A stretch of DNA of 21,382 nucleotides from a virus. Lineage: Duplodnaviria > Heunggongvirae > Uroviricota > Caudoviricetes. The stretch lies in the IMG/VR virus record IMGVR_UViG_3300028833_000002; one strand, 5' to 3'. The notes beneath the pieces are model-generated. The model saw only the letters and a list, made by a program, of their open reading frames with translations, was not told the DNA's origin and made no database searches. Positions within the stretch are counted from its first letter, which is position 1; every line of letters begins with the position of its first letter. The translations under genes were made by a program, and so were the position numbers. Below are positions 1 to 21,382 of the stretch, one piece after another.

Positions 1-231
1 TTATATGACGACAAGCCTTTTGGTTATGATTTAACTCACATTAAAGATGGTGGCCTTTCTGATGTTTATTTTGAGGGTTATGTTATACTTACAGAAGAAG
101 AATGGAATCGTGCTGCTGAGAATATGGCATCGGGTAAATGTTCTTTGGAAACGATTTTCCGTGATAAATTTAATGAGTATTTAGAAGAAACTAAATTTGC
201 TATTGTTTTTGAAAGAGGTAATGAATTTTGA
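1..231 (+). CDS. hypothetical protein, 5'-truncated by the window edge
   Basis: Open frame from base 1 (LYDDKPFG...RGNEF) to TGA at 229-231, overlapping the next start (TTGA). Confidence 0.7.
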   Translation, partial: LYDDKPFGYDLTHIKDGGLSDVYFEGYVILTEEEWNRAAENMASGKCSLETIFRDKFNEYLEETKFAIVFERGNEF

Positions 232-845
232 AGAAATATAAAGTAATTAAAGAAATTGGCGGCAAGGAAAACCGTATTATAGAAAGCAACATAGAAGAAT
301 GTGAACTTGAATCTTATATCCGTAAATATCTTCAGCTTGAATTTTTTGAAAAATGGTATAAGCGTAAGTATGATACTGAATTGGAATATAACAGTCTTAC
401 AATAGTAGACCTTGAAGATAATATTAATAACTATGTTCATGAACTTTGTGAAAACATGGTTAAGTGGGATATTCAACTTTACCTTGGCAATAGTCTTTTC
501 ATAAAAAGCTATGAACAAAACGTTAGACTGTTTATTTCCGTTCTTGATTACGGCGAGTTGGTGCCGGTTTGTGCTAGACCAGATGGTGAGCATAAGTTAA
601 TCATTTTAGATGATGGAGTTGTTCACAGTGATACAACTGAGAAGCCAGTAGATACAATAAGTTATAGTGTAAGTGTAGATGATTATGATTTTAGTAGTTT
701 TAGATTCTGCTGCGAAGTTGTAATAAGCATAGCCGAATATCTTGGTTATCTCGAAAATGAAGTATCATTGGCAAATATGATATTAGAAAAATTTAACGGT
801 AAAACTCCATTTGATATTGAATTTGCAGAAATTAAAAAGCAGTAA
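228..845 (+). CDS. hypothetical protein (205 aa)
   Basis: TTG start overlapping the upstream stop, GAGG-like RBS upstream, TAA stop. Confidence 0.75.
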   Translation: MKKYKVIKEIGGKENRIIESNIEECELESYIRKYLQLEFFEKWYKRKYDTELEYNSLTIVDLEDNINNYVHELCENMVKWDIQLYLGNSLFIKSYEQNVRLFISVLDYGELVPVCARPDGEHKLIILDDGVVHSDTTEKPVDTISYSVSVDDYDFSSFRFCCEVVISIAEYLGYLENEVSLANMILEKFNGKTPFDIEFAEIKKQ

Positions 846-916
846 TAATTTCGCCGCGAAATTTTTCTATAATTTTTAATTTTCTTTTTCTTTTTTATTA
901 TTTCTCTTAGCAGATT

Positions 917-1157
917 TGACCGAATTTCGGTCAGAATCCGCCGGAACACAGGCAGTTTTAGCCGAAATCCGGCGGATTTTGTCCAACTTAAAACATTTTT
1001 TGTCCGCGGTCAAAATTGTCCGCGGCGAATTTTGTCCGAGTTCTTACAAAAGTTGTCCTTTTTCTTTGACAACTCTGTCCATGTTTCTACATTATAAAAG
1101 AGGGGCGGCGGATTTTGTCCAAACTTCTACAAAGATTGTCCATATTCATGGACAAAA
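917..1157. repeat. cluster of TGTCC boxes and inverted repeats upstream of a wHTH gene
   Basis: TGTCC at 980, 1001, 1017, 1033, 1054, 1076, 1116, 1137 and inverted GGACAAAA at 1150. GGCGGATTTTGTCCAA at 971 and 1107. Palindrome TGACCGAA-T-TTCGGTCA 917-933. Inverted repeat 935-945/968-978. Confidence 0.75.
1066..1093 (+). promoter_or_regulatory. possible sigma-A promoter of the wHTH gene
   Basis: TTGACA (1066) - 16 bp - TACATT (1088), overlapped by TGTCC boxes. Confidence 0.4.
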
Positions 1158-1174
1158 TGACAGGTGGTGAAAAT

Positions 1175-1717
1175 ATGAGCTTTCCAAACCAAAGCTATTA
1201 TCACATAGCGAAAGTAATATCTAATGACAAAGGAGATGTTTATTTTATGGTAAGATGGGCAGATGTGTTAAAAGCATCAAAAGAATTAACAGCAAATGGC
1301 ATGAAATTATATTTATATTTAGCCAAAAATCAAGATGGCTACAATTTCTATTTTAGTTCCGCAGACTTTTGTAAAACCTATGATATTTCTGATAGAACCT
1401 TTAGAAGAGCGAGAGAAGAACTTATGGAAAAGGGTTATCTATTAGAAAAAGAAAAAAATAATGTATATTTTAACGCAGGCGGTGGCCTTGGAGAATCAGA
1501 AGATGCCATTAAGGAAAAAATATTAAAAATAGGAGAAACCTTAAAGGCCGCAAACATAGACCTTTTTGAGGAATATCGTAGTGCGCTTAAAGAAGCCAAT
1601 CTTGTTGCCTTAAAGGACGACGAGAAGGCCTATAAGATAAAGGCTAAAGAGATTATTAACATAGGAGAAGACTTTATAAGAACTTGTACAAAGGCAGAGA
1701 TTGAAAATCTTATTTAA
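1175..1717 (+). CDS. winged helix-turn-helix DNA-binding protein (replication-initiator/HTH_36-like N-terminus)
   Basis: RBS GGTGGTGA before ATG 1175, in frame with the track ORF from 1115. Pattern LTANGMKLYLYL...ISDRTFRRAREELMEKGYL resembles wHTH domains; paralogous to 7711-8034. Confidence 0.65.
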   Translation: MSFPNQSYYHIAKVISNDKGDVYFMVRWADVLKASKELTANGMKLYLYLAKNQDGYNFYFSSADFCKTYDISDRTFRRAREELMEKGYLLEKEKNNVYFNAGGGLGESEDAIKEKILKIGETLKAANIDLFEEYRSALKEANLVALKDDEKAYKIKAKEIINIGEDFIRTCTKAEIENLI

Positions 1718-1730
1718 TTTCGCGGCGAAA

Positions 1731-1765
1731 GGTCTACTGGAAATATCTGGTAGGCCTTTACTTTT
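1731..1765 (+). terminator. hairpin/T-tract overlapping the promoter module
   Basis: GGTCTACTGGA-AATA-TCTGGTAGGCC followed by TTTACTTTT. Confidence 0.6.
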
Positions 1766-1785
1766 ATTTAAAAGTGTGTTATAAT
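1757..1785 (+). promoter_or_regulatory. sigma-A promoter, left-arm class
   Basis: TTTACT-17-TATAAT with extended -10 TG, followed by ATATATAGAAAGTTAAGA shared with the 4484 and 6725 copies. Confidence 0.85.
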
Positions 1786-1835
1786 ATATATAGAAAGTTA
1801 AGAGAGAGAAAGAAATTCAGAAAGGACTAGAAATT

Positions 1836-2528
1836 ATGGGTACAAAATGTTTAATCGGCTATGCTTTTGGAAATACAGTTTACTATGCTTATTGTCTTCA
1901 CCACGGTTATCCGGGCCATATGGTTCCTATTTTAAGACACATTATTAATGGTGATTTTCTTACGAAAAGAATCATTAATGAACGTATACTCGGTTTCATA
2001 ACCAATGATTGCGAACCCCATACAACTCATGACTGTGAGCCATTATGGGATAAGAGAAAAGAAGAACTGAAATGCTCTTTAAAGGACTTCATCAGCGGCA
2101 ATACAAGTGAGGAAAGCGATTATCGTTATCTTTTTGATGGCGCTGAATGGAAGTGCTATGGACGAGACCTTGGTTCTCAGGACGACCGCTTTTGTTCTTC
2201 TGATTATATCGACATGAAAAACCCATCCAAAGATGGCGGCTATTGGTTTTATAGAGAATCGATGACAGACCGCCGCGAATTTCTCGTAAGAAGGTCAGGC
2301 GGTCATTTAGATGAAGGTCTTTGCATCAACACTATTATGACAGCAAATGAACTTATTAACTATGTTGACATGGATGACATCCACGACGAATCCTATGAAA
2401 TCTACGAAATCACAGAATATGGCACAATGAGAGAAATCTTCTATCGTGGCTGGAAGCCGGGATGTGTTATTGAATTTACTGATGACTATGGTCAGGTTGT
2501 ACTTTGCGGCCATGGTACTGACCACTAA
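1836..2528 (+). CDS. hypothetical phage protein (230 aa)
   Basis: AAGGA RBS, first gene after the promoter. N-terminus MGTKCLIG...YCLHHGYP resembles a recurring phage hypothetical motif (from recall, not searched). Confidence 0.8.
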   Translation: MGTKCLIGYAFGNTVYYAYCLHHGYPGHMVPILRHIINGDFLTKRIINERILGFITNDCEPHTTHDCEPLWDKRKEELKCSLKDFISGNTSEESDYRYLFDGAEWKCYGRDLGSQDDRFCSSDYIDMKNPSKDGGYWFYRESMTDRREFLVRRSGGHLDEGLCINTIMTANELINYVDMDDIHDESYEIYEITEYGTMREIFYRGWKPGCVIEFTDDYGQVVLCGHGTDH

Positions 2529-2545
2529 GAGAGGAGCAGATAACA

Positions 2546-2887
2546 ATGCTTGATATAGTAAAAACAAAATATGTTATTGATATTCATGACCTCATCAATG
2601 CAATGGGAGAAATTGAGGGGGTAGACCGCGTTTTCCGTGTGTTCCAAGATATGCACTGTTATGGCGGCAGTAATGAGTCGTATCTTGAAATTGGTGATGA
2701 TTGGATTGCTGATAACTTATACAAATCGGCTTCTGAGTATTTAGGTGATGATGAGAATATCTCAGATGAAGAAATACTTGCTTATTCAAGCCCGGATGAT
2801 TCATATGATAAGGTATGTTATAGACTGTTTGAAATGATGGTTAAAGAAGAAATTCCAAGGGAGTTCGTTGTTCACCTTTGGTGGTAA
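2546..2887 (+). CDS. acidic hypothetical protein (113 aa)
   Basis: GAGGAG RBS, TAA stop, D/E-rich. Confidence 0.8.
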   Translation: MLDIVKTKYVIDIHDLINAMGEIEGVDRVFRVFQDMHCYGGSNESYLEIGDDWIADNLYKSASEYLGDDENISDEEILAYSSPDDSYDKVCYRLFEMMVKEEIPREFVVHLWW

Positions 2888-2899
2888 GGAGTGATTAAT

Positions 2900-3316
2900 A
2901 TGATAGGAATTGCTATTGCTTATTGGCTGATTATAAATACAATTGGTGTATCTGCGATTGTGGCTTCGATGTGCAAACCAAACGAAAAGCCAGCAATTAA
3001 AACTGATGAAAAGCCAAAGGTTAAAACAAAAGAAGATAAATATCCGGCAAATTATTTTGAAAACCTTAAAGAAACAAAAGAGCAAGAATGTGTAGAAAAA
3101 CTCTTAGACAAAATTAGCAATTCATATAAATCATCCGTTGGCGTGGCAAATAATTTTGTTCTTTCCCCTGAGGCTTATAAGAAAATTACATACAAAACAT
3201 TACATGATACCTTTGTTGTGAAATATGGTTTTTGCATGTGTACTTCTTCCGGAAGAGATTTTACACATGCTGATTATCTCAACGAATATCCAATGTATCT
3301 TTTTCAGGAAAGATAG
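2900..3316 (+). CDS. membrane-anchored hypothetical protein
   Basis: AAGGAG RBS favours ATG 2900. N-terminal hydrophobic helix, then a Lys-rich linker. Ends in TAG (next in-frame TAA at 3344-3346). Confidence 0.75.
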   Translation: MIGIAIAYWLIINTIGVSAIVASMCKPNEKPAIKTDEKPKVKTKEDKYPANYFENLKETKEQECVEKLLDKISNSYKSSVGVANNFVLSPEAYKKITYKTLHDTFVVKYGFCMCTSSGRDFTHADYLNEYPMYLFQER

Positions 3317-3365
3317 TTAATTCATTATCGCGGCGAAAGAATTTAAAGTAAGGAGAACTGATAAT

Positions 3366-3848
3366 ATGGAAACAGAAAATAAAGTATGGGTAGTAAGTGG
3401 AGAAGACTGGAATGAAGAGAGAGGAACTCGTATTGTCATTGGTGTTTGTCCTACTGAAGAAGATGCCGAAAATCTTAAACTTCAATTTGAAAACGAGTAT
3501 GATAATATATGGATACAAGAGTTTTACCCAAAAACTTGGGACAGGCCATCCATTATTTACAACGGTCACTTCAAGGTAGAGATTCGTCCCTTTATTAAGA
3601 AACATTATATTTTACATAAAGTAGAAATCATGGAACAAGAAAGAGAGGTTTTACCTGCTGGGTATGGACCTAAGGAAAAATTTGAATTTTCTGTGGGCCA
3701 TATAATCAAAACTGATGGTCCAGAGGTTTATATAATAGTGGGAGAATTTACTTCTATGGAAAAGGTTCCTACTGAGGGAAAAGCGGCAAAAGAATGGATT
3801 GCTCAAAAAGTTAATGAAAAAGGCCTTATCACATTAGAAAGCTTCTGA
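3366..3848 (+). CDS. hypothetical protein (160 aa)
   Basis: AAGGAG RBS, TGA stop. Confidence 0.8.
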   Translation: METENKVWVVSGEDWNEERGTRIVIGVCPTEEDAENLKLQFENEYDNIWIQEFYPKTWDRPSIIYNGHFKVEIRPFIKKHYILHKVEIMEQEREVLPAGYGPKEKFEFSVGHIIKTDGPEVYIIVGEFTSMEKVPTEGKAAKEWIAQKVNEKGLITLESF

Positions 3849-3875
3849 TTTTAAAGAGGAAAGGAAAGAATCAGT

Positions 3876-4451
3876 ATGGAATTTTTTGAAGGCTGGAACT
3901 GGAAGAAAAGTTTAGGGGCAGTAATTATTATAGCAATAATCATCGGCCTTTGCTGGTACGCTTTTACTCCAGTAAGAACCACAGACGACACAATTCTCTA
4001 TAAGTCATGGACATGGGAGTTCCCAACTTATACTTACGTAACCAACCACAAATCTTATCGTTCTCACAAAGAAAGTGGCGCTTATAATGTTCATAGGCAT
4101 ACTTCTACAACAACTTACTATGATGCGGCTACTAAAACCACAAAAACAAAAACTGTTGTAAAATATAGCTATGACATAGACGAATGGGAATGGAGTAAAG
4201 ATTGTACAACCACTGGCTTAGATAACAAACCTTATGAGGGCGAAGATAAAGACCTTCCATTTGATATTTCTAATCCACATATTGGTGATAGAAAGCGTGG
4301 CAACAGAGCTGAAAAATACGAAGTTAAAACAGAAAAATCAGAAAACCGTTGGTATGAAATCACTCGAAAAGATTGGGAAAAGCTCGAAGTTGGATATAAA
4401 ATTGAATATGACAAGGCAAGAGCACTCAATAAAATCTCAGTGTGCTATTAA
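3876..4451 (+). CDS. single-pass membrane / exported protein (191 aa)
   Basis: N-terminal TM helix GAVIIIAIIIGLCWYAF, Thr/Tyr-rich remainder. Confidence 0.8.
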   Translation: MEFFEGWNWKKSLGAVIIIAIIIGLCWYAFTPVRTTDDTILYKSWTWEFPTYTYVTNHKSYRSHKESGAYNVHRHTSTTTYYDAATKTTKTKTVVKYSYDIDEWEWSKDCTTTGLDNKPYEGEDKDLPFDISNPHIGDRKRGNRAEKYEVKTEKSENRWYEITRKDWEKLEVGYKIEYDKARALNKISVCY

Positions 4452-4457
4452 ATATTA

Positions 4458-4493
4458 GACCTACTGGAAATATCTGGTAGGCCTTTACTTTTT
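4458..4493 (+). terminator. hairpin/T-tract overlapping the promoter module
   Basis: GACCTACTGGA-AATA-TCTGGTAGGCC then TTTACTTTTT; second copy of the 1731 element. Confidence 0.55.
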
Positions 4494-4512
4494 CTAAAAA
4501 CTATGCTATAAT
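4484..4512 (+). promoter_or_regulatory. sigma-A promoter, left-arm class
   Basis: TTTACT-17-TATAAT, TGn extension, conserved downstream ATATATAGAAAGTTAAGAGAGAGA. Confidence 0.85.
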
Positions 4513-4563
4513 ATATATAGAAAGTTAAGAGAGAGATAAAAAATTAGAAAGGACGAATGAACT

Positions 4564-4821
4564 ATGAAAAACTACAGACCAAAGTCATGGAGCGCTCAGG
4601 CTCGCGAAATGTGCGACAGACAGATTGAATACATAAACTACGGACACTGCTTTATCGCTGATTCAATGAGAATGTTCAGAAACTCTTACCGCCACCCACT
4701 CATTGTTGGTAGAGCGGCAAAGAGATTTGGCAGAATGTTAAGAGCCGGCAAAATCAGAGAGAACAAGGAAGCATACATCAGACAGTATCCACTCGATGCT
4801 AAAGACAGGGGGCTTATCTAA
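4564..4821 (+). CDS. small basic hypothetical protein (85 aa)
   Basis: AAGGA RBS, Arg/Lys-rich, TAATG coupling to the next gene. Confidence 0.8.
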   Translation: MKNYRPKSWSAQAREMCDRQIEYINYGHCFIADSMRMFRNSYRHPLIVGRAAKRFGRMLRAGKIRENKEAYIRQYPLDAKDRGLI

Positions 4822-5159
4822 TGACAAATATCGGAGATAACAAATATCTTCATTTGACTACTCGCCGCGATTATCTTGATGTTATATCTGAAAAGGTTTC
4901 TCCAGATTTCGCGGCGGAAATAGAGGAAATGCTCAATGAAGCAGACCTTACGAAAGAAGCAATGATAGAGGAAATTGATTCGGATGCTAAGTTCTATGAG
5001 TTAGAAAACGAAGAAATGCGCAACACAATTGACGATGCAAACTCGCTGATTCAACAGTTCCTCTATCCTATAGAAAAAGGCAAAAATCTCAATCGTCAGA
5101 AGACAATTCAGTTTCTTAATGACTTACTTAAACTAATCGACATAAACAACTGGAAATAA
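4821..5159 (+). CDS. hypothetical protein, probable coiled coil (112 aa)
   Basis: Translationally coupled start, acidic heptad-like middle. Confidence 0.8.
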   Translation: MTNIGDNKYLHLTTRRDYLDVISEKVSPDFAAEIEEMLNEADLTKEAMIEEIDSDAKFYELENEEMRNTIDDANSLIQQFLYPIEKGKNLNRQKTIQFLNDLLKLIDINNWK

Positions 5160-5171
5160 GGAGGGGTACAT

Positions 5172-5516
5172 ATGTATCTTGTGCAGAAAATTTCAACATT
5201 TGAGGGACTGGAAATTATTAACCCACAGATTTACTCGCAGTATAAGGATGCTCGCCGCGATTTGCTTAGTAGACTAGGAGAAATCTTCATGGATGCATTC
5301 TTAGATTCTGACCGTGATGATTATGGCAACAGAGATATAAGAACTGGCTTTGAGCTTTACTCTCAGTTCTACATTGAAGCCGGCACTGGCGCTTCTCTTT
5401 CAAATATCCCGGCAGATGAAAGTGCATTTAAGAAGTGCGGCGAGGAATTAAGCATTTACATTGGTGAAGACTGTCACGAATTCATTTCTATTAAGACGAT
5501 TGGGAGGTATGATTAA
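5172..5516 (+). CDS. hypothetical protein (114 aa)
   Basis: AGGAGG RBS, coupled to the next gene. Confidence 0.8.
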   Translation: MYLVQKISTFEGLEIINPQIYSQYKDARRDLLSRLGEIFMDAFLDSDRDDYGNRDIRTGFELYSQFYIEAGTGASLSNIPADESAFKKCGEELSIYIGEDCHEFISIKTIGRYD

Positions 5517-5743
5517 TGGAGAAGAAAATAGTCTTAGATTTCAGTGCGCTTCCTTTCTCTCTAATCACAGAGGAAATCTATGAAGTCATTGGTGAGTTAA
5601 TTCACATTACCGTAGTTTTCGATAATGGCTGGGAATTTCATGGCGTAATGACTAAACAGAACCTTACCAATCTTTCACACATATCCTTGGCGCCATATGA
5701 CGGCACCTTATTTGACCTTACAATACCACAGGAGGACTTTTAA
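5516..5743 (+). CDS. hypothetical protein (75 aa)
   Basis: GGAGG RBS, TAATG overlap. Confidence 0.75.
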   Translation: MEKKIVLDFSALPFSLITEEIYEVIGELIHITVVFDNGWEFHGVMTKQNLTNLSHISLAPYDGTLFDLTIPQEDF

Positions 5744-5744
5744 T

Positions 5745-6074
5745 ATGTATAAAGTAATAGATACCAAAGAAAACATAATTTCCTACTACGATGACCTTAG
5801 AGATTTTGTAGAGGAATATATGACTATAGATGATGTTATTGAAAGCCTTGATGACATCTATGAACCAGTAGATTTACCAATTGTCGGTAAAATGCATATA
5901 TCAACTATCGTTAAGAACTTAGCTTCAGACGATGACTTAGATATGCTCTTAAACGATGAAATTGATTATGAAACTGATAACCTCATCTATGAAATTGAAC
6001 ACTATGGTACATGTGACTGGGGCGACTATGAGATTTCAGAACCTGAGGAGGAAGACGCTTATGAAGAAGTATAA
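5745..6074 (+). CDS. highly acidic protein (109 aa), possible DNA mimic
   Basis: GGAGG RBS favours ATG 5745 over 5697. About 35 D/E versus 5 K/R by hand count. Confidence 0.75.
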   Translation: MYKVIDTKENIISYYDDLRDFVEEYMTIDDVIESLDDIYEPVDLPIVGKMHISTIVKNLASDDDLDMLLNDEIDYETDNLIYEIEHYGTCDWGDYEISEPEEEDAYEEV

Positions 6075-6693
6075 GATATACAACGCAATTTGTGGACATA
6101 AGGCTACATGTCCACGTTCAGAAGCAAAAACCCTTGAAGAAGCTATGGAATATGTTGTTACCGTAAGTAAAAACAACATTATATTCGATAAGTTAGATGA
6201 AGTCTTATTCGACATTGAAGTTAATGATGCAATGGTTGTGGCGGCAAATTCCGAAGCAAACCAGTGGATTATTAACAAGTGGCTCGAAGAAAAGAAAAAT
6301 GAACTTATTGAAATGTATTTAAAGACCAATGGAGTTAATTTTCTTATAAACGACTTAATAGTTGAAGAGTGTGAGGAATATTACCTCTATCAGAATGGTA
6401 TCCTCGGAATGTCCGGTCCATTTGATGAACTGTTTAACTACATTCGCAATTATTGTCTTTATGAAAGTGCGGCGAGAGATTTCTTTAACGGTTGTGTCTA
6501 TGAAATGCCTGACTTTTTACATGGAGAATTAGGTAATCTTCTTTTCCCTTATGGTGATTGCGCGCCAGATTTCTCTGATAGCATCCCTACCTACATTAAA
6601 AATAGACTCAAATTTATGGCTGACCGTGATGGTTCGGTAATTTTTGCGGGCGTAGTTATTAGCTCCAAACCAACTGAAGGCCTGCTTGAATAG
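6061..6693 (+). CDS. hypothetical protein (210 aa)
   Basis: GAGGA upstream of ATG 6061, overlapping the previous gene. Ends in TAG with an in-frame TAA at 6703-6705. Confidence 0.75.
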   Translation: MKKYKIYNAICGHKATCPRSEAKTLEEAMEYVVTVSKNNIIFDKLDEVLFDIEVNDAMVVAANSEANQWIINKWLEEKKNELIEMYLKTNGVNFLINDLIVEECEEYYLYQNGILGMSGPFDELFNYIRNYCLYESAARDFFNGCVYEMPDFLHGELGNLLFPYGDCAPDFSDSIPTYIKNRLKFMADRDGSVIFAGVVISSKPTEGLLE

Positions 6694-6724
6694 AGTATTT
6701 GTTAATGGAAATATCTGGTAGACA

Positions 6725-6753
6725 TTGACTTTTACCTTAACTTGTGTTATAAT
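6725..6753 (+). promoter_or_regulatory. sigma-A promoter, left-arm class
   Basis: TTGACT-17-TATAAT, TGn extension, preceded by TGGAAATATCTGGTAG. Confidence 0.85.
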
Positions 6754-6786
6754 ATATATAGAAAGTTAAGAAAGGAACTGATAAAT

Positions 6787-7017
6787 ATGACAGAAGAAAG
6801 AGTATTTGTGTTTGATGACAGAGACCACAAAAGGTTTTACAAACTTTCATACAGGGGCTTGGTTGCTATGGTTTTCGCGGCAGAACAGATGAATATTTGG
6901 TATCAGGTATCAGAAATAGTTAATGGCGGTGGAGTAGACCGCATCATGAAAGTAAATGGCGAAACCATTGAAATGTATGACACAAACGAAAACTTACTTT
7001 CCGTATCCAATGTCTAA
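6787..7017 (+). CDS. hypothetical protein (76 aa)
   Basis: AAGGA RBS before ATG 6787; the track start at 6742 lies inside the promoter. Confidence 0.8.
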   Translation: MTEERVFVFDDRDHKRFYKLSYRGLVAMVFAAEQMNIWYQVSEIVNGGGVDRIMKVNGETIEMYDTNENLLSVSNV

Positions 7018-7029
7018 GGAGGACCACAA

Positions 7030-7242
7030 ATGAAAGAATTTAAAATAACTCTTACAACCCTGTCAAAAGCCGGCTTTTCCGATAACTACAAGCCGGACAT
7101 CACAAAGACCTACTTCATGGGCGGCAACACACTCCTCAACATCGAAGCTGCAAAACGTAATTTTGCTTTGGAATTTGGGGTTGATGCATCAAAGGTTGAA
7201 GTAGTTGATGTATGGGAAGTAAATGAAAGTGAAAATGATTAA
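7030..7242 (+). CDS. hypothetical protein (70 aa)
   Basis: AAGGAGG RBS. Confidence 0.8.
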   Translation: MKEFKITLTTLSKAGFSDNYKPDITKTYFMGGNTLLNIEAAKRNFALEFGVDASKVEVVDVWEVNESEND

Positions 7243-7256
7243 GGAGGAATTAAACC

Positions 7257-7466
7257 ATGTACGTTGTAGAATTTTTAATTGATGAAACACCAGCAAAATT
7301 ATTCAATACATTTGACGAAGCGAAAGACGCGGCAATTGCCTATCTCGATGAATATGGATTCGATGTTAATGCCTTTGATATGCTGGACGAAAGTGCTGAT
7401 GACCCAACATTCGAAGGATTTGCTGTCGAAGATGTTGTGCTTTGCTTCTATGCTGAACTTGCATAA
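7257..7466 (+). CDS. small acidic hypothetical protein (69 aa)
   Basis: AAGGAGG RBS; about 18 D/E versus 2 K. Confidence 0.8.
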   Translation: MYVVEFLIDETPAKLFNTFDEAKDAAIAYLDEYGFDVNAFDMLDESADDPTFEGFAVEDVVLCFYAELA

Positions 7467-7478
7467 GGGGGCTACCAC

Positions 7479-7700
7479 ATGAAACTCGAACGTTATTTCT
7501 ACCACAGACTTTGCGGCAAGCAGTCACAGCCAGTTTTGTATGGGAAGCGAGTTGATGAATTCCCGTCAATTGTAGATGCCCGCAATTTCATTTATGAAAC
7601 CTACAAAACAAACTACTACATCGACGAAACAGACCCAATGGTAATTTCAGTTACCTCATGTGATGGTGTTGCGGGCGTTAGATGTTTCTTAGTTATCTGA
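7479..7700 (+). CDS. hypothetical protein (73 aa)
   Basis: AAGGGGG RBS, TGA stop. Confidence 0.75.
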   Translation: MKLERYFYHRLCGKQSQPVLYGKRVDEFPSIVDARNFIYETYKTNYYIDETDPMVISVTSCDGVAGVRCFLVI

Positions 7701-7710
7701 GGTGAGTTAA

Positions 7711-8034
7711 GTGGCACTATTCCCAAATCAGAAAACAATCCAAATTCGCCGCACTCTTCCTCACAAAAACTTCATGGCTATAGATAGAACAAACTGGATT
7801 ATCGCGGCGAAAAGATTAACCTATTCCGCTTTTAAACTATGGATGTTTTTGTGTTCTTATGGAACAAGAGATATGGCGATAGGCCCGGCATATATCAAAC
7901 AATGTATCGGCATTTCAGAAGCCAGTTATCGAGATGCCATGAAAGAACTCGAAAAATACGAATACATAACCCAAGTTCAAAAGAACACTTATCTCTTTAA
8001 TGAATTTGGCAGACCAATGGAGGAAGATGAATGA
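7711..8034 (+). CDS. winged helix-turn-helix protein, paralog of 1175-1717
   Basis: GTG start after GAGGTG. LTYSAFKLWMFL...ISEASYRDAMKELEKYEYI...NTYLFN aligns by eye with the 1175 protein. Confidence 0.65.
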   Translation: MALFPNQKTIQIRRTLPHKNFMAIDRTNWIIAAKRLTYSAFKLWMFLCSYGTRDMAIGPAYIKQCIGISEASYRDAMKELEKYEYITQVQKNTYLFNEFGRPMEEDE

Positions 8035-9347
8035 TAGAACTTACAGAAAACGATAAACTTGAAGAACAGGAAGACTACAATACCCTCAATGAAAAGCAGA
8101 AACAGTTTTTCGATATGGCAATGAGCGGCAAGAATATGTTCATTACCGGTCCAGCCGGCACAGGAAAAACATTTCTCGTTAATCGCATAATCAAAGCATT
8201 TGAACGTCGCGGCAAAACCAGTATAGTTTGTGCAACTACTGGTGTTGCGGCAAGAAGTATAGGGGGGTTTACACTTCATCACCAGTTCCATCTCTCCGTA
8301 ACCGATGGCACAGCAACTCAGGACAATGATTGGTTAAAGGATGCTGATAGTCTTATCATTGATGAAGCCTCCATGATGGATTACCTTATCTTCAACACAA
8401 TCGGCAATGAAATTAAGGAGTTCAATCCAAACTGTCAGATTATTCTTATCGGTGATTTCTTTCAGTTACCACCTGTTGTAACTGAGGAAACAGTTAAAAT
8501 CGCTGACCATCGCGGCTATTCAGACCAGATTGACCGTAGTCAGTATCATTGCTTTCACTCGCACATTTGGAGGGATTTCAACTTCCAAACTTGTATCCTC
8601 ACACAGGCAATGAGACAGGACGACCAGGCATTTAGCACAGCACTCTACAATCTCAGCCGCAATACTCTTACAAACAATGACCTTGCTTATCTCTCACAAT
8701 CACAGAAAAACTCTCCAATGAAGGGTGCTATAATCCTCGCTTGTACAAATAAGGTTGTAAACGCTATCAATTCTCAGGAACTCGATAAAATAGATTCGCC
8801 GGAAAAAGTCTACAAAGCTCTCTATTGGGGCGAGTATGATAAAGAAATCCCAAAGATACTTAAACTGAAAATCGGCGCGAGAGTTATGCTCACAATTAAC
8901 AATCCAGCAGATGGCTACTGTAATGGCGACATGGGCAACATCACAGAAATGAATATTACGGGGGTTAGGGTTAAGTTAGATAGCGGTGAAACGGTAGATG
9001 TTCCTCAGTATGACTTTAAAACCCAAATTTTTGAGGACGGTGAAACTCAGACAATCGGGGGTATCAAACAGTTACCACTTAAACTCGCTTGGGCAATTAC
9101 AGTGCATAAGTCCCAGGGTCAGACTTTCGATAAGGTAAACTTCCTTTATGACAAAGGTTTCTTCGATGGCGCCAATGAAAACCGCACACTTCTTTACGTT
9201 GGTTTAAGCCGCGCAAGAAAAATTGAAAATCTTTATCTCAGAATTAAAGGCAATCTTCCACGTTTCAATAACGAAGCAATAGTAGACTTCTACAATGGCA
9301 ATTACAAGACCTATACAAGCCGCTTTGACGGTATGGTAGGTTTCTAA
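8031..9347 (+). CDS. Pif1/RecD-like superfamily 1B DNA helicase (438 aa)
   Basis: SF1B motifs in order: GPAGTGKT, IIDEASM, GDFFQLPPV, LTQAMRQ, N..V..IN, WAITVHKSQGQT, YVGLSRA; also KIGARVML and CNGDMG typical of the Pif1 family. Confidence 0.9.
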   Translation: MIELTENDKLEEQEDYNTLNEKQKQFFDMAMSGKNMFITGPAGTGKTFLVNRIIKAFERRGKTSIVCATTGVAARSIGGFTLHHQFHLSVTDGTATQDNDWLKDADSLIIDEASMMDYLIFNTIGNEIKEFNPNCQIILIGDFFQLPPVVTEETVKIADHRGYSDQIDRSQYHCFHSHIWRDFNFQTCILTQAMRQDDQAFSTALYNLSRNTLTNNDLAYLSQSQKNSPMKGAIILACTNKVVNAINSQELDKIDSPEKVYKALYWGEYDKEIPKILKLKIGARVMLTINNPADGYCNGDMGNITEMNITGVRVKLDSGETVDVPQYDFKTQIFEDGETQTIGGIKQLPLKLAWAITVHKSQGQTFDKVNFLYDKGFFDGANENRTLLYVGLSRARKIENLYLRIKGNLPRFNNEAIVDFYNGNYKTYTSRFDGMVGF

Positions 9348-9353
9348 AATCGC

Positions 9354-9382
9354 GGCTGGGTGTTAGCACCTGGCCATTTTTT
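9354..9382 (+). terminator. intrinsic terminator of the helicase operon
   Basis: GGCTGGGTG-TTAG-CACCTGGCC followed by ATTTTTT. Confidence 0.75.
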
Positions 9383-9471
9383 GCGTTATAGGAGTAGAGC
9401 ATGGGTTTCGCGGCAAGATTTTTAGGATTTAATTCCGCGGCGAAATAACAGAGAAAGTAAAATAGCACATA

Positions 9472-9506
9472 CTCTAATACTATGAGCGAAGCGAATAGTA
9501 TTAGAG
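9472..9506. repeat. perfect 12-bp inverted repeat with a GCGAAGC-containing loop
   Basis: CTCTAATACTAT (9472-9483) / ATAGTATTAGAG (9495-9506). Confidence 0.85.
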
Positions 9507-9544
9507 GGGAAGCAGCGTGCGAGCGCGTAGCGCGAGTTAGCTGT

Positions 9545-10104
9545 ATATATTATATATAGTGGGGATTAACTTTTTTTGGAGTGAGAATGGAGGGGTAAGG
9601 GTAGTAGTATAATTATTATATATAATATAGTGGAGTTTAACTTTAACGGTAATGGTAGTAGAGTGGTAGGGTAGGGGTAGTAGTAATAATATAATTATAT
9701 TATATAGTGCAAGTTAACTTAATTGCGGTAATCGCGGCGAAAGGAGGAAGAAAAATCTAAACGGCGAAGCTGGAGGGGTAGGGGTAGGGTAATAAATATA
9801 TTATATTATATAGTGCAAGTTAACTTTAACAGTAGGGGAGAGTAGTAGGGGAAATAGGGGAGAAATGATAGGGGTAGGGTAGGGATAATATAATTATATA
9901 TATTAATAGTGCAACTTAACTTAGTTTGATAAGGGGAAAGAAAAAAAGAAGAAAAAAGGGGGAGGGTAAGTATATAATTATTATATATTATATAGTGGAG
10001 TTTAACTTTAACAGTAGAAGAGAAGAAAAAAGGGGGAAATAAAAGGGGAGAATGGGGGGGTGTAGGAGTAGTAATAATATATATTATATTGTGCAACTTA
10101 ACTT
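9545..10104 (+). repeat. 7 degenerate units of [G-tract][TA-rich][TAGTG-NNNN-TTAACTT], period about 71-105 bp
   Basis: Cores at about 9555, 9626, 9703, 9808, 9905, 9991, 10087; G/purine runs only on the + strand. Confidence 0.8.
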
Positions 10105-10388
10105 TCTCGCTAAAGCCATCTAACTCGTGCTTACCGTTCCAAACCGTTTTTTAGCGGTTTCGTCCGTTACCCTCCGTGGTGAAGTTTAAGTTTTTCTTAG
10201 TTCTTTGGGAATGGTTTTAGTTTGGTAAATTTTGCTAGCGCAGCCTAGCATAGCGTTAATGAAATTTCGCCGCGATTTTAGGGGAGTAGGTATTGTTTTC
10301 GCGGCGAAAAAGGGGTCGAGAAGAAAAGATTGCGTTCTCCCCTTTTAGGGGGATAGGGGGTCAAAAGGGGCGGAATTTACGCCCCAAG

Positions 10389-10421
10389 AAAACTAATCTT
10401 TTCGTCAGAAAAGTTAGTTTT
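10389..10421. other. inverted repeat
   Basis: AAAACTAA-T-CTTTTC-GTCA-GAAAAG-TTAGTTTT. Confidence 0.55.
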
Positions 10422-10443
10422 CGCCAATTCTTTTATTATATTA

Positions 10444-10610
10444 CAGTTGGTTTAAATTTTTACACCCAGTTGGTTTAAATTTTTACAGCAGATGGTTTAA
10501 ATTTTTACACCCAGTTGGTTTAAATTTTGACATTCGGGCGGGTTGTCAGTTTAAATTTTTACAACCAGTTGGTTTAAATTTTTACACCCAGATGGTTTAA
10601 ATTTTTACAC
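10444..10610 (+). repeat. iteron-like tandem array, 7 x 22-23 bp (CAG(T/A)TGGTTTAAATTTTTACACC)
   Basis: Four copies 10444-10534, a 12-bp interruption, then one partial and two full copies to 10610. Confidence 0.9.
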
Positions 10611-10693
10611 TCTTGCCCGGTATGAAAATTTTTGATTTTCTTTTACATTTTCTACATTATTAATGCCGATGGTCGCGGCAAGGAGATGATAAT

Positions 10694-11425
10694 ATGACCA
10701 AACGAAATATAAAAACCTTTGATGATACTCATAAGCCTGATATTACTAAAACTTAGCAGCTCGTTTATCACTATCTACTTAGTAAATCTGTGTTTGACCC
10801 TGATTTAAAAATTTACAAAGTATTTAAATCTGATATACCTCAAACAAAAATCGCGGCAGATTTAAAAATATCTAGACCTACCGTATCAACAGCTCTCAAA
10901 AAACTCGATGAAAAACACTACATCAGTGAAGTTGACCTAGATGGTTCCTTAACGCCGGGAAAGTGGTATGTAATTCATCCATATATGACGCCATATGTGG
11001 GGTTAGATATAGACCTCATTAAATTTCTTACTGTAATTGCTTCCTCTCTTAAAGAAGACCTTAAACATGTAATTTCTGTTTATTGTTTATTATGTAAGTT
11101 CTATGATGAAGCTCATAAAAATTATATGGTGCCTTATATTACTCCGTCATTGCTTGCAAAAGTTTATGAAAAGAACAGTAGTTATGGAAATATGACTCCT
11201 AAATATTACATTCTTCTCAGTATTTTTATTGGAACAGAATTATTAAATGGTGAATGGGAAGATTGCGTTATAAATAATAGCGGATTAACATGCAGAAAAT
11301 TTAAAATTGAAAAAATTTGTACTGTTTTGCCGCAAAATATTAAAGAAGTTTTAAAAGATGACATAGATGATGCTAAAACTCATCAAATGTTAGAACGAAT
11401 TCTCCAAGAAAATCCAGAAATGTAA
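10694..11425 (+). CDS. Rep-like winged helix-turn-helix protein (243 codons) with an in-frame TAG at codon 21; recoded gene or pseudogene
   Basis: AAGGAG RBS 8 nt before ATG 10694, in frame with the track ORF 10790-11425, whose GTG lacks an RBS. TAG at 10754-10756. HTH segment QTKIAADLKISRPTVSTALKKLDEKHYI. Confidence 0.65.
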
Positions 11426-11435
11426 AAATTTTCCA

Positions 11436-11463
11436 GCTCTAGGACAGCTCCTAGGGCTTTTTT
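11436..11463 (+). terminator. intrinsic terminator
   Basis: GCTCTAGGA-CAGC-TCCTAGGGC then TTTTTT. Confidence 0.8.
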
Positions 11464-11480
11464 ATTTGTGTGCGTCCGAC

Positions 11481-11646
11481 GCAGCTCCTTCGCAGCTCCT
11501 ATAAGACCCCTATAACGCCGCGCCCGGGGAGACCGCTCCCTATCCGCCCGGATGTGCCGCGATTTTATGGGGCTGACGGACGACGTAAATGGGTGGCTTG
11601 GCGGCGCGAATAAATGTGGGCGGGATGCAGCTCCTTCGCAGCTCCT
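11481..11646 (+). repeat. direct repeat GCAGCTCCTTCGCAGCTCCT x2 bracketing a GC-rich structured segment
   Basis: Identical 20-mers at 11481-11500 and 11627-11646, each itself a tandem GCAGCTCCT. Confidence 0.8.
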
Positions 11647-11758
11647 TTAAGGGGCGTAAATACGTGGTGTGCCGTGGGGAGTGGGTGGAAATGGGGGAAT
11701 TGAGGGAAAGATGGCGAGATTGGAAAATTTCGTTAGAAATGGAAGAATGTGGTAAATT

Positions 11759-11797
11759 GCCCGGGCAAATTGGCAATAAGTGGTAAAAGGCCCGGGC
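11759..11797. promoter_or_regulatory. double GCCCGGGC site at the end of the cassette array (no promoter follows)
   Basis: GCCCGGGC at 11759 and 11790 in periodic TGG(T/C)AA(A/T) / TTT(A)CCA boxes. Confidence 0.7.
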
Positions 11798-11831
11798 AGA
11801 ATGCCAAATTTTACCAATCAAATGGCAAAAT

Positions 11832-11854
11832 AAAACCACTCCCGAAGGAGTGGC
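11832..11854 (-). terminator. terminator, cassette 1
   Basis: GCCACTCC-TTCG-GGAGTGGT-TTT on the minus strand. Confidence 0.85.
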
Positions 11855-11860
11855 AATATT

Positions 11861-12124
11861 TTACATGGTAAGGTCGATGATGTCTTCGCCCTCCAAATCG
11901 TCCATGTCTGTGACTTCTTCAATGTCGATATAACAATCTTCCAAAAAGTCATCAAATTCTTCATCTGTGTAACCATCTGTGTATGCAACATCTATATTGC
12001 TTGCGGCATAGTCATAAATTCCGTCTAACATATAATCGTTAACTTCCTCTTCACCATTTGCCTTAAAATAAAGCGTATCGTCACAACCGCAGTAACCACA
12101 AGTATACGTGCCTTTAAAATACAT
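11861..12124 (-). CDS. very acidic small protein with CxxC (87 aa), possible DNA mimic
   Basis: GAGGAGGAAG RBS inside the upstream gene; about 27 D/E versus 2 K; CGYCG motif. Confidence 0.8.
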   Translation of the reverse strand: MYFKGTYTCGYCGCDDTLYFKANGEEEVNDYMLDGIYDYAASNIDVAYTDGYTDEEFDDFLEDCYIDIEEVTDMDDLEGEDIIDLTM

Positions 12125-12693
12125 TAATCTTCCTCCTCTTCATCCAAGTCTTCATCTTCATTGTCATTATCTGCCATGTCAAAACAATCCTCTTCTTCAA
12201 CTTCAATGTTAAAACTGGACTCCCAAAAACTGAGAACAAAACTACCACTTTCCGGCGCAAGTGCTTCCAGTGCCTTGTTAATTTCTTTTGCAGTATGGTA
12301 GTCAATTTCTGATGATAAAGCATTGTCATATGCTTCATGGTCATAATCATCGTAAATCATATCATACCACGGTAACTCAATTTCATCATCGTTATCTTTA
12401 CGTGCGCAAATACCTACATTCTGTATAAACCATTCAATTTTTGTATCACGGTCAACCTCTTCGGCAAGTGCCTGTGCTAAATTCCACAATGAAATATATG
12501 AAGTGCCATTGTAGATGTAGCCGGTATAATGTTCAACGTCGAAAAATCTGCCGTTATAGCGGTCACAATTCTGCATAACCTTTTCAACTTCGTTAACAAT
12601 TCTGTCTGAAAAGTCGTTCTTTAAGGCGCTGGTTAAATCTGTAAGATTTGAGTAAAATGATGGGCAGTGTCCTTCGTAAATTACTTTGTACAT
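12124..12693 (-). CDS. hypothetical protein with a long acidic C-terminal tail (189 aa)
   Basis: First gene of the cassette, leader plus GGAAGGA RBS; tail EEEDCFDMADNDNEDEDLDEEEED. Confidence 0.85.
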   Translation of the reverse strand: MYKVIYEGHCPSFYSNLTDLTSALKNDFSDRIVNEVEKVMQNCDRYNGRFFDVEHYTGYIYNGTSYISLWNLAQALAEEVDRDTKIEWFIQNVGICARKDNDDEIELPWYDMIYDDYDHEAYDNALSSEIDYHTAKEINKALEALAPESGSFVLSFWESSFNIEVEEEDCFDMADNDNEDEDLDEEEED

Positions 12694-12701
12694 AGTTATT
12701 A

Positions 12702-12733
12702 TCCTTCCGGTTTTAGGGACTTATTACCTGTCC
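12702..12733 (-). ncRNA. leader stem-loop/pseudoknot + SD, copy A
   Basis: GGAC-AGGUAAUAA-GUCC-CU-AAAACC-GGAAGGA. Confidence 0.75.
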
Positions 12734-12757
12734 TTTGTTGTTTTATCTTATGTATAT

Positions 12758-12786
12758 ATTATAACATAGAATAGGGCAGTTGTCAA
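12758..12786 (-). promoter_or_regulatory. consensus sigma-A promoter
   Basis: TTGACA-17-TATAAT, TGn extension. Confidence 0.95.
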
Positions 12787-12828
12787 GTGTTTTTCTAAAA
12801 ATTTTTCGCTGCCAAAATCTACCAAATC

Positions 12829-12836
12829 GCCCGGGC
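12829..12836. promoter_or_regulatory. GCCCGGGC core of the periodic site
   Basis: Starts 43 bp from the -35 hexamer. Confidence 0.7.
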
Positions 12837-12865
12837 GAAAAGGCAGAATTTACCATTTAAGGGGT

Positions 12866-12890
12866 AAAATAAATCGCCCCGAAGGGCGAA
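12866..12890 (-). terminator. terminator, cassette 2
   Basis: TCGCCC-TTCG-GGGCGA then TTTATTTT. Confidence 0.85.
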
Positions 12891-12893
12891 GTA

Positions 12894-13304
12894 TTAGTCG
12901 TTGTATTTTTCCGTAATATGGCTTGCATACTTATCATAGTAAATGTTGTCATATATTTCCATATCATACTGTAATAACCGTATTTTATCTTGTAACTCTT
13001 TTATCTCATTATGGCACAAATCCGCCGCATCTTCATAATGTAACACTTCTTCATACCTTTTGACTATTATTCTGTCTTCTGCTACTTCATCGGTATTAAA
13101 AATATCAAAAACGCCAGTTAAAACTTCTTTAAAGACATCAAATTCAGTTTCAGTACATTTTATAATTTCAAAGGGGTAACCGTCATCAATGGCATTGATA
13201 AGATTTTCATAGTTTTTGTCCTGTATAAAATCCTCACAGTTGTCAGAAAGTGTTAATTCATAACAATCTCTTTCATGGTACATTCTGTATACAATTACTA
13301 TCAT
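12894..13304 (-). CDS. acidic hypothetical protein (136 aa)
   Basis: GGGAGG RBS favours ATG at 13304 over the track start at 13319. Confidence 0.8.
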   Translation of the reverse strand: MIVIVYRMYHERDCYELTLSDNCEDFIQDKNYENLINAIDDGYPFEIIKCTETEFDVFKEVLTGVFDIFNTDEVAEDRIIVKRYEEVLHYEDAADLCHNEIKELQDKIRLLQYDMEIYDNIYYDKYASHITEKYND

Positions 13305-13306
13305 AG

Positions 13307-13726
13307 TTAATCCTCCCAAATTAAATCAATGTGAAAACTGTTAATATTTACTGTCATGTCCACCATTTCCCAGTGTCTATTGTACGCTTCTTGTAATATA
13401 TTGGTTAAAAAATTATCAACAAATGTATTTGCCGCATCATACATTTCTCTTGAAAGTATACGATTTCTGTACAAAAGAAGTATATCACTTAAATGAAAGT
13501 CTCCGATTGTTTCATCTGTGTCATAAATAGTTTCTGCATGAAGGGTAAAACAATAATCTGTCAAATTATACCAAGTTGTTATAATGTCTTCGGCAGAACT
13601 TTGGTCTAACATATAATTTACCATTAATCTTAATGAACTTGTTTCAAAGTCATTACACTTAAAGCAACACTTTTTCATATTGGTTTTGTTCCCTTTTTTC
13701 ATATTGGCTTTGTCCTTTTTTTTCAT
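13307..13726 (-). CDS. hypothetical protein (139 aa) with a triplicated start region
   Basis: First gene of the cassette; in-frame ATGs at 13726, 13702, 13678 from a 24-bp tandem repeat. Confidence 0.8.
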   Translation of the reverse strand: MKKKDKANMKKGNKTNMKKCCFKCNDFETSSLRLMVNYMLDQSSAEDIITTWYNLTDYCFTLHAETIYDTDETIGDFHLSDILLLYRNRILSREMYDAANTFVDNFLTNILQEAYNRHWEMVDMTVNINSFHIDLIWED

Positions 13727-13734
13727 ATTGGTTA

Positions 13735-13764
13735 TCCTTTCCGGTTTTAGAGTCTTTCCTGACT
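13735..13764 (-). ncRNA. leader stem-loop/pseudoknot + SD, copy B
   Basis: AGUC-AGGAAA-GACU-CU-AAAACC-GGAAAGGA. Confidence 0.7.
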
Positions 13765-13778
13765 TATCTTATGTATAT

Positions 13779-13807
13779 ATTATAACATATTCCGCCGCGA
13801 TTGTCAA
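13779..13807 (-). promoter_or_regulatory. consensus sigma-A promoter
   Basis: TTGACA-17-TATAAT; spacer contains ATCGCGGCGGAA. Confidence 0.95.
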
Positions 13808-13849
13808 GTAGTTTTGAAGAAAAATTTTCGCGGCAATAAATGGTAAAAT

Positions 13850-13857
13850 GCCCGGGC
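13850..13857. promoter_or_regulatory. GCCCGGGC core of the periodic site
   Basis: 43 bp from -35. Confidence 0.7.
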
Positions 13858-13891
13858 GAAAAGGAAAAATGTGGTAATGGCATAATAAATG

Positions 13892-13915
13892 AAAACCGCC
13901 CAATAAATGGGCGGC
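13892..13915 (-). terminator. terminator, cassette 3
   Basis: CCGCCCA-TTTAT-TGGGCGG-TTTT. Confidence 0.85.
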
Positions 13916-13919
13916 GTGT

Positions 13920-14384
13920 TTACTTCAACCATTTTGCTATATATTCGCTTGTATAACCACTACGGATAGGGGGATTAGATAAATCAGTTAAAAAACCGCT
14001 ACCCTTATTTATTTTAATATGTATACCATATAAACTTTTTGCTTTTTCTTTAGGTTTAAGTTCAACATAGTTAGTTCTATTTTTATCTTGATTTAGTTTA
14101 TCTATCTCTGTATTCTTTACATAGAAATAAAAAGGTAAATCCGTTTTGTCCTCTCTTTTAGTATGGAATACACATTTTGTATAATGCGTATTAAACCAAA
14201 GGAGTTGACATTTTCGATAGAATTTGACGATAGGACGAATGAAAATGAACACAATAAGCGTCCAAACACCGCATAAAGCGTATTGTATTTTTTCATTATC
14301 ATATAAGTTCGCAAGAGAAACGATAAAAATAATAAGCTGATAAGCAATAATTGTGATGATTATAGTTAAAATAATAGTTGTCAT
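13920..14384 (-). CDS. membrane protein, two N-terminal TM helices (154 aa)
   Basis: AAGGA RBS; hydrophobic segments near aa 3-26 and 35-52, basic C-terminal domain. Confidence 0.8.
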   Translation of the reverse strand: MTTIILTIIITIIAYQLIIFIVSLANLYDNEKIQYALCGVWTLIVFIFIRPIVKFYRKCQLLWFNTHYTKCVFHTKREDKTDLPFYFYVKNTEIDKLNQDKNRTNYVELKPKEKAKSLYGIHIKINKGSGFLTDLSNPPIRSGYTSEYIAKWLK

Positions 14385-14386
14385 AA

Positions 14387-14593
14387 TTAATCCTTCTTTG
14401 ATGTTGTCTTAAAGAAACTGCCAATGATTGAAAGTACAATCGCCCATAGTGCCGCCTGTTTCCAAGTCCATGTCGCAATTACACCTAACTTACAAAGTGC
14501 CCACAGTCCAAATCCTACAAGAAGAATTGAAAAACCATAACAAATTGCCATAATAGCAACAACAGCGATAAATGTTAATAAAACTTTTTTCAT
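14387..14593 (-). CDS. small membrane protein (68 aa)
   Basis: Almost entirely hydrophobic; first gene of the cassette. Confidence 0.85.
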   Translation of the reverse strand: MKKVLLTFIAVVAIMAICYGFSILLVGFGLWALCKLGVIATWTWKQAALWAIVLSIIGSFFKTTSKKD

Positions 14594-14602
14594 AATAGAA
14601 AA

Positions 14603-14636
14603 TCCTTTCCGGTTTTAACGACTTATAACCTGTCGT
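14603..14636 (-). ncRNA. leader stem-loop/pseudoknot + SD, copy C
   Basis: ACGAC-AGGUUAUAA-GUCGU-U-AAAACC-GGAAAGGA. Confidence 0.75.
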
Positions 14637-14659
14637 GTTTTGTTTTATCTTATGTATAT

Positions 14660-14688
14660 ATTATAGCACAGTTTAAGGCGCTTGTCAA
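14660..14688 (-). promoter_or_regulatory. consensus sigma-A promoter
   Basis: TTGACA-17-TATAAT. Confidence 0.95.
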
Positions 14689-14729
14689 GTGTTTTTAAAA
14701 ATTTTTTCGCCGCCAAAAACTGCCAAAAC

Positions 14730-14737
14730 GCCCGGGC
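14730..14737. promoter_or_regulatory. GCCCGGGC core of the periodic site
   Basis: 42 bp from -35. Confidence 0.7.
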
Positions 14738-14772
14738 ATTCTGCCAAAATTTACCAATTATGGCATATAAAG

Positions 14773-14796
14773 AAACCGCCCTCTTTCGAGAGCGGC
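14773..14796 (-). terminator. terminator, cassette 4
   Basis: GCCGCTCTC-GAAA-GAGGGCGGT-TT; identical 24-mer at 19151 and 20309. Confidence 0.85.
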
Positions 14797-14801
14797 GAAA
14801 T

Positions 14802-15119
14802 TTACCAGTCTGACCTATTGTCCCGTATATATTGACTTATATAATATAAAAGATAAGGCATATTACAATCTTTACTATTAACTGTAAAATTGTCACTTCC
14901 TGCCCAGTCCGGACCTTTTACATCCACTATGTCATTGTAAATATCCTCCTCTTTATCAAAATCAAACATACCAATATTTCTCAGAATGGTATTTTCTTCC
15001 TCTAACTTCTCTATTCGCTTTTCTAACTGGATTATTTTGGAGAACAGTGCGGCAAGTACCGCATCTGTTTCCATTTTTTTACCATCCTTGTCATAAAATC
15101 CACTTTCCCACAATTTCAT
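14802..15119 (-). CDS. hypothetical protein with a short coiled coil (105 aa)
   Basis: GAGGT RBS; segment KIIQLEKRIEKLEEENTIL. Confidence 0.8.
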   Translation of the reverse strand: MKLWESGFYDKDGKKMETDAVLAALFSKIIQLEKRIEKLEEENTILRNIGMFDFDKEEDIYNDIVDVKGPDWAGSDNFTVNSKDCNMPYLLYYISQYIRDNRSDW

Positions 15120-15129
15120 TTTTCTTACC

Positions 15130-15573
15130 TCACATTCTTAACACGGCATTTAAGATGTCAAAGATTTCCTTTTCGGAGTAAGCACCTTTTCCCCATTCTT
15201 CCCTAATTTCCTTATTATCATCAAAAAGGATACCTTTACCAAGGCTGTGCTTTGGCGTGCCGTATGGTACAATACAAATCTCATCCCATTCCACAGATGG
15301 AAGATGTTTCCTAAGCCACTGTAATTTGGCTTCCTTTGTGCGCTTGTCAAATTCCGGTGTACTTTCCTTTGAGCACCATGAAACGATTTTCAGAGTAAAG
15401 TCTAATTCCTTCTGTAATTTGTTGAGAAGTTTGGCAAGCCTTGACAAGTTAAGTCGTGCCTTAGCATCCTTGTATGGTCTTACGGAATAATTTCTCAAAT
15501 CTTCCAACCAACCTTCAACTTCATAGAAGTTATTTAAAGTTCCGTCCATGTCAAATACTATTTCTTTTTCCAT
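15130..15573 (-). CDS. HAD-superfamily phosphatase, 5'(3')-deoxyribonucleotidase-like (147 aa)
   Basis: Motif I IVFDMDGT, motif II IVSW, K..WL..HLP and motif IV ILFDDN. Confidence 0.8.
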   Translation of the reverse strand: MEKEIVFDMDGTLNNFYEVEGWLEDLRNYSVRPYKDAKARLNLSRLAKLLNKLQKELDFTLKIVSWCSKESTPEFDKRTKEAKLQWLRKHLPSVEWDEICIVPYGTPKHSLGKGILFDDNKEIREEWGKGAYSEKEIFDILNAVLRM

Positions 15574-15587
15574 AATTTAGTCCTTTC

Positions 15588-15650
15588 TTAATCAATAAAC
15601 ATTAAAATAACTGCAAAGAGAGTTAAACCTATAAGCATCAATGCGGTCAT
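15588..15650 (-). CDS. 20-aa hydrophobic peptide MTALMLIGLTLFAVILMFID (below the ORF-track cutoff)
   Basis: GAGGTG RBS directly after the cassette promoter; TAA followed by the RBS of the HAD gene. Confidence 0.65.
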   Translation of the reverse strand: MTALMLIGLTLFAVILMFID

Positions 15651-15675
15651 TTAAACACCTCTTTTCTATGTTTCT

Positions 15676-15704
15676 ATTATAACATATTTATAGGCGGTTG
15701 TCAA
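15676..15704 (-). promoter_or_regulatory. consensus sigma-A promoter (cassette without the structured leader)
   Basis: TTGACA-17-TATAAT. Confidence 0.95.
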
Positions 15705-15744
15705 TAGTTTTTAAAAATTTTTTATTTCCAGTTCCTACCAAAAT

Positions 15745-15752
15745 GCCCGGGC
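15745..15752. promoter_or_regulatory. GCCCGGGC core of the periodic site
   Basis: 41 bp from -35. Confidence 0.7.
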
Positions 15753-15781
15753 ATTCTGTCAAAATTTTCCAGTTATACCAT

Positions 15782-15820
15782 AAAAATGGGGCGGCAACCC
15801 TTTTCCAAGAGTTACCGCCC
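15782..15820 (-). terminator. terminator, cassette 5
   Basis: GGGCGGTAACTCTT-GGAA-AAGGGTTGCCGCCC then CATTTTT. Confidence 0.8.
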
Positions 15821-15826
15821 TTACCA

Positions 15827-16552
15827 TTAAAATGGAAGCCATCTTTCGTATCCAGTTTCTTCCACAAATTTTTGAAATGTTTTCCAAGCACAAATACAAT
15901 TCCATACTTGTTTTTTACCAGATTTTAACGCCCATAGCAAAATTTCATACTCTATCATAACATCACTTAAACCTGTATGTTCTTCTTCAAAATCAGCATA
16001 ACTTTCACCCTTTAAATATCTATAGACTATCTCGGCACTATAACGATAATTACCTTTTTCTGTCAGATAACCATGTCTATCACAGAACTGTAAATATTTC
16101 GGGTCAAGTAGTCTACTATGAACAACCGCACTCATAATGTCACGTATTTCCAATTCTAACATTTCATACCTTGCGCCTAAAAGACGGGATAAAGCGGAAT
16201 TGTCAAAAGCTACATTATAAGCATACAGTTTTTTGATTTTGTATTTCTGAATATCACTTGTAAATAATATCCAAAAACTTTCAATACTTATGCACTTGTA
16301 CTTCCTGTTTTTAGCACTATTCTCATAGTCTGTTAAAATGTCTTTAGTGTTTTTTAAGTGCATTTCCTTACATAAGCCAGTTTCTAAAGAATTTATCAGA
16401 TTTTGCCACACCGCATAAGGTAGCGCAATTGACCTCTTTTGGTAAATATTGCCGGCATTATCTGCTACAATATAACCAATATTGTAGGGTAGGCAAGTGG
16501 AATTTCCTTCCACGTCTAACACTAAAAACTTTTCCTTTGGACGACCTCTCAT
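15827..16552 (-). CDS. DEDDh (DnaQ-like) 3'-5' exonuclease (241 aa)
   Basis: ExoI LVLDVEG, ExoII AYNVAFD, ExoIII EEHTGLSDV. Confidence 0.85.
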   Translation of the reverse strand: MRGRPKEKFLVLDVEGNSTCLPYNIGYIVADNAGNIYQKRSIALPYAVWQNLINSLETGLCKEMHLKNTKDILTDYENSAKNRKYKCISIESFWILFTSDIQKYKIKKLYAYNVAFDNSALSRLLGARYEMLELEIRDIMSAVVHSRLLDPKYLQFCDRHGYLTEKGNYRYSAEIVYRYLKGESYADFEEEHTGLSDVMIEYEILLWALKSGKKQVWNCICAWKTFQKFVEETGYERWLPF

Positions 16553-16563
16553 TTTTTGGTAAT

Positions 16564-16596
16564 TCCTTTCCGGTTTTAACGACTTATGACCTGTCG
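16564..16596 (-). ncRNA. leader stem-loop/pseudoknot + SD, copy D
   Basis: CGAC-AGGUCAUAA-GUCG-UU-AAAACC-GGAAAGGA. Confidence 0.75.
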
Positions 16597-16611
16597 ATTT
16601 ATTATGTTATT

Positions 16612-16640
16612 ATTATATCACATTTGCGGTTGTTTGTCAA
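16612..16640 (-). promoter_or_regulatory. consensus sigma-A promoter
   Basis: TTGACA-17-TATAAT. Confidence 0.95.
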
Positions 16641-16700
16641 GTGTTTTTAAAAAATTTTTTCGCGGCGAAATATGGTAGCGCTGGAAAATGCTGGAAAGTC

Positions 16701-16708
16701 GCCCGGGC
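16701..16708. promoter_or_regulatory. GCCCGGGC core of the periodic site
   Basis: 61 bp from -35. Confidence 0.7.
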
Positions 16709-16740
16709 ATTTTGCCAAAATTTTCCAGTTTTGGATAAAA

Positions 16741-16773
16741 AATAAAAGAGGGCTGAACCGAAGTTCAGTCCTC
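16741..16773 (-). terminator. terminator, cassette 6
   Basis: GAGGACTGAAC-TTCG-GTTCAGCCCTC-TTTTATT. Confidence 0.85.
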
Positions 16774-16779
16774 GCTGGA

Positions 16780-17196
16780 TTATTCTGCCTTATTTTCCGC
16801 CTTTTCCTGTTCTCTTTTTGCCTTGTCTTTTTCTGCCTTTTCTGCTGTCTTTTTCTTCTTTTCCTCTTTTTCCTTTAATGTGTTTTTATACTTCTTTTCT
16901 TCCTCCCATCTATTATATTTTTCAAATTTTCTTTTTTCCGTTCTGTAGTCCTTATACTTGCATAAAGTTGGAGATATTACCGCACAACGTTCAACCCTCT
17001 TACCAGTGTCTTCCAGTTCTACCTCTCCAATGGCAACGGCAACCTCACTGGCACCTACAATGGAAACATTTTCCTCTCCGTATGCTTCAATCATAGCCTT
17101 GACGATAACATCAAAAAGGGTTGCTCTAAAGATGTTATCCATTTTCTGACTTTTTACTTCTTTTTCCTTTAAACTTACAAATTCTGCCTGTTCCAT
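16780..17196 (-). CDS. hypothetical protein with a Lys/Glu-rich C-terminal helix (138 aa)
   Basis: Sole gene of the cassette; GGAAGGA RBS. Confidence 0.85.
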   Translation of the reverse strand: MEQAEFVSLKEKEVKSQKMDNIFRATLFDVIVKAMIEAYGEENVSIVGASEVAVAIGEVELEDTGKRVERCAVISPTLCKYKDYRTEKRKFEKYNRWEEEKKYKNTLKEKEEKKKKTAEKAEKDKAKREQEKAENKAE

Positions 17197-17203
17197 AATC
17201 TTT

Positions 17204-17236
17204 TCCTTCCGGTTTTAACGTCTTATAACCTGACAT
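17204..17236 (-). ncRNA. leader stem-loop/pseudoknot + SD, copy E
   Basis: AUGUC-AGGUUAUAA-GACGU-U-AAAACC-GGAAGGA. Confidence 0.75.
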
Positions 17237-17287
17237 AAATTGATAGTATGGTTTTTAGGTGTTTTCTTCCCTTCACCTTATGTTAAT

Positions 17288-17316
17288 ATTATAGCACATC
17301 TTTTCGGTTTTGTCAA
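17288..17316 (-). promoter_or_regulatory. consensus sigma-A promoter
   Basis: TTGACA-17-TATAAT. Confidence 0.95.
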
Positions 17317-17377
17317 TAGTTTTAGAAAAATTTTTTAAAAAGTTTTTTATGGTAGAATTGGAAAAATCTGGAAAAAC

Positions 17378-17385
17378 GCCCGGGC
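17378..17385. promoter_or_regulatory. GCCCGGGC core of the periodic site
   Basis: 62 bp from -35. Confidence 0.7.
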
Positions 17386-17419
17386 AAAAAGGTAAAAATT
17401 TCCAGTAACATGGTATAAG

Positions 17420-17440
17420 AAAACCGCCCCGAAGGGCGGC
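17420..17440 (-). terminator. terminator, cassette 7
   Basis: GCCGCCC-TTCG-GGGCGGT-TTT. Confidence 0.85.
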
Positions 17441-17445
17441 ATAGA

Positions 17446-17652
17446 TTAATCATCGTATAAATTAAGTGCTTCAATACTTGCGACATCACAATTGTCATCA
17501 AGATACGTATTTAAGTCAATTTCTGTATTTCCTGTATACGGTTCACCTGTTAAATCTGCGATTGTTGACAAAACGTCTTCAAGTGCGGAGGAATATTCGG
17601 TATACGCACATATTGCACAACCCATACTATGCACTACATATATTTCTTTCAT
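17446..17652 (-). CDS. small acidic protein (68 aa)
   Basis: ATGA coupling with the upstream gene; about 14 D/E versus 1 K. Confidence 0.75.
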   Translation of the reverse strand: MKEIYVVHSMGCAICAYTEYSSALEDVLSTIADLTGEPYTGNTEIDLNTYLDDNCDVASIEALNLYDD

Positions 17653-18044
17653 TTGTTATACCCCTTTTCTTTAAGAAACTCAATACATTTTTCCGTCCAA
17701 TTAACCATAAGTTCTGCTTGTTCTAAGTAATCTGTTATACGCACTACGTGACCGTCTTCACGAGCAATAAACCATGAATTTTTCCATGGAACCTCCAAAC
17801 ATCTTGCTAAAATGCCATAATTTACATCAGTAAAAGCCTCATGAAAGTATCGAACCATGTAATCTTTTTCCTTTTCTGAAAGTCCCATTACTTGGAAGGG
17901 ATAACCACATTCGGCTATTAAACTTATTACTTCGCTTACTTCATCATCTCTTTCCCCTTCAATTATTTCAAATTCCGGAACTTTGTATTCAATTATCTTA
18001 AAATTTAAACTTATTGCATCATTTTTACAAACCTTAATATACAT
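17649..18044 (-). CDS. hypothetical protein (131 aa)
   Basis: GGAGGT RBS, TGA stop. Confidence 0.8.
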   Translation of the reverse strand: MYIKVCKNDAISLNFKIIEYKVPEFEIIEGERDDEVSEVISLIAECGYPFQVMGLSEKEKDYMVRYFHEAFTDVNYGILARCLEVPWKNSWFIAREDGHVVRITDYLEQAELMVNWTEKCIEFLKEKGYNK

Positions 18045-18045
18045 A

Positions 18046-18258
18046 TTATACCTCCTTTACAAACAAAGCTATGTTTAATGTCAAGAAAATTCCATTAATG
18101 ATAGCTCCTACCAATGCCTTATGTCTTATACTATCAAGAAGACCAGCACTTGACGACACTATGAAACAAGGTGCTGCCCAATTACTTCCAGCATAGCATA
18201 ATCCTGCCGCGATAGCACAGCAGAATATCATAAATACTTCAATATCTCTTATCTTCAT
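18046..18258 (-). CDS. small membrane protein (70 aa)
   Basis: Two to three hydrophobic segments; first gene of the cassette. Confidence 0.8.
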   Translation of the reverse strand: MKIRDIEVFMIFCCAIAAGLCYAGSNWAAPCFIVSSSAGLLDSIRHKALVGAIINGIFLTLNIALFVKEV

Positions 18259-18267
18259 GGTAAAAAG

Positions 18268-18296
18268 TCCTTCCGGTTTTAGAGTCTTTCCTGACT
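18268..18296 (-). ncRNA. leader stem-loop/pseudoknot + SD, copy F
   Basis: AGUC-AGGAAA-GACU-CU-AAAACC-GGAAGGA; 36 nt identical to copy B. Confidence 0.7.
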
Positions 18297-18310
18297 TATC
18301 TTATGTTTAT

Positions 18311-18339
18311 ATTATATCATATTTGCGATGAGTTGTCAA
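18311..18339 (-). promoter_or_regulatory. consensus sigma-A promoter
   Basis: TTGACA-17-TATAAT. Confidence 0.95.
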
Positions 18340-18379
18340 GTGTTTTTAAAAAATTTTTATTGGGAATTTGTGGTAAAAT

Positions 18380-18387
18380 GCCCGGGC
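18380..18387. promoter_or_regulatory. GCCCGGGC core of the periodic site
   Basis: 41 bp from -35. Confidence 0.7.
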
Positions 18388-18416
18388 AGTTTGGAAGATT
18401 TTACCAGTAATAGGAC

Positions 18417-18443
18417 AAAAAAGAAACCACCCCGAAGGGTGGC
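18417..18443 (-). terminator. terminator, cassette 8
   Basis: GCCACCC-TTCG-GGGTGGT-TTCTTTT. Confidence 0.85.
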
Positions 18444-18448
18444 ATAAG

Positions 18449-18985
18449 TTACCAATTGATATATAATGGATAACAAGGACGCAACATAGAGTTATAAATT
18501 AATATACCTTTTTTAATTTCAGCATTAAAACCATGATTTTGTAAATAAAGTTCAACATCTTTTACACAATATTCAATTGGAAGGTCATAAGTAGTTTCAC
18601 GATGACCACATTTAGCATCTAAAACAATCACACGTTCTATGTATTTAAGTTCCTTTGATATTCCTTTACGTCGTCTAAGTTCCTCTTTATCTTCCTTTAA
18701 TTGCTTTTTGTATTCTCCTTTGTTAATTACCCTTTGTGCTTTTTCAAGCGTAGACAGTTTTCTCGGTTTTGTTGAGAAATCATAACTGATACCAATATCT
18801 ATCCACACTACCATTATTACAAAAAAGCGAGTTATAAATATAAAAAATAAGGGAGTGAATAAATCTGAGGTGCCTAAAAGGCGAGATAACATTAAAATGC
18901 TAAAAATAGTAAAAGCAATATTCATTATGTGTATTATCATACTCCATAAATTAAAAATGTTTAAATTTCTTTCCTTTTCTGACAT
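18449..18985 (-). CDS. membrane protein, two N-terminal TM helices plus a basic coiled coil (178 aa)
   Basis: Hydrophobic aa about 10-35 and 43-66; sole gene of the cassette. Confidence 0.85.
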   Translation of the reverse strand: MSEKERNLNIFNLWSMIIHIMNIAFTIFSILMLSRLLGTSDLFTPLFFIFITRFFVIMVVWIDIGISYDFSTKPRKLSTLEKAQRVINKGEYKKQLKEDKEELRRRKGISKELKYIERVIVLDAKCGHRETTYDLPIEYCVKDVELYLQNHGFNAEIKKGILIYNSMLRPCYPLYINW

Positions 18986-18993
18986 ATAGTTTA

Positions 18994-19025
18994 TCCTTCC
19001 GGTTTTATAGAGTTGTAACCTCTCT
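18994..19025 (-). ncRNA. leader stem-loop/pseudoknot + SD, copy G
   Basis: AGAG-AGGUUACAA-CUCU-AU-AAAACC-GGAAGGA. Confidence 0.75.
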
Positions 19026-19037
19026 TTCTATATTCTT

Positions 19038-19066
19038 ATTATATCATATTTCGCCGCGATTGTCAA
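19038..19066 (-). promoter_or_regulatory. consensus sigma-A promoter
   Basis: TTGACA-17-TATAAT; spacer contains ATCGCGGCGAAA. Confidence 0.95.
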
Positions 19067-19107
19067 CACCTTTTTCAAAAAAATTTTTTACCAATTCCTA
19101 CCAAATT

Positions 19108-19115
19108 GCCCGGGC
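19108..19115. promoter_or_regulatory. GCCCGGGC core of the periodic site
   Basis: 42 bp from -35. Confidence 0.7.
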
Positions 19116-19148
19116 GTTTCGCCAAAATTTACCATTTCTACCATAAAC

Positions 19149-19174
19149 AAAAACCGCCCTCTTTCGAGAGCGGC
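19149..19174 (-). terminator. terminator, cassette 9
   Basis: GCCGCTCTC-GAAA-GAGGGCGGT-TTTT. Confidence 0.85.
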
Positions 19175-19180
19175 AAATTA

Positions 19181-19543
19181 TTACTTTACGATGTATTTAT
19201 TCGGAGTACCCTTCTGAATGTCAACTATATCGGCATTCTGTAAGTTTCTCATAATCGCTGTAAACTTTGACGAGTTCATTTTAAAGTCATATTCCTTTTC
19301 AAGTTCACCGATGACTGTTGCCTGTTTCTTCCATATTTCGTCCATGGTATAAATCAGACCTTTGTTTAAACCCGCTACCATTTTCTTACCAATTTCTGTG
19401 TTCTGTTCTCTCTTTTCTGCGGAATTTTTTGCCGACCTTGCGTTTTTACTGTCAACACTGGCAAGAAGTGCCTTTGCTTTTTCTGTAATTTCGTCGCTAA
19501 GATTTGCGGCAATAACCGCATTATAAAATTCTCTCTGTGTCAT
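19181..19543 (-). CDS. small protein with a probable C-terminal winged helix (120 aa), distant paralog of 20358 and 20946
   Basis: AAGGAGGG RBS; shared MT.R.FY..V.AN.....E...A N-terminus and NSSK...I.R....V...P..Y C-terminus. Confidence 0.8.
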   Translation of the reverse strand: MTQREFYNAVIAANLSDEITEKAKALLASVDSKNARSAKNSAEKREQNTEIGKKMVAGLNKGLIYTMDEIWKKQATVIGELEKEYDFKMNSSKFTAIMRNLQNADIVDIQKGTPNKYIVK

Positions 19544-19556
19544 GGTAAAACCCTCC

Positions 19557-20096
19557 TTATTCCTCTACTGTTACCGTATCTTCATAGAACTGACAAATTG
19601 TATCATCCGATAATCTAAGTATGATATACTTTTTACCGTCTTTTCTTCTATTATTAGTAGTGCCGATAAATTCATATCTGTTACAACCCCAACGAAAAAT
19701 GTCATGTGGTTTAAGTTCTGATAACTTTTTCTTTACTTCAAATTTAGGGCGCTCAACGTGGTTATACTTTGCCCAAAGTACACCTAAACCAGTAAAGACT
19801 TTAAACTTATCCTTTTTATTACAATAAGTTTCCACAAACTTACCGCTACGAGTATTAAGAAGACCTATTTTACGTGCCTTCGTGTTAACAGTAACCACAT
19901 AATTACCAAAGGTAAAGCTGTCGGCGCCTCCATAGGCATAGTCCTGGCGTTCAAAAGTTCTGTAAACTTCTGTCATTACATCATCAAAATCCATTGGAAA
20001 GCCTACCTGACCACTATTTACCGTTGCATTTGCCATAGCAATAATGAATGAATGCATCTGTGAGAGAGTCCATGTTGAGAATGTAAGATTTTCCAT
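19557..20096 (-). CDS. hypothetical phage protein (179 aa)
   Basis: First gene of the cassette; contains C...D.F....G motif (YCNKKDKFKVFTG), which recurs in phage hypotheticals from recall. Confidence 0.85.
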   Translation of the reverse strand: MENLTFSTWTLSQMHSFIIAMANATVNSGQVGFPMDFDDVMTEVYRTFERQDYAYGGADSFTFGNYVVTVNTKARKIGLLNTRSGKFVETYCNKKDKFKVFTGLGVLWAKYNHVERPKFEVKKKLSELKPHDIFRWGCNRYEFIGTTNNRRKDGKKYIILRLSDDTICQFYEDTVTVEE

Positions 20097-20104
20097 AGTT
20101 AAAT

Positions 20105-20136
20105 TCCTTTCCGGTTTTATAGACTTGAACCTGTCT
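20105..20136 (-). ncRNA. leader stem-loop/pseudoknot + SD, copy H
   Basis: AGAC-AGGUUCAA-GUCU-AU-AAAACC-GGAAAGGA. Confidence 0.75.
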
Positions 20137-20163
20137 GTTTGTTTTGTTTTATCTTATGTATAT

Positions 20164-20192
20164 ATTATAGCATAGAATAGGATACTTGTCAA
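20164..20192 (-). promoter_or_regulatory. consensus sigma-A promoter
   Basis: TTGACA-17-TATAAT. Confidence 0.95.
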
Positions 20193-20264
20193 TAGTTTTT
20201 TGAAAATTTTTTAAATTTATTTTTCGCGGCGAAATATGGTAAGATTGGTAAGAATTGGCAAAAT

Positions 20265-20272
20265 GCCCGGGC
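20265..20272. promoter_or_regulatory. GCCCGGGC core of the periodic site
   Basis: 73 bp from -35; TGGCAAAAT-GCCCGGGC-GTTTCGCCA imperfect palindrome. Confidence 0.7.
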
Positions 20273-20307
20273 GTTTCGCCAAAATTTTCCAATGGTGGAA
20301 ATAAAAG

Positions 20308-20332
20308 AAAACCGCCCTCTTTCGAGAGCGGC
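20308..20332 (-). terminator. terminator, cassette 10
   Basis: GCCGCTCTC-GAAA-GAGGGCGGT-TTT. Confidence 0.85.
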
Positions 20333-20357
20333 TTCCAGTTTCTGCCGTTTTTGGTTA

Positions 20358-20675
20358 TCACTTCTTGCTGTACTGCTTAGGTGACGAATCATCTGATACA
20401 ACCTTATCCTTTAAGATTTCACGGAGAACGTAACCAATCTTTGAGGAGTTGTACTTGCCTGAGAACATAGCAACGATGTCAGAGTTAAGGTACTTCTTTC
20501 CAGCCTCCATCTTGGCGAGGATTTCCTCGCCGAGAGCAACGTTAGCTTCACGCTTGCTGTCCTTTGCCTTATCTTCCTCCGCAAACTTAGCAAGGTACTT
20601 TCCAGCAATTTCCTTAGCTTCTGCTGAAATTGTTGCATTTGCGGCTACCTCTGAATAAAAAGCTCTAAGTGTCAT
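20358..20675 (-). CDS. small protein with a probable C-terminal winged helix (105 aa), tandem copy 1
   Basis: 98 of 105 aa identical to 20946-21263. Confidence 0.85.
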   Translation of the reverse strand: MTLRAFYSEVAANATISAEAKEIAGKYLAKFAEEDKAKDSKREANVALGEEILAKMEAGKKYLNSDIVAMFSGKYNSSKIGYVLREILKDKVVSDDSSPKQYSKK

Positions 20676-20684
20676 AATTAAAAT

Positions 20685-20716
20685 TCCTTTCCGTTTTATA
20701 GTCTTATAACGTGACT
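20685..20716 (-). ncRNA. leader stem-loop/pseudoknot + SD, copy I (compensatory variant)
   Basis: AGUC-ACGUUAUAA-GACU-AU-AAAAC-GGAAAGGA; loop CGUU matches tail AACG. Confidence 0.75.
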
Positions 20717-20763
20717 TAAATTGTTTTTAAGGGGTTTTCTTTATCCCCTCACCTTATGTATAT

Positions 20764-20792
20764 ATTATAACATAGATTTATTAGAATGTCAA
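20764..20792 (-). promoter_or_regulatory. consensus sigma-A promoter
   Basis: TTGACA-17-TATAAT. Confidence 0.95.
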
Positions 20793-20853
20793 TAGTTTTT
20801 CTAAAAAATTTAAAAAAGTTTTTTATGGAAGAATTGGAAAAATCTGGCAAAGT

Positions 20854-20861
20854 GCCCGGGC
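20854..20861. promoter_or_regulatory. GCCCGGGC core of the periodic site
   Basis: 62 bp from -35. Confidence 0.7.
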
Positions 20862-20896
20862 GAAATGGAAAAATTTTCCAGTAATGGGTTAAAATG

Positions 20897-20921
20897 AAAG
20901 CCGCCCTCTTTCGAGAGCGAC
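20897..20921 (-). terminator. terminator, cassette 11
   Basis: GTCGCTCTC-GAAA-GAGGGCGGC-TTT. Confidence 0.8.
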
Positions 20922-20945
20922 TTCCAAACTGTGGCAGTTTTGGTA

Positions 20946-21263
20946 TCACTTTAATGAATACTGCTTTGGACTGGAATCGTCTGCCACTACCTTATCCTTT
21001 AAGATTTCTCTAAGGACATAACCAATCTTGCTTGAATTGTACTTGCCTCCAAACATTGCCACAATGTCGGAGTTAAGATACTTCTTACCCTTTTCCATCT
21101 TGGCAATAATTTCCTCGCCAAGTGCCACATTTGCGGCTCTCTTGGAATCCTTTTCCTTATCTTCCTCCGCAAACTTAGCAAGGTACTTTCCAGCAATTTC
21201 CTTAGCTTCTGCTGAAATTGTTGCATTTGCGGCTACCTCTGAATAAAAAGCTCTAAGTGTCAT
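20946..21263 (-). CDS. small protein with a probable C-terminal winged helix (105 aa), tandem copy 2
   Basis: Paralog of 20358-20675, offset 588 bp. Confidence 0.85.
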   Translation of the reverse strand: MTLRAFYSEVAANATISAEAKEIAGKYLAKFAEEDKEKDSKRAANVALGEEIIAKMEKGKKYLNSDIVAMFGGKYNSSKIGYVLREILKDKVVADDSSPKQYSLK

Positions 21264-21273
21264 AATAATAACT

Positions 21274-21305
21274 TCCTTCCGGTTTTAACGTCTTGAACCT
21301 GACAT
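21274..21305 (-). ncRNA. leader stem-loop/pseudoknot + SD, copy J
   Basis: AUGUC-AGGUUCAA-GACGU-U-AAAACC-GGAAGGA. Confidence 0.75.
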
Positions 21306-21367
21306 TGATAATTTAAATTCTTACTCGGTGAATTTTCGTTTCCTGTTTCCCTTCACCTTATGTATAT

Positions 21368-21382
21368 ATTATAGCATAGATT
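21368..21382 (-). promoter_or_regulatory. -10 element of a sigma-A promoter; -35 lies outside the window
   Basis: TGC-TATAAT-ATATACATAAG, as in the other cassettes. Confidence 0.8.

Follow-up and report, generated by a model that had tools for sequence, protein, structure and literature searches.

GCSGC and its frequent palindromic extension are dispersed through the genes and spacers of a large rumen phage

Results

The window, that is the whole 21,382-nt stretch of phage DNA analysed here, holds a helicase gene, a winged-helix gene, other ORFs and early cassettes with their promoter modules, and the palindrome TTTCGCSGCGAAA, a frequent extended form of GCSGC in the large rumen phage, recurs in its genes as well as in its spacers (Table 1). 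We found five perfect 13-mers, at 849, 1718, 10297, 16658 and 20222, exactly where a preliminary description of this DNA had placed them, and none in 100 dinucleotide shuffles. The 9-mer TCGCSGCGA occurs 12 times (0.01 expected) and the core TCGCGGC/GCCGCGA 25 times (0.66 expected, shuffle maximum 4), in agreement with an earlier hand count of about 24 against fewer than one predicted. The excess in the window persists under a Markov null, and also under a codon-aware null in which every protein sequence and the genome codon usage were held fixed (300 draws): TCGCGGC is present 13 times in coding DNA versus 1.2 expected (maximum 5 in the 300 draws) and, in the same analysis, 12 times in intergenic DNA versus 0.19. 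In a related phage genome of 77 kb (the 77-kb relative), the corresponding values are 35 versus 2.2 and 15 versus 0.39.

Table 1. Copies of the word in the window, by position
Feature	Position	Strand	Context
Dispersed field of 69 GCSGC pentamers	1..21382	.	both arms, coding and non-coding; 3.2 per kb, O/E 6.2
Perfect 13-mer TTTCGCCGCGAAA	849..861	.	4 nt after stop of ORF 228-845, 6 nt before TATAAT; conserved in 180-kb relative
Perfect 13-mer	1718..1730	.	directly after stop of ORF 1115-1717; opens repeated module (hairpin/palindrome + extended -10 promoter)
7-mer	2272..2278	-	in ORF 1836-2528
9-mer TCGCGGCGA	3328..3336	.	intergenic, 10 nt after stop at 3316
9-mer	4862..4870	.	in ORF 4821-5159 (antisense CGC CGC); conserved in 77-kb relative
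7-mer	4909..4915	+	in ORF 4821-5159 (TTC GCG GCG GAA); conserved
9-mer	5252..5260	.	in ORF 5172-5516; conserved in 77-kb relative
7-mer	6875..6881	+	in ORF 6742-7017; TTGCGGC in relative (core kept, flank changed)
9-mer	7802..7810	.	in ORF 7711-8034 (ATC GCG GCG AAA); conserved
7-mer	8207..8213	+	in helicase gene; conserved
7-mer	8510..8516	+	in helicase gene; conserved
7-mer	9350..9356	+	3 nt after helicase stop codon
7-mer	9408..9414	+	intergenic; conserved
One-mismatch 13-mer TTCCGCGGCGAAA	9433..9445	.	TTTCGC form in relative
9-mer	9732..9740	.	long non-coding stretch 9348-9805
9-mer	10267..10275	.	intergenic; partner of 13-mer at 10297
Perfect 13-mer	10297..10309	.	paired with 9-mer 30 nt upstream at 10267
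7-mer	10673..10679	+	just upstream of winged-helix gene start
7-mer	10851..10857	+	in winged-helix gene 10790-11425
TT/AA-flanked variant TTTTGCCGCAAAA	11325..11337	.	
7-mer	11556..11562	-	in ORF 11540-11839
Degenerate copy TTTCGCTGCCAAA	12804..12816	.	same cassette-module position as 16658 and 20222
7-mer	13794..13800	-	in spacer of perfect promoter 13807-13779
7-mer TTTCGCGGCAATA	13828..13834	+	19 nt upstream of -35, promoter 13807-13779
Degenerate copy TTTCGCCGCCAAA	14705..14717	.	same cassette-module position as 16658 and 20222
Perfect 13-mer, early-cassette module	16658..16670	.	18 nt upstream of -35, minus-strand promoter 16640-16612
7-mer	18206..18212	-	in ORF 18046-18258
9-mer	19051..19059	.	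in 17-nt spacer of perfect promoter 19066-19038 (minus strand)
Perfect 13-mer, early-cassette module	20222..20234	.	30 nt upstream of -35, promoter 20192-20164

The preliminary description had presented the 13-mer, with its core TCGCGGC/GCCGCGA, as over-represented. This enrichment stands, but it comes down to the pentamer GCSGC as the minimal word (69 copies in the window, O/E 6.2, 3.2 per kb). GCSGC is the sole strongly over-represented pentamer (O/E 5.4-6.2), at a density of 2.6-3.2 per kb. Its preferred flanks are T[C/T]...[G/A]A. TTGCGGC and TGGCGGC are each enriched 8-fold, TCGCGGC about 40-fold and TCGCSGCGA more than 100-fold. We detected no enrichment of GCWGC, nor of GCGG when the next base was not C (O/E about 1.06), and C follows TCGCGG without exception where about 9 cases of A, G or T were expected. 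The 13-mer is thus the extreme of a graded family whose minimal word is GCSGC.

Next to the 77-kb relative, we compared a near-complete related genome (the 180-kb relative). In all three sequences the TC and GA flanks co-occur around the core more often than under independence, with 12 versus 6.9 in the window (Fisher p=0.005), 18 versus 9.7 in the 77-kb relative (p=0.001) and 51 versus 32.7 in the 180-kb relative (p=1.6e-5). These co-occurring flanks suggest a two-fold symmetric reader. Over 180 kb, the core is as dense in coding as in non-coding DNA (2.6 and 3.0 per kb, treated as equal). The full palindromes are concentrated in promoter modules outside coding DNA. Non-coding DNA has 16 times the 13-mer density of coding DNA, a count inflated by the many non-coding 11-13-mers that are paralogous module copies. 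Neither regular spacing nor clustering of GCSGC was found, the distribution being Poisson-like. Also, a search for Chi-like polarity along the 180 kb gave no consistent orientation of the central base; the GCGGC:GCCGC ratio shifts by region from about 1:1 to 2.4:1, loosely tracking GC skew.

Sites were confirmed within ORFs at 2272, 4864, 4909, 5254, 6875, 7802, 8207, 8510 and 10851. They had been described as lying in different frames; several frames are indeed used, but unevenly (27/18/2 for GCSGC in window genes), and the majority of coding TCGCGGC copies read xTC GCG GCx (Phe/Ile-Ala-Ala).

Between genes, we could also confirm that the sites at 849, 1718, 3326 and 9350 lie 0-10 nt downstream of stop codons, those at 13790 and 19049 within the 17-nt spacers of perfect TTGACA-17-TATAAT promoters, and those at 13826, 16658 and 20222 18-30 nt upstream of the -35 hexamer. 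In a subset of the early-cassette and middle-type modules the palindrome takes a fixed position, either in the -35/-10 spacer or at about -59, while most motif copies are inside genes at arbitrary positions relative to promoters. The element is present in only about half of the early cassettes, and it is therefore no obligatory promoter part. We found no candidate reader, and the two HTH proteins of the window are each preceded by different iterons of their own.

The enrichment is not confined to the window. It extends across the 77-kb relative and along the whole length of the 180-kb relative, where TCGCGGC occurs 147 times, a 40-fold excess. Compared with a relative of 81% identity, 31 of 42 cores are kept against a background of 41% (p=1e-5), and third codon positions are identical in 79% of cases within cores, against 59% where G or C occupies them elsewhere (p=0.006). 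In a comparison of three lineages, 20 sites are shared and 31 are present in only one or two of them, with constant density, so that sites turn over while their density stays the same. The word is kept by selection on the DNA itself. The genome-wide DNA-level signal proposed earlier is supported: it passes the Markov and codon-aware nulls, is spread over relatives and is conserved at synonymous positions. The accompanying statement that it is not an ordinary operator holds for this genome-wide signal but not as a blanket denial, some early-cassette copies being operator-like in their fixed positions.

Bacterial DNA gave a different picture. TCGCSGCGA is found 51 times in the 180-kb phage, against only 3 copies in the co-binned bacterial DNA, which amounts to 1.52 Mb and has an equal GC content. 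The co-binned contigs, a candidate and not a proven host, have a GCSGC O/E of 1.33, and 60 relatives of this bacterium show no excess over the reversed-word control. Among the sequences sampled, the enrichment is limited to phage DNA.

Small phi29-like phages display a 7-13-fold GCSGC excess, and the sole gene that they have in common with the large phage encodes an SF1B helicase. They lack the TC/GA flanks: either the lineages have different readers, or the core arises from something other than a dimeric binder. Homologues of the helicase with <=40% identity occur in phages devoid of the GCSGC excess.

Discussion

The word is dispersed and selected for its density. As the most likely of the readings considered, we tentatively propose that it may be a docking word for a putative two-fold symmetric (dimeric) dsDNA-binding protein, which could be of phage or host origin. 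The core GCSGC would be indispensable and TTTCGC-S-GCGAAA would be the optimal site in the large-phage lineage. Inside genes, the protein code would usually permit only the core and one flank, leaving the full palindrome to spacers. At the subset of full sites built into promoter modules (between -35 and -10, or some 59 nt ahead of the start), the bound protein would switch early promoters, while the remaining cores, about 3 per kb, would load the same putative protein genome-wide for coating, self-marking or organisation. Several observations speak against the docking-word reading: the Poisson-like spacing, which lacks the clustering typical of regulators, the lack of a candidate reader among the proteins considered, the early cassettes without the element, the paralogous non-coding copies and the phi29-like phages with the core excess but no TC/GA flanks.

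It is very improbable that the excess is a compositional side effect only, arising from a general liking for G/C words, from amino-acid or codon bias or from copies of repeated modules. CCGCC (3.2), CGCCG (3.2) and CCGG (1.7) are indeed mildly enriched, many non-coding 11-13-mers are paralogous cassette copies and coding copies favour Ala-Ala contexts; some GCCGC copies also sit within terminator stems. However, an excess of about 10-16-fold persists when proteins and codon usage are preserved, other words of G and C alone are neutral or depleted (GGCC 0.4, GCGC 0.9-1.1, CCCC 0.5-0.9), and both the invariable C after TCGCGG and the conservation of cores at synonymous sites run against this explanation, which is already largely refuted. 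Unlikely, too, is a by-product of methylation-linked repair bias, as in Elhai's model for the cyanobacterial HIPs, by which a GCSGC cytosine methyltransferase of host or phage marks the DNA and strand-biased mismatch or very-short-patch repair ratchets near-misses into GCSGC, with no need of a protein user. In its favour, Cyanothece PCC 7822 has precisely GCSGC as its alternate HIP, together with GCSGC methyltransferases (PMC4390886); the Poisson-like dispersal over coding and non-coding DNA, at about 1-3 per kb, fits as well, as does the presence of the word in unrelated phages that probably have common hosts. Yet the 180-kb relative has no match to PF00145 (C5) or PF01555 (N4/N6) methyltransferases, its only such enzyme being of the D12 adenine type, and the 1.7-Mb co-binned bacterial genome has none to PF00145. 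C-to-T neighbour words are not depleted (GTGGC/GCCAC 0.93, GCGGT/ACCGC 1.7-2.2, ACGGC 0.6-1.25, GCGAC 0.74), the co-binned bacterium and its 60 relatives are not enriched, and the strict avoidance of GATC (0 versus 71 expected), GGCC, CCWGG and other restriction sites in the phage argues against broadly modified DNA. Repair bias would also leave the symmetric flanks out to 13 bp, and their co-occurrence, unexplained. The methylation-linked signal suggested in the preliminary description is thus not borne out.

Firmicute Chi words are short and GC-rich and contain GCGG (AGCGG in B. subtilis, GAAGCGG in S. aureus), and phages accumulate Chi. GCSGC resembles these words and might likewise attenuate a translocating nuclease (AddAB/RecBCD of the host, or an enzyme of the phage acting together with the shared RecD/Dda-like helicase), so that word-rich phage DNA survives, a near-palindrome acting from either direction. 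At about 3 per kb, the word would be recognised quickly, and both the helicase shared with the phi29-like phages and its distant homologues in phages free of the excess are in line with such self-protection. We nonetheless consider it quite unlikely: the central base shows no consistent polarity and loosely follows GC skew, the candidate host has no excess, the flank symmetry indicates recognition of double-stranded DNA, and phi29-type genomes, with their protein-capped ends, need no Chi. Moreover, an extra DNA-reading domain was sought in the helicase and not found, and the helicase correlation may merely mirror shared hosts. Chi sites, though short, GC-rich, over-represented and able to mark DNA as self, are strongly polar, lack symmetry and show an excess in the chromosome of the host; the phage word is neither asymmetric nor strongly polar, and the candidate host has no excess of it. 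A broader idea, which we regard as a long shot, is that GCSGC would be a 'phage-self' mark of a guild of otherwise unrelated rumen phages (~180-kb tRNA-rich phages and ~20-kb phi29-like, TAG-recoded podophages), read by a factor that accompanies, or is, the shared RecD/Dda-type SF1B helicase. If true, this would represent a new symmetric, Chi-like, motif-guided mechanism for controlling how nucleases, helicases or replication act on phage DNA.

Among known systems, the phage word resembles the cyanobacterial highly iterated palindromes, namely HIP1 (GCGATCGC) and the alternate HIP GCsGC of Cyanothece PCC 7822 (Elhai 2015, PMC4390886). Like them, it is a short GC-rich palindrome, many-fold over-represented, present in genes as well as spacers at some 1-3 per kb and maintained at the DNA level, and its core is identical to the alternate HIP. 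HIPs are dispersed at about 1-2 per kb irrespective of gene function, and the phage word, with 2.6 and 3.0 per kb in coding and non-coding DNA, shows such a dispersal. In contrast, HIPs are cellular and chromosomal whereas the word resides in lytic-type phage genomes and is absent as an enriched word from the candidate host, and the phage lineage adds symmetric AT-rich flanks to 13 bp and full sites in promoter modules. A further mark of HIPs is that their own genome encodes a methyltransferase acting on the word (Elhai 2015, PMC4390886); the 180-kb contig, with its D12 adenine enzyme, has no cognate cytosine methyltransferase, although a host might supply one.

Analogies with DNA uptake sequences and with TauI had also been raised, and neither is supported. 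The uptake sequences of Neisseria and Pasteurellaceae are over-represented and dispersed, partly as inverted pairs near terminators, but they are host-chromosomal, asymmetric, about 10-12 nt long and serve competence; the phage word has no consistent orientation of its central base, no enrichment in the candidate host and no link to DNA uptake. The restriction-modification systems TauI and CglI/NgoAVII (PMC4267653) recognise the identical five-base palindrome. Such targets are normally purged by phages, as GATC is here, yet GCSGC is enriched 6-fold instead.

For the proposed docking word, a dual pattern of dispersed and promoter sites would recall phi29 p6. This small protein covers the entire phage genome as a nucleoprotein and, with the regulator p4, is involved in the early/late promoter switch; what it reads is DNA bendability instead of a particular word. 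We identified no homologue of p6 in the analysed phage, and the likeness might indicate a possible mode of action, not class membership. With ordinary operators, the phage word shares a two-fold symmetric site with co-occurring half-sites, a feature present in all three genomes.

An excess of one word in the window and its relatives

The preliminary description had placed five perfect copies of the 13-mer palindrome TTTCGCSGCGAAA in the window, and their positions proved exact; none arose in 100 dinucleotide shuffles. In this phage DNA, with a GC content of 36%, TCGCSGCGA occurs 12 times (0.01 expected) and TCGCGGC/GCCGCGA 25 times (0.66 expected). We set these counts against a codon-aware null, where each codon was redrawn from genome usage with every protein sequence held fixed, and, between genes, against a dinucleotide shuffle of the spacers. 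Coding DNA held 13 copies of TCGCGGC compared with 1.2 under the codon-aware null (maximum 5), and the spacers 12 compared with 0.19. Thus, the excess on which the idea of a genome-wide signal was built persisted under both nulls; a compositional artefact is highly improbable.

By megablast, the window matched none of 50,697 phage records. One of its 40-mers had no exact match in IMG/VR, and a protein at its edge led outward only to a contig of 3.7 kb. The window shares about 80% identity with two contigs in IMG/VR, of 77.5 and 47.9 kb, and a helicase-profile search there for wider relatives returned nothing past these two. They contain 18 and 10 copies of TCGCSGCGA, respectively, and none of the reversed-word control. 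Along the full length of the 77-kb relative, TCGCGGC was found 50 times (about 2.7 expected). A scan of genome collections also yielded JAGCPW010000095.1, a contig of 180,054 bp that is circularly permuted with respect to the window and 84-94% identical, and that was assigned to the bin of a 'Eubacterium sp.' MAG from yak reticulum. It carries 477 GCSGC, 147 TCGCGGC (observed/expected, O/E, 40) and 51 TCGCSGCGA, with the motif in every 6-kb bin. The enrichment therefore reaches beyond the window, as anticipated.

A GCSGC core with symmetric flanks

The minimal enriched word is GCSGC (O/E 5.4-6.2), and no other pentamer is strongly over-represented. Enrichment was lacking for GCWGC, GGCC and GCGC, and for GCGG with any base but C after it, which rules out a general preference for G/C words in this genome. 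After TCGCGG, the bases A, G and T were never seen (about 9 expected), and the single-base neighbours TTGCGGC, TGGCGGC and TCGCCGC were 8- to 22-fold enriched too. To the left of the core, T[C/T] is preferred, and to its right, [G/A]A; in three genomes, TC and GA were found together more often than if they were independent (lowest p = 1.6e-5), as expected of a reader that has two-fold symmetry and recognises double-stranded DNA. A sequence logo of 75 oriented sites limited the information to WW-TCGCGGC-(G/A)-A-A, with no conserved downstream promoter element.

Cores are about equally dense in coding and non-coding DNA (2.6 and 3.0 per kb), and the density of the 13-mer is 16-fold higher in the latter. 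Coding copies mostly read xTC GCG GCx, CGC GGC or antisense CGC CGC, and 41% of all GCG codons fall within cores. Gaps between sites are Poisson-like, with a coefficient of variation of 0.8-1.1 that does not differ from random; this rules out regular spacing, as a priming or coverage role would have it. A primase site is further argued against by the presence of the word in protein-primed phi29-like phages.

Selection on density

Of 42 cores aligned with the 77-kb relative, to which identity is 81%, 31 were intact, compared with 41% of all pentamers (p = 1e-5). At third codon positions, identity was 79% inside cores and 59% at other G/C third positions (p = 0.006). When three genomes were compared, 20 core positions were common to all and 31, including clear lineage-specific gains, were restricted to one or two lineages; density is therefore kept while single sites turn over. 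Position-specific operators would explain these data less well than a signal selected for its density. In sum, selection acts on a genuine signal at the level of the DNA, which was found here solely on phage DNA.

Motif copies in promoter modules

Plus-strand genes, including a Dda/RecD-like helicase and two HTH proteins, extend to about 11.4 kb in the window; the right arm consists of mini-operons on the minus strand. Ten perfect TTGACA-17-TATAAT promoters with an extended -10 lie in this arm, each preceded by a terminator and by a palindrome centred on GCCCGGGC. Motif copies sit at two kinds of site around these promoters (see table). In the 180-kb relative, the 11-mer occupies the upstream position in 11 cassettes and the spacer in one, and three 'middle-type' modules likewise open with the motif. 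The promoter-module copies look operator-like; they are paralogous and present in only about half of the cassettes.

Positions of motif copies and other features in the window
Position	Feature	Context
13790, 19049	motif	in 17-nt promoter spacer
16658, 20222, 13826	motif	upstream of A/T-rich tract
12804, 14705	degenerate motif copies	upstream position
11759-20861	second over-represented palindrome GCCCGGGC, 12 copies	confined to minus-strand early-cassette intervals
1731-1835, 4452-4563, 6694-6741	repeated left-arm module	palindrome CTACTGGAAATATCTGGTAG, then extended -10 promoter without -35, then conserved leader
8031-9347	Dda/RecD-like helicase gene	plus strand
846-1114	about six TTGTCC iterons and a GC-rich inverted repeat	upstream of HTH_36/replication-initiator-like gene 1115-1717
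9470-9830	GGTAGGGGTAG-like G-rich runs alternating with pure A/T blocks	non-coding
10479-10700	five tandem copies of a unit of about 24 bp, GGTTTAAATTTTTACANCCAGNTGG	upstream of winged-helix gene 10790-11425

Copies of GCCCGGGC, of which the 77-kb relative has 29, carry phased TGGNA/TNCCA repeats on their flanks and each have a terminator on one side and a perfect consensus promoter on the other. In the left-arm CTACTGGAAATATCTGGTAG module, the 13-mer opens the first copy only.

The co-binned bacterium and phages of another family

As to a word driven by the host, co-binned bacterial contigs (188 kb sampled, same GC) show a GCSGC O/E of 1.33. In these contigs TCGCGGC occurs twice (2.5 expected), and 1.52 Mb of co-binned bacterial DNA contains only three TCGCSGCGA. 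Sixty relatives of the MAG had no motif excess over the reversed-word control. Binning alone does not prove that this MAG is the host. Its bacterial contigs have a different dispersed, over-represented word of their own, CGNCAAAG, at 0.66 per kb and about 4 times rarer in the phage; CGCCAAAG occurs there 38 times (2.4 expected).

Helicase homologues of at least 51% identity were found on seven sampled contigs: five phi29-like podophages, one 2.5-kb fragment and another large-phage relative, which has a TROVE gene. The podophages (L013, L014, L015, L052 and L053) carry genes for a capsid, connector or gp16 of the phi29 type, and most of them read TAG as Gln, as the helicase gene itself requires in four of the five. 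Their helicase is 52-58% identical to that of the large phage and is the sole gene common to both as detected by tblastn. GCSGC was in 7- to 13-fold excess in all seven contigs, and four contigs with helicases of at most 40% identity had no such excess. The TC/GA flank preference belongs to the large-phage lineage only. GATC was absent from five of the seven, with 19 copies in L015 and two in the fragment. This distribution suggests one of two causes, a shared host guild or a helicase-linked factor.

Restriction, methylation and possible readers

Short GC-rich palindromes are typical targets of restriction, so that phages would be expected to lose them. A side count of GATC, covering window 1-21382 and the sampled loci L005-L008 and L018-L026, gave 0 copies in the window (71 expected), 0 in the 77-kb relative (257 expected) and 11 in the 180-kb relative (566 expected). 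GGCC, CCWGG and GTCTC are depleted as well, which shows that the phage genome is still exposed to restriction. The phage purges GATC fully yet retains one GC-rich palindrome, which is in 6- to 40-fold excess and under purifying selection, and the same retention is seen in phages of a different family whose hosts are probably the same. The 180-kb relative, near-free of GATC, yet encodes a Dam-like D12 adenine enzyme (PF02086, 92156-92722), its sole methyltransferase match.

Tentatively, we favour a putative dimeric DNA-binding reader of the motif, for instance as TTTCGCGGCGAAA. Production of the word by a methylation-repair ratchet is unlikely: the encoded C5 methyltransferase envisaged in the preliminary description did not turn up on the 180-kb contig, which had no PF00145 or PF01555 match in a profile search, PF00145 had no match in the entire 1.7-Mb MAG, and deamination-neighbour words were not depleted. 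PF01555 gave weak, sub-threshold matches only, on bacterial contigs of the MAG. Genes for DNA hypermodification on the phage were also rejected, as TGT/DpdA (PF01702) and thymidylate-synthase-like (PF00303) matches lay on bacterial contigs only, and no deazaguanine or hydroxymethyl-pyrimidine modification genes were found on the phage contig. The orientation of the central base tracks GC skew loosely and varies by region. A polar motif (Chi, KOPS or T5-like single-strand nicks) was rejected for lack of a consistent strand bias; Chi-like protection is quite improbable.

Relation to known iterated palindromes

The nearest kind of sequence is the cyanobacterial highly iterated palindromes, specifically their GCsGC variant (PMC4390886). 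The phage word lacks the methyltransferase association by which that model is defined, and the phage lineage adds a 13-bp symmetric form used in promoter modules. In the literature searched on iterated or over-represented palindromes, no such word is described for phages, and TCGCGGC as a text string returned primers only. To our knowledge, highly iterated palindromes have been a feature of cyanobacterial chromosomes without explanation for 30 years. The phage version comes with a small genome that offers few candidates for a reader and encodes no cytosine methyltransferase, and could be a tractable system for finding the reader of such words and testing the need for methylation. Also, the motif may be a practical marker for uncultured rumen phages that have a host or lifestyle in common.

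Other repeats in the window

The iterons upstream of the replication-initiator-like gene may mark an origin or serve in autoregulation. When mapped to the window, the 180-kb contig has its ends in the non-coding block of alternating G-rich and A/T tracts, which may therefore be an origin, the start of packaging or the terminus of the genome.

What the first reader, a model, noticed from the sequence alone, without database searches (positions are those of the whole stretch)
11740..21382. Array of 11 plug-and-play expression cassettes separated by one stereotyped intergenic module
Seen: every minus-strand unit of 1-3 unrelated genes is bounded by the same ordered module. The order is GC-rich terminator (often UUCG or GAAA loop), GCCCGGGC-centred periodic site, A/T tract, perfect TTGACA-17-TGnTATAAT promoter (10 of 10 fully visible), ATATACATAAG-type start, structured leader and SD. 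Established: repeated strong sigma-70/A promoters mark host-takeover or early regions of large phages such as SPO1 and T5. Inference: the module works as a universal socket, so recombination between copies can add, delete, duplicate or reorder fully wired genes, giving an integron-like accessory array without an integrase in this window. The 588-bp tandem duplicate at the right end is the expected product.
Basis: partly seen in the sequence, partly recalled or inferred. Interest (0 to 1): 0.85.

Follow-up and report, generated by a model that had tools for sequence, protein, structure and literature searches.

The report
Shuffling early-gene cassette array in phage
This is the early-gene region of an uncultivated ~180-kb sheep-rumen phage: every small gene unit carries the same terminator, protein-docking site, strong promoter and leader, and related phages gain, lose and reorder these units by recombining within that shared spacer, much as already described for T4-like phages.

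Summary
The window holds 10 perfect TTGACA-N14-TGnTATAAT promoters, plus an 11th cut by the window end. It has 12 GCCCGGGC sites, 11 GC-rich terminators and a covarying leader hairpin, all on the minus strand. The array is only the end of a 22-kb or longer region; relatives carry 23-25 such promoters.

The "plug-and-play" reading is partly supported. Six related contigs show at least five different cassette orders and contents. Two phages that are 97-99.5% identical in the flanks are mosaic inside the array. Junctions lie inside the module, often at or just after the palindrome.

This is the promoter-early stem-loop (PeSL) model of T4-type phages (PMC2839356), not an integron. No tyrosine or serine recombinase was found in complete relatives, and each cassette has its own promoter.

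New here:
- The palindrome is the centre of a rigid 64-bp dyad-symmetric site. TGGNA/TNCCA pentamers sit at ±10.5, ±20.5 and ±29.5 bp, in helical phase with the promoter.
- The site matches the published AbrB binding consensus.
- One relative carries GGCCGGCC variants of the palindrome.
- Rumen metatranscriptome contigs are cassette-sized.

The scan noted similar GCCCGGGC arrays before on other phage DNA. Verdict: a new variant of a known kind.

The parts
11731..21382 (-). Distal part of the early-gene cassette array: 11 transcription units. The array continues beyond the window end.
   Evidence: relatives carry 23-25 promoters over about 22 kb
20900..21382 (-). Unit 11: promoter cut by the window end (21368-21382), leader, gene 20946-21263 (105 aa, winged-helix family f1), terminator 20900-20921
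20307..20889 (-). Unit 10: dyad site 20826-20889 (palindrome 20854-20861), promoter 20764-20792 (gap 61), gene 20358-20675 (105 aa, f1 paralogue), terminator 20307-20336. It is a tandem copy of unit 11.
19153..20300 (-). Unit 9: dyad site 20237-20300 (palindrome 20265-20272), promoter 20164-20192 (gap 72), genes 19557-20096 (179 aa) and 19181-19543 (120 aa, f1 winged-helix), terminator 19153-19174
18426..19143 (-). Unit 8: dyad site 19080-19143 (palindrome 19108-19115), promoter 19038-19066 (gap 41), gene 18449-18985 (178 aa), terminator 18426-18443
17423..18415 (-). Unit 7: dyad site 18352-18415 (palindrome 18380-18387), promoter 18311-18339 (gap 40), genes 18046-18258, 17649-18044 and 17446-17652, terminator 17423-17440
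   Evidence: no ORF matching the third gene was called in G1/G2, though a homologue is present in M2
16753..17413 (-). Unit 6: dyad site 17350-17413 (palindrome 17378-17385), promoter 17288-17316 (gap 61), gene 16780-17196 (138 aa), terminator 16753-16768
15789..16736 (-). Unit 5: dyad site 16673-16736 (palindrome 16701-16708), promoter 16612-16640 (gap 60), gene 15827-16552 (241 aa, with DEDDh-type invariant residues; conserved in 35 other palindrome-bearing phage loci), terminator 15789-15820
14775..15780 (-). Unit 4: dyad site 15717-15780 (palindrome 15745-15752), promoter 15676-15704 (gap 40), 20-codon hydrophobic mini-ORF 15588-15650, genes 15130-15573 (NT5C-like nucleotidase) and 14802-15119, terminator 14775-14796
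13895..14765 (-). Unit 3: dyad site 14702-14765 (palindrome 14730-14737), promoter 14660-14688 (gap 41), genes 14387-14593 and 13920-14384, terminator 13895-13915
12874..13885 (-). Unit 2: dyad site 13822-13885 (palindrome 13850-13857), promoter 13779-13807 (gap 42), genes 13307-13726 and 12894-13319, terminator 12874-12889
11835..12864 (-). Unit 1 (last transcribed): dyad site 12801-12864 (palindrome 12829-12836), promoter 12758-12786 (gap 42), genes 12124-12693 and 11861-12124, terminator 11835-11854
11731..11825 (.). Two promoter-less palindrome sites (11759-11766 and 11790-11797, 31 bp apart) that close the array. The same pair closes it in M1 and M2.

Best explanation
The stretch is the promoter-distal end of a 22-kb or longer early (host-takeover type) gene array. 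It belongs to an uncultivated ~180-kb rumen phage of the TAG-recoded 'code 15' group, whose host has a sigma-A type RNA polymerase.

Each unit is a self-contained transcription unit with these parts, in order:
- the intrinsic terminator of the previous unit;
- a rigid 64-bp dyad-symmetric site, with TGGNA/TNCCA pentamers centred 10.5, 20.5 and 29.5 bp on either side of GCCCGGGC;
- an UP-like A/T tract;
- a perfect extended -10 promoter placed 40, 50, 61 or 72 bp from the palindrome, so in helical phase with it;
- a conserved start sequence;
- a 5' UTR hairpin abutting the Shine-Dalgarno sequence;
- one to three small genes, mostly without known relatives.

Shown: the anatomy; cassette-sized RNA contigs in rumen metatranscriptomes; and cassette gain, loss, reordering and replacement among relatives, with junctions inside the module.

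Inferred:
- The shuffling is driven by ordinary homologous or short-homology recombination between the repeated modules during mixed infection, filtered by selection. It is PeSL-like, and no dedicated recombinase is needed.
- Junctions pile up at the palindrome because that is where the terminator half and the promoter half meet, and it is the best-conserved stretch between them.
- The dyad site is a protein-binding operator that switches all early promoters together. Its pentamer grammar is that of AbrB-type regulators (host protein). A multi-copy winged-helix protein encoded in the array is a second candidate binder for the palindrome.
For: Anatomy:
- Promoters, palindromes and terminators are far above chance.
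- In 69 unique modules the pentamers sit at exactly -28, -19, -9 and +12, +22, +31 relative to the palindrome, with no indels and flexible orientation.
- The palindrome-to-(-35) gap falls in four classes in 82 unique modules: 39-44 (43), 48-52 (8), 59-62 (25), 71-73 (6). Resultant length is 0.82 at a 10-bp period.

AbrB match: the published AbrB high-affinity consensus is bipartite TGGNA with 4-5 bp AT-rich spacers in any orientation, with multiple motifs covering 27-80 bp (PMC3738160).

Shuffling:
- G1 and G2 flanks are 97.2% and 99.5% identical, but the array is mosaic.
- The cassette maps differ among W, M1, M2, G1, G2 and E1.
- The left module half travels with the upstream gene and the right half with the downstream gene.
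- The F31-F32 cassette indel between G1 and G2 has both ends within aaacGCCCGGGC. A G1-only insertion is bounded by two palindromes.
- Six further junctions end 13-20 bp after the palindrome start.

Expression:
- RNA-run contigs (X4, X5) are 100% identical and cassette-sized, and none bridges a module.
- DNA unitigs of X1 do bridge the modules at 15.7, 16.6 and 17.3 kb.
- Depth is 10-450 in most of the array against 0-9 in 9300-11700, though a few array bins in X4 or X5 are also near zero.

Gene content:
- Array genes use only TAA and TGA stops.
- They have no Pfam match, apart from an NT5C-like nucleotidase and two sub-threshold coiled-coil hits.
- The f1 protein folds as a long helix plus a winged helix (pLDDT 89). 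The top Foldseek hits are PadR, MarR, TubR and Z-alpha.

Precedent: the PeSL papers.
Against: - No binding, timing or transcription start site data exist. The RNA evidence comes from assembled contigs, not reads.
- Junctions are not exclusive to the palindrome. Others lie at -30, -13, the +1 region and the leader or SD. Only about 20 independent events could be scored, and a strict two-sided test recovered one event.
- No AbrB/MazE-fold gene was found in G001-G003 or G005-G007, with only a weak hit in G004. The host is unknown.
- Other phage lineages keep GCCCGGGC but flank it with different palindromes and show no TGGNA phasing. The palindrome and the pentamers may therefore have different binders.
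- G1 mixes GCCCGGGC with GGCCGGCC, GACCGGCC and a hybrid, which a strictly specific binder would not tolerate.
- No RecA-type recombinase was found in relatives. RecT/Erf-type annealing proteins (SSAPs) were not searched.
Confidence: 0.72

Rival explanations
1. The palindrome is a true site-specific socket. A dedicated phage enzyme (a recombinase or a restriction-like nuclease) cuts or exchanges DNA at GCCCGGGC, so that cassettes move between even distantly related phages. This would be integron-like in function.
For: - The palindrome is the only element shared by many lineages whose flanking operators differ. There are 398 copies in 74 other loci, lying between terminator and promoter in the seven loci inspected by eye.
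- The cleanest junctions fall inside it.
- A hybrid GGCCGGGC exists where the two palindrome types meet.
- GGCCGGCC-type arrays occur in other contigs from the same two rumen samples, 3300028832 and 3300028914.
- Earlier scan notes on other genomes point to a co-occurring restriction-like early protein. That was not tested here.
Against: - No tyrosine or serine recombinase was found in four complete or near-complete palindrome-bearing genomes or in G2.
- Many junctions lie elsewhere in the module.
- In this lineage the palindrome is held in helical phase with the promoter, which points to transcription.
- No donor of G1's GGCCGGCC cassettes was found.
- No excision joints could be read from contigs.
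Confidence: 0.15
2. The modules are purely regulatory and do not promote recombination. Cassette differences arise from ordinary illegitimate or homologous events anywhere. Only those with breakpoints in spacers survive, so the junction pattern reflects selection alone.
For: - Junctions spread from -30 to the leader.
- Replacements of second and third genes have one end between genes rather than in a module.
- The W arrangement is identical within the spans bridged by contigs of an independent sample, X3.
Against: - The array is far more mosaic than its flanks in the G1/G2 pair.
- Indels are exact palindrome-to-palindrome units.
- Tandem paralogues show partial homogenisation: W's two copies are 93% identical to each other and 86-91% to their orthologues. 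That implies ongoing exchange between repeats.
- The same process was shown experimentally for PeSLs (PMC2839356).
Confidence: 0.2
3. The periodic site is only intrinsically bent DNA plus a GC clamp. It would boost or insulate strong promoters and have no dedicated binding protein.
For: - A 10-bp alternation of GG/CC steps with A/T tracts is the classic signature of anisotropic bending.
- Upstream curved DNA is known to stimulate SPO1 early promoters (own knowledge: McAllister and Achberger, late 1980s).
- Pentamer orientation is free.
Against: - An exact 8-bp palindrome conserved in hundreds of copies across lineages is more than a clamp needs.
- Pentamers keep T at position 1 and A at position 5 and a fixed centre, as a protein half-site would.
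- The grammar equals a known protein consensus.
Confidence: 0.2
4. The cassette differences are assembly chimeras, created when metagenome assemblers join strains at the repeated modules.
For: All genomes compared are metagenome assemblies. Logan unitigs do break at the repeated TATAATATATACATAAG stretch.
Against: - At the cleanest junction the two partners share only 12 identical bases, below any assembler k-mer.
- G1 and G2 were each recovered in two collections.
- The E-type order recurs in several independent runs.
- W's order is bridged by contigs in two samples.
Confidence: 0.03

Closest known systems
PeSLs (promoter-early stem-loops) of T4-type phages: Arbiol et al. 2010 (PMC2839356); Comeau et al. 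2014 (PMC4122927)
   Same: - A composite intergenic motif made of a consensus host-type early promoter, an AT-rich upstream tract and a stem-loop terminator.
- It sits in front of genes without known relatives, in hyperplastic regions.
- Indels and replacements between close relatives are bounded by the motifs.
- The proposed mechanism is recombination between motif copies.
   Different: - Unrelated phage lineage (code 15 clade, sigma-A extended -10 promoters).
- The module is about 250 bp rather than about 100 bp.
- The terminator lies well upstream of the promoter instead of inside it.
- It adds a 64-bp dyad-symmetric palindrome-plus-pentamer site in helical phase with the promoter, and a conserved leader hairpin.
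- Mini-circles could not be tested here.
Host-takeover module of Bacillus phage SPO1 and the pre-early/early regions of T5 (own knowledge)
   Same: A dense run of small early genes, each or nearly each behind a very strong host-type promoter and followed by a terminator. In relative G003 the promoter clusters lie at the ends of a genome with direct terminal repeats.
   Different: - No gene homology to the SPO1 module was shown. Only the DEDDh-like protein has 29-31% relatives in Enterococcus phages EF1, H1 and VRE9.
- The position of this array relative to the genome ends is unknown.
- The stereotyped palindrome site is not described for SPO1 or T5.
AbrB binding sites of Bacillus subtilis: Chumsakul et al. 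2011 and 2013 (PMC3025583, PMC3738160)
   Same: TGGNA pentamers separated by 4-5 bp AT-rich spacers, in direct, inverted or everted orientation. Several motifs cover 27-80 bp.
   Different: Here six pentamers occupy invariant positions around a GC palindrome that is not part of the AbrB consensus. Binding is untested, and neither the host nor its AbrB is known.
Integrons (IntI, attI, attC cassettes)
   Same: An array of small mobile gene units of variable order and content.
   Different: There is no integrase, no attC-like folded site and no shared Pc promoter. Cassettes carry their own promoter and terminator.
Operator/stoperator network of Cluster A mycobacteriophages such as L5 (own knowledge; also cited in earlier scan notes)
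   Same: Dozens of copies of one short protein-binding site placed in intergenic gaps throughout a gene array.
   Different: Stoperators are asymmetric 13-mers oriented with transcription and are bound by a prophage repressor. Here the site is symmetric, lies upstream of promoters, and none of the relatives searched encodes an integrase.
Phage Phass-1 (OQ749652.1; 'Caudoviricetes code 15 clade')
   Same: A TAG-recoded gut phage with a dense promoter array at one genome end and a homologue of the 241-aa array protein.
   Different: About 30% protein identity. The 14-kb array region has 50% GC and only one GCCCGGGC, inside a gene, so it lacks the palindrome module.

Membership tests
PeSL-type regulatory cassettes | Consensus host sigma-70/A early promoter with an AT-rich upstream tract | tested here: met
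   10 of 10 perfect promoters with an A/T tract
PeSL-type regulatory cassettes | Stem-loop terminator or attenuator forming one composite intergenic motif with the promoter | tested here: met
   A GC-rich hairpin plus T run 25-50 bp upstream of each palindrome. The placement differs from most PeSLs, where the stem overlaps the promoter.
PeSL-type regulatory cassettes | Located in a plastic region, in front of genes without known relatives | tested here: met
   17 of 18 array proteins have no Pfam match above the curated cut-off; one of these has two weak coiled-coil hits below it. Content varies among relatives.
PeSL-type regulatory cassettes | Indels and replacements between close relatives bounded by the motifs | tested here: met
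   G1 versus G2, and W versus M1, M2 and E1
PeSL-type regulatory cassettes | Mini-circles from recombination between neighbouring motifs | tested here: inconclusive
   Only Logan contigs were available. The joints have 20-35 nt sides and are explained by cross-matching repeats.
PeSL-type regulatory cassettes | Host phage belongs to the T4 superfamily | tested here: not met
   No close relative in GenBank phages. The nearest named phage with the array protein is Phass-1 of the code 15 clade.
Integron | IntI-type tyrosine recombinase next to the array | tested here: not met
   No PF00589 hit in G002, G003, G004, G005 or G007. The Pfam and PHROGs scans of 30 window ORFs found none; about ten small plus-strand ORFs were not scanned.
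Integron | Promoterless cassettes ending in attC, expressed from one Pc | tested here: not met
   Each unit has its own promoter and terminator. The shared site is an 8-bp perfect palindrome.
SPO1-type host-takeover module | Cluster of small early genes with many strong sigma-A promoters and terminators | tested here: met
SPO1-type host-takeover module | Location in the terminal redundancy, and early timing | not testable with these tools
   No whole genome is held. G003 has its arrays at its DTR ends. The E1 contig begins inside the array. No timing data exist.
AbrB-type operator | Two or more TGGNA motifs with 4-5 bp AT-rich spacers, in any orientation | tested here: met
   Six fixed pentamer positions with 4, 5, 4 | 4, 5, 4 bp spacers in 69 modules, compared with PMC3738160
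AbrB-type operator | Bound by an AbrB/SpoVT-fold protein of host or phage | not testable with these tools
   No PF04014 gene above threshold in seven related phage records. The host is unknown.

The most novel reading that the evidence does not exclude
The 64-bp dyad site may be a master switch and a standard connector at once. As a switch, a growth-state regulator of the host (AbrB-type, reading the pentamers), together with a phage winged-helix dimer on the GC palindrome, would gate all ~25 early promoters. As a connector, the palindrome is shared by hundreds of otherwise divergent rumen and gut phages that flank it with their own operators. It would then serve as the common crossover point that lets fully wired early genes pass between lineages.
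Probability: 0.2. Interest if true: 0.8.

Novelty: new variant of a known kind. Interest (0 to 1): 0.55.

Why it matters
Early genes of large phages are the main reservoir of unknown host-takeover and counter-defence functions. How they are exchanged is documented mainly for T4-like phages.

This array shows the same modular shuffling in an unrelated, uncultivated, TAG-recoded rumen phage group, with unusually clean anatomy. It also adds a precisely built, testable control element: six AbrB-type pentamers around an invariant palindrome, phased with the promoter.

If the site is bound by a host growth-phase regulator, it would show how a lytic phage ties its whole early programme to host physiology.

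The module (terminator, insulator-like site, perfect promoter, translation leader) may also serve as a template for expression parts in Firmicutes, though its activity has not been measured.

Tried and rejected
- Megablast of the array against GenBank phages found no match.
- Rfam and tRNA scans of the window found nothing.
- No whole genome is held for the window.
- A search with the AT-rich start motif alone was unspecific: 111+ unrelated loci.
- Protein-anchored scans of IMG/VR found only two relatives. The metagenome scan added two more.
- AbrB/MazE domain (PF04014) was absent or sub-threshold in seven related phage records.
- Tyrosine recombinase, serine recombinase and RecA were absent in five related records. 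RecT/Erf/Rad52 were not searched.
- PHROGs on ten upstream genes gave only a DnaD-like replication protein and two families of unknown function.
- A strict two-sided junction script recovered only one event. A one-sided scan gave a spread of endpoints, partly caused by 10-bp indels in the right arm.
- Joints in Logan contigs could not be interpreted as circles or deletions.
- A profile of the 241-aa protein against PDB sequences gave no hit. Its DEDDh assignment rests on invariant residues only.
- A search for the donor lineage of G1's GGCCGGCC cassettes found GGCCGGCC arrays, but none with 80% identity or more.
- Phass-1 has the promoter array but not the palindrome.
- The leader pseudoknot has only one covarying pair, from one cassette family, so it is plausible but not established.

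Full report
**1. What is in the window**

On the minus strand between 11731 and 21382 there are eleven transcription units.
- Ten exact matches to TTGACA-N14-TGnTATAAT lie between 12758 and 20792, against 0.36 expected by chance. An eleventh promoter is cut by the window end.
- GCCCGGGC occurs twelve times, all in this stretch, against 0.04 expected.
- Each unit ends in a GC-rich hairpin with a GAAA or UUCG loop and a T run (the one at 20900-20921 by regex).
- The unit behind promoter 15676-15704 has a short leader with a 20-codon hydrophobic mini-ORF instead.
- Of the 18 array proteins, only an NT5C-like nucleotidase (15130-15573) matches Pfam above the curated cut-off; 14802-15119 has two weak coiled-coil hits below it.
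- All array genes stop with TAA or TGA.

**2. The leader**

Forty-four distinct leaders from the window and its relatives were aligned. They share a 4-bp stem that is 98% paired, with changes on both sides at all four pairs. All shuffled and slid controls score far lower. The proposed loop-to-AACC pseudoknot is 91% paired but has a single covarying pair from one cassette family. It remains a possibility only.

**3. The periodic site is more exact than described**

- In 69 unique modules from five genomes, TGGNA or TNCCA pentamers start at exactly -28, -19, -9 and +12, +22, +31 relative to the palindrome. Their centres are therefore ±10.5, ±20.5 and ±29.5 bp from the dyad. There is not one indel. 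Orientation is biased (TGGNA on the left, TNCCA on the right) but free.
- The gap from palindrome to -35 falls into four classes in 82 unique modules: 39-44, 48-52, 59-62 and 71-73 bp. The resultant length is 0.82 at a 10-bp period. The modules are related by descent, so this is not a formal probability.
- The pentamer grammar matches the published high-affinity consensus of the Bacillus transition-state regulator AbrB. That consensus is bipartite TGGNA motifs gapped by 4-5 bp of AT-rich sequence in direct, reverse, inverted or everted orientation, with long sites made of multiple motifs (PMC3738160).
- No AbrB-fold gene was found in seven related phage records. If this reading is right, the binder would be a host protein.

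**4. Context and relatives**

- No whole genome is held, and GenBank phages hold nothing close.
- Two IMG/VR contigs carry the same array: G1 (47.9 kb) and G2 (77.5 kb), with helicase 89-90% identical. They hold 25 and 23 perfect promoters, all on one strand, over about 22 kb. CheckV completeness of 27% and 43% implies a genome of roughly 180 kb.
- A metagenome scan and protein look-ups added M1 (L201), M2 (L202), E1 (L206, the start of a 185.8-kb contig), E2 (L207) and several short contigs.
- Earlier scan notes (unchecked AI notes) describe the same genome as a TAG-to-glutamine recoded, tRNA-rich rumen phage.
- Consistent with those notes, NCBI places Phass-1, the nearest named phage carrying the 241-aa array protein, in the "code 15 clade".
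- The runs holding most of the window sequence (X1-X5) are sheep gut metagenomes.

**5. Test of the plug-and-play idea**

It is not met.

The distal 5 kb reads differently in each lineage:

| Lineage | Order of cassettes |
|---|---|
| W | f4, f6-f11, f5-u154, f7-f39, f8-f9 |
| M1 | f4, f17-f18-u65, f6-f11, f5-f2, f7-f39, f8-f9 |
| M2 | f4, f6, f5, f7, u152-u87, f8-f9 |
| G1/G2 | f4, f17, f5-f18-f24, f6-f11, f7-f25, f8-f9 |
| E1 (from called gene lengths only) | f4, f6, a two-gene unit (193 and 87 aa), f8-f9 |

G1 and G2 are 97.2% identical over 13.5 kb on one side and 99.5% over 19.8 kb on the other. The 15 kb between is mosaic. One cassette is relocated, two are swapped, four are unique to G1, and shared cassettes range from 68% to 97% identity.

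**6. Where the junctions lie**

- Comparing 60-nt halves shows that the left half of a module travels with the upstream gene and the right half with the downstream gene.
- In the cleanest case, G1 13437 matches one G2 module perfectly up to and through the palindrome. It matches another G2 module from 4 nt before the palindrome onward. The F31-F32 cassette is therefore an exact palindrome-to-palindrome unit.
- A G1-only insertion is likewise bounded by two palindromes.
- Three further G1 junctions map within 5 nt of the palindrome.
- A one-sided scan of all pairs puts six junctions 13-20 nt after the palindrome start. Others lie at -30, -13 and further into the right arm. Visual alignments show further junctions just after the conserved +1 sequence and near the SD.
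- Second and third genes inside cassettes are also replaced.

The spacer is thus the preferred place of exchange, with a concentration at the palindrome, but there is no single obligatory crossover point. This is what homology-driven recombination plus selection for intact terminator and promoter halves predicts.

The junctions cannot be assembly artefacts. The partners share only 12 identical bases at the cleanest junction, and the arrangements recur in independent samples.

**7. No integron machinery**

PF00589, PF00239 and PF00154 are absent from G2 and from four complete or near-complete palindrome-bearing phage genomes. The window's upstream genes are replication-type: a DnaD-like protein and a Pif1/Dda-like helicase. 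Annealing proteins were not searched.

**8. The tandem duplicate**

- Units 10 and 11 are 84% identical in DNA and 588 bp apart.
- The pair is also present in M2 and E2, and two copies separated by another cassette occur in G1.
- A tree splits the nine proteins into an upstream-copy group and a downstream-copy group, with weak support.
- W's own two copies are 93% identical to each other and 86-91% to their orthologues.

The duplication is therefore old and partly homogenised. That fits exchange between module repeats but is not a fresh product.

**9. Expression**

- Two sheep rumen metatranscriptome runs hold 71% and 45% of the array's sampled words.
- Their contigs are 100% identical and cassette-sized. 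Five of eight in X4 stop 11-27 nt short of the predicted start. None bridges a module.
- DNA unitigs from X1 do bridge the modules at 15.7, 16.6 and 17.3 kb.
- Depth is 10-450 in most of the array against 0-9 in the adjacent 9300-11700, with a few array bins near zero in one or other run.
- Contigs cannot prove starts, ends or strand, so this is supportive only.

**10. Wider distribution**

- The pattern "GCCCGGGC 40-70 bp before a perfect promoter" hits 80 IMG/VR loci, many on 120-190 kb contigs with terminal repeats.
- Five of these genomes have 13-31 perfect promoters in clusters. In G003 the clusters lie at the genome ends.
- In the seven loci inspected, the palindrome again sits between terminator and promoter. 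It is flanked there by other lineage-specific palindromes (GTTAGT-N4-ACTAAC, CGAACATATGTTCG, TTGTGCAA types) and shows no TGGNA phasing.
- G1 carries GGCCGGCC or GACCGGCC in 13 modules and the hybrid GGCCGGGC in two, with the same pentamer geometry.
- GGCCGGCC arrays exist in other contigs, including two from the samples that yielded G1 and G2. No close donor was found.
- Three array gene families recur in 19-35 of the other loci: the DEDDh-like 241-aa protein, the NT5C-like nucleotidase, and the f1 winged-helix protein.
- The f1 protein folds with pLDDT 89 as a long helix plus a winged helix. Its best structural matches are PadR, MarR, TubR and Z-alpha (E 0.05-0.2). It is a speculative second candidate binder.

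**11. Comparison with the known**

PeSLs are composite promoter/terminator motifs in T4-type hyperplastic regions that mediate modular shuffling and form mini-circles (PMC2839356, PMC4122927).

This array meets all the structural and comparative criteria of that model. It is not in a T4-type phage, and mini-circles could not be tested. It is not an integron.

Earlier agents of this scan reached the same PeSL comparison for GCCCGGGC arrays in other genomes. I had reached it from memory and the literature search before reading those notes. Their lead on a restriction-like partner protein was not tested here.

**12. Verdict**

- Observation: confirmed.
- Interpretation: partly supported.
- Class: a new variant of a known kind.
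- The most interesting new element is the rigid, promoter-phased, AbrB-like dyad site. Its function is inferred, not shown.

Noticed in passing
window 9540-10100 (+): About six copies of a ~100-110 bp unit in an ORF-free stretch. Each unit is a block of G runs (GGGGTAGGGGTAGGG-like, quadruplex-prone) followed by an AT-only TAATATAATTATATTATATAGTGCAAGTTAACTT box. This explains the GC skew of +0.34 to +0.46.
   Followed up: no
window 10444-10610 and 10694-11425 (+): About seven copies of a 23-bp iteron, CAGTTGGTTTAAATTTTTACACC, lie directly upstream of a winged-helix gene (Pfam HTH_24). If the gene starts at 10694 it contains one in-frame TAG. This is an iteron-plus-binder layout. In sample X3 this region differs by about 3%, while the array is nearly identical.
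   Followed up: partly
window 11465-11660: Two copies of a 37-nt GC-rich repeat containing GCAGCTCCTTCGCAGCTCC, 146 bp apart, lie just past the end of the array. In G2, similar GGAGCTG-rich elements lie between the palindrome and the promoter in three units, where the palindrome is over 120 bp from the -35 box.
   Followed up: no
window 15588-15650 (-): A 20-codon hydrophobic mini-ORF (MTALMLIGLTLFAVILMFID) sits in the leader of the nucleotidase cassette. It is conserved in G1 and G2 with a different sequence of the same character. It could be a leader peptide or a micro-membrane protein.
   Followed up: no
G1 (L114/L115), contig positions 13.9-26.6 kb: Thirteen modules carry GGCCGGCC or GACCGGCC instead of GCCCGGGC, interleaved with standard ones. 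The hybrid GGCCGGGC occurs at 25908 and at the array end (4106). G2, M1, M2 and W have GCCCGGGC almost exclusively; G2 and M1 carry one hybrid GGCCGGGC at the array end.
   Followed up: partly
window 19181-19543, 20358-20675, 20946-21263 (-): Three paralogues of a small protein with a long N-terminal helix and a C-terminal winged helix (AF2 pLDDT 89). One distant homologue is annotated as a GbsR/MarR-type regulator. Their cassettes have the highest RNA-contig depths, 267-450.
   Followed up: partly
window 15827-16552 (-): A 241-aa protein with no Pfam or PDB sequence match. In 20 homologues it has invariant D13, E15, N113, F116, D117, H192 and D197, which is the DEDDh 3'-5' exonuclease pattern. 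Relatives at 29-31% identity occur in Enterococcus phages EF1, H1 and VRE9 and in Phass-1.
   Followed up: partly
window 13824-13834, 16655-16665, 20213-20223 (-), within modules: The palindrome TTCGCCGCGAA (shortened to TTGCCGCGAA at 13824) occurs between the right arm of the site and the A/T tract in several modules. It matches the genome-wide iterated palindrome noted earlier for this genome.
   Followed up: no

What the first reader, a model, noticed from the sequence alone, without database searches (positions are those of the whole stretch)
11741..20880. GCCCGGGC-centred, ~10-bp-periodic site held in helical phase with the promoter
Seen: 12 copies of the octamer GCCCGGGC (11759, 11790, 12829, 13850, 14730, 15745, 16701, 17378, 18380, 19108, 20265, 20854), all in intergenic modules of an AT-rich sequence. 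Each is flanked by TGG(N)AAA / TTT(N)CCA boxes recurring every 9-11 bp, with box orientation varying between copies. Distances from the -35 hexamer to the core are 43, 43, 42, 41, 61, 62, 41, 42, 73 and 62 bp, i.e. about 4, 6 or 7 helical turns and never a half turn. Established: face-of-the-helix dependence is typical of activators contacting RNA polymerase and of bent or wrapped nucleoprotein complexes. Inference: a binding or wrapping platform for a phage regulator, or a recombinase crossover site with accessory boxes. The two copies at 11759/11790 have no downstream promoter, so the role may not be purely transcriptional.
Basis: partly seen in the sequence, partly recalled or inferred. Interest (0 to 1): 0.8.

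Follow-up and report, generated by a model that had tools for sequence, protein, structure and literature searches.

The report
Palindrome-centred boundary element of phage cassettes
In a large uncultured rumen phage, each small early-gene unit is separated from the next by one curved, mirror-symmetric DNA element of about 70 bp built around GCCCGGGC; it looks like a docking platform for an unidentified protein and is also a favoured seam where related phages gain, lose and flip gene cassettes.

Summary
GCCCGGGC occurs 12 times (0.04 expected), only in the spacers of a minus-strand array of early-gene cassettes.

With about 150 modules from relatives, including a full-length 180-kb genome, the octamer proves to be the dyad centre of a 64-70-bp element. 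TGGNA/TNCCA boxes sit at ±10.5, ±20.5 and ±29.5 bp. The GC periodicity is 10.75 bp and the predicted intrinsic bend is about 85°.

The element is tied to the upstream terminator (about 37 bp), not to the promoter. The gap to the -35 hexamer changes in steps of about 10 bp, and 11% of relatives' promoters are half a turn out of phase. Thirteen equally perfect promoters elsewhere in the full-length relative lack the element.

One relative carries a second core, GGCCGGCC, which differs by a symmetric double substitution.

Cassette exchanges cluster at the element. Whole cassettes are inserted inverted exactly at the core.

No serine or tyrosine recombinase, AbrB-family or HU gene was found in the full-length relative. 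The box grammar nevertheless matches the published AbrB consensus.

Best reading (about 0.5): a protein-wrapped boundary or operator element of early cassettes that doubles as a recombination seam. It is a variant of T4-type PeSL cassettes.

This scan has noted the same kind of palindrome-headed early cassettes in other large phages.

The parts
11731..11799 (-). Boundary element, distal copy of the terminal double module (core 11759-11766); no promoter follows
   Evidence: the two cores lie 31 bp apart, as in relative M2
11762..11830 (-). Boundary element (core 11790-11797), 37 bp after terminator 11835-11854; no promoter follows
12801..12869 (-). Boundary element (core 12829-12836); right-arm boxes in TGGNA orientation
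13822..13890 (-). Boundary element (core 13850-13857)
14702..14770 (-). Boundary element (core 14730-14737)
15717..15785 (-). Boundary element (core 15745-15752)
16673..16741 (-). Boundary element (core 16701-16708); three TNCCA boxes on the promoter side
17350..17418 (-). Boundary element (core 17378-17385); three TNCCA boxes on the promoter side
18352..18420 (-). Boundary element (core 18380-18387)
19080..19148 (-). Boundary element (core 19108-19115); all boxes in TGGTA orientation
20237..20305 (-). Boundary element (core 20265-20272); nearly perfect extended palindrome
20826..20894 (-). Boundary element (core 20854-20861)
12758..12786 (-). Early promoter TTGACA-17-TGnTATAAT with a consensus-like A/T UP tract; 42 bp after the core
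13779..13807 (-). Early promoter, gap 42
14660..14688 (-). Early promoter, gap 41
15676..15704 (-). Early promoter, gap 40
16612..16640 (-). Early promoter, gap 60
17288..17316 (-). Early promoter, gap 61
18311..18339 (-). Early promoter, gap 40
19038..19066 (-). Early promoter, gap 41
20164..20192 (-). Early promoter, gap 72
20764..20792 (-). Early promoter, gap 61
11835..11854 (-). Intrinsic terminator of the last cassette; stem end 37 bp before core 11790
12874..12889 (-). Intrinsic terminator, 37 bp before the core
13895..13915 (-). Intrinsic terminator, 37 bp before the core
14775..14796 (-). Intrinsic terminator, 37 bp before the core
15789..15820 (-). Intrinsic terminator, 36 bp before the core
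16753..16768 (-). Terminator-like hairpin, 44 bp before the core
17423..17440 (-). Intrinsic terminator, 37 bp before the core
18426..18443 (-). Intrinsic terminator, 38 bp before the core
19153..19174 (-). Intrinsic terminator, 37 bp before the core
20307..20336 (-). Intrinsic terminator (extended stem), 34 bp before the core
20895..20926 (-). Intrinsic terminator (extended stem), 33 bp before the core

Best explanation
GCCCGGGC is the dyad centre of a boundary element of about 64-70 bp that separates self-contained early-gene cassettes. Each cassette consists of UP element, perfect sigma-A-type promoter, leader, one to three ORFan genes, and terminator.

Shown: the element starts about 37 bp after the terminator stem. 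It carries up to three TGGNA-type boxes on each side of the core, one helical turn apart, mostly as an inverted repeat. It has 10.75-bp GC/AT phasing and a predicted intrinsic bend of about 85°. The core is invariant while the arms diverge. Each arm travels with its own cassette end, and the core is the joint at which cassettes are exchanged, duplicated and inverted.

Inferred: an oligomeric, two-fold symmetric DNA-binding protein docks on the palindrome. This could instead be a dimer at the core plus box-binding protomers with an AbrB-like site grammar. The protein contacts successive major grooves on the inside of the curve and wraps the spacer. The complex would sit between a terminator and the next very strong promoter. 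Its most likely job is to insulate or jointly switch (probably shut off) this one class of early promoters. By stalling or breaking DNA transactions at a short palindrome shared by all spacers, it also becomes the preferred recombination seam.
For: Enrichment and invariance:
- The window has 12 copies against 0.04 expected.
- About 140 of 153 modules in relatives carry the exact octamer, while the flanks are only 60-70% alike.
- All 29 copies in each of two relatives lie inside the array and none elsewhere, including in a 180-kb full-length genome.

Symmetry:
- Box occupancy in 145 non-identical modules is 94% at -19, 75% at -9, 97% at +12 and 83% at +22.
- TGGNA dominates on the left and TNCCA on the right.
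- The alternative core GGCCGGCC differs at positions 2 and 7 only, so it keeps the palindrome. This includes a switch inside an otherwise 96.8%-identical module.

Wrapping signature:
- The GC periodicity peaks at 10.75 bp, with power 0.92 against 0.27 in controls.
- Predicted deflection is 85° per 98 bp, against 38±20° in random windows and 35±18° in shuffles.

Box grammar:
- The boxes match the published high-affinity AbrB site definition: bipartite TGGNA, 4-5-bp AT-rich spacer, any orientation, and multi-motif footprints of 27-80 bp (PMC3738160).
- Here there are 26 such pairs against 0.1 expected, with spacers 75% A/T.

Anchoring to the terminator: 113 of 128 modules have a terminator-to-core distance of 33-38 bp, mode 37.

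Class specificity: in the full-length relative, the 27 array promoters (mostly TTGACA -35, strong UP tract) have a core upstream. Of the 13 perfect promoters outside the array, most (about 11) are of a second class with a TTGACT -35 and a different leader. None of the 13 has a core within 320 bp.

Seam:
- 37 of 61 half-homologous module pairs switch within 13 bp of the core.
- 12 of 27 distinct adjacency contrasts break within ±20 bp of the core.
- Complete cassettes are inserted inverted exactly at the core in two relatives.
Against: No binding protein was identified.
- The array proteins are ORFans, apart from a small winged-helix family whose recognition helix does not co-vary with the core type.
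- No AbrB/MazE-family or HU gene was found in the full-length relative or in two partial relatives. No AbrB hit was found in the incomplete MAG bin that holds the phage contig.

The site lies at about -75 to -145 from the transcription start, which is unusual for a simple repressor.

In nine strictly orthologous module pairs, box positions were no better conserved than spacer positions (small sample).

Insulation or shut-off is an inference; no expression kinetics are available. Two core types coexist in one array without any visible second binder.
Confidence: 0.5

Rival explanations
1. The element is a dedicated attachment site of a cassette-mobilising system, a phage analogue of integron or pdif-type cassette arrays. 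The 8-bp palindrome would be the crossover region and the boxes would be enzyme or accessory binding sites. Cassettes would be excised, inserted in either orientation and swapped between co-infecting phages. Any effect on transcription would be secondary.
For: - The layout is inverted arms around a short central region.
- Junctions concentrate at the core although exact identity through it is only 9 bp (median), against 12-14 bp in the UP/promoter region.
- Whole canonical cassettes are inserted inverted, with the core duplicated at both joints.
- Head-head and tail-tail joints occur at cores.
- The cassette maps show whole-cassette indels, tandem duplicates and permutations.
- Promoterless cores exist.
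Against: - No Resolvase or Phage_integrase family gene lies on the 180-kb full-length relative or on two partial relatives. The three integrase hits are on other contigs of the MAG.
- With a gapped change-point method, only 12 of 27 contrasts fall within ±20 bp of the core. The rest fall at the terminator or in the UP/promoter region, as expected for homology-driven PeSL-like exchange.
- Selection for evolvability alone explains poorly why every one of 29 sites per genome stays intact.
- No hybrid cores are seen in modules of the phage that mixes the two core types.
Confidence: 0.2
2. The box arrays are literal binding sites for a host AbrB-type transition-state regulator, so that expression of the early cassettes is coupled to the growth state of the Firmicute host. 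This would resemble the Spo0A boxes in phi29 early promoters (that comparison rests on my own knowledge).
For: The motif, spacer length, spacer composition, orientation freedom and multi-motif length all match the AbrB definition (PMC3738160). The full-length relative was binned with a Eubacterium sp. MAG, which is a weak hint of a Firmicute host.
Against: No PF04014 match was found in that incomplete 1.7-Mb MAG or on the phage. AbrB does not explain the invariant GC octamer. No composite sites occur on the other contigs of the MAG. Binning is not proof of host.
Confidence: 0.1
3. The element is a strong DNA gyrase or type II topoisomerase site that relieves transcription-driven supercoiling between very active tandem units. 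Subunit exchange at the cleaved dyad would cause the recombination.
For: The published gyrase motif is symmetric, has 10.75-bp GC periodicity in its arms and is enriched downstream of strong transcription units (PMC6379681). The element here shows the same period and symmetry and the same post-terminator position.
Against: - The conserved cleavage-domain preferences are -4G/+8C, -2A/+6T and +1G/+4C (PMC12324340). With the cut centred on the dyad, none is met: -2 is G, +1 is C, and -4 is A/T.
- Gyrase sites are degenerate, not invariant 8-mers.
- The phased region spans about ±45 bp, not ±65 bp.
Confidence: 0.05
4. No protein is involved. The element is intrinsically curved upstream DNA that boosts the promoter by wrapping around RNA polymerase. 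The GC octamer would be only the major-groove-compressible centre of the curve.
For: The predicted curvature is about 85°. The phased A/T tracts run continuously into a consensus-like UP element. Phase with the promoter is concentrated in the window.
Against: - Indirect readout cannot keep eight bases, plus the T and A of each box, invariant.
- Cores occur without promoters, and at 77-213 bp from promoters.
- 11% of gaps are half a turn off.
- The spacing is fixed to the terminator instead.
- Equally perfect promoters elsewhere lack the element.
Confidence: 0.07

Closest known systems
PeSL (promoter-early stem-loop) mobile regulatory cassettes of T4-type phages (Arbiol et al. 2010, PMC2839356)
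   Same: Both are small conserved intergenic units that combine a strong sigma-70-type early promoter with a terminator stem-loop. Both are repeated between small non-essential ORFan genes of a hyperplastic region. In both, insertions, deletions and replacements between related phages are bounded by the units.
   Different: Here a third component sits between stem-loop and promoter: a curved, dyad-symmetric element of about 70 bp with an invariant GC octamer and phased TGGNA boxes. Exchanges prefer this element over the longer promoter homology. Cassettes are also flipped at it. The host is Gram-positive-like. Mini-circles were not tested.
AbrB/Abh binding regions of Bacillus subtilis (Chumsakul et al., PMC3025583 and PMC3738160)
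   Same: Both have bipartite TGGNA motifs 4-5 bp apart with AT-rich spacers, in direct, inverted or everted orientation. In both, several motifs fill footprints of 27-80 bp.
   Different: AbrB sites have no GC-palindrome centre and are not arranged as a fixed 3+3 dyad. No AbrB-family gene was found on the phage or in the binned MAG.
Core-type sites of site-specific recombinases and cassette arrays (loxP/FRT, dif/pdif modules, integron attI/attC). The comparison rests on my own knowledge of these systems.
   Same: Both have inverted protein-binding arms around a 6-8-bp central region, accessory repeats nearby, and cassettes bounded by the sites.
   Different: The central region here is a perfect palindrome, so it gives no directionality. 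The cassettes carry their own promoters and terminators. No tyrosine or serine recombinase is encoded in the full-length relative.
Gyrase binding motif and strong gyrase sites (Sutormin et al. 2019, PMC6379681)
   Same: Both are symmetric with GC phasing of 10.75 bp, which indicates wrapped DNA. Both lie downstream of highly transcribed units.
   Different: The central cleavage-site preferences are not met, and the core is invariant rather than degenerate.
Host-takeover module of Bacillus phage SPO1: tandem early operons with very strong sigma-A promoters, and TF1 sites near the early promoters. The comparison rests on my own knowledge; it was not checked here beyond.
   Same: Both are tandem arrays of tiny ORFan genes, each behind a consensus host-type promoter and followed by a terminator. 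In SPO1 a phage architectural protein binds and bends DNA next to the early promoters.
   Different: No shared repeated palindrome is described for SPO1, and no HU/TF1 homologue was found here.

Membership tests
PeSL-type mobile regulatory cassettes | A conserved intergenic unit made of a strong sigma-70-like early promoter plus a terminator stem-loop | tested here: met
   Ten 12/12 promoters with TGn, and eleven terminator hairpins, one per spacer
PeSL-type mobile regulatory cassettes | Units lie in a hyperplastic region of small, mostly ORFan genes | tested here: met
   Pfam and PHROG gave no hits for nearly all array proteins. The cassette content differs between relatives.
PeSL-type mobile regulatory cassettes | Indels and replacements between related phages are bounded by the units | tested here: met
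PeSL-type mobile regulatory cassettes | Recombination between neighbouring units yields mini-circles | not testable with these tools
   Only contigs of public runs were available, not raw reads
AbrB-type binding region | [quoted passage not shown] | tested here: met
   26 pairs in the 12 modules against 0.1 in shuffles; 18.5 per kb against 0.6 per kb elsewhere; spacers 75% A/T. The definition is from PMC3738160.
AbrB-type binding region | Motifs function in direct, inverted or everted orientation, with several per footprint | tested here: met
   Both orientations occur in every slot across 145 modules
AbrB-type binding region | An AbrB/SpoVT-family protein is present in the phage or host | tested here: not met
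   PF04014 gave no match in the full-length relative plus its MAG bin or in two partial relatives. The MAG is incomplete, so host absence is not proven.
Site-specific recombination core site | Inverted binding arms flank a short central crossover region | tested here: met
   TGGNA arms on the left and TNCCA arms on the right of the 8-bp core
Site-specific recombination core site | Exchange junctions map inside or at the central region | tested here: inconclusive
   37 of 61 pairs switch within 13 bp of the core (ungapped). 12 of 27 contrasts break within ±20 bp (gapped). Two inverted cassette insertions are exact at the core. Junctions at the terminator and the UP/promoter region also occur.
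Site-specific recombination core site | A cognate tyrosine or serine recombinase is encoded | tested here: not met
   No PF00239 or PF00589 hit on the 180-kb relative contig or on G001/G002
Strong gyrase site | Symmetric motif with 10-11-bp GC periodicity in its arms | tested here: met
   Peak at 10.75 bp and dyad symmetry, compared with PMC6379681
Strong gyrase site | Cleavage-domain preferences -4G/+8C, -2A/+6T, +1G/+4C | tested here: not met
   Centred on the dyad, the core gives -2 G, +1 C and -4 A/T
Upstream curved-DNA promoter activator | Intrinsic curvature held at a fixed rotational phase to the promoter and needed by it | tested here: inconclusive
   Curvature is predicted and phase is concentrated (R about 0.6-0.9). 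However, half-turn exceptions, promoterless cores and element-free perfect promoters all exist.

The most novel reading that the evidence does not exclude
The element is the attachment site of a previously undescribed cassette-mobilisation system in large lytic phages. Autonomous promoter-gene-terminator cassettes would be cut and rejoined at an 8-bp GC palindrome, and inserted in either orientation, by an enzyme outside the tyrosine and serine recombinase families. This would be a phage 'integron' for host-takeover genes, with the phased boxes assembling the synaptic complex.
Probability: 0.18. Interest if true: 0.85.

Novelty: new variant of a known kind. Interest (0 to 1): 0.6.

Why it matters
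Large lytic phages keep arsenals of tiny, fast-evolving early genes, and how these are switched and reshuffled is poorly understood outside T4. This element gives a sharply defined and testable DNA handle: an invariant octamer, six phased boxes and a fixed distance from the terminator. The handle marks every cassette boundary, distinguishes one early promoter class from another in the same genome, and coincides with the points where cassettes are gained, lost and inverted.

Identifying the protein that reads it would reveal either a new early-gene switch or insulator, or a new recombination system. The element would also help to delimit and compare host-takeover cassettes in metagenomic phage genomes. 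The same kind of palindrome-headed cassette has been noted by this scan in other large phages, which suggests a general and largely undescribed design principle.

Tried and rejected
- **Phage database:** megablast of the array against INPHARED phages gave no match.
- **Literature on the octamer:** searches for the octamer with 'phage' or 'A-DNA' returned nothing relevant.
- **Leader motif scan:** a scan of viral contigs for the leader motif TAAAACCGGAARGGA returned only chance single hits.
- **Protein family searches:**
  - Pfam and PHROG on the array proteins, the plus-strand proteins and the boundary ORFs of relatives showed no regulator that could be tied to the site.
  - Resolvase, Phage_integrase, MazE/AbrB and HU searches in relatives found nothing on phage DNA.
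- **A-family winged-helix protein:**
  - A homodimer prediction gave no verdict.
  - Fold searches returned only generic winged-helix hits at weak E-values. These included Z-alpha domains, which I do not take as meaningful because the key Z-alpha helix residues are not conserved.
  - Its recognition helix does not co-vary with the core type.
- **Laying public runs:** only contigs were available.
  - Starts and ends cannot be seen.
  - The listed joints have short sides in repeated promoter DNA and were not used.
  - RNA contigs that stop short of the cores are not evidence that the spacers are untranscribed, because contigs also break at repeats.
- **Conservation profile:** the per-position profile in strictly orthologous modules rested on only 9 pairs and showed no difference between boxes and spacers.
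- **Rfam:** no family matched in the array.
- **Restriction-avoidance idea:** CCGG is not avoided (49 observed against 23 expected), so a simple restriction-modification explanation is unsupported.
- **Sigma-54 and CodY motifs:** both were considered from memory. They were rejected on spacing and sequence.
- **Scan index:** it holds no look-alike stretch of this array.

Full report
**Observation.** GCCCGGGC occurs 12 times in the 21.4-kb window, at exactly the stated coordinates. A mean of 0.04 copies is expected from dinucleotide shuffles. It is the only GC-only 8-bp palindrome present, and it accounts for 12 of the 13 CCCGGG hexamers.

Genes from 11.8 kb to the window end lie on the minus strand. 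Read in that direction, every spacer has the same order:
- an intrinsic terminator;
- a set of TGGNA/TNCCA boxes;
- the octamer;
- more boxes;
- an A/T tract that fits the UP-element consensus;
- a perfect TTGACA-17-TGnTATAAT promoter (ten promoters score 12/12);
- a conserved leader.

This layout is shown.

**Relatives.** No near relative exists among deposited phages. Pattern scans found the same module in several other sources:
- two IMG/VR contigs (29 and 14 exact cores);
- several rumen metagenome contigs;
- a 180-kb contig binned into a yak-rumen Eubacterium sp. MAG.

The window's left part maps to the end of that 180-kb contig and its array maps to the start. The contig is therefore in effect a full-length, circularly permuted relative. 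In it, all 29 cores lie within the 21-kb array. None lies in the other 158 kb, and none lies in the rest of the 1.7-Mb bin. Metatranscriptome contigs from sheep rumen cover the cassettes, so the array is present in RNA libraries.

**Anatomy from about 150 modules.** Box starts fall in six slots relative to the core start:

| Slot | TGGNA | TNCCA | Occupancy |
|---|---|---|---|
| -28 | 26 | 41 | 46% |
| -19 | 113 | 23 | 94% |
| -9 | 68 | 41 | 75% |
| +12 | 14 | 126 | 97% |
| +22 | 23 | 97 | 83% |
| +31 | 4 | 47 | 35% |

- The box centres therefore lie at ±10.5, ±20.5 and ±29.5 bp from the dyad. The dominant arrangement is an inverted repeat.
- GC content oscillates with a peak period of 10.75 bp (power 0.92, against 0.27 in control windows).
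- A dinucleotide wedge model predicts an axis deflection of 85° over 98 bp, against 38±20° for random windows and 35±18° for shuffled modules. It reproduces the classical phased versus unphased A-tract result and the A4T4 versus T4A4 result.

**What the element is anchored to.**
- The distance from the terminator stem end to the core is 33-38 bp in 113 of 128 modules, with mode 37. In the window it is 37±1 for nearly all copies.
- The distance from the core to the -35 hexamer falls into several classes: 39-44 (52 modules), 48-56 (10), 59-62 (29), 71-73 (8), 77-78 (9), 88 (5) and 93 (1). In 40 modules there is no promoter within 140 bp.
- The steps correspond to an extra box or an extra A/T tract of about 10 bp each. 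This keeps most promoters near one rotational phase: R = 0.86-0.89 in the window, and about 0.6 in 106 distinct family modules, 74% of them within 0.15 turn. It also leaves 11% about half a turn off.
- In the full-length relative, the 27 array promoters mostly have a TTGACA -35 with a strong UP tract, and all have a core upstream.
- Of the 13 equally perfect promoters outside the array, about 11 belong to a second class (TTGACT -35, different leader). None of the 13 has a core within 320 bp.
- The element is thus a post-terminator, array-specific boundary element rather than a promoter part.

**A second core.** One relative (IMG/VR 3300028832_000206) interleaves GCCCGGGC modules with modules whose core is GGCCGGCC. 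Variants are GACCGGCC, GGCCGACC and GGCCGGTC, and the boxes are the same. The two cores differ at positions 2 and 7, a symmetric change that preserves the palindrome. In one module that is 96.8% identical to its orthologue, only the core and two adjacent bases are switched. Selection therefore acts on a two-fold symmetric GSCCGGSC, as expected for a dimeric reader.

**Recombination seam.** Cassette maps (core-to-core segments) of the relatives share a backbone. They differ by whole-cassette insertions, deletions, replacements, tandem duplicates and permutations.

- *Ungapped comparison.* I compared module pairs in which one flank is homologous for at least 70 bp and the other is unrelated. The switch lies within 13 bp of the core in 37 of 61 pairs, and in the UP/-35 region in 12.
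- *Gapped change-point analysis.* On 27 distinct adjacency contrasts, 12 breakpoints fall within ±20 bp of the core, 7 fall at +29 to +63, and a few fall at the terminator.
- *Homology length.* Exact identity through the core is only 9 bp (median), against 12-14 bp in the promoter region. The preference for the core is therefore not explained by homology length alone.

The clearest single events are two inverted cassette insertions.
- In one relative, a complete 365-bp cassette is inserted in inverted orientation exactly at the core of an otherwise colinear module. The cassette has its own boxes, promoter, 59-codon ORF, terminator and 37-nt arm, and the core is duplicated at both joints.
- In the full-length relative, a 479-bp cassette is likewise inverted. 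This gives one core flanked by divergent promoters and the next core flanked by convergent terminators.

Each arm thus belongs to its cassette end, and the palindrome is the joint.

**Who reads it?**
- The array proteins are ORFans, apart from an NT5C-like protein and a PHROG of unknown function.
- A three-member family of 105-120-aa early proteins folds with high confidence (pLDDT 91.8) into a long helix plus a C-terminal winged helix. Structural matches are generic. Its recognition helix is the same next to both core types.
- The HTH_36 proteins on the plus strand sit behind their own, unrelated iterons.
- The full-length relative and two partial relatives encode no Resolvase, Phage_integrase, MazE/AbrB or HU family protein.

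The box grammar nevertheless equals the published definition of high-affinity AbrB sites: bipartite TGGNA, 4-5-bp AT-rich spacers, any orientation, and multi-motif footprints of 27-80 bp (PMC3738160). Such pairs are 31 times denser in the modules than elsewhere in the window. The element therefore works like an AbrB-type multi-site array flanking a palindromic nucleation site, but membership of that system is not supported.

**Rivals.**
- The gyrase binding motif shares the symmetry, the 10.75-bp phasing and the location downstream of strong transcription units (PMC6379681). Its conserved cleavage-site preferences (PMC12324340) are not met by the core.
- Curvature-only activation cannot explain the invariant bases, the promoterless copies or the element-free perfect promoters.
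- A dedicated site-specific recombination system fits the layout and the inverted insertions. It lacks a recognisable recombinase, and some junctions lie outside the core.

**Verdict.** The most economical reading (about 0.5) is a protein-wrapped boundary or operator element that insulates or jointly controls one class of early promoters. Because it is a short palindrome shared by all spacers and probably protein-bound, it is also the favoured seam for cassette exchange and inversion.

The closest published system is the PeSL cassette of T4-type phages (PMC2839356). This element is a new variant of that kind, with an added operator-like dyad element. Earlier notes of this scan describe palindrome-headed early cassettes that also act as seams in other large phages. 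I did not test those genomes.

Noticed in passing
window 9540-10110 and 10430-10610, with gene 10790-11425 (+): This is an origin-like non-coding block. It holds six repeats of about 90 bp (a G-rich run, alternating A/T, then TATAGTGCAAGTTAACTT) and then seven 22-23-bp iterons directly upstream of a 211-aa HTH_24/HTH_36 winged-helix gene. The full-length relative's contig is broken exactly in this region.
   Followed up: partly
window 11434-11651; relatives L127/L156 (far end of the array): A second repeat, GGAGCTRCG (CAGCTCC on the plus strand), flanks both ends of the array. In the far-end modules of relatives it lies between core and promoter, together with a 15-bp palindrome TGTGCA-N3-TGCACA. 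This may be the operator of another regulator.
   Followed up: partly
L172-L180 (G003:C94, the full-length 180-kb relative): There are two classes of perfect host-type promoter in one genome. The 27 array promoters (mostly TTGACA -35, strong UP tract) have the core element upstream. Most of the 13 perfect promoters outside the array have a TTGACT -35 and share the leader ATATATAGAAAGTTAAGAGAAAGGA; none of the 13 has the element. This suggests two temporal or regulatory classes.
   Followed up: partly
window 20358-20675, 20946-21263, 19181-19543 (-): These are three paralogous early proteins with a long N-terminal helix and a C-terminal winged helix (pLDDT 91.8). They are the only evident DNA-binding fold encoded in the array. 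They are confined to this phage family (39 homologues, mostly at least 79% identical).
   Followed up: partly
L002/L008/L010 and G002:C1:14032-26562: A relative mixes GCCCGGGC and GGCCGGCC-type cores in one array, with the far end purely of the second type. It looks like a recombinant between lineages with different core specificity.
   Followed up: partly
window 16659-16669 and 20223-20233 (also 13796-13835 and 19055): The genome-wide palindrome TTCGCSGCGAA, noted earlier in this genome, also sits inside several modules, between the last box and the UP tract.
   Followed up: no
L160-L162 (JAGCPW010000095.1): The full-length relative is binned in a Eubacterium sp. MAG from yak reticulum. This is a weak hint of a Firmicute host. 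No composite core-plus-box sites occur on the other contigs of the bin.
   Followed up: partly
window 15130-15573 and 15827-16552 (-): Two array genes are not pure ORFans. One is an NT5C-like 5'-nucleotidase domain protein. The other is a 241-aa protein of phrog_20187 whose N-terminal motif resembles a DEDD-type exonuclease.
   Followed up: no

Follow-up and report, generated by a model that had tools for sequence, protein, structure and literature searches.

Ten leaders of one early gene block carry a predicted RNA pseudoknot

A roughly 35-nt element that recurs in the 5' leaders of promoter-proximal early genes is, on comparative evidence, an H-type RNA pseudoknot whose second helix ends exactly where the Shine-Dalgarno (SD) run begins. 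It represents a well-supported and uncatalogued fold, with compensatory changes in both helices and dozens of copies in a phage clade from rumen and gut with genomes of roughly 180 kb and presumed Firmicute hosts. The window (the whole stretch of 21,382 nucleotides of viral DNA that was analysed) contains 11 early cassettes on the minus strand, and the motif is found in 10 of them, each time downstream of a perfect promoter of the sigma-A type and ahead of the cassette's first start codon. All ten copies located by an earlier sequence-only reading of the window are present on that strand, and the layout described there holds: P1 of 4-5 bp, a loop beginning A-(G/C)-G-U, P1', 1-2 nt, AAAAC(C), the purine run GGA(A)AGGA, then 7-11 nt and ATG. 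At the 10 sites the core pattern gives 16 overlapping matches, where chance would yield 0.87.

All features of the copies lie on the minus strand. Copy A (12702-12733) has P1 GGAC/GUCC (12733-12730 with 12720-12717) and the loop AGGUAAUAA, of which G11-G12-U13 (12728-12726) pair with ACC (12711-12709) as P2, followed by the SD run GGAAGGA (12708-12702) and an ATG at 12693. Copy C (14603-14636; P1 ACGAC/GUCGU, loop AGGUUAUAA, SD GGAAAGGA, ATG 14593) offers GGU(U):(A)ACC as P2, and copy D (16564-16596; P1 CGAC/GUCG, loop AGGUCAUAA) offers GGU:ACC ahead of the gene for a 241-aa protein (phrog_20187, ATG 16552). Copy E (17204-17236; P1 AUGUC/GACGU with one U.G pair, loop AGGUUAUAA, ATG 17196) has an extra 5' hairpin at about 17278-17258; copies G (18994-19025; P1 AGAG/CUCU, loop AGGUUACAA, ATG 18985) and H (20105-20136; P1 AGAC/GUCU, loop AGGUUCAA, ATG 20096) follow the common plan. 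As already described, only GG:CC pairing is possible in copies B (13735-13764; P1 AGUC/GACU, SD GGAAAGGA, ATG 13726) and F (18268-18296; P1 AGUC/GACU, ATG 18258), where the loop, AGGAAA, is just 6 nt long. Copy I (20685-20716; P1 AGUC/GACU, loop ACGUUAUAA, ATG 20675) carries the two-sided change that had been singled out, with loop ACGUU and tail AAAACGG in place of the AGGU and AAAACCGG of the remaining copies, and so has the compensatory P2 variant CGU(U):(A)ACG. It precedes the gene for a 105-aa protein, a paralogue of which lies downstream of copy J (21274-21305; P1 AUGUC/GACGU, loop AGGUUCAA, ATG 21263). The P1 variants listed in the earlier reading are correct.

In the predicted fold, L1 is A (or AG), and L2 (3-5 nt) and L3 (4-6 nt) are both A-rich, L3 reading N-U-A-A-A and L2 ending in AA in all 57 of 57 variants. 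P2 forms when the first loop bases pair with the three bases directly 5' of the purine run, giving 3 bp and sometimes 4; there is no gap between P2 and (G)GAA(A)GGA, the end of the helix always being the start of the run. The run is the complement of the final 7-8 bases in a 16S rRNA of Firmicute type, for which we infer both the host and a tail of ...CCUCCUUUCU-3'. Neither helix sequesters it, and its predicted unpaired probability is 0.39-0.83. Minimum free energy folding of whole leaders recovered P1 in only 5 of 10 copies and is uninformative for so small a fold.

The cassettes are built around ten perfect TTGACA-17-TGnTATAAT promoters on the minus strand, one per cassette, spanning 12758-20792 (from -35 start to -10 end: 12786-12758, 13807-13779, 14688-14660, 15704-15676, 16640-16612, 17316-17288, 18339-18311, 19066-19038, 20192-20164 and 20792-20764); the promoter of copy J extends past the end of the window. 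The eleventh cassette (15573-15704, minus strand) has the same promoter, at 15704-15676, and no pseudoknot, its leader ending in ...UAAGAAAGGA followed by 7 nt and the ATG at 15573. The cassette promoters have terminators upstream of them and are separated by short ORFs. In the primary transcript 9-60 nt precede the element, which does not form the 5' end; its orientation and distance to the ATG are fixed. The genes downstream are unrelated ORFans, and the gene content between cassettes varies among relatives, whose genomes hold 10-16 copies ahead of different proteins. In a 180-kb relative all 15 of 15 copies lie on a single strand inside one 12.4-kb block. The proposal that the copies define a regulon stands for the promoter-proximal genes of a single early-gene block, and not in any wider sense.

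Both helices covary among related phages

A search with the locus of the 241-aa protein yielded two close relatives only, and further relatives were reached through a search with a large protein and contig look-ups. Megablast of the region against INPHARED phages gave no match. Scanning IMG/VR with the 14-nt tail alone returned single chance matches, and with the pattern of a distant clade mostly chance singles and one 157-kb phage with 3 matches. No Rfam family matched at gathering score or at E up to 10, with queries of 8.8 kb, 71 nt and 116 nt; the window queries likewise matched no model for the self-cleaving pistol, twister, hatchet and hammerhead ribozymes. Alignments were model-based, since copies B and F, with their short loops, were placed wrongly by MAFFT. 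Loop-tail pairing was taken from these alignments and from explicit pair counts, the automatic descriptor parse being noisy owing to a one-base ambiguity in where the purine run starts.

A P1-based model gathered 108 copies, 57 of them distinct, from the window and close relatives. Pairs 6-22, 7-21, 8-20 and 9-19 are about 100% paired and are made up of AU, GC, CG, UG and UA types, and the score was reached by 0 of 500 shuffles. Orthologous leaders differ through compensatory P1 changes. The claim that P1 pairing is kept while its sequence varies is borne out on a massive scale in the relatives' copies. The stem sequence is free, and certain unpaired bases (A10, the AA before P1', and UAAAA) are extremely conserved.

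For P2, the phage of the window alone supplies one compensatory event. With relatives included, the pair sets are GGU:ACC, CGU:ACG, UGU:ACG, AUG:CAU, GUG:CAC, CUG:CAG and GAG:CUC. The variable pair is GC in 53 and CG in 4 members of the window clade, with none unpaired, and GC in 57, CG in 4 and UG in 4 of the wider set. In a distant 181-kb phage it is AU in 8, GC in 5 and CG in 1, so that 14 of 14 leaders are paired, and both P2 types are found in both P1 families. Loop and tail sequences differ between clades, and in about 15-20% of family members the loop is too short for P2. Several independent compensatory changes in relatives thus support the second helix that had been read from the window, and the comparison confirms the two-helix fold on firmer ground than the window could give.

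The helices are weak, at -0.8 to -3.8 kcal/mol for P1 and about -1 kcal/mol for P2. Since neither is strong alone, the fold probably requires a stabilising partner, which would be the ribosome in the reading favoured below and a protein or ligand in its rivals. Some orthologous or neighbouring leaders have short-loop hairpins, or plain hairpins abutting the same purine run, instead of the pseudoknot. Of the clade's 75 distinct AGAAAG...ATG sites, 20 have a hairpin of at least 5 bp that ends exactly at the run; at other offsets the same count is 0-5, and in shuffles it averages 3.2 (sd 1.7). The sequence-only reading had proposed a shared translational switch, enhancer or 5' stabiliser. The first of these is weakened because the SD run is free of both helices and hairpins substitute for the pseudoknot in related leaders.

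RNA contigs end in or near the P1 loop

Assembled contigs from one sheep-gut sample, sequenced in two metatranscriptome runs, provide the transcript evidence; contig ends cannot prove RNA ends. The contigs lie cassette by cassette and break off in or near the P1 loop, 12-27 nt past the predicted start. Adapter-tagged ends are seen in copy A (12727) and copy H (20130), with the Illumina adapter directly after G12; a contig of copy G ends at 19019, and those of the eleventh cassette at 15647 in both runs. Copies A and H (G11^G12), copy E (G^A) and the eleventh cassette (G^A) have ends that follow a G within a hairpin loop. The ends 12-13 nt from the predicted start, in copies C, D, F and G, may represent ordinary 5' loss during library making. 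A second promoter with its start site at G12 was rejected, there being no -10-like hexamer upstream.

A possible role in ribosome recruitment and 5'-end survival

Our preferred reading, tentative and held at a probability of roughly 0.45, is that the element is a leader module for ribosome recruitment, for survival of the mRNA 5' end, or for both. The pseudoknot would act in cis on its own message, presenting a compact helix flush against an SD run that is left single-stranded. As a structural rationalisation, this helix might stack on the SD:anti-SD duplex or dock on the 30S platform; alternatively, or in addition, it could form a barrier to 5'-to-3' decay. Unrelated early ORFans would thereby obtain strong, context-independent translation and stable 5' ends. 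The pattern of RNA contigs is suggestive support. The stacking idea runs counter to E. coli-based models, in which a hairpin placed directly beside the SD is expected to reduce standby binding, and a stabiliser role would need prior trimming because 9-60 nt precede the element. Also against the module, the eleventh cassette works without the element and some family members have no P2-capable loop; the conserved unpaired bases would fit recognition by a trans-acting factor equally well.

Precedents for such a module come from Gram-positive bacteria. RNase J1 is blocked by initiating ribosomes at strong SDs (PMC5737220), and Bacillus mRNAs are stabilised by 5' stem-loops and ribosome binding, according to references in PMC3997798. 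The aprE 5' stem-loop with its RBS, the cryIIIA STAB-SD, the SP82 polypurine sequence and hbs protect against RNase J1 (PMC5737220; references in PMC3997798). The phage leaders resemble these in having a hairpin and/or a strong SD; the bacterial elements differ in lying at or near the 5' end, in not being pseudoknots and in not forming a repeated family. The phage leaders suggest a design rule: the SD run pairs with the extreme 3' end of 16S rRNA and has a helix set flush against it. Should that helix stack on the SD duplex or block RNase J1, the element would serve as a compact, portable module for expression and stability, and would offer an idea of how unrelated early phage genes come to be expressed uniformly.

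Alternative readings and known leader elements

The same element might instead be an operator for an RNA-binding protein or a small RNA, of phage or host origin, that recognises both the pseudoknot and the conserved unpaired bases and jointly represses, activates or cleaves promoter-proximal early messages, for example in early-gene shut-off. Models for this would be T4 RegA or RegB, the gene 32 operator and S15 on rpsO. Invariant single-stranded bases set against free stem sequence, weak helices in need of a stabilising partner and confinement to one early block all speak for it, and the sharp contig ends after G in loops would fit an endonuclease such as RNase Y, which prefers cutting after G (PMC11780869). 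We nevertheless consider an operator unlikely: no candidate binder was identified, loop and tail differ from clade to clade, and within a clade plain hairpins of unrelated sequence swap in at the same place, which a sequence-specific binder would not tolerate. As in the phage leaders, the pseudoknot of gene 32 stands beside the ribosome-binding site, and in rpsO a hairpin loop pairs next to the SD; both operators control how translation is initiated. The T4/RB69 gene 32 operator and that of E. coli rpsO each occur once and serve autoregulation, the protein that binds them being encoded by the gene downstream, whereas the phage leaders are multi-copy and precede unrelated genes. A ligand-sensing riboswitch, a new aptamer of preQ1-I size in which a host metabolite or other small partner closes P2, would imply that the phage lets the cell's physiological state gate translation across the whole early block of host-takeover genes. 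The preQ1-I class (RF00522) consists of very small H-type pseudoknots with a short P1, a P2 of 3-4 bp between loop and 3' tail, an A-rich linker, and P2 touching the ribosome-binding site. The phage leaders are alike in topology and dimensions (P1 4-5 bp, P2 3-4 bp, an A-rich L3 as 3' linker, P2 adjoining the SD), and their marginally stable P2 and strictly conserved loop bases would suit an aptamer. Yet in preQ1-I a C that pairs with the ligand immediately precedes the 3' strand of P1, and the class is associated with queuosine genes, whereas in the phage leaders L2 ends in AA with no conserved C, the SD is free, and 10-16 copies per genome stand before unrelated ORFans, none a queuosine gene. 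No riboswitch model, preQ1-I included, matched even at E up to 10 on the 71-nt query, and members of the family degrade to short-loop or plain hairpins; we regard this possibility as highly improbable.

Least probable of all, to our minds, is that the similarity reflects no RNA function and arose from duplication, or from recombination of promoter-leader cassettes in the manner of PeSL-like homology patches that shuffle ORFans. In T4-type phages, PeSL cassettes combine an AT-rich tract, a strong sigma-70-type early promoter, a stem-loop and an SD, and flank small ORFans in a plastic region (PMC2839356, PMC4122927); whole cassettes here do fit that description, with ten perfect promoters, upstream terminators, short ORFs and, in relatives, variable gene content between them. 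The leader fold does not. In PeSLs the stem-loop sits between the promoter hexamers or over them, works as a terminator or attenuator, and has been discussed as a patch for DNA recombination (PMC2839356), whereas the hairpin here occurs 3' of the -10 box, between start site and SD and 20-35 nt ahead of the ATG, has no U-run, and would be transcribed as a covarying pseudoknot. Homogenisation would conserve stems, whereas these vary with pairing kept, loop and tail covary across clades, and orientation and distance to the ATG are fixed; the reading is contradicted because the helices covary. Several other identities were rejected: a CsrA site (GGA in the loop and SD), the loops being GGU, CGU, AUG, GUG or CUG; a T-loop or tRNA mimic, as GGUUCAAGUC occurs in some copies only; an intrinsic terminator or attenuator, given stems of 4-5 bp and no U-run; an RNase III site, for which the stems are too short; and a DNA operator, as pairing and not sequence is conserved and strand and ATG distance are fixed. 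The SAS/ESAS motifs of Cluster K mycobacteriophages also overlap the SD, 3-7 bp from the starts of 11-19 unrelated non-structural genes in one orientation (PMC3203893), much as AAAAC(C)GGA(A)AGGA stands 7-11 nt from the ATG in 10 copies here. RNA pairing of the ESAS inverted repeats was not supported and its authors favoured DNA-binding proteins (PMC3203893), whereas the departures from consensus in the phage leaders are compensatory in both helices.

Architecture and distribution of the leader element

The sequence-only reading had placed a stem-loop/pseudoknot in ten leaders (copies A–J, 12702–21305), and all ten were reproduced on the minus strand of the window, as a ~35-nt H-type element, with both their positions and their layout: a 4–5 bp hairpin stem (P1), loop bases that pair with a 3-nt tail (P2) and, immediately 3' of that tail, the purine run of the Shine–Dalgarno (SD) sequence. 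From ~12100 to the window end every gene lies on the minus strand, and the genes are arranged as short cassettes made up of an intrinsic terminator, a GCCCGGGC-centred segment, an AT tract and a perfect TTGACA-17-TGnTATAAT promoter; a Dda-like helicase is encoded at 8031–9347. Ten promoters in the window score 12/12, and one more, that of copy J, runs past its end. The element had been assigned to the first gene of each cassette, which holds for ten cassettes but not for another with its promoter at 15704–15676. It is absent from cassette-internal genes and from plus-strand genes, where ordinary GGAGG-type sites are found instead. The cassette without the element (15573–15704, minus strand) has the same promoter, and a hydrophobic 20-codon mini-ORF (ATG at 15650) is located 5' of its NT5C-like gene. 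In each intergenic segment between 12800 and 20900, the GCCCGGGC core lies upstream of the promoter, flanked by TGG(C/T/A)AAA-type repeats, and some promoters have a TCGCSGCGA palindrome next to or within them. An extra hairpin is present right at the predicted transcript start of copies E, I and J (17258–17281, 20730–20757 and ~21330–21365, minus strand); it opens with AUAAGGUGA(A/G)GGG, which is polypurine and SD-like, and is kept in relatives. Copy E gives a weak, sub-threshold match to Rfam GP20-b (E 3.9, 11.5 bits vs a gathering score of 36.2). Two plus-strand leaders (1795–1836 and 4523–4564) start with AGUUAAGAGAGAG, finish with AGAAAGGA and are akin to leader types of the distant relatives L201 and L207.

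Searching with a two-gap DNA pattern recovered two IMG/VR contigs 75–85% identical to the window, several rumen metagenome contigs and a near-complete relative of 180,054 bp (JAGCPW010000095.1), whose binning with a yak-reticulum Eubacterium sp. MAG is a weak hint to the host. The IMG/VR relatives hold 14 and 16 copies of the element, each set inside one 12–13 kb block, and the 180-kb contig holds 15, on one strand and all inside 12.4 kb, with no further copy elsewhere in the MAG. A covariance model trained on eight window copies and restricted to P1 found 108 copies, 57 of them distinct. More distant phage contigs were reached through homologues of the 241-aa first-gene protein at copy D, and their early leaders display an identical architecture with different loop–tail pairs.

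Covariation in both helices

The four P1 pairs (6–22, 7–21, 8–20 and 9–19) are formed in essentially all distinct sequences, with pair 6–22 occurring as AU, GC, CG, UG and UA, pair 8–20 as AU and UA in about equal share, and pair 9–19 as CG and GC; neither shuffles nor slid registers approach this signal. Between leaders that precede orthologous proteins, both strands of P1 have changed together (GGAC/GUCC vs GAAC/GUUC and AGAC/GUCU vs CGAC/GUCG; also GGAC vs GGUC and CGAC vs CGUC). Because pairing is kept while pair types vary, and orthologous leaders change on both sides, P1 is on comparative grounds a genuine RNA helix, and the covariation first noticed in the ten window copies is upheld by the 57 distinct ones.

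The second helix had been proposed from the complementarity of loop and tail and the coupled change in copy I. Within the window clade the loop always reads GGU and the tail ACC, except in one orthologous lineage with CGU and ACG, 5' of a 105-aa protein, which taken alone would amount to a single compensatory event. Two paralogous 105-aa proteins of the window (20358–20675 and 20946–21263, minus strand; no match in Pfam or PHROG) carry the different P2 types CGU:ACG and GGU:ACC, respectively. Across 80 distinct window-type sequences the outer P2 pair is GC in 57, CG in 4 and UG in 4, with 11 others being short-loop or weak matches. Relatives add further loop–tail pairs that bear out the proposal: a 181-kb contig has AUG:CAU, GUG:CAC and CUG:CAG, two other distant contigs have UGU:ACG (the copy I type with a wobble pair), one has GAG:CUC and several have GG:CC. 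Among the 14 unambiguously alignable leaders of the 181-kb contig, the variable P2 pair is AU in 8, GC in 5, CG in 1 and unpaired in none; AUG:CAU and GUG:CAC are both present within each of two P1 sub-families, so P2 switched independently at least twice. Several independent compensatory changes thus speak for the pseudoknot. A fourth P2 pair, U14–A27, shows no conservation in the window-clade alignment, and ~15–20% of family members have loops of 6–7 nt (AGGAAA, AGUCAA, AGACAA) with at most two possible P2 pairs.

The sequence-only reading recognised no known family, and in Rfam neither the whole region nor single leaders gave a match at gathering thresholds or at E values up to 10; a full-text literature search with the tail sequence returned unrelated papers only. 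The PeSLs of T4-type phages are similar at the level of the whole cassette. The SAS/ESAS of Cluster K mycobacteriophages likewise have a conserved sequence overlapping the SD, but their inverted repeats do not covary whereas the helices described here do. We conclude that this is a real, uncatalogued family of leader pseudoknots, well supported in structure and with a function that we infer, belonging to a broader kind already known, namely leader pseudoknots adjoining ribosome-binding sites.

A helix flush against the Shine–Dalgarno run

The tail triplet of every P2 class directly adjoins, on its 3' side, a purine run that reads (A/G)GAAAGGA, GGAAGGA or AGAAAUGGAG; assuming a Firmicute-type host, this run would be complementary to ...CCUCCUUUCU-3', the 3' tail of the host's 16S rRNA. 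Many other promoter-proximal leaders of the same phages have a plain hairpin of unrelated sequence with its 3' end exactly at the purine run. When stems of at least 5 bp were counted at 75 distinct AGAAAG...ATG sites, the hairpin ended exactly at the run (offset 0) in 20, at +1 in 13 and at −1 in 9, with 0–5 sites at most other offsets and 10 and 7 at −7 and −8, where P1 ends in the pseudoknot type; shuffling the upstream sequence gave a mean of 3.2 (sd 1.7) at offset 0. A helix flush against an extended SD seems to be the conserved feature, with P2 of the pseudoknot one way to supply it. Three leaders of contig L206 (MOYD01000024.1, ~8300–10830) have another conserved hairpin with a 7-bp stem and loop ACCCUAAAAAC/A that ends exactly at AGAAAG; this contig also encodes BrxL and a DNA methylase.

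Computed on its own, P1 has a stability of −0.8 to −3.8 kcal/mol; P2 comes to about −1 or weaker. Whole-leader MFE folding recovers P1 in five of the ten copies and leaves the SD mostly unpaired (probability 0.39–0.83). Since both helices are weak and the fold is small, the pseudoknot probably depends on a partner or on tertiary contacts.

Our preferred reading, held tentatively at a probability of about 0.45, is a cis-acting module in which the helix would cap the SD run and so help ribosome recruitment and/or survival of the 5' end. It draws on the rule that a helix abuts the SD, the interchangeability of pseudoknot and plain hairpins, the free SD and the restriction to promoter-proximal genes. 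Invariant unpaired bases and weak helices would also suit an operator for a trans-acting factor, which we consider unlikely though worth weighing. A riboswitch is improbable: topology and size resemble preQ1-I, but the leaders match neither its covariance model nor its ligand site nor its gene context. Least credible is a pure recombination patch, which the covariation contradicts.

RNA contig ends in metatranscriptomes

Of the words sampled from the region, 67% and 40% were present in two metatranscriptome runs from one sheep-gut sample, in the form of assembled contigs, which cannot prove RNA ends. The RNA contigs lie cassette by cassette; among the matches listed, none covers a promoter segment, some of which are crossed by DNA-run contigs, and the RNA contigs end 12–27 nt 3' of the predicted start sites. 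An Illumina adapter directly follows 12727 in copy A and 20130 in copy H, both corresponding to loop base G12 and hence to an end between G11 and G12, the first P2 bases in the P1 loop, and one copy G contig likewise terminates at G12 (19019). Adapter-tagged ends fall inside the loops of the extra 5' hairpins in copies E and I (17265 and 20740). For the element-free cassette, both runs give contigs that terminate at 15647, within the start of the mini-ORF. Most of the ends among the matches listed are preceded by G, in keeping with the weak bias of RNase Y (PMC11780869). Ends 12–13 nt from the predicted start may reflect ordinary 5' loss; in this one sample the contigs hint at in vivo trimming or cleavage of the leader close to the P1 loop, which we regard as a lead. 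RNA contig depth is by far the highest over the 105-aa paralogues (180–450 vs 7–50 elsewhere). In both runs, contigs also break off at 15930, within the 3' portion of the 241-aa ORF (15827–16552), one of them with ~22 extra letters at that point; RNA processing or early 3'-end formation may account for this position.
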